From the IMG/VR virus record IMGVR_UViG_3300034155_000027, positions 67,455 through 131,454 of that record: a stretch of 64,000 nt of DNA; one strand, written 5' to 3'. Source of the DNA: a virus (lineage: Duplodnaviria > Caudoviricetes). The notes under the pieces were generated by a model. The model was not told the origin of the DNA and made no database searches. It was given only the letters and a program-made list of their open reading frames with translations. Both the position numbers and the translations under genes were made by a program. Positions 1 through 64,000 of this stretch are shown here, one piece after another (position 1 is the first letter of the stretch; each line of letters begins with the position of its first letter).

Positions 1-264
1 ACTGTTTTTAGATTTTTCATTTTCTTCTTTGGTTTTTTCTATTAGTGTCTGTCTAAACAATAAAATATAGCACGCATAACTAACTAAAATATCAGATAAT
101 TGATCAAGGTTTTCTGTATCTGTTATTTTTATATTTGTTACAGGTGCTTGTAAATTAAATGCTGAAAGAGATAATTCCAATGCTTGTGTAATTTGCTCAT
201 CAGTAATTATAAAATCATGAAAATTATAAATTCTAAAAGTGACTAGTTTGATTAATTTTTCCAT
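1..264 (-). CDS. Partial ORF (runs off window), paralog of the C-terminal domain of 965..1861
   Basis: Not in the ORF track. ATG at 264 gives MEKLIKLVTFRIYNFHDFIITDEQITQALELSLSAFNLQAP...LSDILVSYACYILLFRQTLIE, which aligns by eye with LVTFLCSALSMFNEIP...FHDVLTQGALYLALGAQSLIE. Confidence 0.65.
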   Translation of the reverse strand, partial: MEKLIKLVTFRIYNFHDFIITDEQITQALELSLSAFNLQAPVTNIKITDTENLDQLSDILVSYACYILLFRQTLIEKTKEENEKSKNS

Positions 265-286
265 TTTTCTTTTCCTTTAATTAAAT

Positions 287-334
287 TAATTCTTTGGTAA
301 AAACAATTGATATTATATTGTTACCAAAGAATTA
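287..334. repeat. 14-bp perfect inverted repeat made of two copies of the dispersed TTACCAAAGAA element
   Basis: TAATTCTTTGGTAA (287-300), 20-nt spacer, TTACCAAAGAATTA (321-334); intergenic. Confidence 0.9.
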
Positions 335-336
335 TT

Positions 337-594
337 TTATTTCCATATGTATTTTGTTGAATAACTTGTTAAATTTTTAAAAGGTATTGATGTTTGTGAA
401 ATTGTAGATGCACGAATACAGTTTTTAATTTCTTTTGGCTGAGCAAGTGCTGTTGCCGAATAACTTGGTACAATATCAAAATATTTCTCTTCAGATACTT
501 GCCTAGTAGAATAAGTTTGAAAAATAGTCGATTTTATACTTTTACAGAAATCTTCTGAAGAAATAACTATCGGACATATTTTCGTTTCGTTCAT
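337..594 (-). CDS. Hypothetical protein, tandem paralog of 608..943
   Basis: Shares KxCPIxISSxDFCKxxKSxIxQ...EKYFDIVPSYS with its neighbour. Confidence 0.75.
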   Translation of the reverse strand: MNETKICPIVISSEDFCKSIKSTIFQTYSTRQVSEEKYFDIVPSYSATALAQPKEIKNCIRASTISQTSIPFKNLTSYSTKYIWK

Positions 595-607
595 AACAAC
601 ACATATA

Positions 608-943
608 TCACTCTATTTTAACATTTGTTGGTATGTGTACTAAAATTTTATCGTTATGAAACGGGCACCGTTGAATACAACATTCTACACCTTGAATTTT
701 AAAAGGTATAAATATATTTACGCTTTGTAAAAACGCATAAGTATAAATACCGCTTTTAATTTCTTGTGGAAATCCTGAATGTCCCAAGTTACTTTGAAAA
801 GCTACTGAATAACTCGGAACAATATCAAAATATTTTTCTTTAGATAAATTTCCATAAGTATAATTTTGACAAATAGCCGATTTAACACCTTTACAAAAAT
901 CTTTTGAAGAAATTGTTATCGGACAAACTTTAGCTTCGTACAT
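608..943 (-). CDS. Hypothetical protein, tandem paralog of 337..594
   Basis: Clear protein and DNA similarity to 337..594; both have GTGATATAT just upstream. Confidence 0.75.
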   Translation of the reverse strand: MYEAKVCPITISSKDFCKGVKSAICQNYTYGNLSKEKYFDIVPSYSVAFQSNLGHSGFPQEIKSGIYTYAFLQSVNIFIPFKIQGVECCIQRCPFHNDKILVHIPTNVKIE

Positions 944-964
944 TAAATTAGATATATCACCGCT

Positions 965-1861
965 TTAAAAAATTTGTCTCTGCCTTAATGTACGTAATCT
1001 TCTAACCTGTGGAGATGTATTAGGAAATGATAAAGCTAACAATCCTAAAGGCGCACTTCTCATGTTATTTTTTATCAATTTGCATTTATCATACCAATTT
1101 GTCATCTCTGTCTGATATTTTGAATTTGCTAATTCTGAAATTGTCGGCGGTGTAAACCCTATCCCATTATCATTAATTTGAAACTCCCTTCCCCTCTCTA
1201 TCAATGACTGTGCCCCAAGTGCCAAATATAATGCCCCCTGCGTCAATACATCATGAAATTGCTCTATTATCGGCGTGTCTTCCCAAGAAAACATCGTGAA
1301 ATGTGGTATCTCATTAAACATCGAAAGCGCACTGCATAAAAATGTTACCAACTCATCTACAGTATAAATATCACAATCTTTATATATAATATTTCCATAC
1401 TCATCTGTCGTCTTAGATTTTCCACTGCTCTTTAACCTTGCCTTTAATGATTTTAATAATTGATTTATATTACATATTGCATTCTGTGAAAAATTAAAAC
1501 CTACATCGTCTCCAAGATGATGCTGCCCATCAGAATTTATCGCAGGCATCTGTGTGGTATGTACTACAAATGAAAATCCCTGTAATACCTCATACCCACC
1601 CAGTATCCCCCTCCAAATATCTTGCCATACCGCTAATTGAGGAAATAATCCAACACAATAATTAAATTGATATTGCCCTACTCCTATCCTTGTTACACCC
1701 ACATTAGTTGGCCCTACCGCCACACCACCACTAGGTTGTACTATCGTAACCGTTGGTAATGTATCAAGATCTATTTCAGTTCCCTCAGGACCAGTAAATC
1801 TTGCCCTTAACATTACTGTATCACCTGGTTGTATTATTTGTGATCTGGTAAGAATTGACAT
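965..1861 (-). CDS. Probable virion structural protein (neck/head-tail adaptor-like; N-terminal beta-rich domain plus helical domain)
   Basis: GGAG RBS upstream. The N-terminal domain resembles the C-terminal domain of 3722..5998. Function is inferred from general similarity to large-phage neck proteins. Confidence 0.5.
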   Translation of the reverse strand: MSILTRSQIIQPGDTVMLRARFTGPEGTEIDLDTLPTVTIVQPSGGVAVGPTNVGVTRIGVGQYQFNYCVGLFPQLAVWQDIWRGILGGYEVLQGFSFVVHTTQMPAINSDGQHHLGDDVGFNFSQNAICNINQLLKSLKARLKSSGKSKTTDEYGNIIYKDCDIYTVDELVTFLCSALSMFNEIPHFTMFSWEDTPIIEQFHDVLTQGALYLALGAQSLIERGREFQINDNGIGFTPPTISELANSKYQTEMTNWYDKCKLIKNNMRSAPLGLLALSFPNTSPQVRRLRTLRQRQIF

Positions 1862-1921
1862 TTTAAAAACTCCTTTATATATACCAAAAAATAGAGATAT
1901 TAAATATTTTTTATTAATTTA

Positions 1922-2302
1922 CATTTATCATACCAATTTGTAATCTCTGTCTGATATTCTGAATTTAATAATTCTGAAATTATAAAACTTGTTTCATTAT
2001 TAATTCTAAATTCTTTCCCGTTTTTTATCAATGACTGTGCCCCCAAGTACTAAATATAATGCTCCCTGTGTCAATACATCATGAAATTGCTCTATAATTA
2101 CTGTGTCTTCCCAAGAAAACATAGTAAAATGTGGTGTCTCATTAAACATCGAAAGAATAATATTTAAAAATATTATTAATTCATCTATCGTATAAATATC
2201 ACAATCATTGTTTTTGAGTTTTATTTTTAATGTTTTTAATAATTTATTAATATTATATATAGCATCAGGTTGTATTGTTTTTTGATCTGAAAATTTTAAC
2301 AT
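1922..2302 (-). pseudogene. Degenerate partial duplicate of 965..1861 with a frameshift
   Basis: MFNETPHFTMFSWEDT..IEQFHDVLTQGALYL is near-identical. TGCCCCCAAG (~2038) versus TGCCCCAAG (~1211) has one extra C that shifts the frame, while DNA similarity continues to ~1922. Confidence 0.75.
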
Positions 2303-2364
2303 TTAAAATATCCTTTATATATGCAAGAAAATGGATATATCAACATATATTTGGGAGCGCAAAA

Positions 2365-3150
2365 ATGGCAAATGAATTTAAAGTTGGCGGATGGATACAA
2401 GATCCAAAAAATAAATCATATAATCAATTTGAAAAATCTTCATTCTCTCTAACCGATGGAATGAGAGATGATATCGATCTTCGTCCCTTCTCTTCTCCAA
2501 GACATAATCAAGGATCTACAAGTACCTGTGTAGCCAATTCTGTTATCAAAGCCTTGGAAATAAAAAGAATATTAAAATATGGACCAGAAAAACATGTTGA
2601 TTTATCAAGATTAGATCTGTATTGGGGTGCCAGAGAACGTATGTCTCCCCCTATGACCGAATGGGATAATGGTACCTTTATCTATCTTGCCTGCGAAGTA
2701 TTAAAAGATTTTGGCGTTTGTAGCGAGGCCATGTATCCATTTTCTAACCAAAATGTATTTCAACGACCTCCAATTATGGCTAGCCGTGAAGCAAGATTAA
2801 ATAGAATTAAATCCTGTTTCAAAATCTTAAGTAGTGGCCAAAAAAGATTGGATGATATAATCTTTAATCTAAAAGCCGGAAACCCCGTTGTCTTTGGTAC
2901 CGAAGTCGGTTACGATTGGCAAAATTATCAAGGTGGCCCCAATCCCATAAAAATTGAAAGACAAGTTAAAGGTATGCACGCTATGTGCTGTTGCGGTTTC
3001 GCCAATGGTGTTTTTATTGTTGAAAATAGTTGGGGAGATTCTTGGGGAGAAAATGGATTTGCCTACGTTGCTCCAGAGGTTTTCCTTAGTCGAGCTACAA
3101 GCGATATTTGGGTTATACTTGACGGTTCTGAAAATTGGACGGAAAAATAA
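2365..3150 (+). CDS. Papain-like (C1 family) cysteine peptidase
   Basis: NQGSTSTC (oxyanion Q and catalytic C), GMHAM (His), ENSWGDSWGENG (Asn). Start moved to ATG 2365, which follows GGGAG. Confidence 0.9.
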   Translation: MANEFKVGGWIQDPKNKSYNQFEKSSFSLTDGMRDDIDLRPFSSPRHNQGSTSTCVANSVIKALEIKRILKYGPEKHVDLSRLDLYWGARERMSPPMTEWDNGTFIYLACEVLKDFGVCSEAMYPFSNQNVFQRPPIMASREARLNRIKSCFKILSSGQKRLDDIIFNLKAGNPVVFGTEVGYDWQNYQGGPNPIKIERQVKGMHAMCCCGFANGVFIVENSWGDSWGENGFAYVAPEVFLSRATSDIWVILDGSENWTEK

Positions 3151-3152
3151 TT

Positions 3153-3494
3153 ATGAAAAAAATAGCAATTATACTTAGTTTATTTCTTTTTAACTGTACT
3201 GATATTAATAAAAAAAATCATACCCCAATAGGTGTCAAAGATGATATTACCCTATGTGGAGACTCTTGCTCACATATTAAATTACTTAATTGTCAAGAAG
3301 GAAATGATTTAATATATCCAGGTTCTTCCTGTACCTTAGATGCAGAATGTCAAAATGGAATATGTAAAAATAATAAATGTACAGAAACCTGTGAAATGGT
3401 TTGTCAAGCATTAGCTATAGAAGGTAGATATCTCGGTTTGGAATGTTGGAAAACAATAACCAAATGTGAAGATATAGAAAAATTATGTCGCTAA
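3153..3494 (+). CDS. Cys-rich secreted protein / probable lipoprotein
   Basis: MKKIAIILSLFLFNC signal/lipobox-like N-terminus and many cysteines. Start moved to ATG 3153. Confidence 0.65.
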   Translation: MKKIAIILSLFLFNCTDINKKNHTPIGVKDDITLCGDSCSHIKLLNCQEGNDLIYPGSSCTLDAECQNGICKNNKCTETCEMVCQALAIEGRYLGLECWKTITKCEDIEKLCR

Positions 3495-3498
3495 ATCG

Positions 3499-3697
3499 GT
3501 CATAAACCCCACCAAGCTTCCGGCTTGGAAGGGGCTTGTTAAAGTCAATTATGCCAAAATTAAAACAACAAGTTAAATCAATGACTAGAGTATCCGATCT
3601 TCCTACTCGTAAGAGTAGGAAGATTAAGGAAACTGAATCATCTTCTCATGGCAGAGAAAAAAATATTTCCGATACTTCTCTAGTTGGAAATCTCTAT
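3499..3697 (+). ncRNA. Truncated IscB omegaRNA (HEARO-like) scaffold; IS200/IS605-family remnant without an iscB ORF
   Basis: 5' GTCAT (3499) pairs with ATGAC (3581). End hairpin ACCCC-ACCAAGC..GCTTGG-AAGGGGCTTG; hairpin TCTTCCTAC..GTAGGAAGA; then AAACTGAA..TTCTC-ATGGCA-GAGAA and TTTCC-GATACTTCTCTAGTT-GGAAA-TCTCT. This matches my recollection of the omegaRNA layout. Confidence 0.6.
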
Positions 3698-3721
3698 ACG
3701 GTCTTACCCAAAATACACTAG

Positions 3722-5998
3722 CTAAATCGGTGATACTGACGAAATACCAAACGGTCTTGCTGCATTAATAACTATCGTTTGGTATTTTGGAAGATTATTC
3801 TCTACCCAAAATACACTAGCTATATATGCTCCTAATGCATCTGCTCCAGTAGGTAAAAGTATTCCATGCGCATATAAACCACGATCAATGTTTGTCATAG
3901 CTTGAGGATAACCAGATGCTAATGACATGTCAGGGAAAATTATACTTTCTACAACAGGCACATATCCATCAGACCTGTATCCATCTGCGTTTAATGTATC
4001 AATAACAAATCGAACAGTTTGTCCTGTGTTTGCAAATATATAATCTGTTCCCATAGTAATAACTCTGTTTTGTGTTGTTTTAGCATTACCATTTATAGAT
4101 GCTGTTGCTCCACCAATATTTGCAGATATTGTTCCAGTTGTATGAACAGCATCTCCAATTATAGAGGCTACTGAAGCGCCTGCATTTACAACAATTATGC
4201 CTGTAGGTGTTGTAGATAAATAACCATCTATTGATGATACTGGAGCTCCAATATTTGCAGATATTGTTCCAGTTGTATGAACAGCATCTCCAATAATTGA
4301 TGCTATTGCTCCACCAATATTTGCAGATATTGTTCCAGTTGTATGAACAGCATCTCCAATAATTAATGCTGTTGCTCCACCAATATTTGCAGTAACTATT
4401 CCTGTTACAATTGAAGGTTCTACTACTCCAACAAGTGAAGCTACTGGAGCACCTGCATTTGTAGTAATTGTTCCAGTTGTTACATAACTATTGCCTAATA
4501 ATAATCTATTTACTTCTGAGTAATTAATTTCCGCAAGTACATGTAAACCTAAAGCTGTAAAATGAGCACCATCAGATTGATACATTATAGGATCTAATGG
4601 GTTATAAAAGAAATCTCTTAATCCTACAAATCCATCAGCATAAGTTGTCCAATTTTCTACTAATCCAGCATTTACTATTAAACAAGTATCTTCGTGTGAC
4701 TGACTATCAGCATCTGCTTTACTTATATCTTGAACAATAACTTTTAAATTATTATCATGACATTTAACACAAGTAGCCCACATTTCAGATAAAATAGTCG
4801 CAGCATCAACCCCAGAATGTGCAGAATTAAATCCTTCTTGAAAAATTACAATAGTTGGATGATTAGTTCTAACAACTGGCAAAACTCGTTCTTCAAACTG
4901 ATCTAATAAAGTAGCTGTTGTTTGCCCACTATATCCTAATTTAGTAACTTGACCAATACGAGATCCAAGTAAAATAGCAAGTTGTTCTGGATAATGCAAA
5001 GAAGGATCTGAAATTCCATATCCTGCAGTAACACTGTTTCCATAACAAATAATATCTGTAGATAACCAATCTATAATACCAGAAACATTTGCAATCGGAG
5101 CACCCGCAGCAGTAGTTATAATTCCAGTAGTATGGGTGGCATCTCCAGTTATAATTGCTATAGGAGCGCCTACATTTGCTGTAACAACGCCTGTAGATAT
5201 TGCGGTTTCCGAAATTCCAACAATAGAAGCAATTGCCCCACCTGCATTTGCTATAACATTTCCTGTTGTACGAGTGGTGGCATCTCCAATGATAGTTGTT
5301 ATAGGAGCGCCAGCATTAGCAATAATTGTTCCTGAAATAGCAAAATCAATACCAACATCTGATGTTGTGACAGTTCCAGTTGCTGTTACTGTTCTAGAAT
5401 TTCCAGATTTATCAGTATAATCACCATTCTCACCAGAAATAAATACCCAAGAAGAAGTTATTGGTGTTTTAGAAATGCTTTGTTCTGCTAATTGTTCTAA
5501 TGATAATGCAGTTTCCCATAAACCTACATATTGAATAGTTCCAAGAAGATATCGATCCCATCCTTGTGCAGCTCCAATATCAAAAGAATCTGGACTTTCA
5601 CCAATGTGACTTGTTACTACTCTAGAATCTACAGATGTTAAACTAGAACCTGGTGTATCACTCCAATATGTAGTGATGGTTATTGTTCCGCCGTTATTAC
5701 TCCATACATATGCAAAATACCACCATTTACCATTAGTAAAATTTTTAGTAGATATAGTTTCAAAATACGGTGGATAGTCTATAACCATCAACACAGCATT
5801 ATTGCTATCAGTACTTTGAAATTGCACACATTCAGATACATTATTTCCACTATAATGTATTGACCACATATTATGAAAACCACTATATGAACCTGCTGGT
5901 ATAAACACCCATCCAGCAATAGTCATTCCACTATCACGACTTGGAGGATTAGCTACTGATAAATAACTTATATTAGCTAATTTTGTTCCAACAGTCAT
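3722..5998 (-). CDS. Multidomain fibre/virion protein: LamG/ConA-like, beta-repeats, SGNH hydrolase, repeats, C-terminal beta domain
   Basis: MTIAGWV...WWYFAYVW...IGAAQG...GTIQYVGLW (LamG-like); YGNSVT, GYSGQT, GFNS, DGAH (SGNH blocks I, II, III, V). Confidence 0.75.
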   Translation of the reverse strand: MTVGTKLANISYLSVANPPSRDSGMTIAGWVFIPAGSYSGFHNMWSIHYSGNNVSECVQFQSTDSNNAVLMVIDYPPYFETISTKNFTNGKWWYFAYVWSNNGGTITITTYWSDTPGSSLTSVDSRVVTSHIGESPDSFDIGAAQGWDRYLLGTIQYVGLWETALSLEQLAEQSISKTPITSSWVFISGENGDYTDKSGNSRTVTATGTVTTSDVGIDFAISGTIIANAGAPITTIIGDATTRTTGNVIANAGGAIASIVGISETAISTGVVTANVGAPIAIITGDATHTTGIITTAAGAPIANVSGIIDWLSTDIICYGNSVTAGYGISDPSLHYPEQLAILLGSRIGQVTKLGYSGQTTATLLDQFEERVLPVVRTNHPTIVIFQEGFNSAHSGVDAATILSEMWATCVKCHDNNLKVIVQDISKADADSQSHEDTCLIVNAGLVENWTTYADGFVGLRDFFYNPLDPIMYQSDGAHFTALGLHVLAEINYSEVNRLLLGNSYVTTGTITTNAGAPVASLVGVVEPSIVTGIVTANIGGATALIIGDAVHTTGTISANIGGAIASIIGDAVHTTGTISANIGAPVSSIDGYLSTTPTGIIVVNAGASVASIIGDAVHTTGTISANIGGATASINGNAKTTQNRVITMGTDYIFANTGQTVRFVIDTLNADGYRSDGYVPVVESIIFPDMSLASGYPQAMTNIDRGLYAHGILLPTGADALGAYIASVFWVENNLPKYQTIVINAARPFGISSVSPI
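4100..4480 (-). repeat. 66-bp (22-aa) coding repeats TTGTISANIGGAIASIIGDAVH; degenerate copies also at ~5090-5340
   Basis: CCAATATTTGCAGATATTGTTCCAGTTGTATGAACAGCATCTCCAAT at ~4113, 4248 and 4314. Confidence 0.9.
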
Positions 5999-6213
5999 TT
6001 ATATTCTCCTTTTGATATGTCCTGTATTATACTATAATAAAATAATTCTGTATAATTTTTTTTAATAATGCTTGTCACGTTTTATGAGTTACAAATATAA
6101 TACAACTAGATGGTAAAACAGTTGAGCCTAAATAATTTATTAATTTTTCTTCAAAAGAATATAAATGAAAAATTACATCATTTGTAAATATAAATTTAAT
6201 CAATTTTTTTAAA

Positions 6214-6621
6214 TTAAGCACCGTCTGGTTGAGTAATAGTAAAAGCAGTAATTGAAATGGCTTTGCCAACCTCTGTTGTAAGTGATTCAAAAACAGCTTC
6301 TCCTCCACCACCAGTAAGCGTAGCTGTATGACAAGATAAAATAGTTCCACCAGAACTTTTACATACAATATGACCAATTGTTCCAGCAGAATCTGCGGAA
6401 GAATCTGCTGTAATAGCAGCGGCTGTCATCGTTCTATTTGCAGAATCTCCAAAAGCATCAGCTGCAAATGTTAATGTTCCTAATAATGTACCAGCTGGTT
6501 CAGAAGCAATTGCTACCCTTGCTCCAGTTCTACATTCAATTGTTCCTGAGTTATATGCTGTTGCTCTAGCATCATTCGCTGCATTAGATTGTGCTACTGA
6601 TTCAATCATGACTATCTCCAT
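6214..6621 (-). CDS. Small Ala/Thr/Gly-rich virion structural protein
   Basis: GTLLGTLTF..DAFG..AAAITADSSADSAGT pattern typical of small phage structural proteins found next to fibre genes. Confidence 0.6.
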   Translation of the reverse strand: MEIVMIESVAQSNAANDARATAYNSGTIECRTGARVAIASEPAGTLLGTLTFAADAFGDSANRTMTAAAITADSSADSAGTIGHIVCKSSGGTILSCHTATLTGGGGEAVFESLTTEVGKAISITAFTITQPDGA

Positions 6622-6831
6622 TTAAAAGGTTTGTTTCAACCGTTATTGATATACTAAAGTATTATTGGTTTTTTTTTGTTTTTACAAAAAAATTAAACCA
6701 ATTTTAAAAGCCTATCTCTTTTTTTTTATCATTAATATCTATATTACAATCCGTTACTTGATTAATATATTATTAAAATTCGGCATTAAACATGACAAAT
6801 TCAAAAGTTCTAAGAGTGTAAGTTTAAAGAA

Positions 6832-7284
6832 TTAGGTTATTTTATATTTAGGATCAATTGATAATATTGGTTGACGATCAGAGAAATCCATTTCAGCATT
6901 CTCTATTGCAAATTCTTCGTCAGTCCCATCTTCAAAATCTAAATCTGGAAAATCTTGAACTTCTATCTTAGTAGGCTTTTTAGCTGCCCTAAACTGATTA
7001 AAATCTAATTCTTTTGCTATATCAATTCGTGTTGAGAAAACTACAGGCTTTACCATTCTTACCTTTATATTTTCTTGTTTTTGATATATAGACCCTTTTT
7101 CTATACTTTCATCAATTTGTTTTCTTGAAAAAGAATATTTACTTTGCCCATTTTGTTTTTTAGCTAATAAATTAATACTTTTTCCGCAACCTAATGAAAT
7201 ACGCAAATCTCCCAAACTAACCGCATGAGTCTGGGAGATGTTGGTAATCCATAGCTCTTCTTGTATTCTATTTGGAATTTTCAA
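6832..7284 (-). CDS. Hypothetical protein
   Basis: 150-aa ORF overlapping the csp stop region; acidic C-terminus. Confidence 0.7.
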   Translation of the reverse strand: MKIPNRIQEELWITNISQTHAVSLGDLRISLGCGKSINLLAKKQNGQSKYSFSRKQIDESIEKGSIYQKQENIKVRMVKPVVFSTRIDIAKELDFNQFRAAKKPTKIEVQDFPDLDFEDGTDEEFAIENAEMDFSDRQPILSIDPKYKIT

Positions 7285-7498
7285 TGACTACTACCTCTGT
7301 AGCTTTTGGTTGCTTTCTATTATTTAATCCAATAGAAAAGGCTACAGTTTGATCTTTTTCTAATGTCTTAAATCCATCACCCTCTATATCTGACCAATGT
7401 ACAAATAAATCTTTTTCCCCTTCCCTGGATATAAACCCATATCCTAATGGCCTTGCCTTAAACCAAACCACTTTCCCAATATATTTTTCTTCTTTCAT
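7268..7498 (-). CDS. csp: Cold-shock domain protein
   Basis: GKVVWF, GYGFI (RNP1), DLFVHWSDI (RNP2), GFKTL. Start moved to MKEEK. Confidence 0.92.
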   Translation of the reverse strand: MKEEKYIGKVVWFKARPLGYGFISREGEKDLFVHWSDIEGDGFKTLEKDQTVAFSIGLNNRKQPKATEVVVIENSK

Positions 7499-7594
7499 TT
7501 TTTCCTTTCCCCTCACACGCACTATAACAAATTATGAGTGTTATTATCTGTTTAACATTGTTTTTGCACGATAACACTCACCATGTTAACAATA

Positions 7595-7888
7595 TTAGTC
7601 TAAGTTAACAACAGATTTACTTGCATCTATCTCTTCTTTATAAGATAAATCAGGTGGTAATATTTGACATCCATCAACTACCAATTCCCCAACACACCCA
7701 ATTGTTTTATGAATTTCTGCCAATCCCATAGCCGCTATATGCTTTCTCTCATATTCGTTTTTAGCTCCCTTTACCGCATCTTGGAATTTTATAATTAATC
7801 TCTTTACCTTATCCTCTACTCCCTGCTTGCGTGCTAATGCTAAAATAGATTTTATTGTGTCTTGCTCAGATATCAATTTCTTTCCCAT
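7595..7888 (-). CDS. Hypothetical protein
   Basis: 97-aa ORF with AGGAAG RBS. Confidence 0.7.
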   Translation of the reverse strand: MGKKLISEQDTIKSILALARKQGVEDKVKRLIIKFQDAVKGAKNEYERKHIAAMGLAEIHKTIGCVGELVVDGCQILPPDLSYKEEIDASKSVVNLD

Positions 7889-8219
7889 ATTCTTCCTTTA
7901 TGTTGTTACCAAAGAATTTCATTATATTAGGCTTGCTTTCTATATAAGGATTATCTATTCCTGGTATGTTTCTTATTCCATTTTTCTCATATACCAACGT
8001 TCTTCTATATGGTAATTTAGTAGATGGATATATTCCAATTATTTTTAAAAATCCAGCATGTGTTAAATTATGACAATTAGAACATAATACAACTAAATTA
8101 TTCCAATCATCAGTTGACTTTACATCTACCCTCGGTATTATATGATGCTTGTGCAATACCGACGTATTAGACTCCTTACATACTTCACATTCAATTGATT
8201 TGATCTTTTCTTTCTTCAC
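7866..8219 (-). CDS. HNH endonuclease
   Basis: CEVC...HKHHIIP...NNLVVLCSNCHNLTH. Confidence 0.88.
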   Translation of the reverse strand: MKKEKIKSIECEVCKESNTSVLHKHHIIPRVDVKSTDDWNNLVVLCSNCHNLTHAGFLKIIGIYPSTKLPYRRTLVYEKNGIRNIPGIDNPYIESKPNIMKFFGNNIKEEYGKEIDI

Positions 8220-8232
8220 ATATTATCATATA

Positions 8233-9309
8233 TCAATCTTTATTTGGTAAATATTTCTTAATAGCTTTAACTACCATCTTCGCCTCATTTTCCCCATAAT
8301 CTCCCCATTGAGAAATTCTTATATAATCATGCGCATTCCCACCACTTCCCAATGATGTCATAACCGGACTCGTATTCGTACTGAATGAACCACATGCAGA
8401 TCCTAATCCTATATATATTCCATCACTCTCTAATTGTGCCATCAAATATGGCCCCAATTTATTTCCTATATGTACAAACGTAGTGTAAGGTGATCTTTTT
8501 GCTTTTTTCCCAATAATTTTTAATCCAAGATCTTCAATCCCACTTTCCAAAATATTATTCCACCTAAGTGCATTTTCATACCTTTTCGGTAATGTCTTTA
8601 TCGCTTCCTCTAACGCTACCGCCGTTGCTACTATACTTCCTGCATCAGGTGTCCCAGGACGATCAAAATAATATCTGCTACCAGACCCATATTCCTTCCA
8701 CCATTCACTGTCCTGTATATATAAAATACCTACCCCTATCGGTCCACCAAATTTATGTGCCCCAAATGTTGCAAGTTTAAGATTATTTATCTTATTTACA
8801 TTTATAGGGATTTTCCCCAATGATTGACTCATATCACTGAAAAATGATACCGGTATCTTCTCTATTCCCTGTATTACCCCTATCTCATTTTGTATGTGTA
8901 TGCAAATGTAAGCGGAGTTTTGTTCAGGAGTAAATGTACAAGCAACTACCCCATCAGATGACACAAATAAATCATTATTACCAAATAATTCTTTTGCCTT
9001 TAATGCTACTGCCGGATGCTCTATCGTAGAACAATATACTTTAGAAAAATTCCTATATTTTAACAATGATAATCCCCATTCACATGCTTGCGTACATGAT
9101 GATGTAAAGATTATTTGATTTGCTTCTGCCCCAATTAATTTTGCTATCTTTTCTCTGGATTTTTCAATTTCACACGCAGCTGCCCTGCCAGGTCCAGATG
9201 ATGCCATCGCATTCCCATATCCCGCATTTGTTTTATTAAATTGTACAAATGCCTCCATAGCTTTATTGTTCATCGGCAAATGCGCATTAGCATCAAGATA
9301 TAAATTCAT
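8233..9309 (-). CDS. iscS: Cysteine desulfurase (NifS/IscS, PLP-dependent class V aminotransferase)
   Basis: YLDANA, IIFTS, IEHPAV, QNEIG, AHKFGGP (PLP lysine), RPGTP, GSACGS (catalytic Cys). Confidence 0.9.
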   Translation of the reverse strand: MNLYLDANAHLPMNNKAMEAFVQFNKTNAGYGNAMASSGPGRAAACEIEKSREKIAKLIGAEANQIIFTSSCTQACEWGLSLLKYRNFSKVYCSTIEHPAVALKAKELFGNNDLFVSSDGVVACTFTPEQNSAYICIHIQNEIGVIQGIEKIPVSFFSDMSQSLGKIPINVNKINNLKLATFGAHKFGGPIGVGILYIQDSEWWKEYGSGSRYYFDRPGTPDAGSIVATAVALEEAIKTLPKRYENALRWNNILESGIEDLGLKIIGKKAKRSPYTTFVHIGNKLGPYLMAQLESDGIYIGLGSACGSFSTNTSPVMTSLGSGGNAHDYIRISQWGDYGENEAKMVVKAIKKYLPNKD

Positions 9310-9331
9310 AAAAGTTTCTTTGGTAAAAATA

Positions 9332-9829
9332 TTATTGCGGATTATTAGGTTTAGTAAATGTAATAAAAAACTCAGTACATGTATTTACATTCCTTGATAA
9401 TAATGTGGCTTGCGTTTCCTGATTCCTCATAGATACATATACATCCCCAGCATCAAATGCAAATGCCGCATTTACTTCAAAATTACACTTCATTTCTATA
9501 TGTGGCATATTGTTTTCCCTGAATCCCTTATTGCTCAAAAGGAAAAACTCAGCTGATAACGGTGGCCATTGTACCCCAGGATCAGCATACGCTCGGCCAT
9601 GCGACCACGCCGGAACTTGTATTACTAATTTACCAGATGGTACCAAGGAATCCCATGCCCATTCTAATAAATCAATTCTCTTATCTGATTTTAATAAATG
9701 AAATACTCCATTTATCTTAATTGAATCTATAGGTTCTATCGCAGAAACCCATGATACTGTTTCTGTCTTGCTTTCACTCTTAAGGGTTAATCCAAACTTT
9801 TTTGTTGTTGATCTTGATATTTCTAACAT
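9332..9829 (-). CDS. Class I SAM-methyltransferase-like protein (apparently N-terminally degenerate)
   Basis: IDSI...VFHLL...LVPSGKLVIQVP..H.RAYADP resembles the C-terminal half of Methyltransf_11-like proteins; no GxG motif seen. Confidence 0.5.
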   Translation of the reverse strand: MLEISRSTTKKFGLTLKSESKTETVSWVSAIEPIDSIKINGVFHLLKSDKRIDLLEWAWDSLVPSGKLVIQVPAWSHGRAYADPGVQWPPLSAEFFLLSNKGFRENNMPHIEMKCNFEVNAAFAFDAGDVYVSMRNQETQATLLSRNVNTCTEFFITFTKPNNPQ

Positions 9830-9837
9830 TGTACTTC

Positions 9838-10005
9838 CTATCTCTTTATTCCACCTGGCGTATGTTCACCAAGCCAATTTGAAAAAACAAAATTAATTCT
9901 TCTGCATATATCAGAAGAATCTTCTAATCTCTTATATTGCTCTATATCCATTAATTGATGATATAAATCATTAATTTCTAAATCTGTTAATATATATGCT
10001 TTCAT
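9838..10005 (-). CDS. Small hypothetical protein (55 aa)
   Basis: Not in the ORF track. MKAYILTDLEINDLYHQLMDIEQY...; ATGA overlap with the upstream stop; fills the gap. Confidence 0.6.
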   Translation of the reverse strand: MKAYILTDLEINDLYHQLMDIEQYKRLEDSSDICRRINFVFSNWLGEHTPGGIKR

Positions 10006-10634
10006 ATTTTATTCTCGAGTGTTTGTTTATATTCTATTAATTCACAAATATATTCAAAGAAATCATACATATGAAAATCAGGGATGTATTCTATAGTTAG
10101 TTTATCACGTTTAGATGAATTGTCTTTCTTTGATAATAACATTAAATTACGAGGATCATGCGCAATTTTCAATAATAATTGCTCATCTTGAATATATTTT
10201 TTAAGAAACGCTATTGGTAATATATGATCAATATGTAATATTTTATTATTTATATCTCCAAATTTAGACAAATGAGCTTTTAGTGATTCTAAAGTATAGC
10301 CAAGTATTTTTTCATAATCGCCGCGTTTTCCTTTCCAATTATTAATTAATCGTTTAAAATTATCTCTAATTGATTGTTTACATTTATTGTAATGTTGTCT
10401 ATGGTGATATAATATTTTTTCCTTATTAATTTTATAATATTTGTTGTCGTTTTTCTTTTTTTGATCTTTATGGTCTTCTCGATATTTTTGTATTGTTTTT
10501 TTATTGATTTCGCGATATATTTTGTCATATTGTTTTTTATTTTCCTTATTTTTCTGTGCTTTAATTTGTTTTTTATCTTTGTTTTTTTTATAATATATTT
10601 TTTGATATTCTTTTCTATCCATATATTTTACCAC
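10002..10634 (-). CDS. Putative HNH-type homing endonuclease with K/Y-rich helical N-terminus
   Basis: LHIDHILPI...NLMLLSKKDNSSKRD; repeated K-x-Y-x-K segments; very AT-rich. Confidence 0.75.
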   Translation of the reverse strand: MVKYMDRKEYQKIYYKKNKDKKQIKAQKNKENKKQYDKIYREINKKTIQKYREDHKDQKKKNDNKYYKINKEKILYHHRQHYNKCKQSIRDNFKRLINNWKGKRGDYEKILGYTLESLKAHLSKFGDINNKILHIDHILPIAFLKKYIQDEQLLLKIAHDPRNLMLLSKKDNSSKRDKLTIEYIPDFHMYDFFEYICELIEYKQTLENKI

Positions 10635-11365
10635 ACAGTATATTTCTCGCCTTCTGAAAATTCCCCTGTCAGATCTATATGGCCACTTTTGATAGAACAG
10701 TCCACACCACAGCGGTACCCAAATTTTCTATAATCTGAGGCAAAATACAGATCCTGTGTGGAACAACCCTCTTCTACTGATGCTGTAGTTTTAAACCATG
10801 GCCTACGTAATCTTTCATCTTTAAACATATCAAGACGAAATAGGGCACAGCCCATCCCGGTTCCGCATGACTCTACCAATTCTCCTTCTCTTGGTAATTG
10901 TGGACGATAGTTAGGAATAGGATCTGATGCATTGCCCCAGATCTGGGGTACGCCGCCAGGTCCTTTAGTAAAATATAACCCAGAAATTACAGAATATTCT
11001 GGATGTTCTTCTATGCGTGCAAGTAATTTAAGCAATGCATCTGAAGGTATGGTGTTATCATGTTCGATTGTCATTATAAACTTGAATTTAGATAATTCAG
11101 GATGTTCTAAAATACCTTCAATACATTGAGAAAATGCACAACCAACCTCCATATTGAGCGGCCAAAGGCGCACAACTTTTCCATTGGGTGGTGTCATCAT
11201 GTTAATCCATGATGCTACGGCTTTTGTAGGTATCATCCCAAAACCAGGAGTAATAATAATAGTTGATAAATCCTTATAAGATCCATCATGTTTTAATCGT
11301 TTAATACTGTTTTCATTTGAGTTATGAAAACCCCCAACATCCAATGATAATATCTCTGGCTTCAT
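10628..11365 (-). CDS. Glycosyltransferase, GT-A/GT2-like
   Basis: IIITPG, IMTIEHDN (DxD-like), VISGLYF, GTGMGCALF, QDLYF, GHI. Start moved to MKPEI after GAAGGAG. Confidence 0.75.
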   Translation of the reverse strand: MKPEILSLDVGGFHNSNENSIKRLKHDGSYKDLSTIIITPGFGMIPTKAVASWINMMTPPNGKVVRLWPLNMEVGCAFSQCIEGILEHPELSKFKFIMTIEHDNTIPSDALLKLLARIEEHPEYSVISGLYFTKGPGGVPQIWGNASDPIPNYRPQLPREGELVESCGTGMGCALFRLDMFKDERLRRPWFKTTASVEEGCSTQDLYFASDYRKFGYRCGVDCSIKSGHIDLTGEFSEGEKYTVW

Positions 11366-11517
11366 TAAGAAAACTCCTTCATTAATCCTATATATCACTT
11401 AAAATTAGTAGATAACACCAAAAGGAACAGAATCGATATTTGCAGGCTGATATGGTAAGAATCCTTATTCTTTGGTAACAACATATTATTTTAGATAAAA
11501 AGCAGTAACATTTACAT

Positions 11518-11994
11518 TTAAGCTAAAATAAAATAAGGTACTAAACTATATGAAATAGAATTAACTGGTTGAAAAACATTAGGCATTACACTTTGTGATG
11601 CATAAGAATATCCAATACCACCACCATTTGGTACAAACATATTCATTAAATTTGTATTTGACTGTATTTGTATAGCAGGTATAATTAGGTTACCAATACT
11701 AGTATGACTAGAACTAGTACACTGAATATGTCCACCAGTTAAAAATAAATATTTTCCAGGATTTAATGTGTTAGAAAATGCAATTGGTAAAACAGTTTCA
11801 ATATTGAAATCACTGTTACTAGTTGTTGAATATGTTCCAAATGTATCCAATATTAGAGATATTGTAGTGCCATTTGTTGTGACACATTGATATGCATATG
11901 ACCATGATGTAGTAGCTACCATAGTGTAATTAGTACCACTGTTCGAATATACACCACAAGAATACGTAATATTTCGTGTTTGATTTAACAACAC
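11518..11994 (-). CDS. Ser/Thr-rich beta-sandwich-like protein, possibly the 3' part of a frameshifted gene
   Basis: Overlaps 11985..12155 in the -1 frame; similar composition. Confidence 0.5.
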   Translation of the reverse strand: MLLNQTRNITYSCGVYSNSGTNYTMVATTSWSYAYQCVTTNGTTISLILDTFGTYSTTSNSDFNIETVLPIAFSNTLNPGKYLFLTGGHIQCTSSSHTSIGNLIIPAIQIQSNTNLMNMFVPNGGGIGYSYASQSVMPNVFQPVNSISYSLVPYFILA

Positions 11995-12155
11995 CCTCCT
12001 CCGAAATAAACAAATTTAATTGGTAAATATAAATTATTCACTGTACACAATGAAGGAATATCAAATGGTGTGGCTTTCATTTGTAAATACCCATTTGTAA
12101 CAGCTCCTCCAGTTATTCCTAACGAAGTAAATGCAGTGGCATATGCTGGAGCTAT
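11985..12155 (-). pseudogene. Possible 5' fragment of a broken gene (no good start codon)
   Basis: IAPAYATAFTSLGITGGAVTNGYLQMKATPF... begins with ATA directly after the 21-bp repeat, where the other repeat copy is followed by T-ATG. Confidence 0.4.
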
Positions 12156-12176
12156 ATAATATGAGGAATTATTGAT
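12156..12176. repeat. 21-bp direct repeat, copy 1 (ATAATATGAGGAATTATTGAT)
   Basis: Identical to 13718-13738; overlaps the stop of 12169..13716. Confidence 0.9.
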
Positions 12177-13716
12177 CGATTTTTTTACTAATAAAAATAC
12201 CATAACCCAGAGCTGGAATATACCAATCAACAATATCTCCAGAAGTACCTAAAATCCTAAACCCTGTAGATGTCCTAAGAGAAAGTGGTGCTGATGCTAT
12301 AGATCCTAAGCCATTATTAGTGTACGTTGATAAAAACAAACGCTGAAAAGCAGGTTTCCATATAGTTGAAAGAAAAACATCAACAAATCCTTCAGTACCA
12401 ATTACAACTACTCCTGATTGTCCACCATCTCTCCATTCTTTAATGGAATTCCACGCAATCATTGGATCGCCATCTAATGATATATTAAAATCTGTATAAA
12501 CCAAAAGTATCACATCTAATGTTGTTTGTAAGTTAAAAATTAACCCATCACTATATTGAATATGTGAATTACCCCCTCTTCTTACTCTTAAACCAGCGGT
12601 ATTTCTTTTACCAGAAATACCATTACTTAATAACAAACTAGATCCATTAGAAAGCGAAATCGCTTCATTATCGGCTTCTTCAAAAAATTGGCAATTATTT
12701 ATAATTACAGCATCTGCATTTGAATTTATTGTTAATCGTGTACGTATAAAAGTACATGATAACATATAACCACTTCTTATTTTAAACCCAATATTTACAA
12801 ATTCTGGGTATGTTGTAATTCCTGGATAAATACCACAATTTGCAGCATAACCATTAAAATCATTAGGATATTCCAAAAATGTAAACAATACTCCAATCCA
12901 ATAAGTCAGAATATTAATAATAGTTGTTATTTTTCCAGATATTCTACAACCATTAATGTAATATGAATTATGATTTATAAAAATTTGTTTGGTTATATGA
13001 AGATCGTTTAAACTAACCAAAATATTAGAGTTAGATTCTTTAGCAGTATTTTTAATTGAAACAGATTCTATTTGTGGAAGAAATTCAATAACTAAAGAAT
13101 CTCCAGGATCCCAAGATTTTCCACCACTATTCGGTGGCAATGTTGGTTTAGTTATTTGACAAACAGATGTTCCCAAATCATCTGGATTAGCTATTAAAAT
13201 CCATGAAATTGACGAATCAGATAATCTACGTAATCTATATCCAACAAATTCAGAAAAATCTATATCTGGTACAGATAATAAACATCCCGTTGCTGTTGAA
13301 TGAGAATATACAGTATATGTTCCAACAATTAACGAATCAACAATTGTAGGCTGACCATAAGTATAAAATTGTGCAGTTCCATATTGATTTAATTGAATAT
13401 ATAGCTTTTTATATATACCTTGAGCAACATGAACCGTAATTGTATGATTAATTGGAATTGAAACAGCTAAACGAATTGATAATTCTTCTAATGAAGCAAG
13501 TGGAGTATTTTCAGAAATTCCATCATTATTATCATCTCCTATATAACCATCAATATACCAATCTGTAAAACTCCAATTTGTTTCATAATATATACGAGAA
13601 ATTGATGATAGTTCTTGAGTAGAGATTCCACCAACAATATCTCCATCTCTACGCAATATATAGCCATCGCCTATGTCTGTGGTTAATTTAAAGAAATTAT
13701 CACTAACTCTTGTCAT
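12169..13716 (-). CDS. Putative tail fibre/spike or beta-helix-like virion protein
   Basis: WYIDG..GDDNNDG....PLASL..L....P....ITVHVAQGIY motif common at the start of pectin-lyase-like beta-helix proteins. Confidence 0.55.
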   Translation of the reverse strand: MTRVSDNFFKLTTDIGDGYILRRDGDIVGGISTQELSSISRIYYETNWSFTDWYIDGYIGDDNNDGISENTPLASLEELSIRLAVSIPINHTITVHVAQGIYKKLYIQLNQYGTAQFYTYGQPTIVDSLIVGTYTVYSHSTATGCLLSVPDIDFSEFVGYRLRRLSDSSISWILIANPDDLGTSVCQITKPTLPPNSGGKSWDPGDSLVIEFLPQIESVSIKNTAKESNSNILVSLNDLHITKQIFINHNSYYINGCRISGKITTIINILTYWIGVLFTFLEYPNDFNGYAANCGIYPGITTYPEFVNIGFKIRSGYMLSCTFIRTRLTINSNADAVIINNCQFFEEADNEAISLSNGSSLLLSNGISGKRNTAGLRVRRGGNSHIQYSDGLIFNLQTTLDVILLVYTDFNISLDGDPMIAWNSIKEWRDGGQSGVVVIGTEGFVDVFLSTIWKPAFQRLFLSTYTNNGLGSIASAPLSLRTSTGFRILGTSGDIVDWYIPALGYGIFISKKIDQ

Positions 13717-13717
13717 A

Positions 13718-13738
13718 ATAATATGAGGAATTATTGAT
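13718..13738. repeat. 21-bp direct repeat, copy 2
   Basis: Immediately upstream of ATG 13716 on the minus strand. Confidence 0.9.
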
Positions 13739-13780
13739 ATTTTGTATTTTTATCAAAGAATTGGATTTGTAAAAAAAAAA

Positions 13781-14734
13781 TTATTGGTGTTTTCTAACAT
13801 ATTTATCTTTAAAATATTCTTTTACAATTTGATATTTTTCAAATTTTCTATTAAGATAAATTGTAGAGTTTTTATACAACCAATCAAGAAATATTAAACA
13901 ATCTTCATGTCGTAAAATACTTAAATCTGAAACATTTTTAAGTTTTTTTGTTTGGGCTAATATTGGTGTAATATTAAGTGTTGTTTGTAAATAACACTTA
14001 ATTTCTTCAAGAAATCTAGAATAACCAGTTAATATAACTCTTAATTTATTTCCTTTAAAATTAATACATCCATCTCCGTCATATAAACCTCTGAAAAAAT
14101 GTGACATTAAATGTTCTGGAATTGAAACGGGCATTGATATTTTAAAAGTTTTTGCTGGAACACATCCATATTCAATAAGTTTCTTTTTCAATTTAGAGCT
14201 CCATATTAAAAAAGTAACATATTTTCCTTCTTTTTCATATATTAAATGCTTAAATCCATAAAATATATTAGAAAACAATTCTAATATATGTATATCTTTA
14301 TTATGAAGACAAATTTTAATTTCAGCGCTTTTTGAATGTACATTTCCGTCAGCAAACATAAACCCAAGAAAATATGCTTTTTCTTGAGTGTCAATAATAT
14401 CTAAAAATGATTCATTTATACTGTATTTTCTATTAAATTTTTCAGCACCTTTTAAATCTATATTGTTTCTTTTTAGTATTCTACAAATAGTTGTAGGACA
14501 AATGTTTAATTTTTCTGCAATTTTTTCAGATGATAAATTGTTTTTAATATATAAGTCGATAATTTCTTTTTCAACTATTTCTTTTGTTTTAATTGAATGT
14601 GATTCTATTCCTGATTTTTTAAGAATTCTTCTAACTTGTGTTGCTGATATTCCTACTATGTCACCAACTGTTTTGGAAGATTTTCCTAAATTATATAATC
14701 TAATTATTTCTTTAGTTTTTTCGTCTTTTATCAT
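13781..14734 (-). CDS. Free-standing LAGLIDADG homing endonuclease with two N-terminal HTH repeats
   Basis: AYFLGFMFADG and FFRGLYDGDG motifs; C-terminal IYLNRK. Start moved to MIKDE. Confidence 0.9.
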   Translation of the reverse strand: MIKDEKTKEIIRLYNLGKSSKTVGDIVGISATQVRRILKKSGIESHSIKTKEIVEKEIIDLYIKNNLSSEKIAEKLNICPTTICRILKRNNIDLKGAEKFNRKYSINESFLDIIDTQEKAYFLGFMFADGNVHSKSAEIKICLHNKDIHILELFSNIFYGFKHLIYEKEGKYVTFLIWSSKLKKKLIEYGCVPAKTFKISMPVSIPEHLMSHFFRGLYDGDGCINFKGNKLRVILTGYSRFLEEIKCYLQTTLNITPILAQTKKLKNVSDLSILRHEDCLIFLDWLYKNSTIYLNRKFEKYQIVKEYFKDKYVRKHQ

Positions 14735-14768
14735 AGTAATTTGGTTTCTATAACTGTTTGCAAAAACA

Positions 14769-14797
14769 ACCATATCACATATGGAAAAAACTGTCAA
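14769..14797 (-). promoter_or_regulatory. Sigma70-type promoter for the LAGLIDADG gene
   Basis: TTGACA, 17-nt spacer, TATGGT with an extended -10 TG; sits directly after the capsid terminator. Confidence 0.65.
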
Positions 14798-14798
14798 T

Positions 14799-14832
14799 AA
14801 AAAAAGGAACCAAGCTTTCTTGGTTCCTTTTT
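14799..14832 (-). terminator. Intrinsic terminator after the major capsid gene (bidirectional)
   Basis: AAAAAGGAACCAAG-CTTT-CTTGGTTCCTTTTT. Confidence 0.9.
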
Positions 14833-14870
14833 ACTATTTAGCTAAAATATCTGTTTTTAGCTTTTTTATA

Positions 14871-15881
14871 TTATCCTACGAGAGTACTCTTTCGAGAAGC
14901 AGCAACACCACGTGGGTTAACAATACCAATACCAATTTCTTCGCTTACAACCCAGCCTAATTTTAGTTGCTTAGGCTCGTCGGCCGGAATAACCTCAATA
15001 TCACATTTAATTGGCATAACGCCAACGAACTCAGGATCTGCAGCACCGTAAACTGTTCCCGGAGGAACAATCTTAGAAACCATGATATCCGCGCCCCAAA
15101 TGTGACCGTATAAACCAGTTTGAAGAATTTCTCTTTGTGTAACCGGATCAATCTCACCACCACCGGGTCCTTGTCCACCACCAGAAGCCCAGTTTAGAAT
15201 ATCGTTGAATTCATTGATATTCATTAAGAATTTAGTTGTAACTAGGTCCCAACGATCAATTTGAACCTTAATTTCACTAAGGTCTCGTTTAAGTAAACCA
15301 CCATCAGAAATATCTTGGATAGTATTTTCAACGCTAGATGCTGCGTCGATAGCTGCAAACACGTTAGCATCTTCCTGAGCCATTAGTTCTTGACGAGCTT
15401 TCTGAACAGCACGGTCAATAACATTGAATCTTCGACGACGAACTTCTGAAATCCTTACAGTCGGATTGGAGTACAATTCGAAAGTAGGAATAACAACTCT
15501 ATCACCGAATACACGACTTTCTCCACCGGTTCCATTACTGGAAATAACGGTAGCAGCAACATCAATATCACGCTCATACTTAGGATCAACACCTTGTGCT
15601 AAGGCATCAATTACAAGTAGACGTCTACAAATTCCCTGATAATCCAAGTTACGACGAATTGGGTTGGCCATAGCCTGGGCTAAGGCTAATTTCCCTTCTT
15701 GGGTCATAATAGCGCGCGCGATAAGTTCGTCGCGTTTGTCATCATTTAAGGACGGTTGACCAGCAAGAGCACTATTTGAAGGCTGTCCTTCTTCAAGAAT
15801 AGCGGCATATTTAACTAAAGTATTAAGCGCATCTTTTACAGATGTGGCGTTCATTTCGCCTGTTGAACTGAAAAAACTCAT
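14871..15881 (-). CDS. Major capsid protein (HK97-fold)
   Basis: LAQAMANPIRRNLDYQG...FNVIDRA..KARQE.MAQED...LGWVVSEEIGIGIVNPRGV. High-expression codon usage, AAGGAG RBS before MSFF, strong terminator, located at the end of the head module. Confidence 0.85.
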   Translation of the reverse strand: MSFFSSTGEMNATSVKDALNTLVKYAAILEEGQPSNSALAGQPSLNDDKRDELIARAIMTQEGKLALAQAMANPIRRNLDYQGICRRLLVIDALAQGVDPKYERDIDVAATVISSNGTGGESRVFGDRVVIPTFELYSNPTVRISEVRRRRFNVIDRAVQKARQELMAQEDANVFAAIDAASSVENTIQDISDGGLLKRDLSEIKVQIDRWDLVTTKFLMNINEFNDILNWASGGGQGPGGGEIDPVTQREILQTGLYGHIWGADIMVSKIVPPGTVYGAADPEFVGVMPIKCDIEVIPADEPKQLKLGWVVSEEIGIGIVNPRGVAASRKSTLVG

Positions 15882-15933
15882 TCGTATCTCCTTTTTAGTA
15901 TCAAAACCACCGAAATACATCAGCGTTTTTGGA

Positions 15934-15964
15934 GGAAGGAAAGAACATTTAATTCTTTCCTTCC
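15934..15964. other. 12-bp stem-loop in the capsid 5' leader (no U-tract on the coding strand)
   Basis: GGAAGGAAAGAA-CATTTAA-TTCTTTCCTTCC; probable mRNA stability/processing hairpin. Confidence 0.6.
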
Positions 15965-15986
15965 AATTACTAATTCACATCACGAT

Positions 15987-16649
15987 TTACTGAGACGGCG
16001 GATTGAAATGAATCAAAGCGCGTTGCATTGCATTCGCTTGGGTTGGTGATACCAAACCAATCGGAGTTGTAACTAAACTTCCACCTTTGTAAGGTTCGAA
16101 ATTAAGGAAGTAACCAACCTTAATACCAGACTCGAAAGCCTTAGTTGAAGCAGGAGTTAATAAACCAGCTGTAGTAGCATAAAGCGCGGCACCAATAGCT
16201 AAAGTAGCATTTGTGGGCACTAAACCATTAATAACATTTGTATCAACTGCATCAAGAGTAACAGCATAGGTTCCGGGTTTATCCCAAAGAGTTAATTTAC
16301 CGGAAGCAGCAGCAGTGTGAGGTCCAAGTAACTGACCGTTATACTGCCCAATACCATCAACAATTTGTCCACATAATCCACCAATAACTGAACCAAATAA
16401 AGTTCCGTAGCCACGAATACCATCATCTATAAGGAATAAAGGACGAGATCCACCACCAAGAGTTGTAGTAACAACTGGACGAGTAGTTCCAACATATCCA
16501 TCATCTACATCAGCCGCACCGGAATCACCCGTAATAGCTACACCAACAATTGTTCCAACTTCTCCACCTTTTACAGTGAGATAAATATCATCATGTCCGT
16601 CAAATTGACCAAGCGGTTGTGTGCCTGGTTGTACAAGTTCTAAAGCCAT
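15987..16649 (-). CDS. Probable head decoration/cement protein; paralog of 23195..23884
   Basis: Directly upstream of the capsid gene, Gly-rich; shares LVQ.G..P, L/IIDD and SGKLTLW..G with 23195..23884. Confidence 0.6.
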   Translation of the reverse strand: MALELVQPGTQPLGQFDGHDDIYLTVKGGEVGTIVGVAITGDSGAADVDDGYVGTTRPVVTTTLGGGSRPLFLIDDGIRGYGTLFGSVIGGLCGQIVDGIGQYNGQLLGPHTAAASGKLTLWDKPGTYAVTLDAVDTNVINGLVPTNATLAIGAALYATTAGLLTPASTKAFESGIKVGYFLNFEPYKGGSLVTTPIGLVSPTQANAMQRALIHFNPPSQ

Positions 16650-16744
16650 TTTTATTTCCTGTTAAGCACCTAAAGATTGGCGCGCCATTTTGTCTTACAT
16701 CAAGTCTTTCAAAAACTATGCATTAATATTCCTAGAAATTATTT

Positions 16745-17023
16745 TTATTTTAACTTTTTTATTTCATCAGTTAAAATATTCATTTTTTCAGCTATATTTT
16801 CAATTTTTTTAGATGATTTTGATTTGTTATTTTTATCAGAATCATTAGGTAATTTATAATATTCTTGTCCTAATGCCTGACTATTTTGAGGAGAGAAACT
16901 ATCTTGTTTAGAATCTTCTTGAGATATAAACATTTCATTGATATAAGATCCTCTATTATTATCATAATCAGTAGGATCTCCTAAAGCATCTAAATCAGCA
17001 ATTGAAAATTTATTATATGACAT
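16745..17023 (-). CDS. Hypothetical protein
   Basis: 92-aa ORF in the head module. Confidence 0.65.
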   Translation of the reverse strand: MSYNKFSIADLDALGDPTDYDNNRGSYINEMFISQEDSKQDSFSPQNSQALGQEYYKLPNDSDKNNKSKSSKKIENIAEKMNILTDEIKKLK

Positions 17024-17064
17024 ATGTTATTTTTCTTTAGTTGTTACCAAAGAATCTTTTTATT

Positions 17065-18285
17065 TTACCATTCTGGGAAAATAGAATCTACAGAAGGTGG
17101 AGTAATATTATTTGGTTTATTTTCAGGAGAAGCAACATAAGCTTCTGGTTTATTTTTTTCTATTGGTTTAGAAGTAATACTTGTTTCAATAGCTGGTTTT
17201 ATAGTTGAACTTTCTTGAATAGTTGGTTCGGATTGTTTTGCCAAATCAATAGATTCATTCATAGTTTTGATATCTTCTTTAATTGCGGCATAGAGACCAC
17301 CAAATCTACCAACCATATAATCTTTACCATAAAGATGATCTATTAAAGTTTCTTCAGGGGCATTATGAACATAATCAAACATATCAGTAATTTTAGCCCA
17401 CCAATCACTTTTAACATCAGTTGATGTAGATTTGGCTATTTTAATTTTATTAACCCAAGTAGGAATTGCATCATAAATTTTATTTAATTGTTCAATATAT
17501 TGACCAATTTTAGTATTGATCATTTGTAATCTTTCAGATTCTGCTTTTTGTTGTTCTAAAGAAAGAGTTTCGTCAACTGATCTTGTTTTGGTTAATTCGT
17601 TTTTTAAAGAATATATTTGTCTAGCAGCATTCATAAGATTATTAACATCTTTACGAATACCTGAAGCATAAGGTTTTGAAGAAAGAACTTCTAAATCTTC
17701 AAGAACCAATTTTGAGTTTGCAAAAACATTTTGAACGGAGGTTGCTCCAAAATAAGACCATGCCCAAGTTCCTGCTACAGCAACGGCTGCAACAAGAGCA
17801 GCAATAGCTACTGGGCCCATGGCTTCTTTATGAATTGTGGGGTTTATTTTATCTAATCTTTCAGCACAAGAATCTGCTAAAATCATTAATTCTGTTTCAT
17901 TTTTATTATCTAATGCAAAAGCTGATTTTACTAAAGAATTCATTAATTCATTTTTAGCAACAACATATCTTCTTTGTGATATATTTCCATTTGGTGTTTT
18001 AGTAGCAATATATGTCATAATATCATGACGTTGATTTATATTTTCTAAAATACCATTCATAGCATCATAAGCCGGTACAATAACAACAGTATCTGGATGA
18101 GCCGTATCAATAATATCTTTTTTGGTAAAAATATTATCAGGTTCAATTCCATATAAATATCTTATCGCATCTTCTGATAAACCACTGCGACTTGGTTTTT
18201 TATCTTTTTTTTCATCTTCTTCAGATAAAGAAATAAGACCTTGTTCAACCGCTATCTTTTCAAAATTATCCCAAATATCCTGCAT
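17065..18285 (-). CDS. Probable internal head/ejection protein with a central hydrophobic helix
   Basis: AIAALVAAVAVAGTWAWSYFG follows IHKEA. Start moved to MQDIW. Confidence 0.5.
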   Translation of the reverse strand: MQDIWDNFEKIAVEQGLISLSEEDEKKDKKPSRSGLSEDAIRYLYGIEPDNIFTKKDIIDTAHPDTVVIVPAYDAMNGILENINQRHDIMTYIATKTPNGNISQRRYVVAKNELMNSLVKSAFALDNKNETELMILADSCAERLDKINPTIHKEAMGPVAIAALVAAVAVAGTWAWSYFGATSVQNVFANSKLVLEDLEVLSSKPYASGIRKDVNNLMNAARQIYSLKNELTKTRSVDETLSLEQQKAESERLQMINTKIGQYIEQLNKIYDAIPTWVNKIKIAKSTSTDVKSDWWAKITDMFDYVHNAPEETLIDHLYGKDYMVGRFGGLYAAIKEDIKTMNESIDLAKQSEPTIQESSTIKPAIETSITSKPIEKNKPEAYVASPENKPNNITPPSVDSIFPEW

Positions 18286-18286
18286 G

Positions 18287-19354
18287 TTAGGTACCTTTGC
18301 TTTGGTTAATGGTCTTATATACATCGCCAATAAAAAGCGCTAATATTTCGTCTCTAGATTTAAATGGATCTGGAATTGACCATTGCACTTGTCCAGGATT
18401 CCAATTTTGTGTAATTCTTTTTATCGCATCCCAAAAAGTTGGTGTTCTAAGAATTATGTCTTTATATTCGTACAAATCAGGATATGAAGCATAAATCCAT
18501 TTTAAAACCCTCTCATGTGGTTTCTCATTTTCTAAATTTTCTATCCATAAATCACCAGGATTGTTTTTAAATATATGAGACCCTGCTCCAGTAGGTTTTG
18601 GCCCAAATAATATTACTGGCTTTATAGATTGTTGTTCTGGTGTATTTGTTTTATCTTTTGATCCAAGCCCTAAAGCGCCTGCAGCCACACCACCAACAGC
18701 TAATAAACCAGCTGAAAGTAATACTGTTTTAAGAAACCATACTAAAATTCCTACAATTAAACTAGATCCTCTTCTTTTACCAAAGAAACTAAACATTCTT
18801 ATTAAAGGATTAGAGTTTTGAGGTATAAACGGTTGTGCTTTCCATGACCTAGAAATTTCTCCATCTGCTTCTTTTAACATTCCTTTAGAATATAATTCTC
18901 TTAATGGAGATAATAAATCTTCAGATGATGTTGCTTCTATTGGTTCATCAGATAAATTAGGAACAGCAGCTTTAGCTATATTATTAATTTGATTTGCACT
19001 GACTGGTTGACCGGCCTGAATTGAAGGTAAAATTGCACTAACAATAGTTTGATAAATTGAATAAATATCAAAACCAAATAATTGAGCGGCTGTAACTAAA
19101 ATACCTAAAATTGGATGTAATCTAAAAAATATTGCAGGTACTAAAAAATCAACAACAGTTCTTGCAGCGCCACCATCTTCTGAACTATGTATTTGACCAC
19201 CAACAAATTGTTTAATCGAATCTCCAATTCCTCCTAAAATAGATCCTAAATCAAATGCTTGTTTTGTTAAACCTATATCATTTGATTCTGAAAGAATTTT
19301 AAATGTTCTTTCAATTAAAAAAGAATCTGCAACATATTGAATATCTCCTTGCAT
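18287..19354 (-). CDS. Probable internal head/ejection protein with transmembrane-like segments
   Basis: LIVGILVWFLKTVLLSAGLLAVGGVAAGALGLG; LTKQA and MLKEA motifs. Confidence 0.5.
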   Translation of the reverse strand: MQGDIQYVADSFLIERTFKILSESNDIGLTKQAFDLGSILGGIGDSIKQFVGGQIHSSEDGGAARTVVDFLVPAIFFRLHPILGILVTAAQLFGFDIYSIYQTIVSAILPSIQAGQPVSANQINNIAKAAVPNLSDEPIEATSSEDLLSPLRELYSKGMLKEADGEISRSWKAQPFIPQNSNPLIRMFSFFGKRRGSSLIVGILVWFLKTVLLSAGLLAVGGVAAGALGLGSKDKTNTPEQQSIKPVILFGPKPTGAGSHIFKNNPGDLWIENLENEKPHERVLKWIYASYPDLYEYKDIILRTPTFWDAIKRITQNWNPGQVQWSIPDPFKSRDEILALFIGDVYKTINQSKGT

Positions 19355-19377
19355 ATTATTTCCTGGTGATAGGGATA

Positions 19378-21006
19378 TTATGTGCCCTGTAGTTTATCTA
19401 AAGCTCTTCCAAGAGACGCCCCAGATCTTGATATAATTGAACGAATATTATCTTGCCATTCAACAGACATACGTTGTTGTTGTCTAACTACATCTGCACT
19501 TGTTTTTGTTCTATATTGATATGCCCAATTTCTATACATAGAAGATAATACATCACCAATTAAACTTGCATATGCTCTAAAAGACTTAAGCGCAGTTGAT
19601 TTATCTCCACTAATATTATTTAAAGCAATACTTATCCATTTTCCGTTTTGGAAATCTTCCATATCTATGTTTGGTAAAGTTCCATTTTGTGACATTGATC
19701 TTAATTGATTTAAGGAATCATCACCACTTTCGTCTATTGGGAACTTCACAATATCAGATTCAAGTCTCATAAATGGTTTAAGAGGTCCATTTAATATATT
19801 TGAATAATCTTTATTACTAGATATTGTTTCAGCATTTGAACTTGTATCAACAGGTCCTGAACGCCTTCTAGCAGCACCAGGACCAGAAGCAGCATCATTC
19901 ATTGCTTTATATAAAACATGAGATGTAACGACTGGGGTTTTTTCTTGCCCAGCATTTCTTAAAATTTGCTCAACCTTATCTCTGATATTATTCCAAAGAT
20001 CTGAAATATTTCTAACTCCAGCCATATACTCTTCAGCATTTTTTATATCCTGATCAGGATTTTTATTTTCTTCTAATTGTGCATGTAAAGCATTGGCTCT
20101 TTCTGCAAACCATTGAATTATATCATCAATTTCATTTATACAATGTCCTTTAGGTCTTTTTGTTATTGTTGGTTGTTGTGCTAATTTAAAAATAGATTCT
20201 GATAAAATAATATCTGCAAGTTTTTGTAAAATATCAGAATTTAATTCCGCTGTAGTAAGACTAGGAAGAGGTTCACAAACAGAACCCTCAAGAGTCATTG
20301 GATTAATTAATCTGAAAAAATTAACCAAATCTTTTAAATGGCCACCAGTAACTGCAATTTTACCTGGTTTCGTCATAGGGTTTTCTAATTGATCATATGT
20401 TAATTCTGGACCAACATGATCATATATAGTTCCAGAATTTGTTCTTTTAATATTCTTTACATTAGTTTCTAAACCTAAAACATTAAATATTTTAACTATA
20501 TTATCAATATTTTCATTTGCAATAGTAATAATATCAGGATCTTTCATTTCTTTATAAGGGCTTTCTCCCTCTCCTTCTTTTATTATTGAAGGAATTTTAA
20601 ATTTTTCAGTAAATGATTTTAGATTTACCAAAGAAGCTTTTGTATTTTTACCCCAAATACCATCTTCTCTTTCTTTTTGTGGGCCTCCAGAAGTATTGCT
20701 GAATTTTGGAGCTAAATTACGTATTTCGTTTTCTGGCACTTGAAGTTTTATAGCTATTCTTTTAGCATTTATAGTTATTTTACTAGTAAGATCATTTAAT
20801 AATTGCTGCATTGTCATAACAATGCCTTTTTGATCTTCTGGTAAATCACCACCAATTTCTTTTGATCCTGGTTTATTGGATACTGTTTTACCAGATGGTT
20901 TTGCAACAGGAGATGTAGAAGACTTTCCTGAAGGTGTTCCAGATTTAGGATTTATTAAAGCAGGTCCACCTGCTGCTGTTTTAGTAATTTGTCCAAAATA
21001 TTTCAT
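19378..21006 (-). CDS. Hypothetical virion-associated protein
   Basis: ITKTAA and IFKLAQ motifs; MQQLL...DGIWGKNT..L resembles a peptidoglycan-binding (PG_binding_1-like) helix motif. Start moved to MKYFG. Confidence 0.55.
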   Translation of the reverse strand: MKYFGQITKTAAGGPALINPKSGTPSGKSSTSPVAKPSGKTVSNKPGSKEIGGDLPEDQKGIVMTMQQLLNDLTSKITINAKRIAIKLQVPENEIRNLAPKFSNTSGGPQKEREDGIWGKNTKASLVNLKSFTEKFKIPSIIKEGEGESPYKEMKDPDIITIANENIDNIVKIFNVLGLETNVKNIKRTNSGTIYDHVGPELTYDQLENPMTKPGKIAVTGGHLKDLVNFFRLINPMTLEGSVCEPLPSLTTAELNSDILQKLADIILSESIFKLAQQPTITKRPKGHCINEIDDIIQWFAERANALHAQLEENKNPDQDIKNAEEYMAGVRNISDLWNNIRDKVEQILRNAGQEKTPVVTSHVLYKAMNDAASGPGAARRRSGPVDTSSNAETISSNKDYSNILNGPLKPFMRLESDIVKFPIDESGDDSLNQLRSMSQNGTLPNIDMEDFQNGKWISIALNNISGDKSTALKSFRAYASLIGDVLSSMYRNWAYQYRTKTSADVVRQQQRMSVEWQDNIRSIISRSGASLGRALDKLQGT

Positions 21007-21007
21007 A

Positions 21008-22744
21008 TTATAAACCTTTAGGAAATTGTTCATTAGCCATATTTATTGCAGAATTTGAAAAACTAATTACATCATCAATATTACTGAAATTATTTGCATT
21101 TAACCATGTATCAAATAAAGATTTTGGTTTCCCAACCATTCCTTTAATTCCAATTCCATTTAATGATTTTATTAATTTATCAATATTATTTTTATTTTCA
21201 CGAGACGAATTTACTTTATCACCATCTCTTAAATCTTGATAGTTTTTTATAGTATCTTCCCAAGATTTAGAGGCTTGTTTTAGTGCTTTTAATATTGATT
21301 CAGTATTAACCATTGGAACTTTAACTTTATCAGCTATTATTTGTTGTACTTGATTCAATGTTGAATAAAATTCATTTTGCCAATTTTTTAATTCAGAATA
21401 TGTTTCAGGAGCACCAAGCCCAATTCCTATTGATAATAATGATTTGTTTTGCAATGTTATTGTATCATATGTATTTTTTATTTTTTGTATTACCCCAAAC
21501 ATAATATCTTTATTGATTTTTCCATTGTCATCTACTGCATCATCTGGAATTTTAATAACAAATTTACTAATACCTGATATTGTAATTAAACCTGTAGTTA
21601 TTAAATTATTAATAGCTACCATACCACCAATTACACTTTGCATTATATACCAAAAAGCGGTTCTATATTTTTGTGCAAGCAAAATATCATATGATTGACC
21701 ACTCTTAGGTGGCCATGTAAAACTAACATCACCATTATTTGATACATTTGCAATTAAAAATGAATTAGGATTTATTATAATTTTTTGATTTGTTCTTACA
21801 CTTTGAACTTCATTTGTTTTATCTACACCATTAACCAAAACTTTATAAACACCAGTTACTTGGTTTTTATCTACTCCAAGCAAATCTGATAATTTGTAAA
21901 TATTTGGTAAATTAGCAAATTTTCCATTTGTAATATATTGATGAAAAGACTGTCCTGTTTGATCATTAATATCTATTCCCAAACTTGTAATTTGCTCAAA
22001 TAAATTAAGCGCTTTACTAGGATCTGCTCCACCAAGTGATATCCATAACTCAACCCATTTCTTACTTTGTGGACCAACTAATTTTGCAAATGAAATTTGG
22101 GCTTTGTCAGCCACTGTGGATAAATCAGGAAATTTTGCTAAGTGTTCTTTTACAGGTTGGAAATCAATAATAAGATCGTTTTTTATCTGAGCAGGATAAG
22201 TATTTTCAGTTTCTTCATCGGAAATTTGACCCATTTTTATCCAGGAAGCAAATTCCGATATTGATGCTTCCTTAGGTAATTTTCCCGTTGGTTGTTTCCT
22301 TACTACTGCTAAAATTTTATCAGCCGCATCTTGTATAGTTTCAATTTCCCCCAAGTCTCCCATTCCATCAACCGGATTTTGTTCTAATCCTTTATGTGCA
22401 AAATCAAAAAAATCTTTATTTGTTTCCACTGTTACATTGTATAATTCACACTCTGCTGTTTTATACATCATAAGGTTTTTTTCAAGATCATCTGCTAATG
22501 TAACAAATCCTTTTCTTCGTATAGCATATGCTAATTTTGATACGTCTTGCACAAAATCATTTGTTGATACTGTATCAATTTCATCATTTATTGTTTTGTT
22601 TTGAGAAATTTGTTGTGCAGCAAGTTTAATTGTTTCTGATTCAGTTGGTTTAAAGAACCCTTTCTTTACAGCTCTTCGCTCCAGCTCACGATAAACTTCA
22701 GATGCATATAAATTATTTGTTGGTTTTGTAATTGGAGTTGTCAT
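21008..22744 (-). CDS. Hypothetical virion-associated protein
   Basis: 578-aa ORF; GAGGA RBS; K-x-A motifs. Confidence 0.7.
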   Translation of the reverse strand: MTTPITKPTNNLYASEVYRELERRAVKKGFFKPTESETIKLAAQQISQNKTINDEIDTVSTNDFVQDVSKLAYAIRRKGFVTLADDLEKNLMMYKTAECELYNVTVETNKDFFDFAHKGLEQNPVDGMGDLGEIETIQDAADKILAVVRKQPTGKLPKEASISEFASWIKMGQISDEETENTYPAQIKNDLIIDFQPVKEHLAKFPDLSTVADKAQISFAKLVGPQSKKWVELWISLGGADPSKALNLFEQITSLGIDINDQTGQSFHQYITNGKFANLPNIYKLSDLLGVDKNQVTGVYKVLVNGVDKTNEVQSVRTNQKIIINPNSFLIANVSNNGDVSFTWPPKSGQSYDILLAQKYRTAFWYIMQSVIGGMVAINNLITTGLITISGISKFVIKIPDDAVDDNGKINKDIMFGVIQKIKNTYDTITLQNKSLLSIGIGLGAPETYSELKNWQNEFYSTLNQVQQIIADKVKVPMVNTESILKALKQASKSWEDTIKNYQDLRDGDKVNSSRENKNNIDKLIKSLNGIGIKGMVGKPKSLFDTWLNANNFSNIDDVISFSNSAINMANEQFPKGL

Positions 22745-22747
22745 AAT

Positions 22748-23071
22748 TTATTCCTCAAAATCTATCAAAGAAAGTCCTTTCACAAAATTAGGATCTGTTT
22801 TAGCTTTCAGTTCAGGTTGTTGCTCCAATAATTCAGCTACTTTTTTTAATTTAGCTTTTAATATAGGATCGTTAGCTACCTTTAAACGAAATTGCTCAAC
22901 AGATTCCATAATGTTATTTTCTTTATCAATTATAGATTCCGCTGCTCTTTTTTCGCGCAACATATCTCGTTCAATCTCTGCACGAGAATAATTTCTCCAA
23001 ACTTCAGAGTTGTTAAACGCCCTTTCAGTCTGTTGATCTTTAAAAAAATCCTTCCAAACTTCGTCAACCAT
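22748..23071 (-). CDS. Hypothetical protein
   Basis: FNNSEVWRNY resembles LYASEVYREL of the next gene. Confidence 0.7.
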   Translation of the reverse strand: MVDEVWKDFFKDQQTERAFNNSEVWRNYSRAEIERDMLREKRAAESIIDKENNIMESVEQFRLKVANDPILKAKLKKVAELLEQQPELKAKTDPNFVKGLSLIDFEE

Positions 23072-23194
23072 TGGAATTTCCCTTAAATTTAGTTATTAAC
23101 AAAAACCTATTATTATACTGTCTTATGCAGTTAATTAAATTAACTTCTTTGGTAAAAACATTACCAAAAATTTGCTAAACCCCTAACGCGCTTT

Positions 23195-23884
23195 TTATAG
23201 CCATAAAAACTCTAAACTACTAAAAGCAGAACTTGGTGGACCAGTTACCATTGCTACAGCTGGATATTCTTCATTCGGTTGTGATGTTGTTAATTTACCA
23301 TTTTCAGATACAAATAAAATTCCGTTTATTGGATATCTTTGATTAGATTCATACATGTCTGTTTGAAATATACCCTTTTGAAACCATAAAGTAAGTTTAC
23401 CAGATCCTGCAGTAGAATCATCTCCAGATACATTTGGAATTTGATATGTATAACTTACTACAGTTCTAATAGAATCAAATATACCATCTCCATCTAAATC
23501 AAAATTTAAAGGAGTCCCAGCAGGAAATATTACAACTCCATTCCTAGGCACTAATACAACATCTACCGGCGCTGTAATAAAACTAGACGGTATAATATTA
23601 GGATTTTTTAATTCTTGTCTTATATCTATTGGAGTAACTAATCTTCCATTTTGTTCAACTGCTGGAGATGCTGCAATTACTATTTCATCAATTGATGGTG
23701 CTGTAAATGCTCTTGTTTTATAATCATCAATAATTCCAAAAGGGGCTTTACCATCACTTACACCTGCTACTAAATTATTTCCACGTAAATATAATTGGCC
23801 TATAATTCCAGGTTCAAATTCTGCAGTAGGATCTACTGGATATGATATTGGTAATGAATTACCTACTTGTACTAATTTTAACAT
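23195..23884 (-). CDS. Probable decoration-like structural protein; paralog of 15987..16649
   Basis: MLKLVQVGNSLP, GIIDD, TAGSGKLTLW; GAGGA RBS. Confidence 0.6.
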   Translation of the reverse strand: MLKLVQVGNSLPISYPVDPTAEFEPGIIGQLYLRGNNLVAGVSDGKAPFGIIDDYKTRAFTAPSIDEIVIAASPAVEQNGRLVTPIDIRQELKNPNIIPSSFITAPVDVVLVPRNGVVIFPAGTPLNFDLDGDGIFDSIRTVVSYTYQIPNVSGDDSTAGSGKLTLWFQKGIFQTDMYESNQRYPINGILFVSENGKLTTSQPNEEYPAVAMVTGPPSSAFSSLEFLWL

Positions 23885-23917
23885 TTATGTCCTCTTTAAT
23901 GTATATATCACACATAC

Positions 23918-23952
23918 AAAAAAGCCCTGATAGTTAAACCAAGGCTTTTTTT
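23918..23952 (-). terminator. Intrinsic terminator
   Basis: Minus strand AGCCTTGGT-TTAACT-ATCAGGGCT followed by a T-run. Confidence 0.8.
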
Positions 23953-23967
23953 ATTATTTAAAATATT

Positions 23968-24444
23968 TTACAAAGTATTTAAATAAGTGCGTAATCCATC
24001 TTGATAATCACTTGACACATCAGAAATTAATGCATCAACAATAGCTGGCCAACTTTCTGCACCTGCCCAGCTTTCTCCTTTCCCACCACTTTTAACATAT
24101 TTAGCAAAATTCTTTACATCAGCAGGAACCTGTGGATTTGTTTGATATGCATCACTTTGAATGTATCTATTAAAATCAGGACATATTTGTTGAAGTGCAT
24201 TACCAATATTATGTTCTCCAGCTCCAACCGGATTTATATTTTTAGGATCTGCAAATTGAGCAACTTTAATAACGGAATTATATGCTGCCGCCGCTGCTGT
24301 TTTTGCAATGTCTTTAATAGAAGGAGGTGCACTTCTATATTTTGTACCGGCTACTTTTGTAACCTTAGCACTCATAATAGCTTTATAAGTTGAAACCGCT
24401 GCAATTTTTGCAGCTTCTTTTGCAATTTGTTGTCTTGTTGCCAT
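23968..24444 (-). CDS. Ala/Lys-rich probable head protein
   Basis: AGGAG RBS; several K-x-A motifs (KEAA, KIAA, KVAG, KTAA, KVAQ). Confidence 0.7.
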   Translation of the reverse strand: MATRQQIAKEAAKIAAVSTYKAIMSAKVTKVAGTKYRSAPPSIKDIAKTAAAAAYNSVIKVAQFADPKNINPVGAGEHNIGNALQQICPDFNRYIQSDAYQTNPQVPADVKNFAKYVKSGGKGESWAGAESWPAIVDALISDVSSDYQDGLRTYLNTL

Positions 24445-24456
24445 TTTTAAATTCTC

Positions 24457-24684
24457 CTAATTTATCTTTCCGCCTGCTACGGAAATCATTACTCTTGTCA
24501 CGTCTTTTGCCCTAGCAATTAAACCAGCTTTTTCAAATTTCTTTGCAGCTTCATTTAATTCTTCCATTGCCGCTAAAATAAGCTTTTCTTGCTGAGTGCT
24601 TTCTTGTATTTCTGCTGTATCAGTTGCTTTTTGCATTCCTTCAAACAAATCTTTTTCGCATGAACCCTGTTTAAATAAACTCAT
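24457..24684 (-). CDS. Small hypothetical protein
   Basis: GGAG RBS, ATGA coupling; carries the helix-Gly-helix module. Confidence 0.7.
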   Translation of the reverse strand: MSLFKQGSCEKDLFEGMQKATDTAEIQESTQQEKLILAAMEELNEAAKKFEKAGLIARAKDVTRVMISVAGGKIN

Positions 24685-25190
24685 AAATTCTCCAAAATTT
24701 CGTTAGCCATATTTGATAAATCTAATGAATTTATAGATTTTTGAAGGATTTCTTCTCTTTCTCTAAAAGATCCAATTGAAAGAAGTTCTGGTCCAATTCC
24801 TATTCCAATATTTCTTTTAATAGAGCTTTCTAATATTTTTGGATCTAAACTGGCTTGTAAAAGAACAGAACCATCACCCTCTCCATAAATAGCACTCGAA
24901 TATTGATAATTAATATCTATAGAGCCCGTATTTTTATCTACAATTGGTTTACTTAACGAAATATCAATTAATTCATCACCAGACGTAGCTCTTTTAATAA
25001 TATTATTTACTTTACATGCTTCAGCTACTAAATCTATTTCACAAAAATCAGATAATAAACTTGCGTTTTCTAAAAGATTTTTAGCTTTTTTTAGATGCAA
25101 TACAGCTTCGTTTGTTACCAAAGAAGGTTTTAATTTATTTCCAAGTAGAAAAGCCATATTGTTTTCTAGTTGTGTTGCGAATTTATCCAT
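24681..25190 (-). CDS. Hypothetical protein
   Basis: 169-aa ORF overlapping its neighbours. Confidence 0.7.
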   Translation of the reverse strand: MDKFATQLENNMAFLLGNKLKPSLVTNEAVLHLKKAKNLLENASLLSDFCEIDLVAEACKVNNIIKRATSGDELIDISLSKPIVDKNTGSIDINYQYSSAIYGEGDGSVLLQASLDPKILESSIKRNIGIGIGPELLSIGSFREREEILQKSINSLDLSNMANEILENL

Positions 25191-25371
25191 AAAACACCCT
25201 ACTTGAATGATCTTTTTCTCGGCGAATAACTTCTGAGCTAATTTCTTGAAGAGCTACAAGATATTTAAAATCTGTTTTATTATTCTTGTATTTTTCAATT
25301 AATAAATCAATTAATTTATCCAATTGATCTTCAGATAATTGCTCTAATTGTGTTGCTGATATTTTTCTCAT
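25183..25371 (-). CDS. Small hypothetical protein, paralog of the 25368..25655 extension
   Basis: LEQLSEDQLDKLIDLLIEKYK...EVIRRE aligns with LEELSMDNLHKFIDLLVERYK...EIRRRE. Confidence 0.75.
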   Translation of the reverse strand: MRKISATQLEQLSEDQLDKLIDLLIEKYKNNKTDFKYLVALQEISSEVIRREKDHSSRVFYG

Positions 25372-25655
25372 TTTAATTTAAACTCTCGTCTTCTAATTTC
25401 TAGAATAATATCATGTAAAGATTCGGCATACATTGGATTTGCTTTATCGTCTTTATATCTTTCAACCAATAAATCAATAAATTTATGCAAATTATCCATC
25501 GATAATTCTTCTAATGGTATTGGATTGTTATACTCATCGAAAAAAGGATCTGGTTCAATATCTGGTGATATTTCTTCTGCTTGTTCATTATTAAAAATAT
25601 CACCAGACTCTACGTCTTCACCAAATATATCAAATGGGTCATTTACACTAAAAAA
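25368..25655 (-). CDS. Start-less open frame in the -1 phase of 25643..26815 (frameshift extension, ~95 codons)
   Basis: FFSVNDPFDIFGEDVESGDIFNNEQAEEISPDIEPDPFFDEY...EIRRREFKLK*; begins at T-TTT-TTA and ends in an ATGA overlap with the next gene. Confidence 0.65.
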   Translation of the reverse strand, partial: FFSVNDPFDIFGEDVESGDIFNNEQAEEISPDIEPDPFFDEYNNPIPLEELSMDNLHKFIDLLVERYKDDKANPMYAESLHDIILEIRRREFKLK

Positions 25656-26815
25656 CTTGCTTTTTTAGTTTTTTTATCTTCTCCAACTTCAATACTTGGA
25701 TATTCTTTTTTAACAGCCTTTGTTACTGCGCTTTGAAGTTCTTTCAAACTACCAGAATACCACGGAGGTGCTTTATCGTATTTCTTAACCTGCGCTAATG
25801 TTTTCTTAGCCTTTTCAATTGTATCAATCGGAAAATGATCCTTATCATCATTTACTTTCGGGTTTTTATTATCAAAAATTGCTTTTGATTTATTGCTAAC
25901 TTTGGCTTTAGTATTTTTTTCAGCCGCTAAGATAATGCTTAGTTTTTGTGATAGTTTTTGAAGAGAACTTACTTGTTTATTAGCCGCTTTATTTTTTACA
26001 GATGGTTTTTCATCATCAGAACGAATTAAAGATGTAAAAGTAAATTCTTTAGGATTTTCTTCACGTTCAAAATCCCTAGGGCTTAATTCTTCCAATTCTT
26101 CTTCTAAATGTTCAGAATCAATTTCTTCTAATTCATCCATTATATCGCGAAGATCTTCATCAAAATCATCTGCTGCCCCTGTATCAGGGGCACTAGCTTT
26201 TGGGTTTTGATTATTTCCCATTAAATTAGAAAAATCAAAAGGCCCATTGGCTGGTTTGTTTGTTACTGTTAACGGAGGCATAACTACAGTATTATCATTT
26301 CCAGAAATGGTTTCTGCTGGCATTTCTACATCATCAGCTTCACATTCATCATCTGTTTTTGGTTTATCATCAGCTTCACCACAATCTTCACACTCTTCTT
26401 CTGCAGCTGCTTTTATTAAAGAATCTAAAGACATAATTGCTAATGCAGAAGCCTTGCTAAACCCATGACTATCTAATACTTCAGAAATCTTGGATAAACC
26501 CATTACACAAGCATAATAATTAGCTTTAGCTTTCTTGTCTTTTTCAGCTTTGGCTTTTGCTTTATTGGCTTTTAGTTTTGCTTTTTCTTTAGCCGCTTGT
26601 TCTTTTTCTTTGGTCTTTAAAAGAGCTTGTTTTTCTTTTTCGGCTTTAAGTTTAGCCTTTTCTTTTTCAGCCGCTTCTTTTGCTTTGGCTTTCTCTTTAT
26701 CAGCTTGTGCTTTTTCTTTATCAGTTTTAGCTGCAGCTGTTTTGAAAAATACCGATTGGTATTTTGGATCAGACATAATATTGTTCATCGAACCTGCGAT
26801 ATCGTACTTAGACAT
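25643..26815 (-). CDS. Probable head protein with a Lys/Ala-rich helix, acidic linker and C-terminal HFPIDT..AK..LA domain
   Basis: GAGGA RBS before MSKYD; AKAKEAAEKEKAKLKAEKEK low-complexity tract. Confidence 0.7.
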   Translation of the reverse strand: MSKYDIAGSMNNIMSDPKYQSVFFKTAAAKTDKEKAQADKEKAKAKEAAEKEKAKLKAEKEKQALLKTKEKEQAAKEKAKLKANKAKAKAEKDKKAKANYYACVMGLSKISEVLDSHGFSKASALAIMSLDSLIKAAAEEECEDCGEADDKPKTDDECEADDVEMPAETISGNDNTVVMPPLTVTNKPANGPFDFSNLMGNNQNPKASAPDTGAADDFDEDLRDIMDELEEIDSEHLEEELEELSPRDFEREENPKEFTFTSLIRSDDEKPSVKNKAANKQVSSLQKLSQKLSIILAAEKNTKAKVSNKSKAIFDNKNPKVNDDKDHFPIDTIEKAKKTLAQVKKYDKAPPWYSGSLKELQSAVTKAVKKEYPSIEVGEDKKTKKASFLV

Positions 26816-26862
26816 TTGTTTCCTCAAATTTATAGATTTTGTTAAAAGATTGTTGAGAGGAC

Positions 26863-26899
26863 AAATGTCCTACCAGGTCTAAAACCCAGTAGGACATTT
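26863..26899. other. Long stem-loop downstream of the protease/scaffold gene
   Basis: AAATGTCCTAC ... GTAGGACATTT 11-bp arms plus inner pairing. Confidence 0.65.
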
Positions 26900-26911
26900 A
26901 TCTACTTGTTG

Positions 26912-29900
26912 TTAGAGTTTTTTACCCTGGAAATAACTGTCAAAACATCCTTGTAAATCCATCTCAGTACTCTGAGTTGGAGGTGCCATAGGAAGATATA
27001 CTTGTCCAGCATCCATTAATCCAACAACAGGAACAGATGCTTGCTTTTTCATTGCTTGTTTTGATAAAAGACTCTTGACGCTATTAAATCCAGCATCATT
27101 ATATTTCAAAATCTCATCAACCTGATAATCAACCTGGCTTTGTGCAATCATGCCACATGTTACCATTTGATTAGCCATTTCATATGCTCTCTTAACTTTA
27201 CCCTTATACGCACTGTCTTCTTCAGCTTTCTTGGCCGAAGCGTGTTCTTGGGTTAGTTTATTAGCATAATCTTTGGCTTCTGAGTCTTTTGACGCACCCC
27301 AAAGAGCTTTCCAATATTTAACAGCTTCAGCATCAACACCATGAGAAACTAATTGATCAACATCTGCTCCAGCTAATTTACCTTCCGCAACCAAAGTCTG
27401 AATCTGTTCAGCTTGTTTACGAACTTTAGGAGGCATATTAGCTAAGTCTAACATGGCTTTTTCTAAATCTTTCTGCACATGGAACGCAGCACCAGGAACA
27501 GTTGGTTTAATATCTAAATTACCAGCATCAACAGCACTTGCACTTCCCTTAGGGTGCGCTTGCTGTGAAAGATCATTAAATCCAAGAAGTCCCTTTTGAG
27601 CTAGTTTAATTCTTGCTTCTGCACGATTTTGTTTAGAAGCCAAACTAATTGATCCGCCTTCTAATTCAACCGGGATAGGATCTCCACCCTTAGCAGGTGT
27701 ATATTTTGCATCCATAGCGTCTCCTGTATCTTTTAGTAATTCTTCAAGATCTAATCCCATATCATCAACCTCTTCATTTGAAATTTCACCATCTTCATTT
27801 TCTTTATTAAAGTCTAATTCTTTACTAACCGTAATGGTTTTTTCATCTTCGTTAACATTGATAATTTCTTTATCGGTCATAGGATTATATTCTTCTCCAC
27901 TTTCTGTTTTAATATCCCAACCATCATCTAATGCTTCAGATGTAAGTTCAATTGGACCACCAATAGAATCTTCGGTAATAATACCAAGTTCTAATGCCGT
28001 TTGTAATGGAGAACTTCCAAATTCATCATTTCCAAGACCTAAACCTTCAACATCATAAGCAGGAGCAATTTCTTGCGCTCTCTTTTGAAGTTCGGCTGTT
28101 CCCTGTGCATATTTAACAACAGCTTCCATTAGTTTACTAGTATCACCTAACATAGCTTTTGCGTCTTTAACAGCTTCAACAGTAAGATTGTTTAAATAAT
28201 TACGTTGTTTACCATTCATAGAAGCATAACTTTCTTTGTAAACTTTACGTGCCGTTTTAATTTCACGAATATGATTTGCAAGAGAAGTAATTGTTTCTGA
28301 AATTCCTTCCTGTAACATCCCGTTTACTCTCTTTCTCATAGACTGTAATTGAGAAGCTGTTTTAGGAGCAGCGGTTGGAGCGAATGCATCATCACCAGCT
28401 GTAGGAACTGCATCTAATCCTTCTGCATCTTCAGCAACAGGGCCACTGACTGAATCTTTTAATTCAGTAAGTTTAGCACCCATTTCGTTCTCTAAATCTT
28501 GAAGATCTTCAACAATGGCTTCTGGATCCCCACCCTCATCTCCAACAACTTCCGGAGGAACTAAATCATCTTCCATTGCCGGAGCTGGAGGAGGAGCTAC
28601 TGGAGCAGGCGGAGGAGGCGCTGCTTGTGCAGTGGTTTGTAATAGAGAAGAAGCTGTAGCCTTGAACCCTTCAGTTTGAATACGGCTTAAAAGAGATTTT
28701 CCAAAACGTTCTGTTGCTACGGCATCATAAAGTGAGTCTGAATTGCCTTTAGTAATTTGATTTACTGTAGCTGCTAAAATCTGACGGTCTCCAGCAAGCA
28801 CAACCCAACGAGAAGCAGACTTGTCAATTCGACCATCTGGAGTTGCGATTTTCTCAAAACGAGCTTTTAAGGAGGCACGAGAAAGTTTTTCTTTAGTAGC
28901 TAAATCATCACCATATAAACCATCTACTTTACCAACACCTGGGAAAGGAGATTTACCAACCATTTGCTTATCAAGCATACGATCTTTTTCATTTAAAGGA
29001 TCGGGAGTATAAGTTGGGCCTTTTTCTTTTGGTTCAGTAGTTCCTTGGAAATATCCACGACTTTGAAGTTGTTCTTTAGCCTTTTTTAAAGCTGATTCAC
29101 GGAACATAGCTCGTTCATTTTCATCAGCTAAGCGTTGAAGTTCTTTTTTAACTTGTTCATCACCTGGATACATCCCTTCAATATCACCAACGCCCGGGAA
29201 AGGAGTTGGGCCAACAAGGGTTTTGTCCATTTGGCGGGCTTTATCATTTAGTGGATCAACAGGATATTTCTTTTGTCCTGGTGTAGGTTCTTCTGTACCT
29301 TGAAAATATGCATTCTTTTTACTCATTGTTGGTTCCTCGTTCTTCTTAGTAAGTCTAAACAAATTCTCCTGTAGGCTTGCTATTTTGACTTGTGCTCCCA
29401 AAATTGCTCTCTGTAAATCTGAGGCATAAGTTGGAAACGCCTCAGGAGCATTCATCTGAATTGAAGAAGAATTATCTAAATCCTCCTCTATCAGGTCATG
29501 AGAGCAAGTTGGACCAACCGCATCACTCTCATCTTCTTTCATTCCATCGACAAGACCATCAATCTTATCGGTCAACTTCGTTAAATCATCCTTTATAGAT
29601 TCCAGATCTTGCGTAGAAATTTCTTTAGACGCTTCCTTTATCTGTAAATAATTTTCTAATAAAGCTGCTGCTACTGAAACATCACTAGCAATAATGTGTT
29701 TCACTTTGGCTTTTTTATCTGCCCCATTAACTACTAAAGATAATTCCATAGGAGACAACCCCATGTTAATTTCTCCATAGCAGCTTTTTAATTTCATATG
29801 TTGGCAAAAATCTTTTTCTGTTCTAGCAACTGTATGACATTCTGAACAAATTGCTCTATTCACAGCTACACCCATTGATACATCTTTAGATACACCAGAA

Positions 29901-31516
29901 GTAACTTTATCAGCTAAATCAGGATAATTTTTTTTATCTAAAGCACATAAAGCAATAATACGCTCTCTTTTTTCATCATAAACAGTATCAACAATTACCC
30001 CTCTAATTTTATCTACTGATTGTGATTGATGATCTAAGCATAAAGGCTTTCCAACCCAGTCTTTATAAGCCTCTTTAAGTTCAGATTTTGGAAAAATATC
30101 ACAATTATGTACAATCAAACCATTTGCTACATAAGAATGATCATCTTCTACTTCTATATTATACACACTTCCATTATACGGAAGATAATTCTTAGATAAA
30201 ATCGTATGAATTCTATAATTATCAATAAATCTAAAAAGTTTTACAAATTTAACATTACCAATAAAACTATTTAATTTATTTGAGTTTTTAGTAAAAACAA
30301 AACCTTCATTATATGGTATTTTTATTCTATATACAATATGTTTCCCAACAATAAACCTTCCTGATTTTAACAGAGATTTAGATGGTTTTTGTGTATAAAA
30401 AGTATTGTTTATATGTAAACTATTTAATATTACACGGATTTGATTAGCTAAATCTTTTGAAACTGTAGTTCCAATAATTTTACCAGAATATTTATCAATT
30501 CCTCCATCTCCTTCTAACCACCCGGTAATAAAAGCTGTTTTTATATTTGAAGAACCATAAACAATTGCACTAGATAATTTTTTACCATGACTATATAAAC
30601 CAACATGTTTTTCAAAGAAATTTGCAATTTCTTTATTTGAAAAAGATACTGTTGCTTTTTGATTGCAAACTTTTATTTTTGGTTTTATATTAAATTCTTT
30701 TTCAATTAATTCACATGTATCTTTGGCTAATGTATTTTCCTCATGATATCCAAATGAAAAAACAACAGAATTATTATTAAAAGATCCTTCTGCGGAAAAC
30801 AATCCTAAAAGACGAGCCTTGTTTTCATTAATTTCAGAATCATTAAAAATATTATTTAATACTGGAGCTAATAATAACGATCCTTTATTTAAATCATTTG
30901 CTTTAATAAAGTCGCAATCAAACATATTAGACTTTAATGATCTTGCTATATTTGTATCAATTGATTTTCTATTAATCGCAAAAAAAGGATGATCTAAAGT
31001 ACAAGATATAGGTAAACTATTTGCAATTTTAAAATTAACCAAATCACCAGTATATTGATTTATAAATGTTTTTGTAACTTTTTTAATTCTATTTTTATGT
31101 GTAATAACCTCATCACCAATAATAATGTCTTCAATGTTTTTAACAGACCCATCAGACATTAAAATTTGTGTTCCAGCAATAAAACAATTGCTATTTTTAT
31201 ATGGTTTAATAGATTTATCAGAACAAACCCATTTAATACTTTCTTTACCTACTTTTTCCCACACAGCGGTAACTGGCTCACCATTAGCCATTAGTTTTGG
31301 AGAACCATCTTCATTTAATAAGGCAGCTTCTGCTGCATGCATCATAATAGCTGTAAAATAAAGAAAGTCTTTAGCTTGTGGAGCGATAACTTTTAGTTCT
31401 TGTGCAAATTTAAACATTCGTTTTTCGATATCTAAATCTGCATCTGAGGCTAATTTTTCTAATGGATGAAAATCTTCTGGTTTTATAGCGACTGCCTCTC
31501 CTAATTTAATCAGCAT
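26912..31516 (-). CDS. Prohead maturation protease/scaffold fusion containing an intein
   Basis: The spliced extein reads KNSN|CDIFPKSEL..AYKDWVGKPLCLDH...RGVIVD...DVSMG...ELSLV..GAD, a phage prohead serine-protease-like pattern. Long acidic/coiled-coil C-terminal part; located between portal and capsid. Confidence 0.8.
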   Translation of the reverse strand: MLIKLGEAVAIKPEDFHPLEKLASDADLDIEKRMFKFAQELKVIAPQAKDFLYFTAIMMHAAEAALLNEDGSPKLMANGEPVTAVWEKVGKESIKWVCSDKSIKPYKNSNCFIAGTQILMSDGSVKNIEDIIIGDEVITHKNRIKKVTKTFINQYTGDLVNFKIANSLPISCTLDHPFFAINRKSIDTNIARSLKSNMFDCDFIKANDLNKGSLLLAPVLNNIFNDSEINENKARLLGLFSAEGSFNNNSVVFSFGYHEENTLAKDTCELIEKEFNIKPKIKVCNQKATVSFSNKEIANFFEKHVGLYSHGKKLSSAIVYGSSNIKTAFITGWLEGDGGIDKYSGKIIGTTVSKDLANQIRVILNSLHINNTFYTQKPSKSLLKSGRFIVGKHIVYRIKIPYNEGFVFTKNSNKLNSFIGNVKFVKLFRFIDNYRIHTILSKNYLPYNGSVYNIEVEDDHSYVANGLIVHNCDIFPKSELKEAYKDWVGKPLCLDHQSQSVDKIRGVIVDTVYDEKRERIIALCALDKKNYPDLADKVTSGVSKDVSMGVAVNRAICSECHTVARTEKDFCQHMKLKSCYGEINMGLSPMELSLVVNGADKKAKVKHIIASDVSVAAALLENYLQIKEASKEISTQDLESIKDDLTKLTDKIDGLVDGMKEDESDAVGPTCSHDLIEEDLDNSSSIQMNAPEAFPTYASDLQRAILGAQVKIASLQENLFRLTKKNEEPTMSKKNAYFQGTEEPTPGQKKYPVDPLNDKARQMDKTLVGPTPFPGVGDIEGMYPGDEQVKKELQRLADENERAMFRESALKKAKEQLQSRGYFQGTTEPKEKGPTYTPDPLNEKDRMLDKQMVGKSPFPGVGKVDGLYGDDLATKEKLSRASLKARFEKIATPDGRIDKSASRWVVLAGDRQILAATVNQITKGNSDSLYDAVATERFGKSLLSRIQTEGFKATASSLLQTTAQAAPPPPAPVAPPPAPAMEDDLVPPEVVGDEGGDPEAIVEDLQDLENEMGAKLTELKDSVSGPVAEDAEGLDAVPTAGDDAFAPTAAPKTASQLQSMRKRVNGMLQEGISETITSLANHIREIKTARKVYKESYASMNGKQRNYLNNLTVEAVKDAKAMLGDTSKLMEAVVKYAQGTAELQKRAQEIAPAYDVEGLGLGNDEFGSSPLQTALELGIITEDSIGGPIELTSEALDDGWDIKTESGEEYNPMTDKEIINVNEDEKTITVSKELDFNKENEDGEISNEEVDDMGLDLEELLKDTGDAMDAKYTPAKGGDPIPVELEGGSISLASKQNRAEARIKLAQKGLLGFNDLSQQAHPKGSASAVDAGNLDIKPTVPGAAFHVQKDLEKAMLDLANMPPKVRKQAEQIQTLVAEGKLAGADVDQLVSHGVDAEAVKYWKALWGASKDSEAKDYANKLTQEHASAKKAEEDSAYKGKVKRAYEMANQMVTCGMIAQSQVDYQVDEILKYNDAGFNSVKSLLSKQAMKKQASVPVVGLMDAGQVYLPMAPPTQSTEMDLQGCFDSYFQGKKL
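30104..31186 (-). mobile_element. 361-aa intein with LAGLIDADG endonuclease
   Basis: Starts CFIAGTQILMSDG; block B CTLDHPF; LLGLFSAEG and FITGWLEGDG; ends VYNIEVEDDHSYVANGLIVHN followed by Cys+1. Confidence 0.95.
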
Positions 31517-31669
31517 TTAGCTCTCCTGGATATTTTTATTTGCAGAAATATAATTTTTAGCTTTTTCCAAAGCATTTGCTAAAATTTTTGAACGATCTTC
31601 ATCGGTTTGTAATTCATTTTGTTCTGTAACAACTTTAACAAATTCTGCATCACCTGTCTTAACAAACAT
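31517..31669 (-). CDS. Small hypothetical protein (50 aa)
   Basis: Not in the ORF track. GGAG RBS, MFVKTGDAEFVKVV...; TAA abuts the protease ATG. Confidence 0.7.
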   Translation of the reverse strand: MFVKTGDAEFVKVVTEQNELQTDEDRSKILANALEKAKNYISANKNIQES

Positions 31670-31681
31670 ATAATCTCCACT

Positions 31682-32314
31682 TTATGGGGTAGTACCTTTA
31701 AGGGCTTCTTGTCTTTCTCTAAACAATTGAACAACTAAAGGAACTCTTTCTTGAATAGGTCTATCTAATTTTTCTGATAAATTATCTGCCCAATCTTTTG
31801 CTAAAATATTACTATCAATATGTTCTAATATTCTATCTGTAATCAATTGTCTAATTTGATTTTTTTGTTTTTTAATAGAATCAACTGTAGCAATTAAATA
31901 TTGTCTAAAATTAGTATCATTAAGATTCGTGAATATTGATATAAAAGTATCCATATATTTTTCTAACTCTTTAATAGTACCCATGAAAGAGTTCATAATT
32001 TCTTCTGTAGCAACATCGGTACTAAAACTATTCATTAAAGCAACACAATTATAAGCTAATTTGGTTATCTTAATAAATTTTTTCTGTACTTGGTCTCGAT
32101 ATTGTTTAAAAGTATCTCTGTATTTAACTATCATTTCCATATTTAAATTATCATATTTTGAAAATGGTAAATAGATATAATCTAAATATTTGGCTAAATC
32201 TTGAAATTCTGTTAATAATTGTTCAAAATGCTCCACGGCCTGTTCAGCCACTTTCTTTTCAGAATCTGGTACTTCGAAATTCATTTGTATAGAATAAGCA
32301 TTTCTACTAAGCAT
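31682..32314 (-). CDS. Hypothetical helical protein
   Basis: 210-aa ORF in the head module. Confidence 0.75.
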   Translation of the reverse strand: MLSRNAYSIQMNFEVPDSEKKVAEQAVEHFEQLLTEFQDLAKYLDYIYLPFSKYDNLNMEMIVKYRDTFKQYRDQVQKKFIKITKLAYNCVALMNSFSTDVATEEIMNSFMGTIKELEKYMDTFISIFTNLNDTNFRQYLIATVDSIKKQKNQIRQLITDRILEHIDSNILAKDWADNLSEKLDRPIQERVPLVVQLFRERQEALKGTTP

Positions 32315-32371
32315 TTAACACTCTTGAGTATATATCAGTTTATTGGTTTTGTTTTTACCAAAGAATTAGAT

Positions 32372-32677
32372 TTATTCATCGCTTTTAAAATTAATAGCTT
32401 TTATCGCAGCCATTAAAGCAATAGAATCAGGTTCATCTAAATCTTCGTATAAAGAACGATCAAAAACTTCTTTAAATGTTTTTTGGAATTTTTTACGACG
32501 ATCATCTTTACCTTTTCGTAATTTCCTCATTATATAACTATAACTTAAATCTATTTGAGGATTTTCCGAATCTGTAACTGCTGCATATGCACAAATAGCT
32601 TTTTTTGTTAACTCAGAATCTCCAAGTAACCTTAAATCTTTACAAATACCGGATAGTTCTTGTTGTAAATTTAACAT
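32372..32677 (-). CDS. Hypothetical protein
   Basis: 101-aa ORF, AGGA RBS. Confidence 0.7.
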   Translation of the reverse strand: MLNLQQELSGICKDLRLLGDSELTKKAICAYAAVTDSENPQIDLSYSYIMRKLRKGKDDRRKKFQKTFKEVFDRSLYEDLDEPDSIALMAAIKAINFKSDE

Positions 32678-33762
32678 TTAATTCCTAAATTTGAAAATGT
32701 TTTTACCAAAGAATTAGATTTATTTTTAGCCTCTTTTGGTATTTCAATATTTTTCTTTCTGTTTTCCATTAATCTAGAATACGTTTCATTACTTAAACCC
32801 ACATACCTAATTAAATAGACTGAAAGTTTTTTGGTAGGATTAACTGAGGCTCCAAGATCATGAAACAATATTTTATTTACATCAATCCAAATTTCAGCTT
32901 TACCAGCTGGTAGTAAAACAGGGCCGGCATTAACTTCAATTTCCATTTCGTTAGCACGTCTATGAGTAACTGAAGAAGATATATTTGGAAAATTTGTTTG
33001 TACTAAAATACTATTTTCTAATATTGATTTTTTTAAATTTTCTAAAAATTGTTCATAACCCATATTTAATATTGTTTCTACAGCTTCAGGTTCAATTACT
33101 TTAGATAATTGCTCAACTAATATTTTCCTGGTCATTTGATAAACATTAGAAGAAATAACAATATCATTTGGAGAATAATTAGAAAACCAAGAAAATTGAG
33201 TTATTGGTTGATTAATTCTTTTACCAATAGGTATCTCTTTAAACTGTGCCGGTAACATATTTAATAATTGTTCTACAACATCTTTATTTTTCTTATATCC
33301 TTTTGTAGTCCATCTTATATTGTCTTTTGCTATTTCTTGACCAGTTTCATCCACATAAGTAGTAGGAATAACAGCATCAGCTGCTCTCATTTTAGTACTT
33401 AATGTACTCATATCTTTAGTAACTTGAGCAATAGTACCTGGAACCTGTGATACTAATCTGGCAACTTCATCAGGATCTTGAGATTTAAAAGCTGTATCTA
33501 GTTTTTGTAATTCTTGAATAAGATTTGATAATGGCCCTTTCATATCATCATAAGCTTGTTCTACTTGATCTTTTTTATCAGCAAACTCAGGATTAAATCT
33601 GGCTTTCCACCAGTTTTTTACACGCTGTACAACCCCGGCAATACAAACCAAATCATTAGAATTTAATTGAATATCAAACGCCGCTTGACGAAGAATATGA
33701 ATATCTTGTTTTATTTGTTTTTCGGAAAATGTTTTTACCAAAGAATTAGATTTATCTAACAT
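32671..33762 (-). CDS. Hypothetical head-module protein bounded by an in-frame 31-bp direct repeat
   Basis: KSNSLVKTFS occurs at both termini. Confidence 0.75.
   Translation of the reverse strand: MLDKSNSLVKTFSEKQIKQDIHILRQAAFDIQLNSNDLVCIAGVVQRVKNWWKARFNPEFADKKDQVEQAYDDMKGPLSNLIQELQKLDTAFKSQDPDEVARLVSQVPGTIAQVTKDMSTLSTKMRAADAVIPTTYVDETGQEIAKDNIRWTTKGYKKNKDVVEQLLNMLPAQFKEIPIGKRINQPITQFSWFSNYSPNDIVISSNVYQMTRKILVEQLSKVIEPEAVETILNMGYEQFLENLKKSILENSILVQTNFPNISSSVTHRRANEMEIEVNAGPVLLPAGKAEIWIDVNKILFHDLGASVNPTKKLSVYLIRYVGLSNETYSRLMENRKKNIEIPKEAKNKSNSLVKTFSNLGIKC
32693..33755. repeat. 31-bp perfect direct repeat pair (32693-32723 and 33725-33755)
   Basis: GAAAATGTTTTTACCAAAGAATTAGATTTAT; the 25-bp core also occurs at 32351 and 50294. 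Confidence 0.92.
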
Positions 33763-33764
33763 TT

Positions 33765-34859
33765 TTATTTTCCAATAATATTTTGTGCCGCATTTAAAAA
33801 CTTAATACTGTTTTCCTCATCGCCAAATTTATCACAGATTTCTGATGCTTTAACTAATAAAACTGAAGCAATTCCTAAATTTCCAATTTCTTGTTCTTTT
33901 GCTGATTTTACTAATAATTTCATTATCTCAATTGCAGCTACTGTTTTTTCCGTTCCCTCTGGTGTTACTTCTAACGCAACCTCTGAAACAGGTTGATTTA
34001 TAACAGGTGGAATATTTTGTTGTGGTAAAATATTTGAAGGAGTTTCTATAACTGGTTGTGTTGGGTTAATTCCTGCAAAACTTGCCTGATATAAAGCCGA
34101 CATCTGTTTCTTAATATCAATAAATCTTTCTTGGTAATCTTTTGCTATTTTTATATAATTACCAAAATCATTTCTGTTTTCATCTAATTTTCTAAAAAAA
34201 TCTTTAATAGATTTATATGTAGTCTCAGCTAATCTCATAGCTTCTCTAGCTGATTCTTTTTGTTTACCTATTGTATTTTTAAACATACGTTCAAGAATAT
34301 TTCCTTTCATTTGATCTATTGAAGGAATATTTTCTTGAATCCATTGGCCTACACCCGCTTCCGTAATTAACTCAGGAGCAGCTATAGTATAAAGCAATTT
34401 TTTACCAGGAATTGCAGATGCTTTTATTGGCATTGTTACTTTACTACGCAACGGATTAGTTGGTGTTTCTCCAAGTGCTTTATGCATTTCTTCGATTTGA
34501 GATGGAGTTAACCCAGTATTTGAATTAAATTCTTTAATAATTTTATCTCTAAGAATTTCTAATTTAGGAATATCAGAAAAAATATTATCCATAATAGAAA
34601 GTAATTGCCAAGCATAATACATTACTTTTGGATATTCTCTATTTTTAAAAGCCATACGAGCTTGATGTATAGCCTCTCTAAGATCAGGATCTGATCCCTT
34701 GGCTATGTCTCTCATATTATTATCAATCCATGTAATTTCATCATACATCGATTGATAATCTTCAAATGCTAAATATCTAAAGACATTCATTGGATTTAAA
34801 TGTCTTTTTACAATATTTTTTATAGATTTTCTCTGAGCTTCTTTTTCAAGATAAACCAT
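33765..34859 (-). CDS. Hypothetical head-module protein
   Basis: GGAG RBS before MVYLEKEAQ. Confidence 0.75.
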   Translation of the reverse strand: MVYLEKEAQRKSIKNIVKRHLNPMNVFRYLAFEDYQSMYDEITWIDNNMRDIAKGSDPDLREAIHQARMAFKNREYPKVMYYAWQLLSIMDNIFSDIPKLEILRDKIIKEFNSNTGLTPSQIEEMHKALGETPTNPLRSKVTMPIKASAIPGKKLLYTIAAPELITEAGVGQWIQENIPSIDQMKGNILERMFKNTIGKQKESAREAMRLAETTYKSIKDFFRKLDENRNDFGNYIKIAKDYQERFIDIKKQMSALYQASFAGINPTQPVIETPSNILPQQNIPPVINQPVSEVALEVTPEGTEKTVAAIEIMKLLVKSAKEQEIGNLGIASVLLVKASEICDKFGDEENSIKFLNAAQNIIGK

Positions 34860-34904
34860 TAAATACTCCACTACATCTATCTAAGAAGCCAAAATATGCA
34901 TTAT

Positions 34905-36779
34905 TTAAAACAATGAAGAACCAGAGGGCTTACCACCAGACCCTATTGGAGCTGGAGGCGGAGACCCCGGCATTGCACTTGGTAAACTAGGTCCACCAGA
35001 TGTTTCACCTCCACCAGCCGGCGGAGTTTCATTAGGGCTTTCTCCAGGTACAGGTGCATCAGCAATTTGCTCAATTTCATCTCCTGGTGACATTGATCTT
35101 AATTCATGTAATGCGTGCTGTTGTAATGCTTCAAGTTCTTTAACTCTAATAGCATCTTGAATATCTTCATATTTAATTTTTCTTTGTTCTTCTTCGTATT
35201 CCAACCCAAGACTTCTATATAATGTTTGTAATGATACTCTTTTTTGAGCTCCTTCTCCCTGAGAAAGATTAACCATATTATTAATATAAGAATCCATATC
35301 AAATAATGACATGTGGTTCCAATCAATCTCTGGTACGATTAAAGTCTTTTCTCCTTCAATATATTCATAATCATCATTTAATTGAGAAATAGGAGCAAAA
35401 ATACGCTTACGCAACCAAGAAGAAATATACTCTCTAAATTGTAAATACCTTTGTCGTAAAACATCTAATGCTACAGAACCGGTTGCATATGTAGTATCAG
35501 AACCATCCATAATTACTGATGGTACCATTAAGCCAATATAAATTTCTTTAATTAATTGGGTGATATCAGCAGATGTATCATAAATACCTTGACCAGCCCC
35601 AATTCTTTCTATATTAACAGCATCATGTGTAAAAATTCTAAAATCTTTATTAGAAGCAGCTGATTCAAAAACATTTCTCCAACTCTCTAAATCTACTGGT
35701 GTTGGTCTAAAATCTTGATTTCCAATTTTAACAAGTGTTAAAGGATTTATTAAACTTTCTGCTTGATAGTATTTACTTTCTCTTAATCGATCCCACAACA
35801 TTAACGCTCTGAAACATGATACTGGTAATCCAGTTCCTCTAGTTTCAAATGGTGCAATTCTTCTAGCTATATGTGATACATAAAAGTTGTTTAATGGAAT
35901 ATTTTCATTTCGTCTAACATGTTCAATAATAGAAGGATCAAGTTGTTTTCTTTGCTGAATATCCGATGGTAAATTACCAGATACAACCCTTCGTAAATTT
36001 TCATCTGGACGCAAACTAATAATTGGTTCTGTTGCAATGACACTTCTCTGGATATTTACATAATCCGGATTTAATATCATCAACCTGCTCCACGTTCCTT
36101 TATTTTCATCTAATTCTGCATAGGCAAACGCTTCTCCAACTGTCCAATATTCTTGGGCCAATTGTACACACACATTCATCAAATCAATTTCCTCCATCAT
36201 CTCTCTACAGCGCTTTTCTACTTTTTTACTTTTTGATTTGATATTTAATTTTGCAATAGGATATGTAGAGTGTAATGTAATAGCATTATGAACAATAGGA
36301 TTTAAAGCAAAGAAAGATCTACACCAAGCATTGATAGTTGTTCTATCTCTTGGTAAACTTAAATTTGAGTTCAACCATAATGGAGAATAAATTTCTGGCA
36401 TTTGTTGAACGCTATCATTAGAACCACGCCAACCACCAGATCCAGATGTTAACGGACTAGAATTTGCTATTTTAAATAAATTTTTACCATTATGAGATAC
36501 TACACCAGCTTGTGTTGGTATGTTTCGTAATGATTTTTCTTCAGAGCCCCTAACAGAAAACCCAGAGCCTTGTTCTCTTAATTCTCCAGCTTCTAATTGT
36601 AACTCCATTAATTCGCGTCTTTCAGCACTAACACCTCTAACCATATTATTGGATATTACAGGAATATTAGATCCGGCTAATTGTTTTTGGTGCATTAATT
36701 TTTCAGAACGACTTAAAATTGTTTGATTATTTTCAAGAAGTTGCTCTGCACGAGTTCTGTTATTATTTATTTGAACCAT
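34905..36779 (-). CDS. Portal protein
   Basis: Follows the terminase; RSFFALNPIVHNAI..H..YP, EYW..GEAF, LNPDYV, RGTG, Pro/Gly-rich tail. Start moved to MVQIN. Confidence 0.8.
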   Translation of the reverse strand: MVQINNNRTRAEQLLENNQTILSRSEKLMHQKQLAGSNIPVISNNMVRGVSAERRELMELQLEAGELREQGSGFSVRGSEEKSLRNIPTQAGVVSHNGKNLFKIANSSPLTSGSGGWRGSNDSVQQMPEIYSPLWLNSNLSLPRDRTTINAWCRSFFALNPIVHNAITLHSTYPIAKLNIKSKSKKVEKRCREMMEEIDLMNVCVQLAQEYWTVGEAFAYAELDENKGTWSRLMILNPDYVNIQRSVIATEPIISLRPDENLRRVVSGNLPSDIQQRKQLDPSIIEHVRRNENIPLNNFYVSHIARRIAPFETRGTGLPVSCFRALMLWDRLRESKYYQAESLINPLTLVKIGNQDFRPTPVDLESWRNVFESAASNKDFRIFTHDAVNIERIGAGQGIYDTSADITQLIKEIYIGLMVPSVIMDGSDTTYATGSVALDVLRQRYLQFREYISSWLRKRIFAPISQLNDDYEYIEGEKTLIVPEIDWNHMSLFDMDSYINNMVNLSQGEGAQKRVSLQTLYRSLGLEYEEEQRKIKYEDIQDAIRVKELEALQQHALHELRSMSPGDEIEQIADAPVPGESPNETPPAGGGETSGGPSLPSAMPGSPPPAPIGSGGKPSGSSLF

Positions 36780-36941
36780 TATACTCTCATTCAAACTATA
36801 TATCACTTAATCAAATAAGAAAAATTGTTCTACAACTTTATTATCTACTAATATATATCTTAATATTATCTTTTTTCTGGTTTCTAAATCATGTACAGTT
36901 TTTTACCAAAGAAATATATTTTTACTTACCACAATAGATTA

Positions 36942-38798
36942 TTACATGGGAAAATATCCCAAAATTGCTTGAGCAGATCTTTTTTTAGTGGCAAGATCAT
37001 ATTTCATATTTGAAGGATTATTAATTTTAAATCCTTGAGTTACATCAAACTTCCAAGCTAGATAAGCATTTAATAATGCCATCAATCCATCGTTTGCCAT
37101 ACTTCCTTTAACATACTTTTTTATTGGTTCCCCAGATTTGTCTTTGGTAATTTTAATATCCATACTGGCACAATGTTCAATTAACCATTCTATTTTATCA
37201 TAGCTTTTACTAGGAAATTTTATTCTTCCTTCTTTTAATAAACCTAATACTTCTGAAATATAATAATCTTTTTCAAAAACTATTTCTTTAGGCCATATAT
37301 CATCTGCATATTTAACATGGTTATTTACTCTATGTGAACCTCTAGATGCTAAAAATTTCTCACCATGTATTCTTTGTAAATCATGGGTTAAATCATATGC
37401 GTCTCCAATATCTCCAACTGCCAATGACATATTATAACGACGAAACATTTCTTCTACTGTTTGTATTTTAAATTCACGATCATTACTATTTAATCTTGTC
37501 GCAAATTCTACATTAAATAAAGAACCCTCTACTGTTAAAATTACAACACAGCTGTAAGATTTTCCAGAACCACGACCAGCAATTTGTTCCAGGGCAGATC
37601 TTTGACCCCAGTCGAAACCAGCATAAACTCTTCTATTTTCATTTGGATGAATATATTTAACCATCTTTTTTGCTTCTAAACATTTGGTTTTTATTTCCAA
37701 ACTAGTAATTGTACCACCTTCACCATCAAAAAATTCTCCAAGAACTTCATTCATATAAATACGTTCTGTATTAATTGGATTATTTTCTGGTTTAGCTTTA
37801 TCAATAGTTTCTCTGGTAAAGTTTGGAATATATAATTGATTTATATGATATCCAACAAATGGACAATCATCTGCATCACCACCTGTAATAGGAATCCACT
37901 TTCCACGTTCTTGAGCTTCTAATTTATTTTGTTCATGACCACACTCAGTACACCTAACAGTTAAACCATAAATCCAAACATCTTCCCATCTAATATCTGG
38001 TCTGTATAAAGGAAAATATTTTCCACATTTTTCACAACGAAGATGATAATAATTTTGGGTGGATTTTTGCCACATATTCCAATAATATCCACCTTTAGTT
38101 TTAGGAGTTCCAAAATATACTTGTACCCCAGCACCAATCATACCATAATGAGATTTTGTTAATGTTTGCGTAGCTGTACCAATAGCTACTTCTGTCATAT
38201 CCTGACATTCATCAAAAAAACATAATTCTATACTTCTACCACGAACCCTATCTCCATTTAAACCAGTTGAATCTATCCAAACCTGGTTTCCATTTAGGAA
38301 TTTTTTAAAATGCATACTGTTATTGGCAGGACTACCAATATCATAAAGGTTTTCCATAAATGATTTTGGAAGACCATTTGATTTCATTGTTCCAGGAATA
38401 GACCTAGAAGATCCAATCATAGGATCAAATTTATCTTTAGTATAAGCTGCAGCTAATGCCAAAGTAGGAAAAAGGTGCATCATTTTCATTGGTGGTCTAT
38501 TATTTTTGCCATATATTCCACATCCGGCAAAATAACATTCCATAGCACCAGCCATAATAGTGGCACCTACTTGTCTACCCTTTACTAAAACAATAGGTCT
38601 AGCATCTGGTGAAATTGCTTTTAATCCAATATATCTATAAATATCTGCGAATGGTTTATAACCAGAACCAGCGCCTAATGTTAATGCAGAACCGTCTACA
38701 TTTAGGTTTTTTTCACAGAAATAAATAGGATCTACATTTAATATACCGTCTTTAAATTGTTCAAATAATGTAGAAAAATTAGATTCAACAGCTTTCAT
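36942..38798 (-). CDS. terL: Terminase large subunit (GpA-like, with Zn-binding motif)
   Basis: KGRQVGAT (Walker A), RGRS..LCFFDE (Walker B), FGTP, CEKC/CTEC, GYHINQL, NEVLG, AGFDWG nuclease motif. Confidence 0.92.
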   Translation of the reverse strand: MKAVESNFSTLFEQFKDGILNVDPIYFCEKNLNVDGSALTLGAGSGYKPFADIYRYIGLKAISPDARPIVLVKGRQVGATIMAGAMECYFAGCGIYGKNNRPPMKMMHLFPTLALAAAYTKDKFDPMIGSSRSIPGTMKSNGLPKSFMENLYDIGSPANNSMHFKKFLNGNQVWIDSTGLNGDRVRGRSIELCFFDECQDMTEVAIGTATQTLTKSHYGMIGAGVQVYFGTPKTKGGYYWNMWQKSTQNYYHLRCEKCGKYFPLYRPDIRWEDVWIYGLTVRCTECGHEQNKLEAQERGKWIPITGGDADDCPFVGYHINQLYIPNFTRETIDKAKPENNPINTERIYMNEVLGEFFDGEGGTITSLEIKTKCLEAKKMVKYIHPNENRRVYAGFDWGQRSALEQIAGRGSGKSYSCVVILTVEGSLFNVEFATRLNSNDREFKIQTVEEMFRRYNMSLAVGDIGDAYDLTHDLQRIHGEKFLASRGSHRVNNHVKYADDIWPKEIVFEKDYYISEVLGLLKEGRIKFPSKSYDKIEWLIEHCASMDIKITKDKSGEPIKKYVKGSMANDGLMALLNAYLAWKFDVTQGFKINNPSNMKYDLATKKRSAQAILGYFPM

Positions 38799-38882
38799 TT
38801 TTAAATACTCTTTCAAAAATATGCAAGAATATTGAATGATTTAGCCGTTTTACAAGTTTTAATTATTAAACAAGCTTAAAAA

Positions 38883-39311
38883 TTAAAGAGAAATTGCAAA
38901 ATTAATATTTTCACGTTGAAAAGCTTTAGAAATAACGGTAATAGTAATTCCAAATTGTCTTGGGTCGTTAGCAGATTGAGAAATTCCTATATTAGCAATT
39001 GCGGCAATTTGTTCATCTGGAGTAACAATTTGATTTTGTTTTAATTGTTCTAATTGCATTTGTTGCAATCTATCCAAACTAGCTTTTAATTGTTGTGTTG
39101 CAATACTTTCAACAAATTCTTGTTCATAAGCTTTGCCTATTAAAGCTTGAGATATAGGGTTTCCATATGCTTTAAAAAATGGATTAGAACCCAATGGTGT
39201 ACTGCAAATTTTTAATACATCTTGTATTAATTTATTAGAATCTTCAACGATATCAACATCGCCATTCTTAATAACCAAATCTCCAGATGTAAGTTTTAAA
39301 TCAAATGACAT
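38883..39311 (-). CDS. Baseplate wedge gp25-like protein
   Basis: DLKL..GDLVI..GD....KLIQD...TPLGSNPF..YG pattern; suggests a contractile tail. Confidence 0.7.
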   Translation of the reverse strand: MSFDLKLTSGDLVIKNGDVDIVEDSNKLIQDVLKICSTPLGSNPFFKAYGNPISQALIGKAYEQEFVESIATQQLKASLDRLQQMQLEQLKQNQIVTPDEQIAAIANIGISQSANDPRQFGITITVISKAFQRENINFAISL

Positions 39312-39372
39312 AGTTAAATCCTAAAATTCATTATGTTTTTACCAAAGAAGTTGTTAGCTTTTGATAAAACCT

Positions 39373-41040
39373 TTAGAATGTAGTGTTTTGATCTCTAATA
39401 ATATCACCACCTTCTTCTTCAATTGGTGAACCTAAAGCTCTTTGATATAATCTATCACCATACAAAAGAATGCTTATAATTCTTTGTTCTAATTTTTGAT
39501 AAGCTTCTAACGCATTACCAGACTTACCAGCTCTATTTTTTACCGCTTGCGTTTGTAATTCTTTAATATTATTTAATCTTTTAGCAGCAGGATCATCAAT
39601 TAAATCTAATAATACACTTATATCTATAGACCACATGGCCATATAAATTGCTAAAATATCAATTAAACCTAATCCACTAACCTCTCCAGAAATATATTCA
39701 ATTGTTCTTAAAGCATTACTAGCATCAGTTTCTAACCTATCTCTTTCATTTCTTGCTTCTTGAAGTCTATCATTAAATACATTGGTTAGGTTTTGAAATT
39801 CAGAAATAGTAAAATCACCATATAAAAGATCATCACCAATATCTACTTGAGCTTTTGCTGTAGCTGATTTTGTTTCTAATTGTAAAATTCTTCTTTCAAT
39901 TTCCCAACTATCAAGAAATGTTTTTGGAATTACAAAACCAGTAGAAACCTCTGTTCCTTTTTCCGGTCCACCTTCATTTGATAATGGAATCCAAATAATT
40001 TGTTTATATACTCTTTCTATTATTTCTACATTTTTTATATATAATGAAACTAAACCTTTATATGTTTTTACTAAATCATTTAAAGTATATAGTTCTAATA
40101 AAGATGTTCCTTTTAATACTTGATTAACATCTGCTTCATTTACACCGGCATTTGTTAATGTGGCTGCAATTTCTCTTTGATTTTTATTTGACACATCTAA
40201 TTCAAACATACTTAAATTAATATTATCAACAGCTCCTGATTGTTCAGATTGCATTTGTTGTTTTAATCTAAGTCGTAATATAAATTCTAAACCTGGTCTT
40301 TTTACATATTTGTTTCTTTCAAATTCTGTGTCTTTTTTATCCAAAAACGGAACGCCTACCATTATACTTCCAGATCCTGACTTTGGGTCAAGATTAGCAG
40401 ATATAACAGGATCTGTCATAAATGGGCGTAATTTATGAGAAACGGTATCGAAAGTATTAGTAATTTCGGAACCATCTGTTTTTTTATATCTAGTAGATAT
40501 AAATGTTCTTCTAATAGGTATTTTACTATTTTGTAAATCCACATTAGTAAGAGCATCAATATTTTCATCCATAGACATAAATGGTCTTTGGCCTTTAGGA
40601 GTGGCTAAGGCCAAACTATAAACGGATGAATTAGTATTAATAACGGAGAAGAAATTATATCTAGCTCTTGAATCAGACTCTCTAGAATCTATGGCAAATT
40701 TTACATTTGTTGGTATTTGTTTATTTATATCTTCTTGAGATTGTAGGTCGGTAGAAGACTTTAAAGGATTAAAACCAGGATTAAAAAATTTACCAGTAGG
40801 AGTAATTGAAGGTAGGCCTAACATTCTATAAAAGGCATGAGCTCTACTTTCTTGTAAATTAGAAGAGGAAGATAGGTGAGATTGATTTAATTCACCAGAA
40901 ACATTTGGTGAATTATGGCTACGTAAACGATCAATAGGTATAACAAACTTAGAAATTAAAGTATTAATATCCAAATCTATACTTTGATAATCATCAAGTA
41001 CGCTTTCTGCCCTTTGTTCTCCTGTTAATTGTTTTACCAA
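39373..41040 (-). CDS. Hypothetical (probably structural) protein
   Basis: 555-aa ORF with a coiled-coil segment; start uncertain. Confidence 0.7.
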   Translation of the reverse strand: MVKQLTGEQRAESVLDDYQSIDLDINTLISKFVIPIDRLRSHNSPNVSGELNQSHLSSSSNLQESRAHAFYRMLGLPSITPTGKFFNPGFNPLKSSTDLQSQEDINKQIPTNVKFAIDSRESDSRARYNFFSVINTNSSVYSLALATPKGQRPFMSMDENIDALTNVDLQNSKIPIRRTFISTRYKKTDGSEITNTFDTVSHKLRPFMTDPVISANLDPKSGSGSIMVGVPFLDKKDTEFERNKYVKRPGLEFILRLRLKQQMQSEQSGAVDNINLSMFELDVSNKNQREIAATLTNAGVNEADVNQVLKGTSLLELYTLNDLVKTYKGLVSLYIKNVEIIERVYKQIIWIPLSNEGGPEKGTEVSTGFVIPKTFLDSWEIERRILQLETKSATAKAQVDIGDDLLYGDFTISEFQNLTNVFNDRLQEARNERDRLETDASNALRTIEYISGEVSGLGLIDILAIYMAMWSIDISVLLDLIDDPAAKRLNNIKELQTQAVKNRAGKSGNALEAYQKLEQRIISILLYGDRLYQRALGSPIEEEGGDIIRDQNTTF

Positions 41041-41077
41041 TGGTTTATCTTCCTTATTATGTTTTTACCAAAGAAAT

Positions 41078-42178
41078 TTAATAACTTCCTTTATTTGGAG
41101 AAAGGAGAGAGAAAGGATCGTCTGAATTTTTAGATCCTGAAAATTCTTGTTGAATTCCCACGCCACGACCTAATTGCATTGGTGTAGCTTCTGTGGAATG
41201 TCGTTTTTCAATTAATATTTTATTAATCCACGACATTAATTCCCTATCAGAAAAGATTTGTTGATTAATCCCATCTCTTCCAAAGGTTTCTACAATAGAG
41301 TGCAATACAGCGGGTACTTGAATACCATAATTAGTATCAATTATATTAATAATATAACTCTTTATTGCTGGAAAGTTTTTTAATATTTCTGGAACATCAT
41401 CTTCAGTTGATTGTCCCTCAGCAACTAGGCTTTTTTTTTTATCATCCCATCGGACATCATCTATATCTTCTTCTTTATCATCCTCTTCAGAATCTTCTTC
41501 ATCAGAAGATACTTCTAAAACAATGATTTTCGGCTGTTCAGTAGACAATTGGTTTATATAATTAAATAATTTATCAATATCAAAATTACCATCTTCATCA
41601 TCAGAATTATCTTCTTCTTTTGAAGTATCTCCTAAATATTCTAAAACAGACTCAAGATCAGTAGATGTATTGTCTTTTTTATTATTATGCGAATACCAAC
41701 GACCAATAAGATATGATTCTAAATCCGTTCCTTCTAAATTGTTTTTTTTCATAACTTTATCATTATCTTCATCAATACAAATTTCCTCATCTTCATCTTT
41801 AATATCTTCGTCTTCATCATCATCTTTGGCAGAGGCTTCAGTAATAATATTTTGAGCAATTAAAGATAATGTAGATTTATTTTTTTGTAAATAATCTGTT
41901 AAACCTGTACGTTTTTGATAATCTTTTACAGCTTCTTCAACAGAACTATATTTTGGTTTTTGTTTACTTACAATTGCACTCATCATTTCATATACAGATG
42001 GCTGTCTTTCTCGCATTACTTCAACTGCAGTTTTTGAAGCTGTTTTAATTTGATATGGTTGAACAATTATTTCTTGTAGAGCTGCTTGTTCAGCAAATTG
42101 TGATAACCAATTTGGACAACTGCTAGACTCGCGACTAATTTCATCAGTTCTGTAAAAAATACCATCAGTTTGTCTCAT
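41078..42178 (-). CDS. Acidic hypothetical head-module protein
   Basis: AAGGA RBS before MRQTD; D/E-rich tracts; IKTASKTA. Confidence 0.7.
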   Translation of the reverse strand: MRQTDGIFYRTDEISRESSSCPNWLSQFAEQAALQEIIVQPYQIKTASKTAVEVMRERQPSVYEMMSAIVSKQKPKYSSVEEAVKDYQKRTGLTDYLQKNKSTLSLIAQNIITEASAKDDDEDEDIKDEDEEICIDEDNDKVMKKNNLEGTDLESYLIGRWYSHNNKKDNTSTDLESVLEYLGDTSKEEDNSDDEDGNFDIDKLFNYINQLSTEQPKIIVLEVSSDEEDSEEDDKEEDIDDVRWDDKKKSLVAEGQSTEDDVPEILKNFPAIKSYIINIIDTNYGIQVPAVLHSIVETFGRDGINQQIFSDRELMSWINKILIEKRHSTEATPMQLGRGVGIQQEFSGSKNSDDPFSLLSPNKGSY

Positions 42179-42189
42179 ATTTTCCTTGT

Positions 42190-43053
42190 TTAGCCACGAA
42201 GTTGTGAAGACCAATCAAAATTATCAGTTTTTCTAATATCAACATGTGTTCCAACTGGATATCCACGATCTTGTTGAATTGCAAAACCCATATCCGCTAA
42301 TAATTGAGAAAGCTCTGCTTGTTCCCTATTTGTTAAATCATATTCTTTTACTTGCGCATCAAATGTATCTTCTAATGAATGACCCGCCGATACAACACTA
42401 TTAATACATACTCTGGCTATTCTAGAAATTAACAACGGTACTGTAATTGTAATTCCATTAATACGCGTTGATTTTTGACCTTCTTTAATCATTCCAGTTG
42501 TAACTTCCCAGCTTTTTTTATTATGTCTTTTATATTTTTCAGCTGTTATTTTTTCAAGTCTTTCAAGTAATCTTTCAATTCCTTCTTCAATTTGCTCACG
42601 CGCTCTTTCTGCTTGCGCTGCATCAATTTCATTTTTATAATCAGAACGCATTGCTTTAGTAATTTCTTTATTTAAAGCCTCGAAATAAGCAGTAGCTTTT
42701 TCTAAACCAGTTGTGTCATGTCCTGAATGAGAAGGAACATTATCAAACATTTTCTTTAACCAATTAAGAAATGTAGCATGTGTCCATTTCCAAGAATTAT
42801 CTTCTTCAGGATCTGCATCAACTTCTACTTCTTCATTTTCTGGTTCAACAACTATTTCTTGCGCATTTGGAGCACCAGGAATTTTATCTAAAATAAAAAC
42901 AATTTCATCTGGTTGATCATCTTCAGATACTTCAATAATATCCTCTACTTCAATAGGAGGAAGCTCACTTATTGGAAATGTAAAATTACCAATATCTAAA
43001 TCATTTAAGTCATTAAACTGTGCAATCTTTTCTATCATTGGAGCCTCATTCAC
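42190..43053 (-). CDS. Hypothetical head-module protein
   Basis: IEKIAQ near the N-terminus; acidic. Confidence 0.75.
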   Translation of the reverse strand: MNEAPMIEKIAQFNDLNDLDIGNFTFPISELPPIEVEDIIEVSEDDQPDEIVFILDKIPGAPNAQEIVVEPENEEVEVDADPEEDNSWKWTHATFLNWLKKMFDNVPSHSGHDTTGLEKATAYFEALNKEITKAMRSDYKNEIDAAQAERAREQIEEGIERLLERLEKITAEKYKRHNKKSWEVTTGMIKEGQKSTRINGITITVPLLISRIARVCINSVVSAGHSLEDTFDAQVKEYDLTNREQAELSQLLADMGFAIQQDRGYPVGTHVDIRKTDNFDWSSQLRG

Positions 43054-43118
43054 ATCAATAATTATTCCATATTATTAGTATTTTTACATTTACTAACATT
43101 TTTACCAAAGAATTCTTT

Positions 43119-43619
43119 TTATTTATTAATTTTTTCTGCTAAGACTTTGATCATTTCTTTTCTATCTTCACCTTGCAAACTTAATGTTCCAAAATAACTA
43201 TTTCTAGAAACATTATAATCCGAATAATATCCTGGTGGAGATGTTAATAAACCACCTAACATTCCTCCATTAAATACTTTTCCATAAAACGGCGCAGCCT
43301 GTAACGCTTGTGCTGGTCCTTGTCCAGGTGCCGAGTCTTCATAATTACATTCAACAGCATCGTTTTTCTCTAATAACATTCCAGCATAAGGACATTGTGA
43401 AGGTTTTTCTGGATTTTGTAATATATTCCAAGCTAACAGTTTTGTATTCGCTGCCGATATCATTTCTTTTTCTTCATCAGATGATTGATCTCCCATTATA
43501 TTTAACGGAGCCATCTGATTAGTGTTTTTCCCTGCATATTTACACCCAAATGGAATTGGTAATCCAAATGGACAAGATTCTTCTGTGTTTTTTCTTATTG
43601 ATGCAAATTTACAAGACAT
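43119..43619 (-). CDS. Cys-containing hypothetical protein
   Basis: CPFGLPIP.GC..AG, CPYA, VEC; flanked by two TTACCAAAGAA elements in inverted orientation (43102 and 43660). Confidence 0.7.
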   Translation of the reverse strand: MSCKFASIRKNTEESCPFGLPIPFGCKYAGKNTNQMAPLNIMGDQSSDEEKEMISAANTKLLAWNILQNPEKPSQCPYAGMLLEKNDAVECNYEDSAPGQGPAQALQAAPFYGKVFNGGMLGGLLTSPPGYYSDYNVSRNSYFGTLSLQGEDRKEMIKVLAEKINK

Positions 43620-43678
43620 ATACTTTTTACCGGAAAATGCAGGTTGAAATAATTAAAAATTCTTTGGTAACAATATAA

Positions 43679-44407
43679 TTACTTATTTTCAATAATAATA
43701 TTTGGAATAGCAATTACATTCCATAAATTCATTTCATTTAATAAACTTACCGTTTTACTAAAATCAGCTCTAGCTGCCGCTGCTAGTTTTCTTCTTGAAA
43801 ACCCCTTCGTTACTTCTTTTGCAATTTTTTCATGATGATTATTTACCCAGTTTATAATCGCTGGTTCTACTGTAAATCCTAGTTTAGCTGCTAAATATAT
43901 AACTCTAACAACTCTTTTAGTATCATCTCTTAATGTTATCCTTGGCGGTAATGGTGTTCTTAATATTTTCTTTTTAATATCTTCTAACGCTAAACCTGTA
44001 GGATCTAATAATTTCCGTAAATTCATTGGAATAATTAATGTATTACAGGTAAAATCCCTACTAAATAATTCTCTTTGCATTGGTGTAGGGTTAGATACTC
44101 CAGCTTTATTTAAAAAATATAATACATCAGGAGAATTAAAATTAGATGAAAAATCATATTTTATATTATCAATCATTAATTGATAATGACCATCAGGAAA
44201 TTTTACCGGTGTTGTTTTAAATGTATTAGATGTTAATTCTGCTAATTTATTAACAGATTCATCCCCAGTAGTTAAATCTATATCTTGTACTTTATAAGAA
44301 CGATTTAGTATTTTATCTCTTGGAAGACCGCCTACAATATATGGGTCAGATAATCCATTATCTTTAGCAAGTCTTTTTATTTCTAATAATACATTAACTA
44401 CCGACAT
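43679..44407 (-). CDS. CCA-adding / poly(A) polymerase family nucleotidyltransferase
   Basis: YIVGGLPRD, DIDL, SRDFTCN, LDPTG...D, DDTKRVVR (class II NTase motifs A-E). Confidence 0.88.
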   Translation of the reverse strand: MSVVNVLLEIKRLAKDNGLSDPYIVGGLPRDKILNRSYKVQDIDLTTGDESVNKLAELTSNTFKTTPVKFPDGHYQLMIDNIKYDFSSNFNSPDVLYFLNKAGVSNPTPMQRELFSRDFTCNTLIIPMNLRKLLDPTGLALEDIKKKILRTPLPPRITLRDDTKRVVRVIYLAAKLGFTVEPAIINWVNNHHEKIAKEVTKGFSRRKLAAAARADFSKTVSLLNEMNLWNVIAIPNIIIENK

Positions 44408-44412
44408 TTAAA

Positions 44413-46287
44413 TTACCTTGTGTTTATTTTTGGAGATTTTTCAATTCTTGCAGGTTCTCTTAATGCTGCTGTTTCTTCTACCGGAATTTGTATCGGTACC
44501 TCTGCACCAGGAGATTTAGATGTTGGCTTTCCTTCAGCCTGATCATCTTCTTTTTGTTTTCTTAAATCTTTTCTCTTTTGCTCTTTTTCCTTTTGAGCTT
44601 CTAATCTCTTTCTAATCTCAGATGTTTGAGGATTTTCTTTTTTATTTACTTCTACCCACTCAGATGCCCCAGGCGTATCTACAGATCCTCTTACTTGTGT
44701 TAATATATCTCCTAAACGGCTTCCAATATATTGGTTTGATTCTAATGCCTTAGACATTGCTTCCCCTAATGCCGGGAAGAATGATGCTAAACCAAGTCTA
44801 TCCATCATTATATCTAAAATACCTAATTGTCTCGCTATTTCTCTTTGATTATATACCGAAACTAACATTTCTAATCGATTAATTACATCATCAATTGTAA
44901 CGTTTGATAATGCCGCTTCAATTATATCATCAGTTGAATCATTTGGAATTTCTTCTTTATCTTCTGGTTCAGGTACAAATACGTTTTTTACTTTATTAGG
45001 CACTATTTTTTCAGGAACTTGAGCCACAGGTTTAGGCGGTAATTGTGCTGTTTTTAATATCCAGCTTCCTTTACCTAAAGTAATTTCTGCTTTTTTTCTT
45101 TCTTCAGGAGTATCCATAGGATCACCAGATACGCCCCTAGATAAATTATCAAAAAAATCTTTTAATAAATTATGAGTTGCTTCACTATCACCTTTACCCT
45201 CATCAGTTCCAGGCGTTTCTTCTGGTGTTGCTCCTGGAGCTGCATCTGCTGAAGGCATACCTGCAAAATCATCTAATGGAGATGGTGGTAACTGTGCGAT
45301 TTTATAAAAGAAACCAGCCTGTTTAGTTTTGCCACATGATTGTAAATAATTTGCAGTAAGGAAAATTTGATCTTCAAACAATGAAGATTTTACAGTTCTT
45401 TTATTTGCTACTTGTATTCGTCTTTTTAAATCATGTAATAATTTAATCATTAATTCTTGCTCATCACCAGCAAATAATTGGCCATCCATATTTGATAGTA
45501 ATTTTTCTGCAGAATTTAATCTTCCAATTAATTTATTGCGTTGTTTCTCAATGGTGTCTCTAACATCATTAATATCATGTGGAAGATGTTGTGGTAATCC
45601 AGGAGAGACTTTTGTAACATGTCCCTCGCCACTAGGAATGGGATTTGGAATTTTCCCAGAAGAAGGTAGAGAAGTACGTAAAGCACTTATTGGAAGACTT
45701 CCGAAAAACCCAGCATCAGCAGTTGCTAATTTTGGATATTTATCAGGTACTTTTTCATTATAAAATTTTAACCAATTATTATAGTCCATTTGTTCACTTG
45801 GTTCCCAGTTGCCAAGAACAGTTTGTTTAGCCTGGTCTTGTTGATATCCTTTATTCATTAATTCATATATTTTACGTGTGGCTGACACCCATCTCCCAAT
45901 ATCATATTGCGGAAGTTGAATTGGCCAATTTGATTGAGGATATGCTAATTTAGGTATAAGAGTTTCTGGTATCATCTTCTTTAATGCGAGATCAATAGCT
46001 TCTATTAATTGTAAAAATGTTCCAATAGGATTTATATCTCTATTTCTAAATATTTCCCTTGATAATATTTGTGCAGTTTGATTGTTTATTTTTTTATCCC
46101 ACATGGATAATATTATTTGTGGTACTAAATTTCTTACCAAGAAAAATTTTCTTTGATCTTCTTCATTTTTTATATCAAGATCAGACATGTTTTCAAAATC
46201 AGATAATATATCTTTTTTAATATTTTCTGGCAATAATTCACAATTATTTGAATCAAATTGCTTTTGGAAATATGTATTAAATTTCAT
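44413..46287 (-). CDS. Large hypothetical head-module protein
   Basis: Several K-x-A motifs (PKLAY, PKLAT, YKIAQ, LKTAQ). Start moved to MKFN. Confidence 0.75.
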   Translation of the reverse strand: MKFNTYFQKQFDSNNCELLPENIKKDILSDFENMSDLDIKNEEDQRKFFLVRNLVPQIILSMWDKKINNQTAQILSREIFRNRDINPIGTFLQLIEAIDLALKKMIPETLIPKLAYPQSNWPIQLPQYDIGRWVSATRKIYELMNKGYQQDQAKQTVLGNWEPSEQMDYNNWLKFYNEKVPDKYPKLATADAGFFGSLPISALRTSLPSSGKIPNPIPSGEGHVTKVSPGLPQHLPHDINDVRDTIEKQRNKLIGRLNSAEKLLSNMDGQLFAGDEQELMIKLLHDLKRRIQVANKRTVKSSLFEDQIFLTANYLQSCGKTKQAGFFYKIAQLPPSPLDDFAGMPSADAAPGATPEETPGTDEGKGDSEATHNLLKDFFDNLSRGVSGDPMDTPEERKKAEITLGKGSWILKTAQLPPKPVAQVPEKIVPNKVKNVFVPEPEDKEEIPNDSTDDIIEAALSNVTIDDVINRLEMLVSVYNQREIARQLGILDIMMDRLGLASFFPALGEAMSKALESNQYIGSRLGDILTQVRGSVDTPGASEWVEVNKKENPQTSEIRKRLEAQKEKEQKRKDLRKQKEDDQAEGKPTSKSPGAEVPIQIPVEETAALREPARIEKSPKINTR

Positions 46288-47080
46288 TGGGTCCCTCAGT
46301 CTCAATATCATCTGTTAAATCTTCTTCAATAAATTTCTGATCTAATACTGTAACCTCTGCACTTAATTTATCAATCGCTAACCTGTCTCTTTCAAATTGT
46401 TTTTCATTTGAAATTGGTGTTTGATCTAATTTTTTAGGATTAATCTTAGCCATTTCTTCACTTAATAAATCCATGAATATAGAACTATAATCTGGACCTA
46501 ATCTATCTAAAACTCGCTTAATAGCTTCTTGAAATGCTATGGTTTGTTGTTCAACCATTTGAAATGTATATGTATGTTCAATTTTAATATCAGGCTTATC
46601 ATTTCTGATTTTATCACCTTTTTCAATTGCTAACATAAACATTTCAAGATATTTAGTAAAAATATAATCTGTTCTAGTTCCTTCAGGATCGCTTTGAATT
46701 AAATCAAATAATTGTTCAGTTCTAGATTCGATTATAGTTAATAAATGATCTAATTTAGCAAGATAATTTACTTCTTTTTCTACGGTTTCAGATAATCTTT
46801 CTTTCCATGCTCTTGTATCTAATAAAGAATCTGCAATCTTTTTTTCAAGCTTTGTGTCAGCATTGTTTTGAATAATTTTTTTTACATAACCATGATGATC
46901 TGCATACGTATCTAAAAACTCTTGTAATAAAGTTGCTCCAAGTCTAAGATGAGACTCATCAGGTTTTGTATATTTATCTTTGAGATAACCAGCAACAACT
47001 TTTGGTGTCTCTCCATTTACTAGTTTGGAAATTATTGTAGTTTTTTCTGGATGATCTATTATTTTTGTAAAATCCGACAT
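46277..47080 (-). CDS. Hypothetical helical protein (possible small-terminase-like)
   Basis: AAGGA RBS; N-terminal HTH-like helices and a coiled coil. Function is a guess. Confidence 0.5.
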   Translation of the reverse strand: MSDFTKIIDHPEKTTIISKLVNGETPKVVAGYLKDKYTKPDESHLRLGATLLQEFLDTYADHHGYVKKIIQNNADTKLEKKIADSLLDTRAWKERLSETVEKEVNYLAKLDHLLTIIESRTEQLFDLIQSDPEGTRTDYIFTKYLEMFMLAIEKGDKIRNDKPDIKIEHTYTFQMVEQQTIAFQEAIKRVLDRLGPDYSSIFMDLLSEEMAKINPKKLDQTPISNEKQFERDRLAIDKLSAEVTVLDQKFIEEDLTDDIETEGPNEI

Positions 47081-47100
47081 AATTCCTTACTTTCTGTTTT

Positions 47101-47153
47101 AAAAATAATATAGATTGCTCCCAGAAAAATATTCAAGAGCAATCTATATTTTT
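47101..47153 (-). terminator. Hairpin/terminator after the 1300-aa gene
   Basis: AATATAGATTGCTC ... GAGCAATCTATATT 14-bp arms, T-rich tail on the minus strand. Confidence 0.7.
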
Positions 47154-47154
47154 A

Positions 47155-50100
47155 TTATTTTTTAGCATCTCTTTTAATTTTAGACATCAAAGCATGATAT
47201 ATCGGACTTCCAGGAACTGCTGACCTTAATCTTTCTTGATACTGTGTTGGAATTGGTGTTCCATCTGGTAATTTACTAGATGGTTTAGGACTAGGGGCTT
47301 TTCCTCTTTGTGGTTTGTCCAATTGATAATTATGAGATTTTAGTTCTTCTAAACTGTATCCACCAACTAAATCAGGAGCATGCTTAGGTATATATCCTGT
47401 TCCAGTTAATATATTTGCAAATGTTTTTTCACCAATAGCTGGTTCATACGCTGGATAAAACCCATCTTTTCTCATCCAGTCATTGAATTTAGCAACATTT
47501 TCACCTTTAATCTCTCCATGCTCAGTGAAAATTGGAACCATTTTTTCTATAGTACCAGCTGGTATAAATGCTTTTGGAAACTTTTTATTTATTTCAGCTT
47601 CAATTTCTTTAGGATCCATACCCTTAATAGCCATTCCTTTAATCATTCTTCGAATGGTATCTCCACTGTCTGTTCTAGTTCTAGCATCCAATTCCCCACC
47701 ATGAATTTGTTTCCATTCAAGTGGTGTATCTACAGTTTTAGTCCTAAATAATTGTGTTCCCTCTACATATTTCCTAACATATTCTTGAGGATCACTAAAT
47801 AATGTTTTTAATCCTCCAAAATCTGCTAATGGATTTCCACCCTCAACTCCATAAAGCATATTTGCTGTACTTCCCTGAGATCCAAATAATTTCTGATATG
47901 GTTTTACATAACCTTGGCTTTCCATATCTTCATCAATTTGTTTTCTAATAGAAGGATCTTTTGTTGAAACACCACCTTTAGGAGTTCTTTCTCCATACAT
48001 TTCTTTTGCTAAAGTAAATGCATTTACATAACCTTCAGGATCTTTCCAAACTGGTATTAATTTTTCTGGATAAGAATGAATAAATCCAGATTTGCCTTTA
48101 CTTCCAGGAGTCATTTTTGCCAATCCTTGAAGCTGTTCATCAAAATCAGTAGCTAACATTATATCTACATTTCTATACATTGGAGGCAATGCATTTTCAA
48201 CTAAGATATTATTAATTGTCTGACGAGATAAACTATTCAAATAATCTCTGCGTAATTTTTTCGCATCAGCTAAATTTTGTGGACCAATTACTGTTTCTCT
48301 AGCTAAATGTAAATCTTTAACCGGAGGAAGAATTTCACTCATTTTTAATGATAAAGCTTCTTTAGCTACCACAATATCATTATTCATACGCTTCTCAATA
48401 CTTAAAGCTTCATTTCTAAAACGCTGTGCAGGAATTGGTTTACCATCTCGTTCAGCAGCATCTGCCTTAGCTAATTTATCATTTTTTTCAACTTCAAGTT
48501 TGTTTCTATATCCTGCAATTTCATCTTCCATTTTTGGAGCTAACCACTGAGGAATAAATTCTTGTAAATATTTAGAAACCGCTTCAGACGTTTCATCTGC
48601 TTCAAACATAGAAGTAACTTTTTCTAATATTTCTCTAGGAAGCTTGCCAACGCTTGTAGGCATTGGTCTTCCATCATATTTATAACGATTGAATTTAACA
48701 TCAGCGCTTTCTTTGGCTTTTTCAAACCCTTTACGAATGCTTTCTTCTAATTTTTTAATTTTATCAGGCGTTAAATTTACGCCTGTTTCTTCTGTATATT
48801 TATCCCAATTTAACCCAATTTCACTTTTTGCTTTAGCTGTTTCTTCTCTTTCAGTAGATTTAATAGCCGGTCCAAGTCTTCCAGGAATTGTTGGTGGTTT
48901 ATCATTTAATCTTAATTGTGATTCGGGAGTAGGTGTTACTACTGTTATTGGACTTGATGTTTTTGCTTTAAGATCTTTAGCTACATCAAGCCAGTTTTTA
49001 CCATTAGCATTTTTTTCACCAGGACCAATAAATCCTACTTGATTCATTTTTTCATTCATTGTTGCAATATAATTATCTATGGCCTCTTGTTTTTGGCCAG
49101 CTTTTTGCATTGCAATCCATTTATTTCTTAATACCTCATCAGATTTTACATCTTGTAATACTTGTTGATATGTTTTCCACCATTCTTCAAGATCTGCTTC
49201 TGGTGTAACCGAACCAGAACTTTCAACAGGTTCATCTTCTTCTTCAAAATTAAAATCAGGAACCGTTACGTTTTGTTCTTTTATCGCAGGTTGAAGTGCA
49301 AGATTTCCTTCAAACTCACCTTCTGGAACATCCATATTAATTTCAATAGGTTTTACCTCAGGTGTTTCTAAATCAATTCTAGGACCATCTTCTAATTCAA
49401 ATTCATGAACTCCAGCTAAACTTAATAAATTTTGAAGTCTGGAAAAACTAGAGTTTCCTTGTGGTAAAAATCCAGTTGCTAATTTAGTAATAGCTCTATT
49501 ACTTACACCAAGCTCTGCCATTACCTTTATATGATCTGAAATTAAAGAATTCCACCCTAAACTTTTTAAATGTGGAAATAAACTTTCAGCTATTTTAACT
49601 TCTCCACTCTCATCAAAAGATAGTTTTTCTATTTTACTAATATTTTCTTTAGATAAAATAAGTTTAATTTGTTCATCCGTAATACCATCTTCTTTAGCTT
49701 TTTCAACTGCTGATTTTAATAAATGAGGAGCTATTTCCTGAATGATATTAATAGCTAATGAAACTAAGTTTATTTTTTCAGAAGCAGAAAGTACTGTATC
49801 ACTATGTGGTTTTGCCCTATTTACATCAATAGAAATTCTTTCCTGTGATTTTTGTTCTGGTTCACTATCAAGAAACTCTCTTTCTAACAATTCTAAATAA
49901 TGAGCAGACAAACCACTACCCTCTAAAGCATCAATAACATCTGCTAACAAACTAAACCAAGTAGCTTCTTTTAAAGACCTAAGCAAAACTCTTGCTTTAT
50001 TATATTCTACTCTATTTTCAGGTTCAGTTAAAACCCTAGATTCACCATCATTAACACTTAGATTTGTTGTGTTTGGTATAGTGTTATAATCACTTTGTGA

Positions 50101-51057
50101 AAGAGAAACAGGAGCTTCAGTATCTTTTTCATACCATCTAGCTTCATCAGCTGAGTTTACATCGCCTAGAATATATCCAATTTCTGTAGTTGATAAACCA
50201 TCTGCTCCAGCTAAATCAATTGCTTTTTCTATAAAATTAGGAGCTAAATCTCTAACGTCTTTTAGCGCTTTTTCAATAACATTTTTATTAGCGGTTTTTA
50301 CCAAAGAATTAGATTTATTATCTGCGCTTCTGTTTAAAATAGAATCTCTTGTTTCAAATAAAGAAGTATTGCGATTTTGAAGATCTCCCAATTGTCTTGT
50401 TTGATTTTCTACACATCCTCCAGGAACTTGATTTCCTTTTTGTGTTGTATACCCGTTTTTAAAATCATAAACTATACCAGTCATAATATCTTGATATACC
50501 CCATCGGATATTCTGGTCATCTGCCCACCTGGACGATCCGGTGGATATCTAGTTTGTAATGGTGCTTCTAACGGAGCATATCTCTTAACCTGTTGCTCTA
50601 CCGCTTTAGCTTGCTGTTTTGCATTATTCATATCAGAATGAACTTTTCTAGGTTCATCATATGCTTCTTCTCTACGAGCTCTGCTTTTTTCCTCTCTTAA
50701 TTTAGTAATCTCATCTTCGGTTGCTCTTTTTGCTTGAGCTACTGCATTTTTAGGTGCAGCAATAGATAATAGTAATTCATCTAATACAGACGCTTGCCTC
50801 TGTAATAAAGGGTTTTTGCTTTTATCAAATGATTCCGCTACAGCTGCAATTTCATCTAATTGTTGTGGAGTAATATCAAATGAAGCTCTAGAATCCAGAT
50901 CATCAGCCACTCCATCTAATAAAGTTGAAGCTGCAGCAATTGCCATTGCTACTTTTTCAAATATTTCAGGACCTTTAGAAGAAGCATCTACAAGAAGAGC
51001 ATCACTACTATTCTCTATTTTTTTTGCTAATACTCTCAAATCTGTTGAAATTACCAT
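47155..51057 (-). CDS. 1300-aa hypothetical protein, probable internal virion protein
   Basis: GGAG RBS; internal duplicated helical unit (DLAPNFIEKAIDLAGADGLS / EIAPHLLKSAVEKAKEDGIT); K-x-A motifs. Confidence 0.75.
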   Translation of the reverse strand: MVISTDLRVLAKKIENSSDALLVDASSKGPEIFEKVAMAIAAASTLLDGVADDLDSRASFDITPQQLDEIAAVAESFDKSKNPLLQRQASVLDELLLSIAAPKNAVAQAKRATEDEITKLREEKSRARREEAYDEPRKVHSDMNNAKQQAKAVEQQVKRYAPLEAPLQTRYPPDRPGGQMTRISDGVYQDIMTGIVYDFKNGYTTQKGNQVPGGCVENQTRQLGDLQNRNTSLFETRDSILNRSADNKSNSLVKTANKNVIEKALKDVRDLAPNFIEKAIDLAGADGLSTTEIGYILGDVNSADEARWYEKDTEAPVSLSQSDYNTIPNTTNLSVNDGESRVLTEPENRVEYNKARVLLRSLKEATWFSLLADVIDALEGSGLSAHYLELLEREFLDSEPEQKSQERISIDVNRAKPHSDTVLSASEKINLVSLAINIIQEIAPHLLKSAVEKAKEDGITDEQIKLILSKENISKIEKLSFDESGEVKIAESLFPHLKSLGWNSLISDHIKVMAELGVSNRAITKLATGFLPQGNSSFSRLQNLLSLAGVHEFELEDGPRIDLETPEVKPIEINMDVPEGEFEGNLALQPAIKEQNVTVPDFNFEEEDEPVESSGSVTPEADLEEWWKTYQQVLQDVKSDEVLRNKWIAMQKAGQKQEAIDNYIATMNEKMNQVGFIGPGEKNANGKNWLDVAKDLKAKTSSPITVVTPTPESQLRLNDKPPTIPGRLGPAIKSTEREETAKAKSEIGLNWDKYTEETGVNLTPDKIKKLEESIRKGFEKAKESADVKFNRYKYDGRPMPTSVGKLPREILEKVTSMFEADETSEAVSKYLQEFIPQWLAPKMEDEIAGYRNKLEVEKNDKLAKADAAERDGKPIPAQRFRNEALSIEKRMNNDIVVAKEALSLKMSEILPPVKDLHLARETVIGPQNLADAKKLRRDYLNSLSRQTINNILVENALPPMYRNVDIMLATDFDEQLQGLAKMTPGSKGKSGFIHSYPEKLIPVWKDPEGYVNAFTLAKEMYGERTPKGGVSTKDPSIRKQIDEDMESQGYVKPYQKLFGSQGSTANMLYGVEGGNPLADFGGLKTLFSDPQEYVRKYVEGTQLFRTKTVDTPLEWKQIHGGELDARTRTDSGDTIRRMIKGMAIKGMDPKEIEAEINKKFPKAFIPAGTIEKMVPIFTEHGEIKGENVAKFNDWMRKDGFYPAYEPAIGEKTFANILTGTGYIPKHAPDLVGGYSLEELKSHNYQLDKPQRGKAPSPKPSSKLPDGTPIPTQYQERLRSAVPGSPIYHALMSKIKRDAKK

Positions 51058-51062
51058 GTTAG

Positions 51063-52598
51063 TTATGCTCCTTCAGGAAAAAATATTTTATTAGTCACAA
51101 ACTGTGGTGTGTCATATATTTTTTTACTAGCTAATTTTTGCATACTTTCTTTTTCTTCACCAGGATTTTGTCCAGGCTCATATATATTAATCATCATATG
51201 AGCTATTGCCACTTTCTGTGCTACAGGATCAATCTCCCCTAATACATTAATAGCTTCTTCCGCTCTAATATAATTTCCTTCCGCCACAGATTCTTTAACA
51301 ATATCAAGAAGCTCTGTTGGTTTTAAATCATAACAAGGAGAAGCAGCAGCTAATGCTCTTTTATTTCCTCCATTATTACTTTTAACAACTTCAGAAATAG
51401 CAACCTTATTAAATGGTAATACCGCATTATCTGCAAACACAACTTTAGGAGGCATAACCATTGTTCCAGAGATTTCTACCGGAACCTTAAAACCAGCACT
51501 GGTTCCAACCGCTACTGCATAAAAGATTTTATTTTGTTCAACTTCAACAACTTTTGTTTGTATTCCGCTAAAACCCATTTCTGCAAATTTTCTAATTAAT
51601 AACGACCTTCCAGCCTCTACTATTCTATCACTATGTACAAATCTAGCAATCCCATCTGGTTTGCTAAGTGTTTCAGCAAATGTACTTTCCTCTGTAGCTG
51701 CTAACTTGGGTAATTGTACATCTTGTTTAATATTATCAAGTTCTGTATATAAAATATCATTAGTATTTATATAAGTTGAAGCAATTCCTTTTTCAGAAGC
51801 AATTTTAATTGCTGCCATTTCAACATCATTAGGTAATGAATTATCAGAACCATTTTTAACTTGTTCTAATACAGATAATAATTTAGACCCATCTACTCTA
51901 AATGATTTTCCAGCTACACTAAGAGCATGTTCAATATATGCTGATTTTTCAATATCTTTAAACCCATCACGACTAAGGAACAATGTTGGTAATAATGCTT
52001 TGCCTTCTTTTATTTCTACTGGGATTAATACATTTGCAATACCTTTTGGAGTATTGTGACACGCTTGACAAATAATAAACTCATTTCTACCAGCAAATGT
52101 TTCAATTTTATCAGCATCAATTCCAACAGATAATAACTGAGCGCTTACGGCTCGTTGAGCTTTCTTAGCTGTATCATTTGAATATAATCTTTCAACAGGA
52201 TCTTTTTCCATTGCCGCAGATAAAGCATTAGCTAAAACAGGATCTGAAAATTTATTATAATCCATTTCTAAACTACATGAATCATTAGCAGATCTTGAAA
52301 AAAGATGTGGTTGATGTTGAGCTTGTTTGCCAATCTCATCGGAAAAAACATCAGTAAGTTTAGAATGAGTTGCTGTAAATTTATTTAAAATATTACGCAA
52401 TTCATCTTTACTAATGAATGTTTGATTTGAGGCCATTTTTGTAAGAATTTGAGAAGCATTAATTAATGGAACATCATTTGGATGATGAGCGGCTTCTCTT
52501 CTGGCTTTGGCGGCAATAACTGGAAGAGCTAATTTTTCATTGTCTTCAACAGTTTTAGCAGCTTTAGTAATTAAAGATGTTAATTGTGAAATATCCAT
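51063..52598 (-). CDS. Hypothetical head-module protein with internal duplication
   Basis: VLIPVEIKEGKALLP and FKVPVEISGTMVMPP repeats; TKMAS, IKIAS, QKLAS. Confidence 0.75.
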   Translation of the reverse strand: MDISQLTSLITKAAKTVEDNEKLALPVIAAKARREAAHHPNDVPLINASQILTKMASNQTFISKDELRNILNKFTATHSKLTDVFSDEIGKQAQHQPHLFSRSANDSCSLEMDYNKFSDPVLANALSAAMEKDPVERLYSNDTAKKAQRAVSAQLLSVGIDADKIETFAGRNEFIICQACHNTPKGIANVLIPVEIKEGKALLPTLFLSRDGFKDIEKSAYIEHALSVAGKSFRVDGSKLLSVLEQVKNGSDNSLPNDVEMAAIKIASEKGIASTYINTNDILYTELDNIKQDVQLPKLAATEESTFAETLSKPDGIARFVHSDRIVEAGRSLLIRKFAEMGFSGIQTKVVEVEQNKIFYAVAVGTSAGFKVPVEISGTMVMPPKVVFADNAVLPFNKVAISEVVKSNNGGNKRALAAASPCYDLKPTELLDIVKESVAEGNYIRAEEAINVLGEIDPVAQKVAIAHMMINIYEPGQNPGEEKESMQKLASKKIYDTPQFVTNKIFFPEGA

Positions 52599-52612
52599 AA
52601 TAATGTGTCCTT

Positions 52613-53305
52613 TTATTGTCCCTGTACTTGAAGAAGATTTATAAGTTTTTGTATATCTTGCGCCTGATATTGTTCTTTTAACTTGCTCGCAATACCCTCT
52701 ACATTTTCTGGAGGCTTTATAGATTCAAATGTATTAGGGATTGTTGTTCCGTCTGGTGGAATTAAACCACTATTGGGGTTTAATCCATCAGTATCATTAT
52801 TACTATCATCTGTATTAATACAAGCTACTTTGGTAAGTTCTGGAAATCGTTTAGCTATTAGTTTTCTTCCTTGAACAGGAATTTTACTTAAAATATCTTT
52901 TTGAAGATCTTGATCAGATGCTAGTTTTTTAGGAAGCCAACGACGTACAACAGAAAATTCCTCAGCAGGAATACCTATATCTTTTTCAGAAAGAACAGTT
53001 AACGGTTCTCCTTTATAGAATATGTGCATTGCTTTTTTATCTGGCAGAACTTCCCAATCTGATTTTTCACCATCGGAAACCATTAAACTACCATTATCAC
53101 CATATAAAGCAACAATAACAGGACCATCCGGTGTATCATGGATTTTCCATAATTGGTCTGTATCCTGATTATCTCGGAAGCGGACCATATCATATGCTAC
53201 CTTTTCTATTCGATCTGGTGCAATATCTGATAATTTATATGATATTTCTTTAGGGGCAATTGTTTGCACCAAATTGTCAAAGTTAACAGAATACTTATCC
53301 TTCAT
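52613..53305 (-). CDS. Hypothetical protein, first gene of the structural block
   Basis: GGAG RBS before MKDK; IEKVAY, LTKVAC. Confidence 0.7.
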   Translation of the reverse strand: MKDKYSVNFDNLVQTIAPKEISYKLSDIAPDRIEKVAYDMVRFRDNQDTDQLWKIHDTPDGPVIVALYGDNGSLMVSDGEKSDWEVLPDKKAMHIFYKGEPLTVLSEKDIGIPAEEFSVVRRWLPKKLASDQDLQKDILSKIPVQGRKLIAKRFPELTKVACINTDDSNNDTDGLNPNSGLIPPDGTTIPNTFESIKPPENVEGIASKLKEQYQAQDIQKLINLLQVQGQ

Positions 53306-53484
53306 ATTGGGTCTCCGCAAGTTAATTAGCTAATATAGAACTGCGCTAAAATCATTCCAAAATAATACTAGATATCTTAGATTATTAATATTTTCCAGTT
53401 TTTACCACAAAAAAAAGAAAGCCAAAAAACTTTTAGCCTTCCTTTAATATTTAAAAAGATTTTTTTTTTTGGTAAAATATATAA

Positions 53485-53961
53485 TTAATCGTATTTAGAA
53501 TGTATTTCTGATATTTGTTTCATAATTTTATTAATTTCTGGTATGTTTTTGGCTAATTTTCTTAACTTTAATTGTGAACCACCATATTTTACTAATTTTT
53601 TTGTACTCTTTTTAGTATTTTTATTATCATCTAAGTTTCTTTTATAATCACAATTACCATGAACTGATTTAGTAATAGAGCTTTGATTAACACCTAGTTG
53701 TTTAGCAATTTCTATTTGAGTATATCCTTTAGCTAACAATCTAATAACTTGTGCTTGCCTTTCAGTTAATTCACTATCAACTAATTTCCAAAACTCAACA
53801 GTTAATTGTTCTCTAAGATTTAATAGTTCTTCATGGTCCTCTGAAGAATATTTTTCTACTAACCCTTGAGATTCTGAAAATTCTGCCATCATCTCATTAG
53901 AATACATTTGTTCAGCAAATAAATGTTGGTATCCATTTGATCGGTTTGATTTTCTATCCAT
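53485..53961 (-). CDS. Sigma70 region-4 / LuxR-type HTH transcription factor
   Basis: LTERQAQVIRLLAKGYTQIEIAKQLGVNQSSITK; no obvious sigma region 2. Confidence 0.75.
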   Translation of the reverse strand: MDRKSNRSNGYQHLFAEQMYSNEMMAEFSESQGLVEKYSSEDHEELLNLREQLTVEFWKLVDSELTERQAQVIRLLAKGYTQIEIAKQLGVNQSSITKSVHGNCDYKRNLDDNKNTKKSTKKLVKYGGSQLKLRKLAKNIPEINKIMKQISEIHSKYD

Positions 53962-53962
53962 T

Positions 53963-54766
53963 TTAGCTCCCGAAACTTTGTATTTTATTAATTATTATTT
54001 GAATAAATTCTGGATCTTTACAACCACGAAAGAATTCTTCAATATCTTTAAAGTTTTTAGGAGGATTAACAACCTTTATATTTGCAACCTCCTTAAATCT
54101 TTTCTTAACCCTTACCTTTGCCTTTTGTCCCGCTTCATCATTATCAAACATTAATACTATATTATTTGTATACCTATGAAGTTTGAATAATTGATACTTG
54201 GACATGTTCGCCCACCCAAAAGCTATTGCATTATCTATTCCATGATTATGTAAAGCAATACAATCAAACTGGCCCTCTACACCTATTACAAAATCTTTTT
54301 CAATTATAGACGCTTTAGCCTTATTCAATCCATAAACATATAACTCCTTAGAACATCCATTACTATATTTATATTTTTGTAATAAATTTTCTACTCTCTC
54401 CTCTTCAGGTAATAAACATCTTCCCAATAATGCTATTACATCCTCATGCTCATCCTTAAATGGTAAAATTAAATTATGATCTGAAAAATGACCATGTGGT
54501 GATGATCCCCCGGCTAAAAATTTAGGATAATATAAATTAAATTCTTCTAAATCATTTTTAGATACAATATCTGTTAATTCTTTTAAATTAGAATCATTTG
54601 GGAAATATCCAAATTGCCAAGTAGTCTGATCATCAATATCTAATCTAGAATTTAAATATTCTCTAGTAATCTTGGCATTTTTAGAATTACGTAATAAATG
54701 TTGACAAGCTTTTATTATATTTTTTAAATTCTTTTGTTTTCTTTTATGATCAGTAAGAATACTCAT
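53963..54766 (-). CDS. dnaG: DNA primase catalytic core (TOPRIM), lacking an N-terminal Zn-binding domain
   Basis: EYLNSR, FGYFP, LILPF, GR, KY, VYGL, VEGQFD, FDNDEAGQKA, KD. Confidence 0.88.
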   Translation of the reverse strand: MSILTDHKRKQKNLKNIIKACQHLLRNSKNAKITREYLNSRLDIDDQTTWQFGYFPNDSNLKELTDIVSKNDLEEFNLYYPKFLAGGSSPHGHFSDHNLILPFKDEHEDVIALLGRCLLPEEERVENLLQKYKYSNGCSKELYVYGLNKAKASIIEKDFVIGVEGQFDCIALHNHGIDNAIAFGWANMSKYQLFKLHRYTNNIVLMFDNDEAGQKAKVRVKKRFKEVANIKVVNPPKNFKDIEEFFRGCKDPEFIQIIINKIQSFGS

Positions 54767-54772
54767 TAAAAT

Positions 54773-55126
54773 TTAACTTTCCGAATTCTTTTTTGCTCGA
54801 AGGTTTACTAAAATAGATTGTGCAAATGGTTTATTAAGATGATCTAATTCTGTTTTACAAAAAGAACATAATAGCTTATTTTCATCTTTACTTAAAGAAG
54901 GAGGTGCTTCTTTAGAACATTTTGGACATTTTACCGACCATGCTAATTTTTTCTGTACATCTTGTTTAATTTGCCCTTCAGCAACTAATTGTCGACGCAT
55001 AAACATTGTAATAGTTGTTATTGGTTGATCACACTCTGTACAATAAGCTATTAACGTTTTTTTATCAACTACTGGCCTAACTTCTTTTCTACATCCCTTA
55101 TTATCACAAAAAGTTCTATAATCCAT
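54773..55126 (-). CDS. Double zinc-ribbon protein
   Basis: CDNKGC...CTEC and CPKC...CSFC. Confidence 0.75.
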   Translation of the reverse strand: MDYRTFCDNKGCRKEVRPVVDKKTLIAYCTECDQPITTITMFMRRQLVAEGQIKQDVQKKLAWSVKCPKCSKEAPPSLSKDENKLLCSFCKTELDHLNKPFAQSILVNLRAKKNSES

Positions 55127-55128
55127 TT

Positions 55129-56154
55129 TTATTCCTTGATTTCTTCTTGGTTTTTATCAGAAGAAATATTATTATTTTCTAACACCTCTATTAACCGAGA
55201 TACATCTTCTGGATAATTAACATTAATTAAAAATACATGAGATCCTCTATCAGGTATTCCAAAACCACTAACTTTAATATTGTCTCCGTTTTTTATTTTA
55301 GGAGGAATTGTTAATGTCTTTTCTCCTTTAATGGTTCTAATTGTTCTCTTGGTTCCTTTTAATGATTCTAATAATGATATCTCTATCTTAGATATAACAT
55401 CTACTCCAGACAAATTCATATCTGGATCTTTTAAAACCATAATAACAATAATTAACTTATCATATGTTCCACTAGAATTGTAATTACCAAAATTATTTAA
55501 AATTAATCTTGATCCTGATAATGACCCAGGTGGAATATTAAAATTAATATGTTCAGTTACTCTTTTAACACCAGCACCATTACACTCAACACAATTTTCT
55601 ATAGTTGGTACATAACCTAAACCTTTACAATTTAAACAAGTAACTTTTCCAGAAGTATCTGTTTGAATAAATTGTTTACCATTACACTTAGTACATGTAA
55701 TTGTTTTCTTTTTTGTTCCATTACACGCTTTACATATTTTGCTTCTTTCATATTTTATATCGTGTTTACCACCTAAAACAGAAAGATCAAAAGGAATTGT
55801 TATACTTACTTCTATTGGTACATGAAACCTAGTATTAAAAGGAACACTAAATTGTTCTCTAAACGAATCATGCATTTTTTGATTCATTCCCGAAAAATCA
55901 GAAAAATCAACAGTTTTATAATTTTGATAAAATGGAATATTAAAAGGATTTCCAACAAACTTTTGAGGTACAGTACCCTGTTGTTCCAATAACTGAGATG
56001 CCTCATTTGCTTTTTTAAACTTGGCTTCTGCATCTATATCTTTGTTTCTATCAGGATGAAACTCAACGGCCTTTTGTCTAAAAGCTTTTTTCACATCTTC
56101 ATTAGACGCCCCAGATTTAAGCCCTAATATATTTAATGCTTCTTGAATGTCCAT
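55129..56154 (-). CDS. dnaJ: DnaJ chaperone (J-domain, Zn finger, C-terminal domain)
   Basis: FHPDRN; CKACNG, CTKCNG, CLNCKG, CVECNG. Confidence 0.92.
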   Translation of the reverse strand: MDIQEALNILGLKSGASNEDVKKAFRQKAVEFHPDRNKDIDAEAKFKKANEASQLLEQQGTVPQKFVGNPFNIPFYQNYKTVDFSDFSGMNQKMHDSFREQFSVPFNTRFHVPIEVSITIPFDLSVLGGKHDIKYERSKICKACNGTKKKTITCTKCNGKQFIQTDTSGKVTCLNCKGLGYVPTIENCVECNGAGVKRVTEHINFNIPPGSLSGSRLILNNFGNYNSSGTYDKLIIVIMVLKDPDMNLSGVDVISKIEISLLESLKGTKRTIRTIKGEKTLTIPPKIKNGDNIKVSGFGIPDRGSHVFLINVNYPEDVSRLIEVLENNNISSDKNQEEIKE

Positions 56155-56208
56155 ATTTATTTTATAATACGCTTTCTTTAAAATTATAGATACTTTTAGT
56201 TTTTTAAC

Positions 56209-56529
56209 TTAAATAGATTTTAATAAAGATAAAATTATCCAACATATCATAACTATAAGTATTAATATTCTATAAAAATACTGATTAACCTCTGCGTCTT
56301 TCACTTTGTTTATATCTAAAGGCTTTACAACAAACCTTTTAGATACCGTTCCACATTTAGTCAATAATTGAGATGCCTCATTTACTTTTTTAAATTTGGA
56401 CCCTGCATCTATAGCTTTATTTCTATCCGGATGAAATTGAATAGCTTTTTGTCTAAAAGCTTTTTTCACATCTTTATTAGACGCTCCAGATTTAAGTCCT
56501 AATATATTCAACGCTTCTTGAATGTCCAT
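56209..56529 (-). CDS. J-domain protein with C-terminal transmembrane anchor (duplicate of the dnaJ 5' end)
   Basis: First ~55 aa near-identical to DnaJ including HPD; ends ILILIVMICWIILSLL. Confidence 0.85.
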   Translation of the reverse strand: MDIQEALNILGLKSGASNKDVKKAFRQKAIQFHPDRNKAIDAGSKFKKVNEASQLLTKCGTVSKRFVVKPLDINKVKDAEVNQYFYRILILIVMICWIILSLLKSI

Positions 56530-56531
56530 GT

Positions 56532-57128
56532 TTATTTTTTAGAACGCTCTTTTTTTGAAACTCTCGATACTTTTGGTTTTTTAATTTTAATAGGTATAGA
56601 TTTTACTTTAACAAAAGTTAAAGCAACAGCAATAGCATCCGCCATATCATAACTACAATCTGAAATTACCGGTTCTTTTTTTCTATTCTTTCTATAAATA
56701 TATGGAAAATTAATTCCAAGATGTTTAGCTACTAATTCGGGCATGTCTTCCTTTGGTGGTATTTTCTTTGTTAATTTTAAGGCATGCCTTATTTTTAATA
56801 CATTTAAAGCAACAGGTTGAATATTAAATTCATCTAATATCGCTAAACGTAATGTCATATTTAAAATAGCAAGAGGAATTGTTGTACTAGCTGAACTTGC
56901 CCCTTTCATAAATCTAATATAATCTTCAATAGCAAATTCATCTATTTTATATTTATGAGCAACTTCTAAAATATATGCTCTAGTAGTAATAAGCATATTT
57001 AATATACCATTATCTTTATTTGGTTTATAATATTCGCAATGAACCAAACTTGGAACATAACCATCAGTATAATCCAAAATAGCAACTCCGACCGTTGTTG
57101 TACTAGCGTCCAAACTTAAAATACGCAT
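56532..57128 (-). CDS. RuvC-like Holliday junction resolvase
   Basis: ILSLDASTTTVG, FAIED, DMADAIAVA. Confidence 0.85.
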   Translation of the reverse strand: MRILSLDASTTTVGVAILDYTDGYVPSLVHCEYYKPNKDNGILNMLITTRAYILEVAHKYKIDEFAIEDYIRFMKGASSASTTIPLAILNMTLRLAILDEFNIQPVALNVLKIRHALKLTKKIPPKEDMPELVAKHLGINFPYIYRKNRKKEPVISDCSYDMADAIAVALTFVKVKSIPIKIKKPKVSRVSKKERSKK

Positions 57129-57159
57129 AATACTTATTCATATATCACCTTGTTTACAA

Positions 57160-57202
57160 AAAACAAAAGGTGAGCTCCCTAGACATAGGAACTCACCTTT
57201 TT
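57160..57202 (-). terminator. Intrinsic terminator after the SSB-like gene
   Basis: AAAAGGTGAG...CTCACCTTTT hairpin with T-rich tail. Confidence 0.8.
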
Positions 57203-57268
57203 CACAACTCACACAACGATCACAATAGGAGGAACTCTTCTGATTCTAACATATCAAAACAAATATCA

Positions 57269-58057
57269 TTAGGCTGCCGGTGTTTCTTCTGGCACGGTAT
57301 CGTTTTCTGCACCGGCTTGTGCTGGGAAGGCATAATCATCTTCTTCAGGCGCTGCCAAAGACCCTTCTCCTTTAGCGGATTCTTCTGCATTTTTGTCTAC
57401 AGGTTTTCCATCCCAACCAAGATCCATTAAACGCTTAACAACAGTTTCACGTTTAGGACAAATAATCTGTCTCTGTACTATTTTCTCCAAACCTTCATCT
57501 CCACCACAATCAGCAATTAATGCTAAATCTTCTGCTGATAATGGTTCAGTATCTCCAGCTACTACAGAATAAAATCCTGCAGGCTTATCTGATTTTGGAT
57601 TAAATTTTACAGAAATATCAAAACCATTTGGCTGAATCGGTGGCTTGCCTTTCTTTACCAAAGAAGCATTTTTTGCTTCAAGTGAATTTTCAACACCTTC
57701 TGCAACAGAGGATGCCATATCGAAAAGCTTAAGAGAATTATCAGCTCTATCAATTACAACAACCATAAACCTTGGTTGCGGTTTAATTCCAAGATCATTT
57801 TTTACAGGACAATCATCATATGTAGGATAAGATGTACGAACACGATCTCCATATGGTTTCTTGGATGTTGGGCTCTTATATCGAGCCTGATAATACTGTC
57901 CAGGATTTGTTACAATCCTCATTTCATTTAGGCCTGGGTTCAACTTAAGAAAACTTAAACGCTTTGTATCATCGTTATCGTAATTATTTCTCTTTTGAGT
58001 TGTGGTGCCCCAGGGTTTAATGCCAATACTTGCTACTGTTTGATTATTATTACTCAT
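57269..58057 (-). CDS. Single-stranded DNA-binding protein (phage gp32-like)
   Basis: FLKL.PG.N..RIV, VIDR, GFDI.V, YSV, acidic C-tail with DDYAF; near recA. Confidence 0.65.
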   Translation of the reverse strand: MSNNNQTVASIGIKPWGTTTQKRNNYDNDDTKRLSFLKLNPGLNEMRIVTNPGQYYQARYKSPTSKKPYGDRVRTSYPTYDDCPVKNDLGIKPQPRFMVVVIDRADNSLKLFDMASSVAEGVENSLEAKNASLVKKGKPPIQPNGFDISVKFNPKSDKPAGFYSVVAGDTEPLSAEDLALIADCGGDEGLEKIVQRQIICPKRETVVKRLMDLGWDGKPVDKNAEESAKGEGSLAAPEEDDYAFPAQAGAENDTVPEETPAA

Positions 58058-58058
58058 T

Positions 58059-58364
58059 TTATTTTTTTCCTTGTGGAATTTTATAGGTTACATGATCCAT
58101 ACGAACTATTTTCTGCCACGGAATCTTTCTACTAATTTCTGTCAATTCCGTTTTGGTATTTATTACTGCGTATGGGTCTTTTGTTAATTGTTCAGCTTTT
58201 GTTTTTAAGGGTAACAAAAAACCTCTAAATTCTAAATAATATCCAGTTTCTTGGACTTCTTGAGCCATATAATACTGAATATTACCCTTAATTGTAGAAT
58301 CTTCTGCTACTATTAAGTATGTCGGTTTAATAGCAGATCTATCAACTATTTTTATTTCTACCAT
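58059..58364 (-). CDS. Hypothetical protein
   Basis: 101-aa ORF. Confidence 0.7.
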   Translation of the reverse strand: MVEIKIVDRSAIKPTYLIVAEDSTIKGNIQYYMAQEVQETGYYLEFRGFLLPLKTKAEQLTKDPYAVINTKTELTEISRKIPWQKIVRMDHVTYKIPQGKK

Positions 58365-58366
58365 TT

Positions 58367-59341
58367 TTAATCATCCTCAAGATCTTCTAAACCTTCAATC
58401 TCGCTCGACTTTTTCTTAATCTCAGTTGCTAATTCTATACCATTAGCATTTACAACTAATTCTAATTCTGCAATACAATCATCACCACCAAATAAATGGT
58501 TTTTCTTAACTCTAGCTATTGTAGAAATTCCATACTTGATTTTTTGCTTATTCCTTACACAAGTAAGTGCCGTCTTCCTCGACATTTCTAAAATAAGAGA
58601 ACTTAGATATTCAAGTTCTGCTCCACCTTTTTGTTGATATCCAGACTTCATAAAACCAATTTTTGCATATACTTGGTTAATACAAAGAACAGCAATAGTA
58701 TAACTACCATTATCATCTCTGAATTTTTCAATTAATTGATTAAATCTTCTAATTGCCCAAGATACTTCTTTTGCCGTAACACCAGGCTGTTTAGAATAAT
58801 CATCATTCTCTTCATCTTCAGCAGAGTTAATTGAAGACCCAACAGAATCCCATACAATCAAAATCTTTTGATTAGGATCCATTTCTTTAATTGTACGAAC
58901 ATAATTAACTACTTGAGCAACTCCTTCAAGTATATTACGAGAAGTAGCTACTGGAATTTGTTTAGGATCTCCACCCATTCTCTCTAGGAAACGCTTTGAA
59001 TCAAACTTTCCTTCAGCATCCCATAAAATAACCAAAGTATCTTGAAGCTGAGCGGCTTTCATGGCCATCATAGCCATGGTTGATTTTCCACTATCTGGTT
59101 GTCCTGCAATTTGAATGATACGACCAAAAGGATATCCCATAATTCCAGTTAATGGTTTCCAGAATTTGTTAATTTCTTCAGATATAATATAATCTTCTGG
59201 ATTTAAAGATAATGTAATTTGATCACCAGTCTTAAGACGTTCAGCTAAAGCAGCATTTTTTTTACCAAATCTTTCCTTGGCTTTTTCGACTAGTTCTTCT
59301 ACATTTATTTTTTTATGTTCTGTTGGTTTAATTTTAGGCAT
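58367..59341 (-). CDS. recA: RecA/UvsX-like recombinase
   Basis: GYPFGRIIQIAGQPDSGKST, DAEGK, IVWDSV, CINQ, GGAELEY, KNH. Confidence 0.92.
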   Translation of the reverse strand: MPKIKPTEHKKINVEELVEKAKERFGKKNAALAERLKTGDQITLSLNPEDYIISEEINKFWKPLTGIMGYPFGRIIQIAGQPDSGKSTMAMMAMKAAQLQDTLVILWDAEGKFDSKRFLERMGGDPKQIPVATSRNILEGVAQVVNYVRTIKEMDPNQKILIVWDSVGSSINSAEDEENDDYSKQPGVTAKEVSWAIRRFNQLIEKFRDDNGSYTIAVLCINQVYAKIGFMKSGYQQKGGAELEYLSSLILEMSRKTALTCVRNKQKIKYGISTIARVKKNHLFGGDDCIAELELVVNANGIELATEIKKKSSEIEGLEDLEDD

Positions 59342-59786
59342 TCGGATTCCTTATTTTAATTGATCTGAAAGTAAGATGAGCTTCTTTTAATAAACCATGA
59401 ATATTTGAAAGATATTTATAATCTCTCTCTGCGGTTATTTGTTCTTGTGAAAGACGTTGAACTTCAGGATCCATAGTTGCTATATTATCCGCAGCAGAAT
59501 CAGTAACTTTCTTTCCATCAATTAAAGTTCGTTTACTTGTTGCATAAGCAGACGCTCGAGCAAAATCTATATCTCGTTTTAAAGCTCTTGCTTGCAAATC
59601 TGCAGATGCTAATGTTTTAAGTAACGCTGCTTGAGCTAAAAGACACAAAGCCGCTTTTGCTGTTGCTTCATCTTCATCAAATAACCCTTTGTGTAAACCA
59701 TCCAAATCTGATAAGACTTGATGATATTTATCTTCAAAATTATTTGTTAAAGCATCAATTTCTTCTTTTGTTAATTTTTCTGACAT
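59334..59786 (-). CDS. UvsY-like recombination mediator
   Basis: Helical, KKVTDSAA...DPEV..L....AER pattern, directly upstream of recA. Confidence 0.5.
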   Translation of the reverse strand: MSEKLTKEEIDALTNNFEDKYHQVLSDLDGLHKGLFDEDEATAKAALCLLAQAALLKTLASADLQARALKRDIDFARASAYATSKRTLIDGKKVTDSAADNIATMDPEVQRLSQEQITAERDYKYLSNIHGLLKEAHLTFRSIKIRNPNA

Positions 59787-59830
59787 GATTGTTATACTTT
59801 CTTCAATGATGAATCTCGACAAAGATTGAT

Positions 59831-60118
59831 TTAATCAACAAAATCTAAATTCTTTAATTTTATTTTATTACATGCTTCTATTAGTATTAATCTTGCTTCT
59901 TTTAATTCTTGTTTCCAAGGATTTGAAATGATTAAAGCACTTAAAAATATTGATAATGGAAAATTTTCTACAGCTATTTTTCTTATTAAATCATCAGCTG
60001 ATGTGAAATCTTTTTCTAAAAGAAAATCATCCAAATTATCATAAACAATATCAACTGCTAAAGATCTTTTAATTAATAATGCTTCTTTTATTTGAGTAAC
60101 AATATTATTCTTTTTCAT
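59831..60118 (-). CDS. Hypothetical protein
   Basis: Start moved to MKKNN. Confidence 0.6.
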   Translation of the reverse strand: MKKNNIVTQIKEALLIKRSLAVDIVYDNLDDFLLEKDFTSADDLIRKIAVENFPLSIFLSALIISNPWKQELKEARLILIEACNKIKLKNLDFVD

Positions 60119-60509
60119 GTTCTGGAAAATCAAGCTTTGGAGAAGTAATAACATTTTTAAGATTACTAGATATTTTATCTTCTAAATATAGTTTTTCATC
60201 TTCGGTTAATAAAGTTGAAAAACTTGCATTTAAATACCAATTACGATTTCCAGAAATATAAAACATATACTGAAATTTATTATGTGGGTTTGTAAAAATT
60301 GTAAATTTTTTATATAGTTTAATTTCCCAAGTATTGCTTGATTCTGCTATATTGATAATTTCTTGAGATATAATAGGTTCTTTATTAATTATAAATTCTT
60401 TATTTTCTTTATTTGATTTTGTCTTTTTCTTAAGATATATTTTCCAAAAAGACAAACATACTACAGTAAGCAGAATTCCAATACCAATATTTAAATAAAA
60501 ATCTAACAT
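60105..60509 (-). CDS. Membrane-anchored hypothetical protein
   Basis: N-terminal hydrophobic helix followed by a Lys cluster. Confidence 0.65.
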   Translation of the reverse strand: MLDFYLNIGIGILLTVVCLSFWKIYLKKKTKSNKENKEFIINKEPIISQEIINIAESSNTWEIKLYKKFTIFTNPHNKFQYMFYISGNRNWYLNASFSTLLTEDEKLYLEDKISSNLKNVITSPKLDFPEHEKE

Positions 60510-60928
60510 TACTCATCGTCCTTTTCTGGATGATACCCATCCAGTGGTTTATTTATATTTTGTAATTGTTCTTCTAATGATTTTTTTAAAACATCAATTT
60601 CTTTTAATTGTTCTTGATATTTTAAAGAAGCTTCAGAAATTAAAGATTTAATTTGGTTTTGAGAAATCCTTAATTGTTGATTAACCATAATACTAATTAA
60701 AAAAGTAAATACTTCCATCGAAGAATATTTTTTATGAGGAGGTTTTACAAATATAATAATACCCTCATCATTTACTTCAAAATGATCTTGAAATAAATCA
60801 GATCCTTTAAAATTTGGTTTATCATAACCTTTACAAATCTCATCATAAAAACTATACTCATCATCTGTAATAAGTACTTTTTTATGATCTATTATCCTAA
60901 TTGTTGTTTGAATCTCTCGTTTTGCCAT
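60509..60928 (-). CDS. Hypothetical protein with C-terminal coiled coil
   Basis: 139-aa ORF coupled to its neighbours. Confidence 0.7.
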   Translation of the reverse strand: MAKREIQTTIRIIDHKKVLITDDEYSFYDEICKGYDKPNFKGSDLFQDHFEVNDEGIIIFVKPPHKKYSSMEVFTFLISIMVNQQLRISQNQIKSLISEASLKYQEQLKEIDVLKKSLEEQLQNINKPLDGYHPEKDDE

Positions 60929-61366
60929 TTATTTTTTAAGTCTTTTATTTGAAAAAGCACCAATATTATTTTTAAAATTATCTAATGATTTTTGTTTCTT
61001 CTGTTCTATTGTTACCATATTATTTAATTTAGCTTCTGCTCTATTAGTTAAATGATATAAATCATCTTTAATTATTTCTTCTAAATTGTCACCAATCGGT
61101 AAGTCTCTATAATTTTCAAATATAGTTACTTTATCCATATGAGTATAAAATTCTTGTTTATCTTCTTCAGTTACAGGACAACCATCAGAACAAATCATTT
61201 TTAATTCTAAAAGCGCTTTGATATCTTCTTCTTTATTTGTTAAATCTTCACTCGAATCATCGAAGGAAACAGTTTGAAATGTATCTGTAATTTTAGATAG
61301 CTCTAATAATCTATCAGAATTTCCTAAAAGATATTCTGAATTTGCTAACTTTTGTAATTTTTCCAT
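60929..61366 (-). CDS. Acidic hypothetical protein
   Basis: C-terminal tail similar to those of the two upstream genes. Confidence 0.7.
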   Translation of the reverse strand: MEKLQKLANSEYLLGNSDRLLELSKITDTFQTVSFDDSSEDLTNKEEDIKALLELKMICSDGCPVTEEDKQEFYTHMDKVTIFENYRDLPIGDNLEEIIKDDLYHLTNRAEAKLNNMVTIEQKKQKSLDNFKNNIGAFSNKRLKK

Positions 61367-61384
61367 ATTTTAAAAACCTATAAA

Positions 61385-61612
61385 TTAAGGTGCTCTTTTA
61401 AAACCACCTCGACCACTACTTAAACCTTCGGCTGATTTTTCTCTTTTAATATCTAAAGTTCTTAATGCTGAACTAATTTTTCTTTCTTCTTGATTTTTAT
61501 AATCACTAACAACTGATTCTAATTCATTATCAGAAATTCCTTTACTAGCCAATTCTTCTAATTCAATTAAAGCTTCTTTATCACTATTGTTTTGCCCAAC
61601 TCTCGTAAACAT
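61385..61612 (-). CDS. Small hypothetical protein
   Basis: AGGAG RBS; ends SSGRGGFKRAP. Confidence 0.7.
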   Translation of the reverse strand: MFTRVGQNNSDKEALIELEELASKGISDNELESVVSDYKNQEERKISSALRTLDIKREKSAEGLSSGRGGFKRAP

Positions 61613-61646
61613 AATTTTCTCCTATATTGTTACCAAAGAATTTGAT

Positions 61647-62420
61647 TTATCTTCTAAATGCTCCGCCACTACTACTAATTGCATCTTGTGATTTTGCTTT
61701 TTTAAATCTTTCCCTTTGTAAAATTGCTCTTCCTTCTGCTGTGGTTTCTAAAGATTTTTCATAATCTGTTAACGTATCAGGTGTTGTATTTAATAAATTT
61801 CTTACCTCAGACGGATCTATTGCCTGAGATAAATCTGTCATTTTACCACCCTTACTAACAACACTTCCTGGTTTTTCAGCAAATGGATCAACTCCTGATC
61901 TTTGCAATTCTTCATATGCCTTTATATCATCTTTATCTAATGGGGCTTCATCATCCTCTTCCTCTATTGTGCTTAAAGGATCATCTCCATAAGGATCTGT
62001 CACACCCTGTATAGCTGCTGCCATTTTTGCAAATTTATCACCTTTTGCACCTTTGAATTTCTTAGCTAATTTTTCACTCTTCGCAGCTATTTCTGAAGCT
62101 TCTCCTCGTTTCATAAATTGATTATATGTAGGATCCATTTTCATTTGACTTTCATCAAAATTAGATTGAGATCCTCCTTTACGATAGAATTTTTCTGTTG
62201 GAATTCCATCACCCATTTTTTGGAAACGATAATTAGATACTAACCACCCAGCTATACCTTGAGGATCATTGGGCATTTTCTCTAATGCCGAAGATAAATC
62301 TTCTATTAATGTTTTGGTTTCATCATTATATATAGTATCAGCACACGCCGGACAAGTATTGTTTTGAATCGCTGCTATATAACAAGGTAAAATATCAGCA
62401 CCACAATGCATACATCTCAT
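61647..62420 (-). CDS. Zinc-ribbon hypothetical protein
   Basis: MRCMHC...CPAC; AGGAG RBS; ends SSSGGAFRR. Confidence 0.75.
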   Translation of the reverse strand: MRCMHCGADILPCYIAAIQNNTCPACADTIYNDETKTLIEDLSSALEKMPNDPQGIAGWLVSNYRFQKMGDGIPTEKFYRKGGSQSNFDESQMKMDPTYNQFMKRGEASEIAAKSEKLAKKFKGAKGDKFAKMAAAIQGVTDPYGDDPLSTIEEEDDEAPLDKDDIKAYEELQRSGVDPFAEKPGSVVSKGGKMTDLSQAIDPSEVRNLLNTTPDTLTDYEKSLETTAEGRAILQRERFKKAKSQDAISSSGGAFRR

Positions 62421-62467
62421 AAAACTCCTAAAATTAAATAATTCTTTGGTAAAAACAAAACCAAATA

Positions 62468-63907
62468 TTAGTCTTCAGATTCAATATTATCCATTCCTTC
62501 ATCTAATATTTCTTCTTCTAATCGTTCAAACAATTCTTCTTTTGTTAATTCTTCTACTTCTTCAGGTTTTACTTTTTTACCCCTAGGCATTTTTACTTTT
62601 TTAGATTTTCTATCATCAGGTAACCTAGGTGCTGCCTTATAATCTAATATATCACTTAATACAAAAGATGTGGCATGATCATTTTCCCATTGAAATGAAG
62701 CAAGAAATCTAATAGCTAATGTTGGCTCTACTTTTTGCTTTCCTCCAGACAATTCTTTCTCTATCCTTGTCTTCATCGCTGCCCATGCCTCAGGAAAACA
62801 TAATAATCCAGATTCATCTCCCCATGGATCTATTATCGTTATTCTTGCCATCTCTTGCCCAAATATTGGTGAATCTTCCTTCTTAACAGTAAATACAAAC
62901 ATATTTGTTATTATTGCTTCTAATGGCCTTATTTTATAATTCCCTAAATAATAAGTGTTTGCCTTTCGGTTCTTCCTCTCATCTTCATCCTTTTGTTCAT
63001 ATGGAAACATTTCAGCCAGAGCGGAAAATGGAACTGATTTATTTTTATCAAAGAAATTAGGATATCTTGAAAAATTATCCCCAGATAAACCTTCTCCTAA
63101 ATAAAATTCCTCAAATGCATATAACTCTTGTATACTCCACGGCTTTTCTTCAGGAAATGGATAATTAAATGTAGCCAAATGTTCATTAACCCTTTCTTTT
63201 GGTGGCTCAGGAATAATTTGTTTAATCTTTTCAGAGTTTACATAATAATCTTCAACAGTATCTTTCTTTTTAGTAAACCCATTTTGTTTAGCCCATTCTT
63301 TTTCCCAAAGTTTTTCTAACTTATTTATATGGGCTTTTAACTTTGCCCTATAATCAGAAGCATATAAAAACATTAATTTACGATCAATTCCAAATTCATC
63401 TAAACTACCAGAAGCAGCCATAGCTTGAATTGCTTGTGCTCTTAATTTTGTTGGGGTTGTACGATATAATAAATCTTGGAAAGATGTAAATGGTCGCTTT
63501 TCAATAATTTCAGGAATAGCATCATTTGAACTTACATATTTCAAAGAATCTAAACCAGTCATAAGTGTATGATCATCTACAATTTTCCAAGATAATTCTG
63601 ATGTATTAATTGCAGGAGGAACAATTTTAACATTATGAGCACGAATTTCAGATTTTATTTTAGATATGTTTTCTTTTGCTACTTTTGCATTGGATGATAC
63701 TTCAGATATTAAATTTGCTACCAAAAATTCAATTGGGAAGTGTGTCTTAAGGTATGAAGTAACGTATGATGTCATAGAATACAAAATAGAATGCGAATTA
63801 CTAGTTAGCATACCATTTGCTAAATAATATTGATGATCTGGATGATTAACTTCAAGGTCCCGAGTATAATATTTGCCAATAGGTTTTACAGAAATTATAT
63901 TACTCAT
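62468..63907 (-). CDS. dnaE: DNA polymerase III alpha, C-terminal half, preceded by a split-intein C-fragment
   Basis: SHSILYS...YLKTHFPIEF, PPAINTS, GLDSLKYV, RPFTSFQD, SGSLD, EEFYLG and an OB-fold MARITIIDPWG. ATG 63907 has a GGAG RBS; in-frame TGA at 63953-63955. Confidence 0.9.
   Translation of the reverse strand: MSNIISVKPIGKYYTRDLEVNHPDHQYYLANGMLTSNSHSILYSMTSYVTSYLKTHFPIEFLVANLISEVSSNAKVAKENISKIKSEIRAHNVKIVPPAINTSELSWKIVDDHTLMTGLDSLKYVSSNDAIPEIIEKRPFTSFQDLLYRTTPTKLRAQAIQAMAASGSLDEFGIDRKLMFLYASDYRAKLKAHINKLEKLWEKEWAKQNGFTKKKDTVEDYYVNSEKIKQIIPEPPKERVNEHLATFNYPFPEEKPWSIQELYAFEEFYLGEGLSGDNFSRYPNFFDKNKSVPFSALAEMFPYEQKDEDERKNRKANTYYLGNYKIRPLEAIITNMFVFTVKKEDSPIFGQEMARITIIDPWGDESGLLCFPEAWAAMKTRIEKELSGGKQKVEPTLAIRFLASFQWENDHATSFVLSDILDYKAAPRLPDDRKSKKVKMPRGKKVKPEEVEELTKEELFERLEEEILDEGMDNIESED
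63797..63907 (-). mobile_element. 37-aa split intein C-fragment (IntC)
   Basis: MSNIISVKPIGKYYTRDLEVNHPDHQYYLANGMLTSN followed by Ser+1; intein blocks F and G only. Confidence 0.85.
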
Positions 63908-64000
63908 TTTTAAACTCCAATACATAAATAAGATTTGGGCACGAATCAATTCTCAACAATCCTAATTCATTTACAAACTCTTTTTCCGATTTTCCTGGAG
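63900..64000 (-). CDS. 3' end of an upstream ORF, probably a free-standing homing endonuclease
   Basis: PGKSEKEFVNELGLLRIDSCPNLIYVLEFKNE*, resembling the C-terminal TE.E.M...G..RI.DCG...Y tail of phage Hef/Vsr-like endonucleases; overlaps the dnaE-c start. Confidence 0.5.
   Translation of the reverse strand, partial: PGKSEKEFVNELGLLRIDSCPNLIYVLEFKNE

Follow-up and report, generated by a model that had tools for sequence, protein, structure and literature searches.

Head proteins of giant phages carry long propeptides already suspected of a targeting role. In the phiKZ-like phages (gp47, gp53 and gp54 of SPN3US; phiKZ; 201phi2-1) the prohead protease clips off the N-terminal ~70-250 amino acids at a short motif, and such propeptides are present on several internal head proteins, paralogues included, where a function in targeting or scaffolding is suspected but unproven (PMC5694885, PMC10052503). 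The P22 scaffolding protein has a C-terminal helix-turn-helix without which it does not bind coat protein and which, as a fusion partner, brings cargo into procapsids (bioRxiv 10.1101/2022.12.13.520362; PMC9962691). The locus analysed here encodes, in six protein families of its head-gene block, a conserved alpha-hairpin whose second helix ends in a short motif with a terminal Ala, and this element may serve in docking during head assembly.

The window and the carriers of the hairpin

The window, that is, the whole stretch of 64,000 nucleotides analysed (positions 67,455 to 131,454 of IMG/VR record IMGVR_UViG_3300034155_000027), is the terminal part of a 131-kb fragment from a huge, uncultured phage, to which Bacillus phage G is the nearest relative in culture. 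Comparison of 12 kb of the window with the phage collection by megablast gave zero matches; the search for related loci found none with W21008 alone as the query and 80 with the portal protein. Proteins are designated by W and the lower coordinate of their ORF in the window, W21008 being encoded at 21008-22744.

An earlier note on this DNA had quoted nine peptides as examples of a ~25-aa helix-Gly-helix module ending at a K-x-A-type site, and had read it as a portable tag that docks cargo in the prohead core and is then clipped off. All nine peptides are present in the genes named, on the minus strand; the coordinates given with them identify the genes correctly but mark where the ORFs end and not where the segments lie. 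Six of the nine, in W21008, W24457, W25643, W33765, W44413 and W47155, are conserved units of hairpin plus site, while those of W17065, W24681 and W32372 found no support as the same module. The six carriers are located between the MCP gene (14871) and position 51057, in the neighbourhood of the genes for portal protein, TerL and protease, with synteny kept in the relative G006. All of them lie in the portal-protease-capsid block, as giant-phage head proteins do, and by gene position they would be head proteins. None was annotated by PHROG and Pfam in a scan of nearly all head-block proteins, and the W47155 profile gave no match among PDB sequences.

Hairpin and site in six protein families

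The hairpin follows the pattern phi-x-x-phi-small-x-x-phi-[D/E/R]-x-x-G-helix, and its helix 2 terminates in phi-phi-[K/S/T]-x-Ala, 12, 16 or 18-19 residues past the turn Gly; the K-x-A-type ending proposed earlier is better written in this broader form. The unit spans ~30-35 amino acids and starts between aa 38 and 332 of the carriers. Of 116 orthologues of the six families, 95% have the turn Gly and 93% (108/116) the site Ala, and both are retained down to 30-40% overall identity. In five families the hairpin lies within the N-terminal part and ends at a conserved phi-x-K-x-A. In most carriers it is not the best-conserved part of the protein.

In W21008 (578 aa) the unit is encoded at 22454..22558 (aa 63-97, ending in AIRRKGFVTLADDLEKNLMMYKTA before E), and 19 locus orthologues keep the Gly in 18, the P1 Ala in all 19 and the P3 Lys in 18, the hairpin being conserved also in 60 database homologues. 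The N-terminal 170 aa of this family are 54-59% identical among the 60 homologues, whereas the region beyond is hypervariable, 12% identical and of six BLAST-unrelated types. Relative to the paralogue W17065, hairpin and site form a discrete insertion of ~55 aa. In W47155 (1300 aa, 47155-51057) the unit is at 50758..50859 (aa 67-100, ending in ESFDKSKNPLLQRQASVLDELLLSIA before AP), with Gly in 19 and Ala in 21 of 23 orthologues, and the invariant or near-invariant residues of the alignment concentrate here (A89, S90, V91, L92, D93, E94, L96, L97, A101 and P102). The Lys/Glu/Ala-rich W25643 (394 aa, 25643-26827) carries it at 26405..26509 (aa 107-141, ending in SEVLDSHGFSKASALAIMSLDSLIKAA before A), with both residues present in 23/23 orthologues. 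W44413 (632 aa, 44413-46311) has it at 45295..45375 (aa 313-339, ending in ANYLQSCGKTKQAGFFYKIA before QLPPSP); there the Gly is kept in 31/31 orthologues, the Ala in 28/31 and a Gln at P1' in 30/31, and a Pro/Gly-rich linker follows. W24457 (75 aa, 24457-24684) consists almost entirely of the module, at 24475..24573 (aa 38-70, ending in AAKKFEKAGLIARAKDVTRVMISVA), with the five residues GGKIN after the site; the N-terminal 70 aa are common to 14 orthologues (Gly 13/14, Ala 11/14) and to tandem paralogues, which are 71-306 aa long. Finally, the post-portal, scaffold-like W33765 (33765-34871) ends in a three-helix bundle at 33774..33962 (aa 304-366), whose last two helices (aa 332-366) are the hairpin quoted earlier. 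Gly and Ala are present in 6/6 orthologues and the C-terminal hairpin is retained clade-wide, the family being tied to that of G006 237334-238569 (hhalign 98.8%). W33765 itself has no PHROG or Pfam match; its neighbour, 32671-33762, has a weak match to the scaffold family phrog_73 (E=0.008).

The other three segments differ from these. That of W17065 (17065-18330), at 17821..17934 (aa 133-170), has Asn or Ser at the turn position where the module has Gly, is separated from KEA/KKA by a spacing that varies, and scores 0 or below in the leave-one-family-out analysis. For W24681 (24681-25190; segment at 24987..25094, aa 33-68) no orthologue was detected, and its comparison with the neighbouring W24457 family gave hhalign E=0.2 with the best alignment in register. 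The segment of W32372 (32372-32677), at 32597..32656 (aa 8-27), is confined to four close relatives, the N-terminus of the distant orthologues being longer and unlike it, and it is not followed by phi-phi-[KST]-x-A.

Similarity between families is weak, and only W24457 and W25643 are clearly alike. In leave-one-family-out HMM searches, with 6119 reversed decoys and every non-family ORF as nulls, W24457 reached up to 21.9 bits and W25643 12.5 bits, both in register and higher than any null match; W47155 (9.4-13.0 bits) and W44413 (7.6 bits) were borderline, W21008 was marginal (p about 0.002), and W33765 was not recovered. With hhalign, three of 28 module-to-module pairs fell below E=1e-3, among them W25643-W24457 (E=2e-5) and W44413-W21008 (E=5e-4). 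However, ~1% of about 200 control pairs also fell below 1e-3, including one false match at 1e-5, and because of these false hits the E-values were not taken at face value; the likeness of W21008 to W44413, and of W25643 to W33765, is suggestive. Best local alignments are in register for most family pairs, single-family HMMs recognise mostly their own family, and outside the hairpin no similarity was detectable among the six families.

The AF2 model of the N-terminal region of W47155 has helices at 64-79 and 83-100 and a break at 101-104, with block pLDDT of about 77-91 over the hairpin. In that of W33765, all-helical, a disordered segment (139-176) and a disordered, Pro-rich linker (271-303) precede a bundle with helices at 304-329, 332-348 and 352-366 (pLDDT 95-97 over aa 311-360). 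In both models the hairpin is confidently predicted but lies within a bundle of three or four helices, so that the module is not a free-standing unit of 25 residues. By its sequence the signature is what a generic hairpin of TPR/MIT type would show. Small and large residues are spaced, in our own reading, as in the TPR consensus, and VIA-align placed aa 296-368 of W33765 at Z 7.3-8.7 from MIT domains, Rap/TPR repeats and designed bundles, a range common for helical bundles. No Pfam match to TPR or MIT families was obtained at E up to 0.05-0.1 in the five carriers other than W24457; true TPR repeats were rejected at the family level, and TPR is kept here as a description of packing. Foldseek retrieved nothing below E=0.49 from the PDB with the W47155 model and, from BFVD with that of W33765, one uncharacterised phage protein (E=1e-3).

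Head-block confinement, site motif and protease

The earlier note had expected a profile of these segments to find virion proteins only. The combined HMM, run on two complete relatives of 392 and 480 kb, matched head-block proteins only, with nothing above decoy level among about 1300 non-head ORFs, and a second iteration brought in no new family except a weak match in the protease protein. The phi-x-K-x-A motif is enriched 2.3-2.8-fold in head proteins only, in three diverged genomes (60 vs 23.5, 67 vs 23.8 and 50 vs 21.6 in within-protein shuffles), the observed/shuffled ratio outside the block being about 1. A [DENQ]-x-x-G turn 11-20 residues upstream is commoner at head than at non-head sites (odds ratio 3.8, p=0.001), and 93% of the predicted sites have no upstream hairpin.

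The enzyme for these sites is presumably the head-maturation protease protein encoded at 26912..31516 on the minus strand (1534 aa), which matches phrog_18299 at aa 481-576 (E=1.4e-15), contains an intein with intein and LAGLIDADG Pfam matches at aa 110-480, and is 38% identical to gp19 of phage G. It has nine phi-x-K-x-A motifs, and its G006 orthologue 14. Near its C-terminus it carries a hairpin-like unit with K-x-A sites that the earlier list had missed, at 27038..27118 on the minus strand (aa 1467-1493, DEILKYNDAGFNSVKSLLSKQAMKKQA before S), kept clade-wide as QVDxIMKFNDxxFESLKxVVARH..LRKxAG..PQVGL; the weak HMM match (8.4-10.4 bits) in the L008/L009 orthologue falls in another part of the protein. 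The N-terminal extension of the MCP (14871-15920) has an LVKYA motif at 15804..15818, minus strand (aa 35-39), present as L-V-K-Y-A in three of five orthologues and as K-Y-A-A-I-L in all five. Phage G gp27 aligns to the MCP only from aa 58, the N-terminal part being absent. Phage G, the only relative in culture, has homologous protease, portal and capsid proteins but lacks the module, the HMM of which gives its head proteins scores under 0. No cleavage data are given in the multi-omics paper on phage G.

Possible functions and known systems

We favour, tentatively and at slightly less than an even chance, a reading in which the hairpin serves prohead-core proteins for docking during assembly and is then cut off by the head protease. 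In this clade of megaphages related to phage G, each carrier would present a helix-Gly-helix hairpin of TPR/MIT type within a small bundle of helices. Three larger internal proteins would be carriers, along with the scaffold-like post-portal protein, the Lys/Glu-rich core protein and the small paralogues of the latter, and probably the protease as well. During prohead building the bundle would tether its protein to a partner shared by all carriers, which could be the scaffold core or the inside of the capsid shell. The protease would then cleave the phi-phi-[K/S/T]-x-Ala with which helix 2 ends, or, in W33765 with its C-terminal hairpin, at other, upstream sites; the mature part would be freed inside the head and the anchor pieces would leave or be degraded.

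The docking reading is favoured by several observations. W33765 ends in a hairpin after a disordered linker, as the P22 scaffold ends in its coat-binding helix-turn-helix; W21008 pairs a conserved N-terminus with a hypervariable C-terminus, and its hairpin and site are an insertion relative to W17065; the hairpins of the AF2 models are confidently predicted, and directly after the site the chain shows a break or a linker; and Gly/Ala conservation in six families, confinement to the head block, motif enrichment and the turn-site association point in the same direction. It is weakened by the poor similarity between families, by a module that in most carriers is not the most conserved part, by generic fold matches, by its absence from phage G and by the many sites without a hairpin. 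The more ambitious proposal, that a folded hairpin of ~35 residues is a transferable loading and release signal, recognised by one site in the prohead interior at any position in the protein, unhooked by an Ala-specific (assemblin-like) protease and grafted onto fast-evolving injected proteins, is unlikely. The families are barely alike in sequence and, therefore, one portable tag is not established; W24457, with five residues after its site, has no cargo. For the clipped docking tag first proposed there is partial support, from architecture only. Since the element is also found at the C-terminus of scaffold-like W33765 and, as a similar unit, in the protease, it would mark prohead-core components generally, and not cargo specifically. 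Should it prove a loading signal, the hairpin would mark proteins injected by uncultured 400-480-kb phages, such as the hypervariable W21008 family, and would offer a new handle for putting cargo into large capsids.

A simpler function would be substrate presentation, in which the protease reads the helix end, the hairpin exposes the scissile phi-phi-[KST]-x-A bond and no other docking takes place. The invariable location of the site at the end of helix 2, at distances from the turn that are whole-turn steps, the AF2 break immediately after it and the similar unit at a likely self-cleavage site of the protease protein agree with this. Nevertheless, as 93% of the predicted sites have no hairpin, the protease does not need one, and a cut after helix 2 of the C-terminal hairpin of W33765 would free almost nothing; we consider this explanation improbable. 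Equally doubtful is that no function is shared, the hairpins being ordinary TPR-like ones in all-alpha, Ala/Lys/Leu-rich head proteins, their resemblance an antiparallel-helix packing code and their adjacency to sites a result of the high phi-x-K-x-A density of these proteins. The TPR-consensus spacing, the noise-level Z of the best structural matches (MIT, TPR, designed bundles), the failure of W33765 and marginal result of W21008 in the leave-one-family-out analysis, and the false hhalign match all suit it, but it does not account for the lack of comparable matches outside the head block of two genomes, for in-register alignment of most family pairs, for the stronger turn-site link at head sites or for a Gly and an Ala that survive such low overall identity. 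If the hairpin is merely generic, the useful remainder is the head-specific phi-x-K-x-A motif. Less likely still, the carriers would be diverged paralogues of one ancestral prohead-core protein with the hairpin, not portable, as the best-kept piece, as the adjacent and clearly similar W24457 and W25643, the tandem W24457 paralogues and the W17065/W21008 pair could suggest, against which stand the zero detectable likeness outside the hairpin, hairpin positions from aa 38 to the C-terminus, and the lack of a hairpin in W17065 exactly where W21008 carries one, which points to gain or loss of the unit.

The docking element favoured here shares features with several known systems. Like encapsulin cargo peptides, it would be a shared element directing unrelated proteins inside an HK97-fold shell, but those peptides are short, unstructured, usually C-terminal and uncleaved. 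Assemblin of herpesviruses, which is related to the prohead proteases of T4 type, cleaves on the C-terminal side of Ala, and the scaffold is thereby released from the C-terminus that binds the capsid; any homology of the phage protease to it would be only through the T4/assemblin superfamily. There an Ala-P1 site (the M-site) splits a capsid-binding helical end from the scaffold, although in herpesviruses a single short helix follows the site and the hairpin here lies mostly before it. W33765 resembles the P22 scaffold in that a two-helix hairpin ends an elongated alpha-helical protein of the head-assembly block, its AF2 model being all-alpha and elongated, with a flexible linker and a terminal hairpin. 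Searches gave no sequence match and no significant structural one, the folds listed being generic bundles only. The two differ in that P22 lacks a maturation protease and releases its scaffold intact, while the hairpin here is part of a three-helix bundle and is also N-terminal in other proteins. As with the T4 capsid targeting sequence (CTS; IPI-III, Alt), an element would precede a prohead-protease site on core-loaded proteins, and in T4 it is removed after assembly; the CTS, however, is a leader of 10-20 residues at the extreme N-terminus ending in Leu/Ile-x-Glu, whereas no such leader is found here, P1 is Ala in 108/116, and the ~35-residue hairpin, part of a helical bundle, lies 38-340 residues into the protein or at its C-terminal end. 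The phiKZ-like propeptides likewise precede a short recurring motif on several head-block proteins, including paralogues. They differ in their clade, here related to phage G, in their motif, which is Ala/Ser/Gly-x-Glu where here Ala takes the last position, and in that a recognisable folded hairpin abuts the site. For the role of giant-phage propeptides (PMC5694885, PMC10052503), the hairpin would be a compact, recognisable candidate with a defined boundary.

Conserved hairpin units in the head-assembly block

All nine peptides in which the earlier note had seen a shared module are present in the window, and orthologue alignments showed six of them to be strongly conserved units. Each begins with a helix spaced as phi-x-x-phi-small-x-x-phi-[D/E/R]-x-x-G (phi, hydrophobic), followed by a tight turn at the glycine, which in the 47155 family has a three-residue insert (SGDP), and a second helix terminating in phi-phi-[K/S/T]-x-Ala, a candidate cut motif of the head-maturation protease. 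The turn glycine and the site alanine are kept, respectively, in 18 and 19 of 19 sequences of the W21008 family, 19 and 21 of 23 (W47155), 23 and 23 of 23 (W25643), 13 and 11 of 14 (W24457), 6 and 6 of 6 (W33765) and 31 and 28 of 31 (W44413), that is, in 110/116 and 108/116 sequences overall. The Gly-to-Ala spacings, in the same order 18, 19, 19, 16, 12 and 12, differ by steps of roughly whole helical turns. The other three segments failed as modules: that of 17065 lacks the glycine, is variable in spacing and went undetected by profiles built from the other families; that of 24681 has no orthologue and aligns with the neighbour family in register but insignificantly (E=0.2); that of 32372 is found only in the closest relatives. 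Distant orthologues of the latter protein (32372-32677; L016, L025, L044 and other related loci) carry a conserved N-terminal motif, KLPxGKYRVLSxKGKNLGTYxSxxxAxKRLxQVEYFKH, missing from the 101-aa version of the window.

The window makes up the final 64 kb of an IMG/VR record of 131 kb, rated 25% complete; GC is about 31%, and all long ORFs are on the minus strand. Its landmarks are the portal (34905-36806, -), the large terminase (36942-38816, -), the head-maturation protease (26912-31516, -; phrog_18299, E=1.4e-15) and an HK97-type capsid protein of 349 aa (14871-15920, -), which shares 51% identity with gp27 of the nearest cultured relative, Bacillus phage G. With the portal as query, 80 related contigs of viruses, the longest 480 kb, were collected; two relatives, G002 (392 kb) and G006 (480 kb), were compared in full, and three others by their head regions.

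Predicted structure and likeness between families

Two AlphaFold2 models were obtained from family alignments. That of the first 240 aa of 47155-51057 (-) (mean pLDDT 78, hairpin about 77-91) has helices at 2-28, 30-57, 64-79 and 83-100, the final two being the module, and a break at 101-104, exactly at IA|AP, followed by a long helix and a small beta domain. The model of the 33765 protein, a homologue (hhalign 98.8%) of the post-portal protein found throughout the clade, is all-alpha; it shows disorder in two stretches and closes at the C-terminus in a three-helix bundle (aa 304-366, pLDDT 95-97) whose last two helices are the module; across the clade the C-terminus of this protein reads ...YIxKYAKSIQGDDPETAIKLFxIVKxIKG. 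Fold searches yielded nothing more specific than generic bundles (three-helix, MIT, TPR and designed ones) with Z about 8, within noise for helical bundles. The models and these generic matches therefore argue against taking the 25-residue module of the earlier note as free-standing; the predicted module is a hairpin that forms part of a small bundle and packs in the manner of TPR-like repeats. The 47155 protein varies from 1300 aa in the window and 1423 aa in G002 to about 237 aa in distant relatives, and its beta domain reads CPDHPG...QC in relatives versus YPPDRPG...QD in the window, so that possible metal ligands may have been lost in the window version.

The resemblance between families exceeds chance only partly, judging from the profiles. 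In leave-one-family-out HMM searches, in which 6119 reversed decoys and every non-family ORF served as the null, the 24457 and 25643 families scored far above every null match and at the correct place. The 47155 and 44413 families were borderline, recovery of the 21008 family was marginal and the 33765 family was not recovered. By hhalign, 25643-24457 (E=2e-5), 25643-33765 (E=2e-4) and 21008-44413 (E=5e-4) were matched, and most remaining pairs were in register yet insignificant. Since about 1% of control pairs from 26 unrelated 80-aa profiles of the same phages fell below 1e-3, with one false match at 1e-5 to terminase, these 3 of 28 pairs represent enrichment rather than proof of homology. 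The combined HMM matched these families together with their distant orthologues and tandem paralogues, and beyond them only the protease protein in two relatives (GFEATANDLLKTA|QAPAAPPP, 8.4-10.4 bits). Among about 1300 ORFs outside the head block of G002 and G006, a scan proposed in the earlier note gave no match above decoy level. A generic hairpin, compatible with the fold matches and the families near the null, would be an unlikely explanation beside this result.

The candidate cut site and the protease

The motif phi-x-K-x-A is enriched in the head block only: 60 were observed versus 23.5 expected from within-protein shuffles in the genome G000, 67 versus 23.8 in G002 and 50 versus 21.6 in G006, with ratios of 0.8-1.3 outside the block in the three diverged genomes. 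The N-terminal extension of the capsid protein contains K-Y-A-A-I-L in 5/5 orthologues, the full L-V-K-Y-A in 3/5; phage G gp27 lacks this extension, the identity with the window protein starting at aa 58. An intein that includes a LAGLIDADG endonuclease (aa about 110-480) splits the protease gene, whose product is unusually long (1534 aa in the window, 1242 aa in G006), with 9-14 phi-x-K-x-A motifs. Forty residues from its C-terminus in the window stands a unit comparable to the module, QVDxIMKFNDxxFESLKxVVARH..LRKxAG across the clade. A [DENQ]-x-x-G turn lies 11-20 residues upstream of 6.9% of head sites versus 1.9% of non-head sites (p=0.001); because 93% of sites have no such turn, the hairpin is not needed for a site, and we regard a role in presenting the substrate to the protease as improbable.

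Carrier proteins and a possible docking role

The carriers are all encoded within the head-assembly block and occur in the same order in G006. A tRNA nucleotidyltransferase-like gene (43679-44407, -) is found between module-bearing genes, in the same place in G006. Phage G has homologous portal, protease and capsid proteins, but the module was not found there. The 25643 protein, Lys/Glu/Ala-rich and of low complexity, has the look of a protein of the core or scaffold. In the 21008-22744 (-) family, compared over 60 database homologues, the N-terminal 170 aa are kept at 54-59% identity, and the C-terminal ~400 aa are hypervariable (about 12% identity, six BLAST-unrelated types). The small proteins of the 24457 family and their tandem paralogues share a 70-aa N-terminus, with C-terminal extensions of 0 to 235 aa. 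The proteins 17065-18330 and 21008-22744 are likewise paralogues (hhalign 95.6%, E=1e-8), having in common an N-terminal helix (xxVxRxLExxAxxKGFF-like) and an 'LY..E..D..D.AHP' domain; relative to 17065, the hairpin and site of 21008 form a ~55-aa insertion between two shared segments. A vestige of paralogy, which such duplications would allow, seems the least probable explanation beside this insertion.

The best-supported reading, held tentatively and at slightly less than even chances, is an assembly-stage docking hairpin. Prohead-core proteins would be docked through it while the capsid assembles, and the maturation protease would unhook it at the end of helix 2. It is the architecture that partly supports the clipped docking tag of the earlier note, whose observation as a whole is partly confirmed; cleavage, docking and virion location are what we infer.

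Four precedents fit the docking-hairpin reading, and the hairpin differs from each of them. The herpesvirus scaffold tail is freed by assemblin, which cuts after Ala. The others are the T4 capsid-targeting sequence, the long propeptides known from phiKZ-like phages, which are suspected of acting in targeting or scaffolding (PMC5694885, PMC10052503), and the helix-turn-helix of the P22 scaffold, which a preprint (bioRxiv 10.1101/2022.12.13.520362) describes as essential for coat binding.
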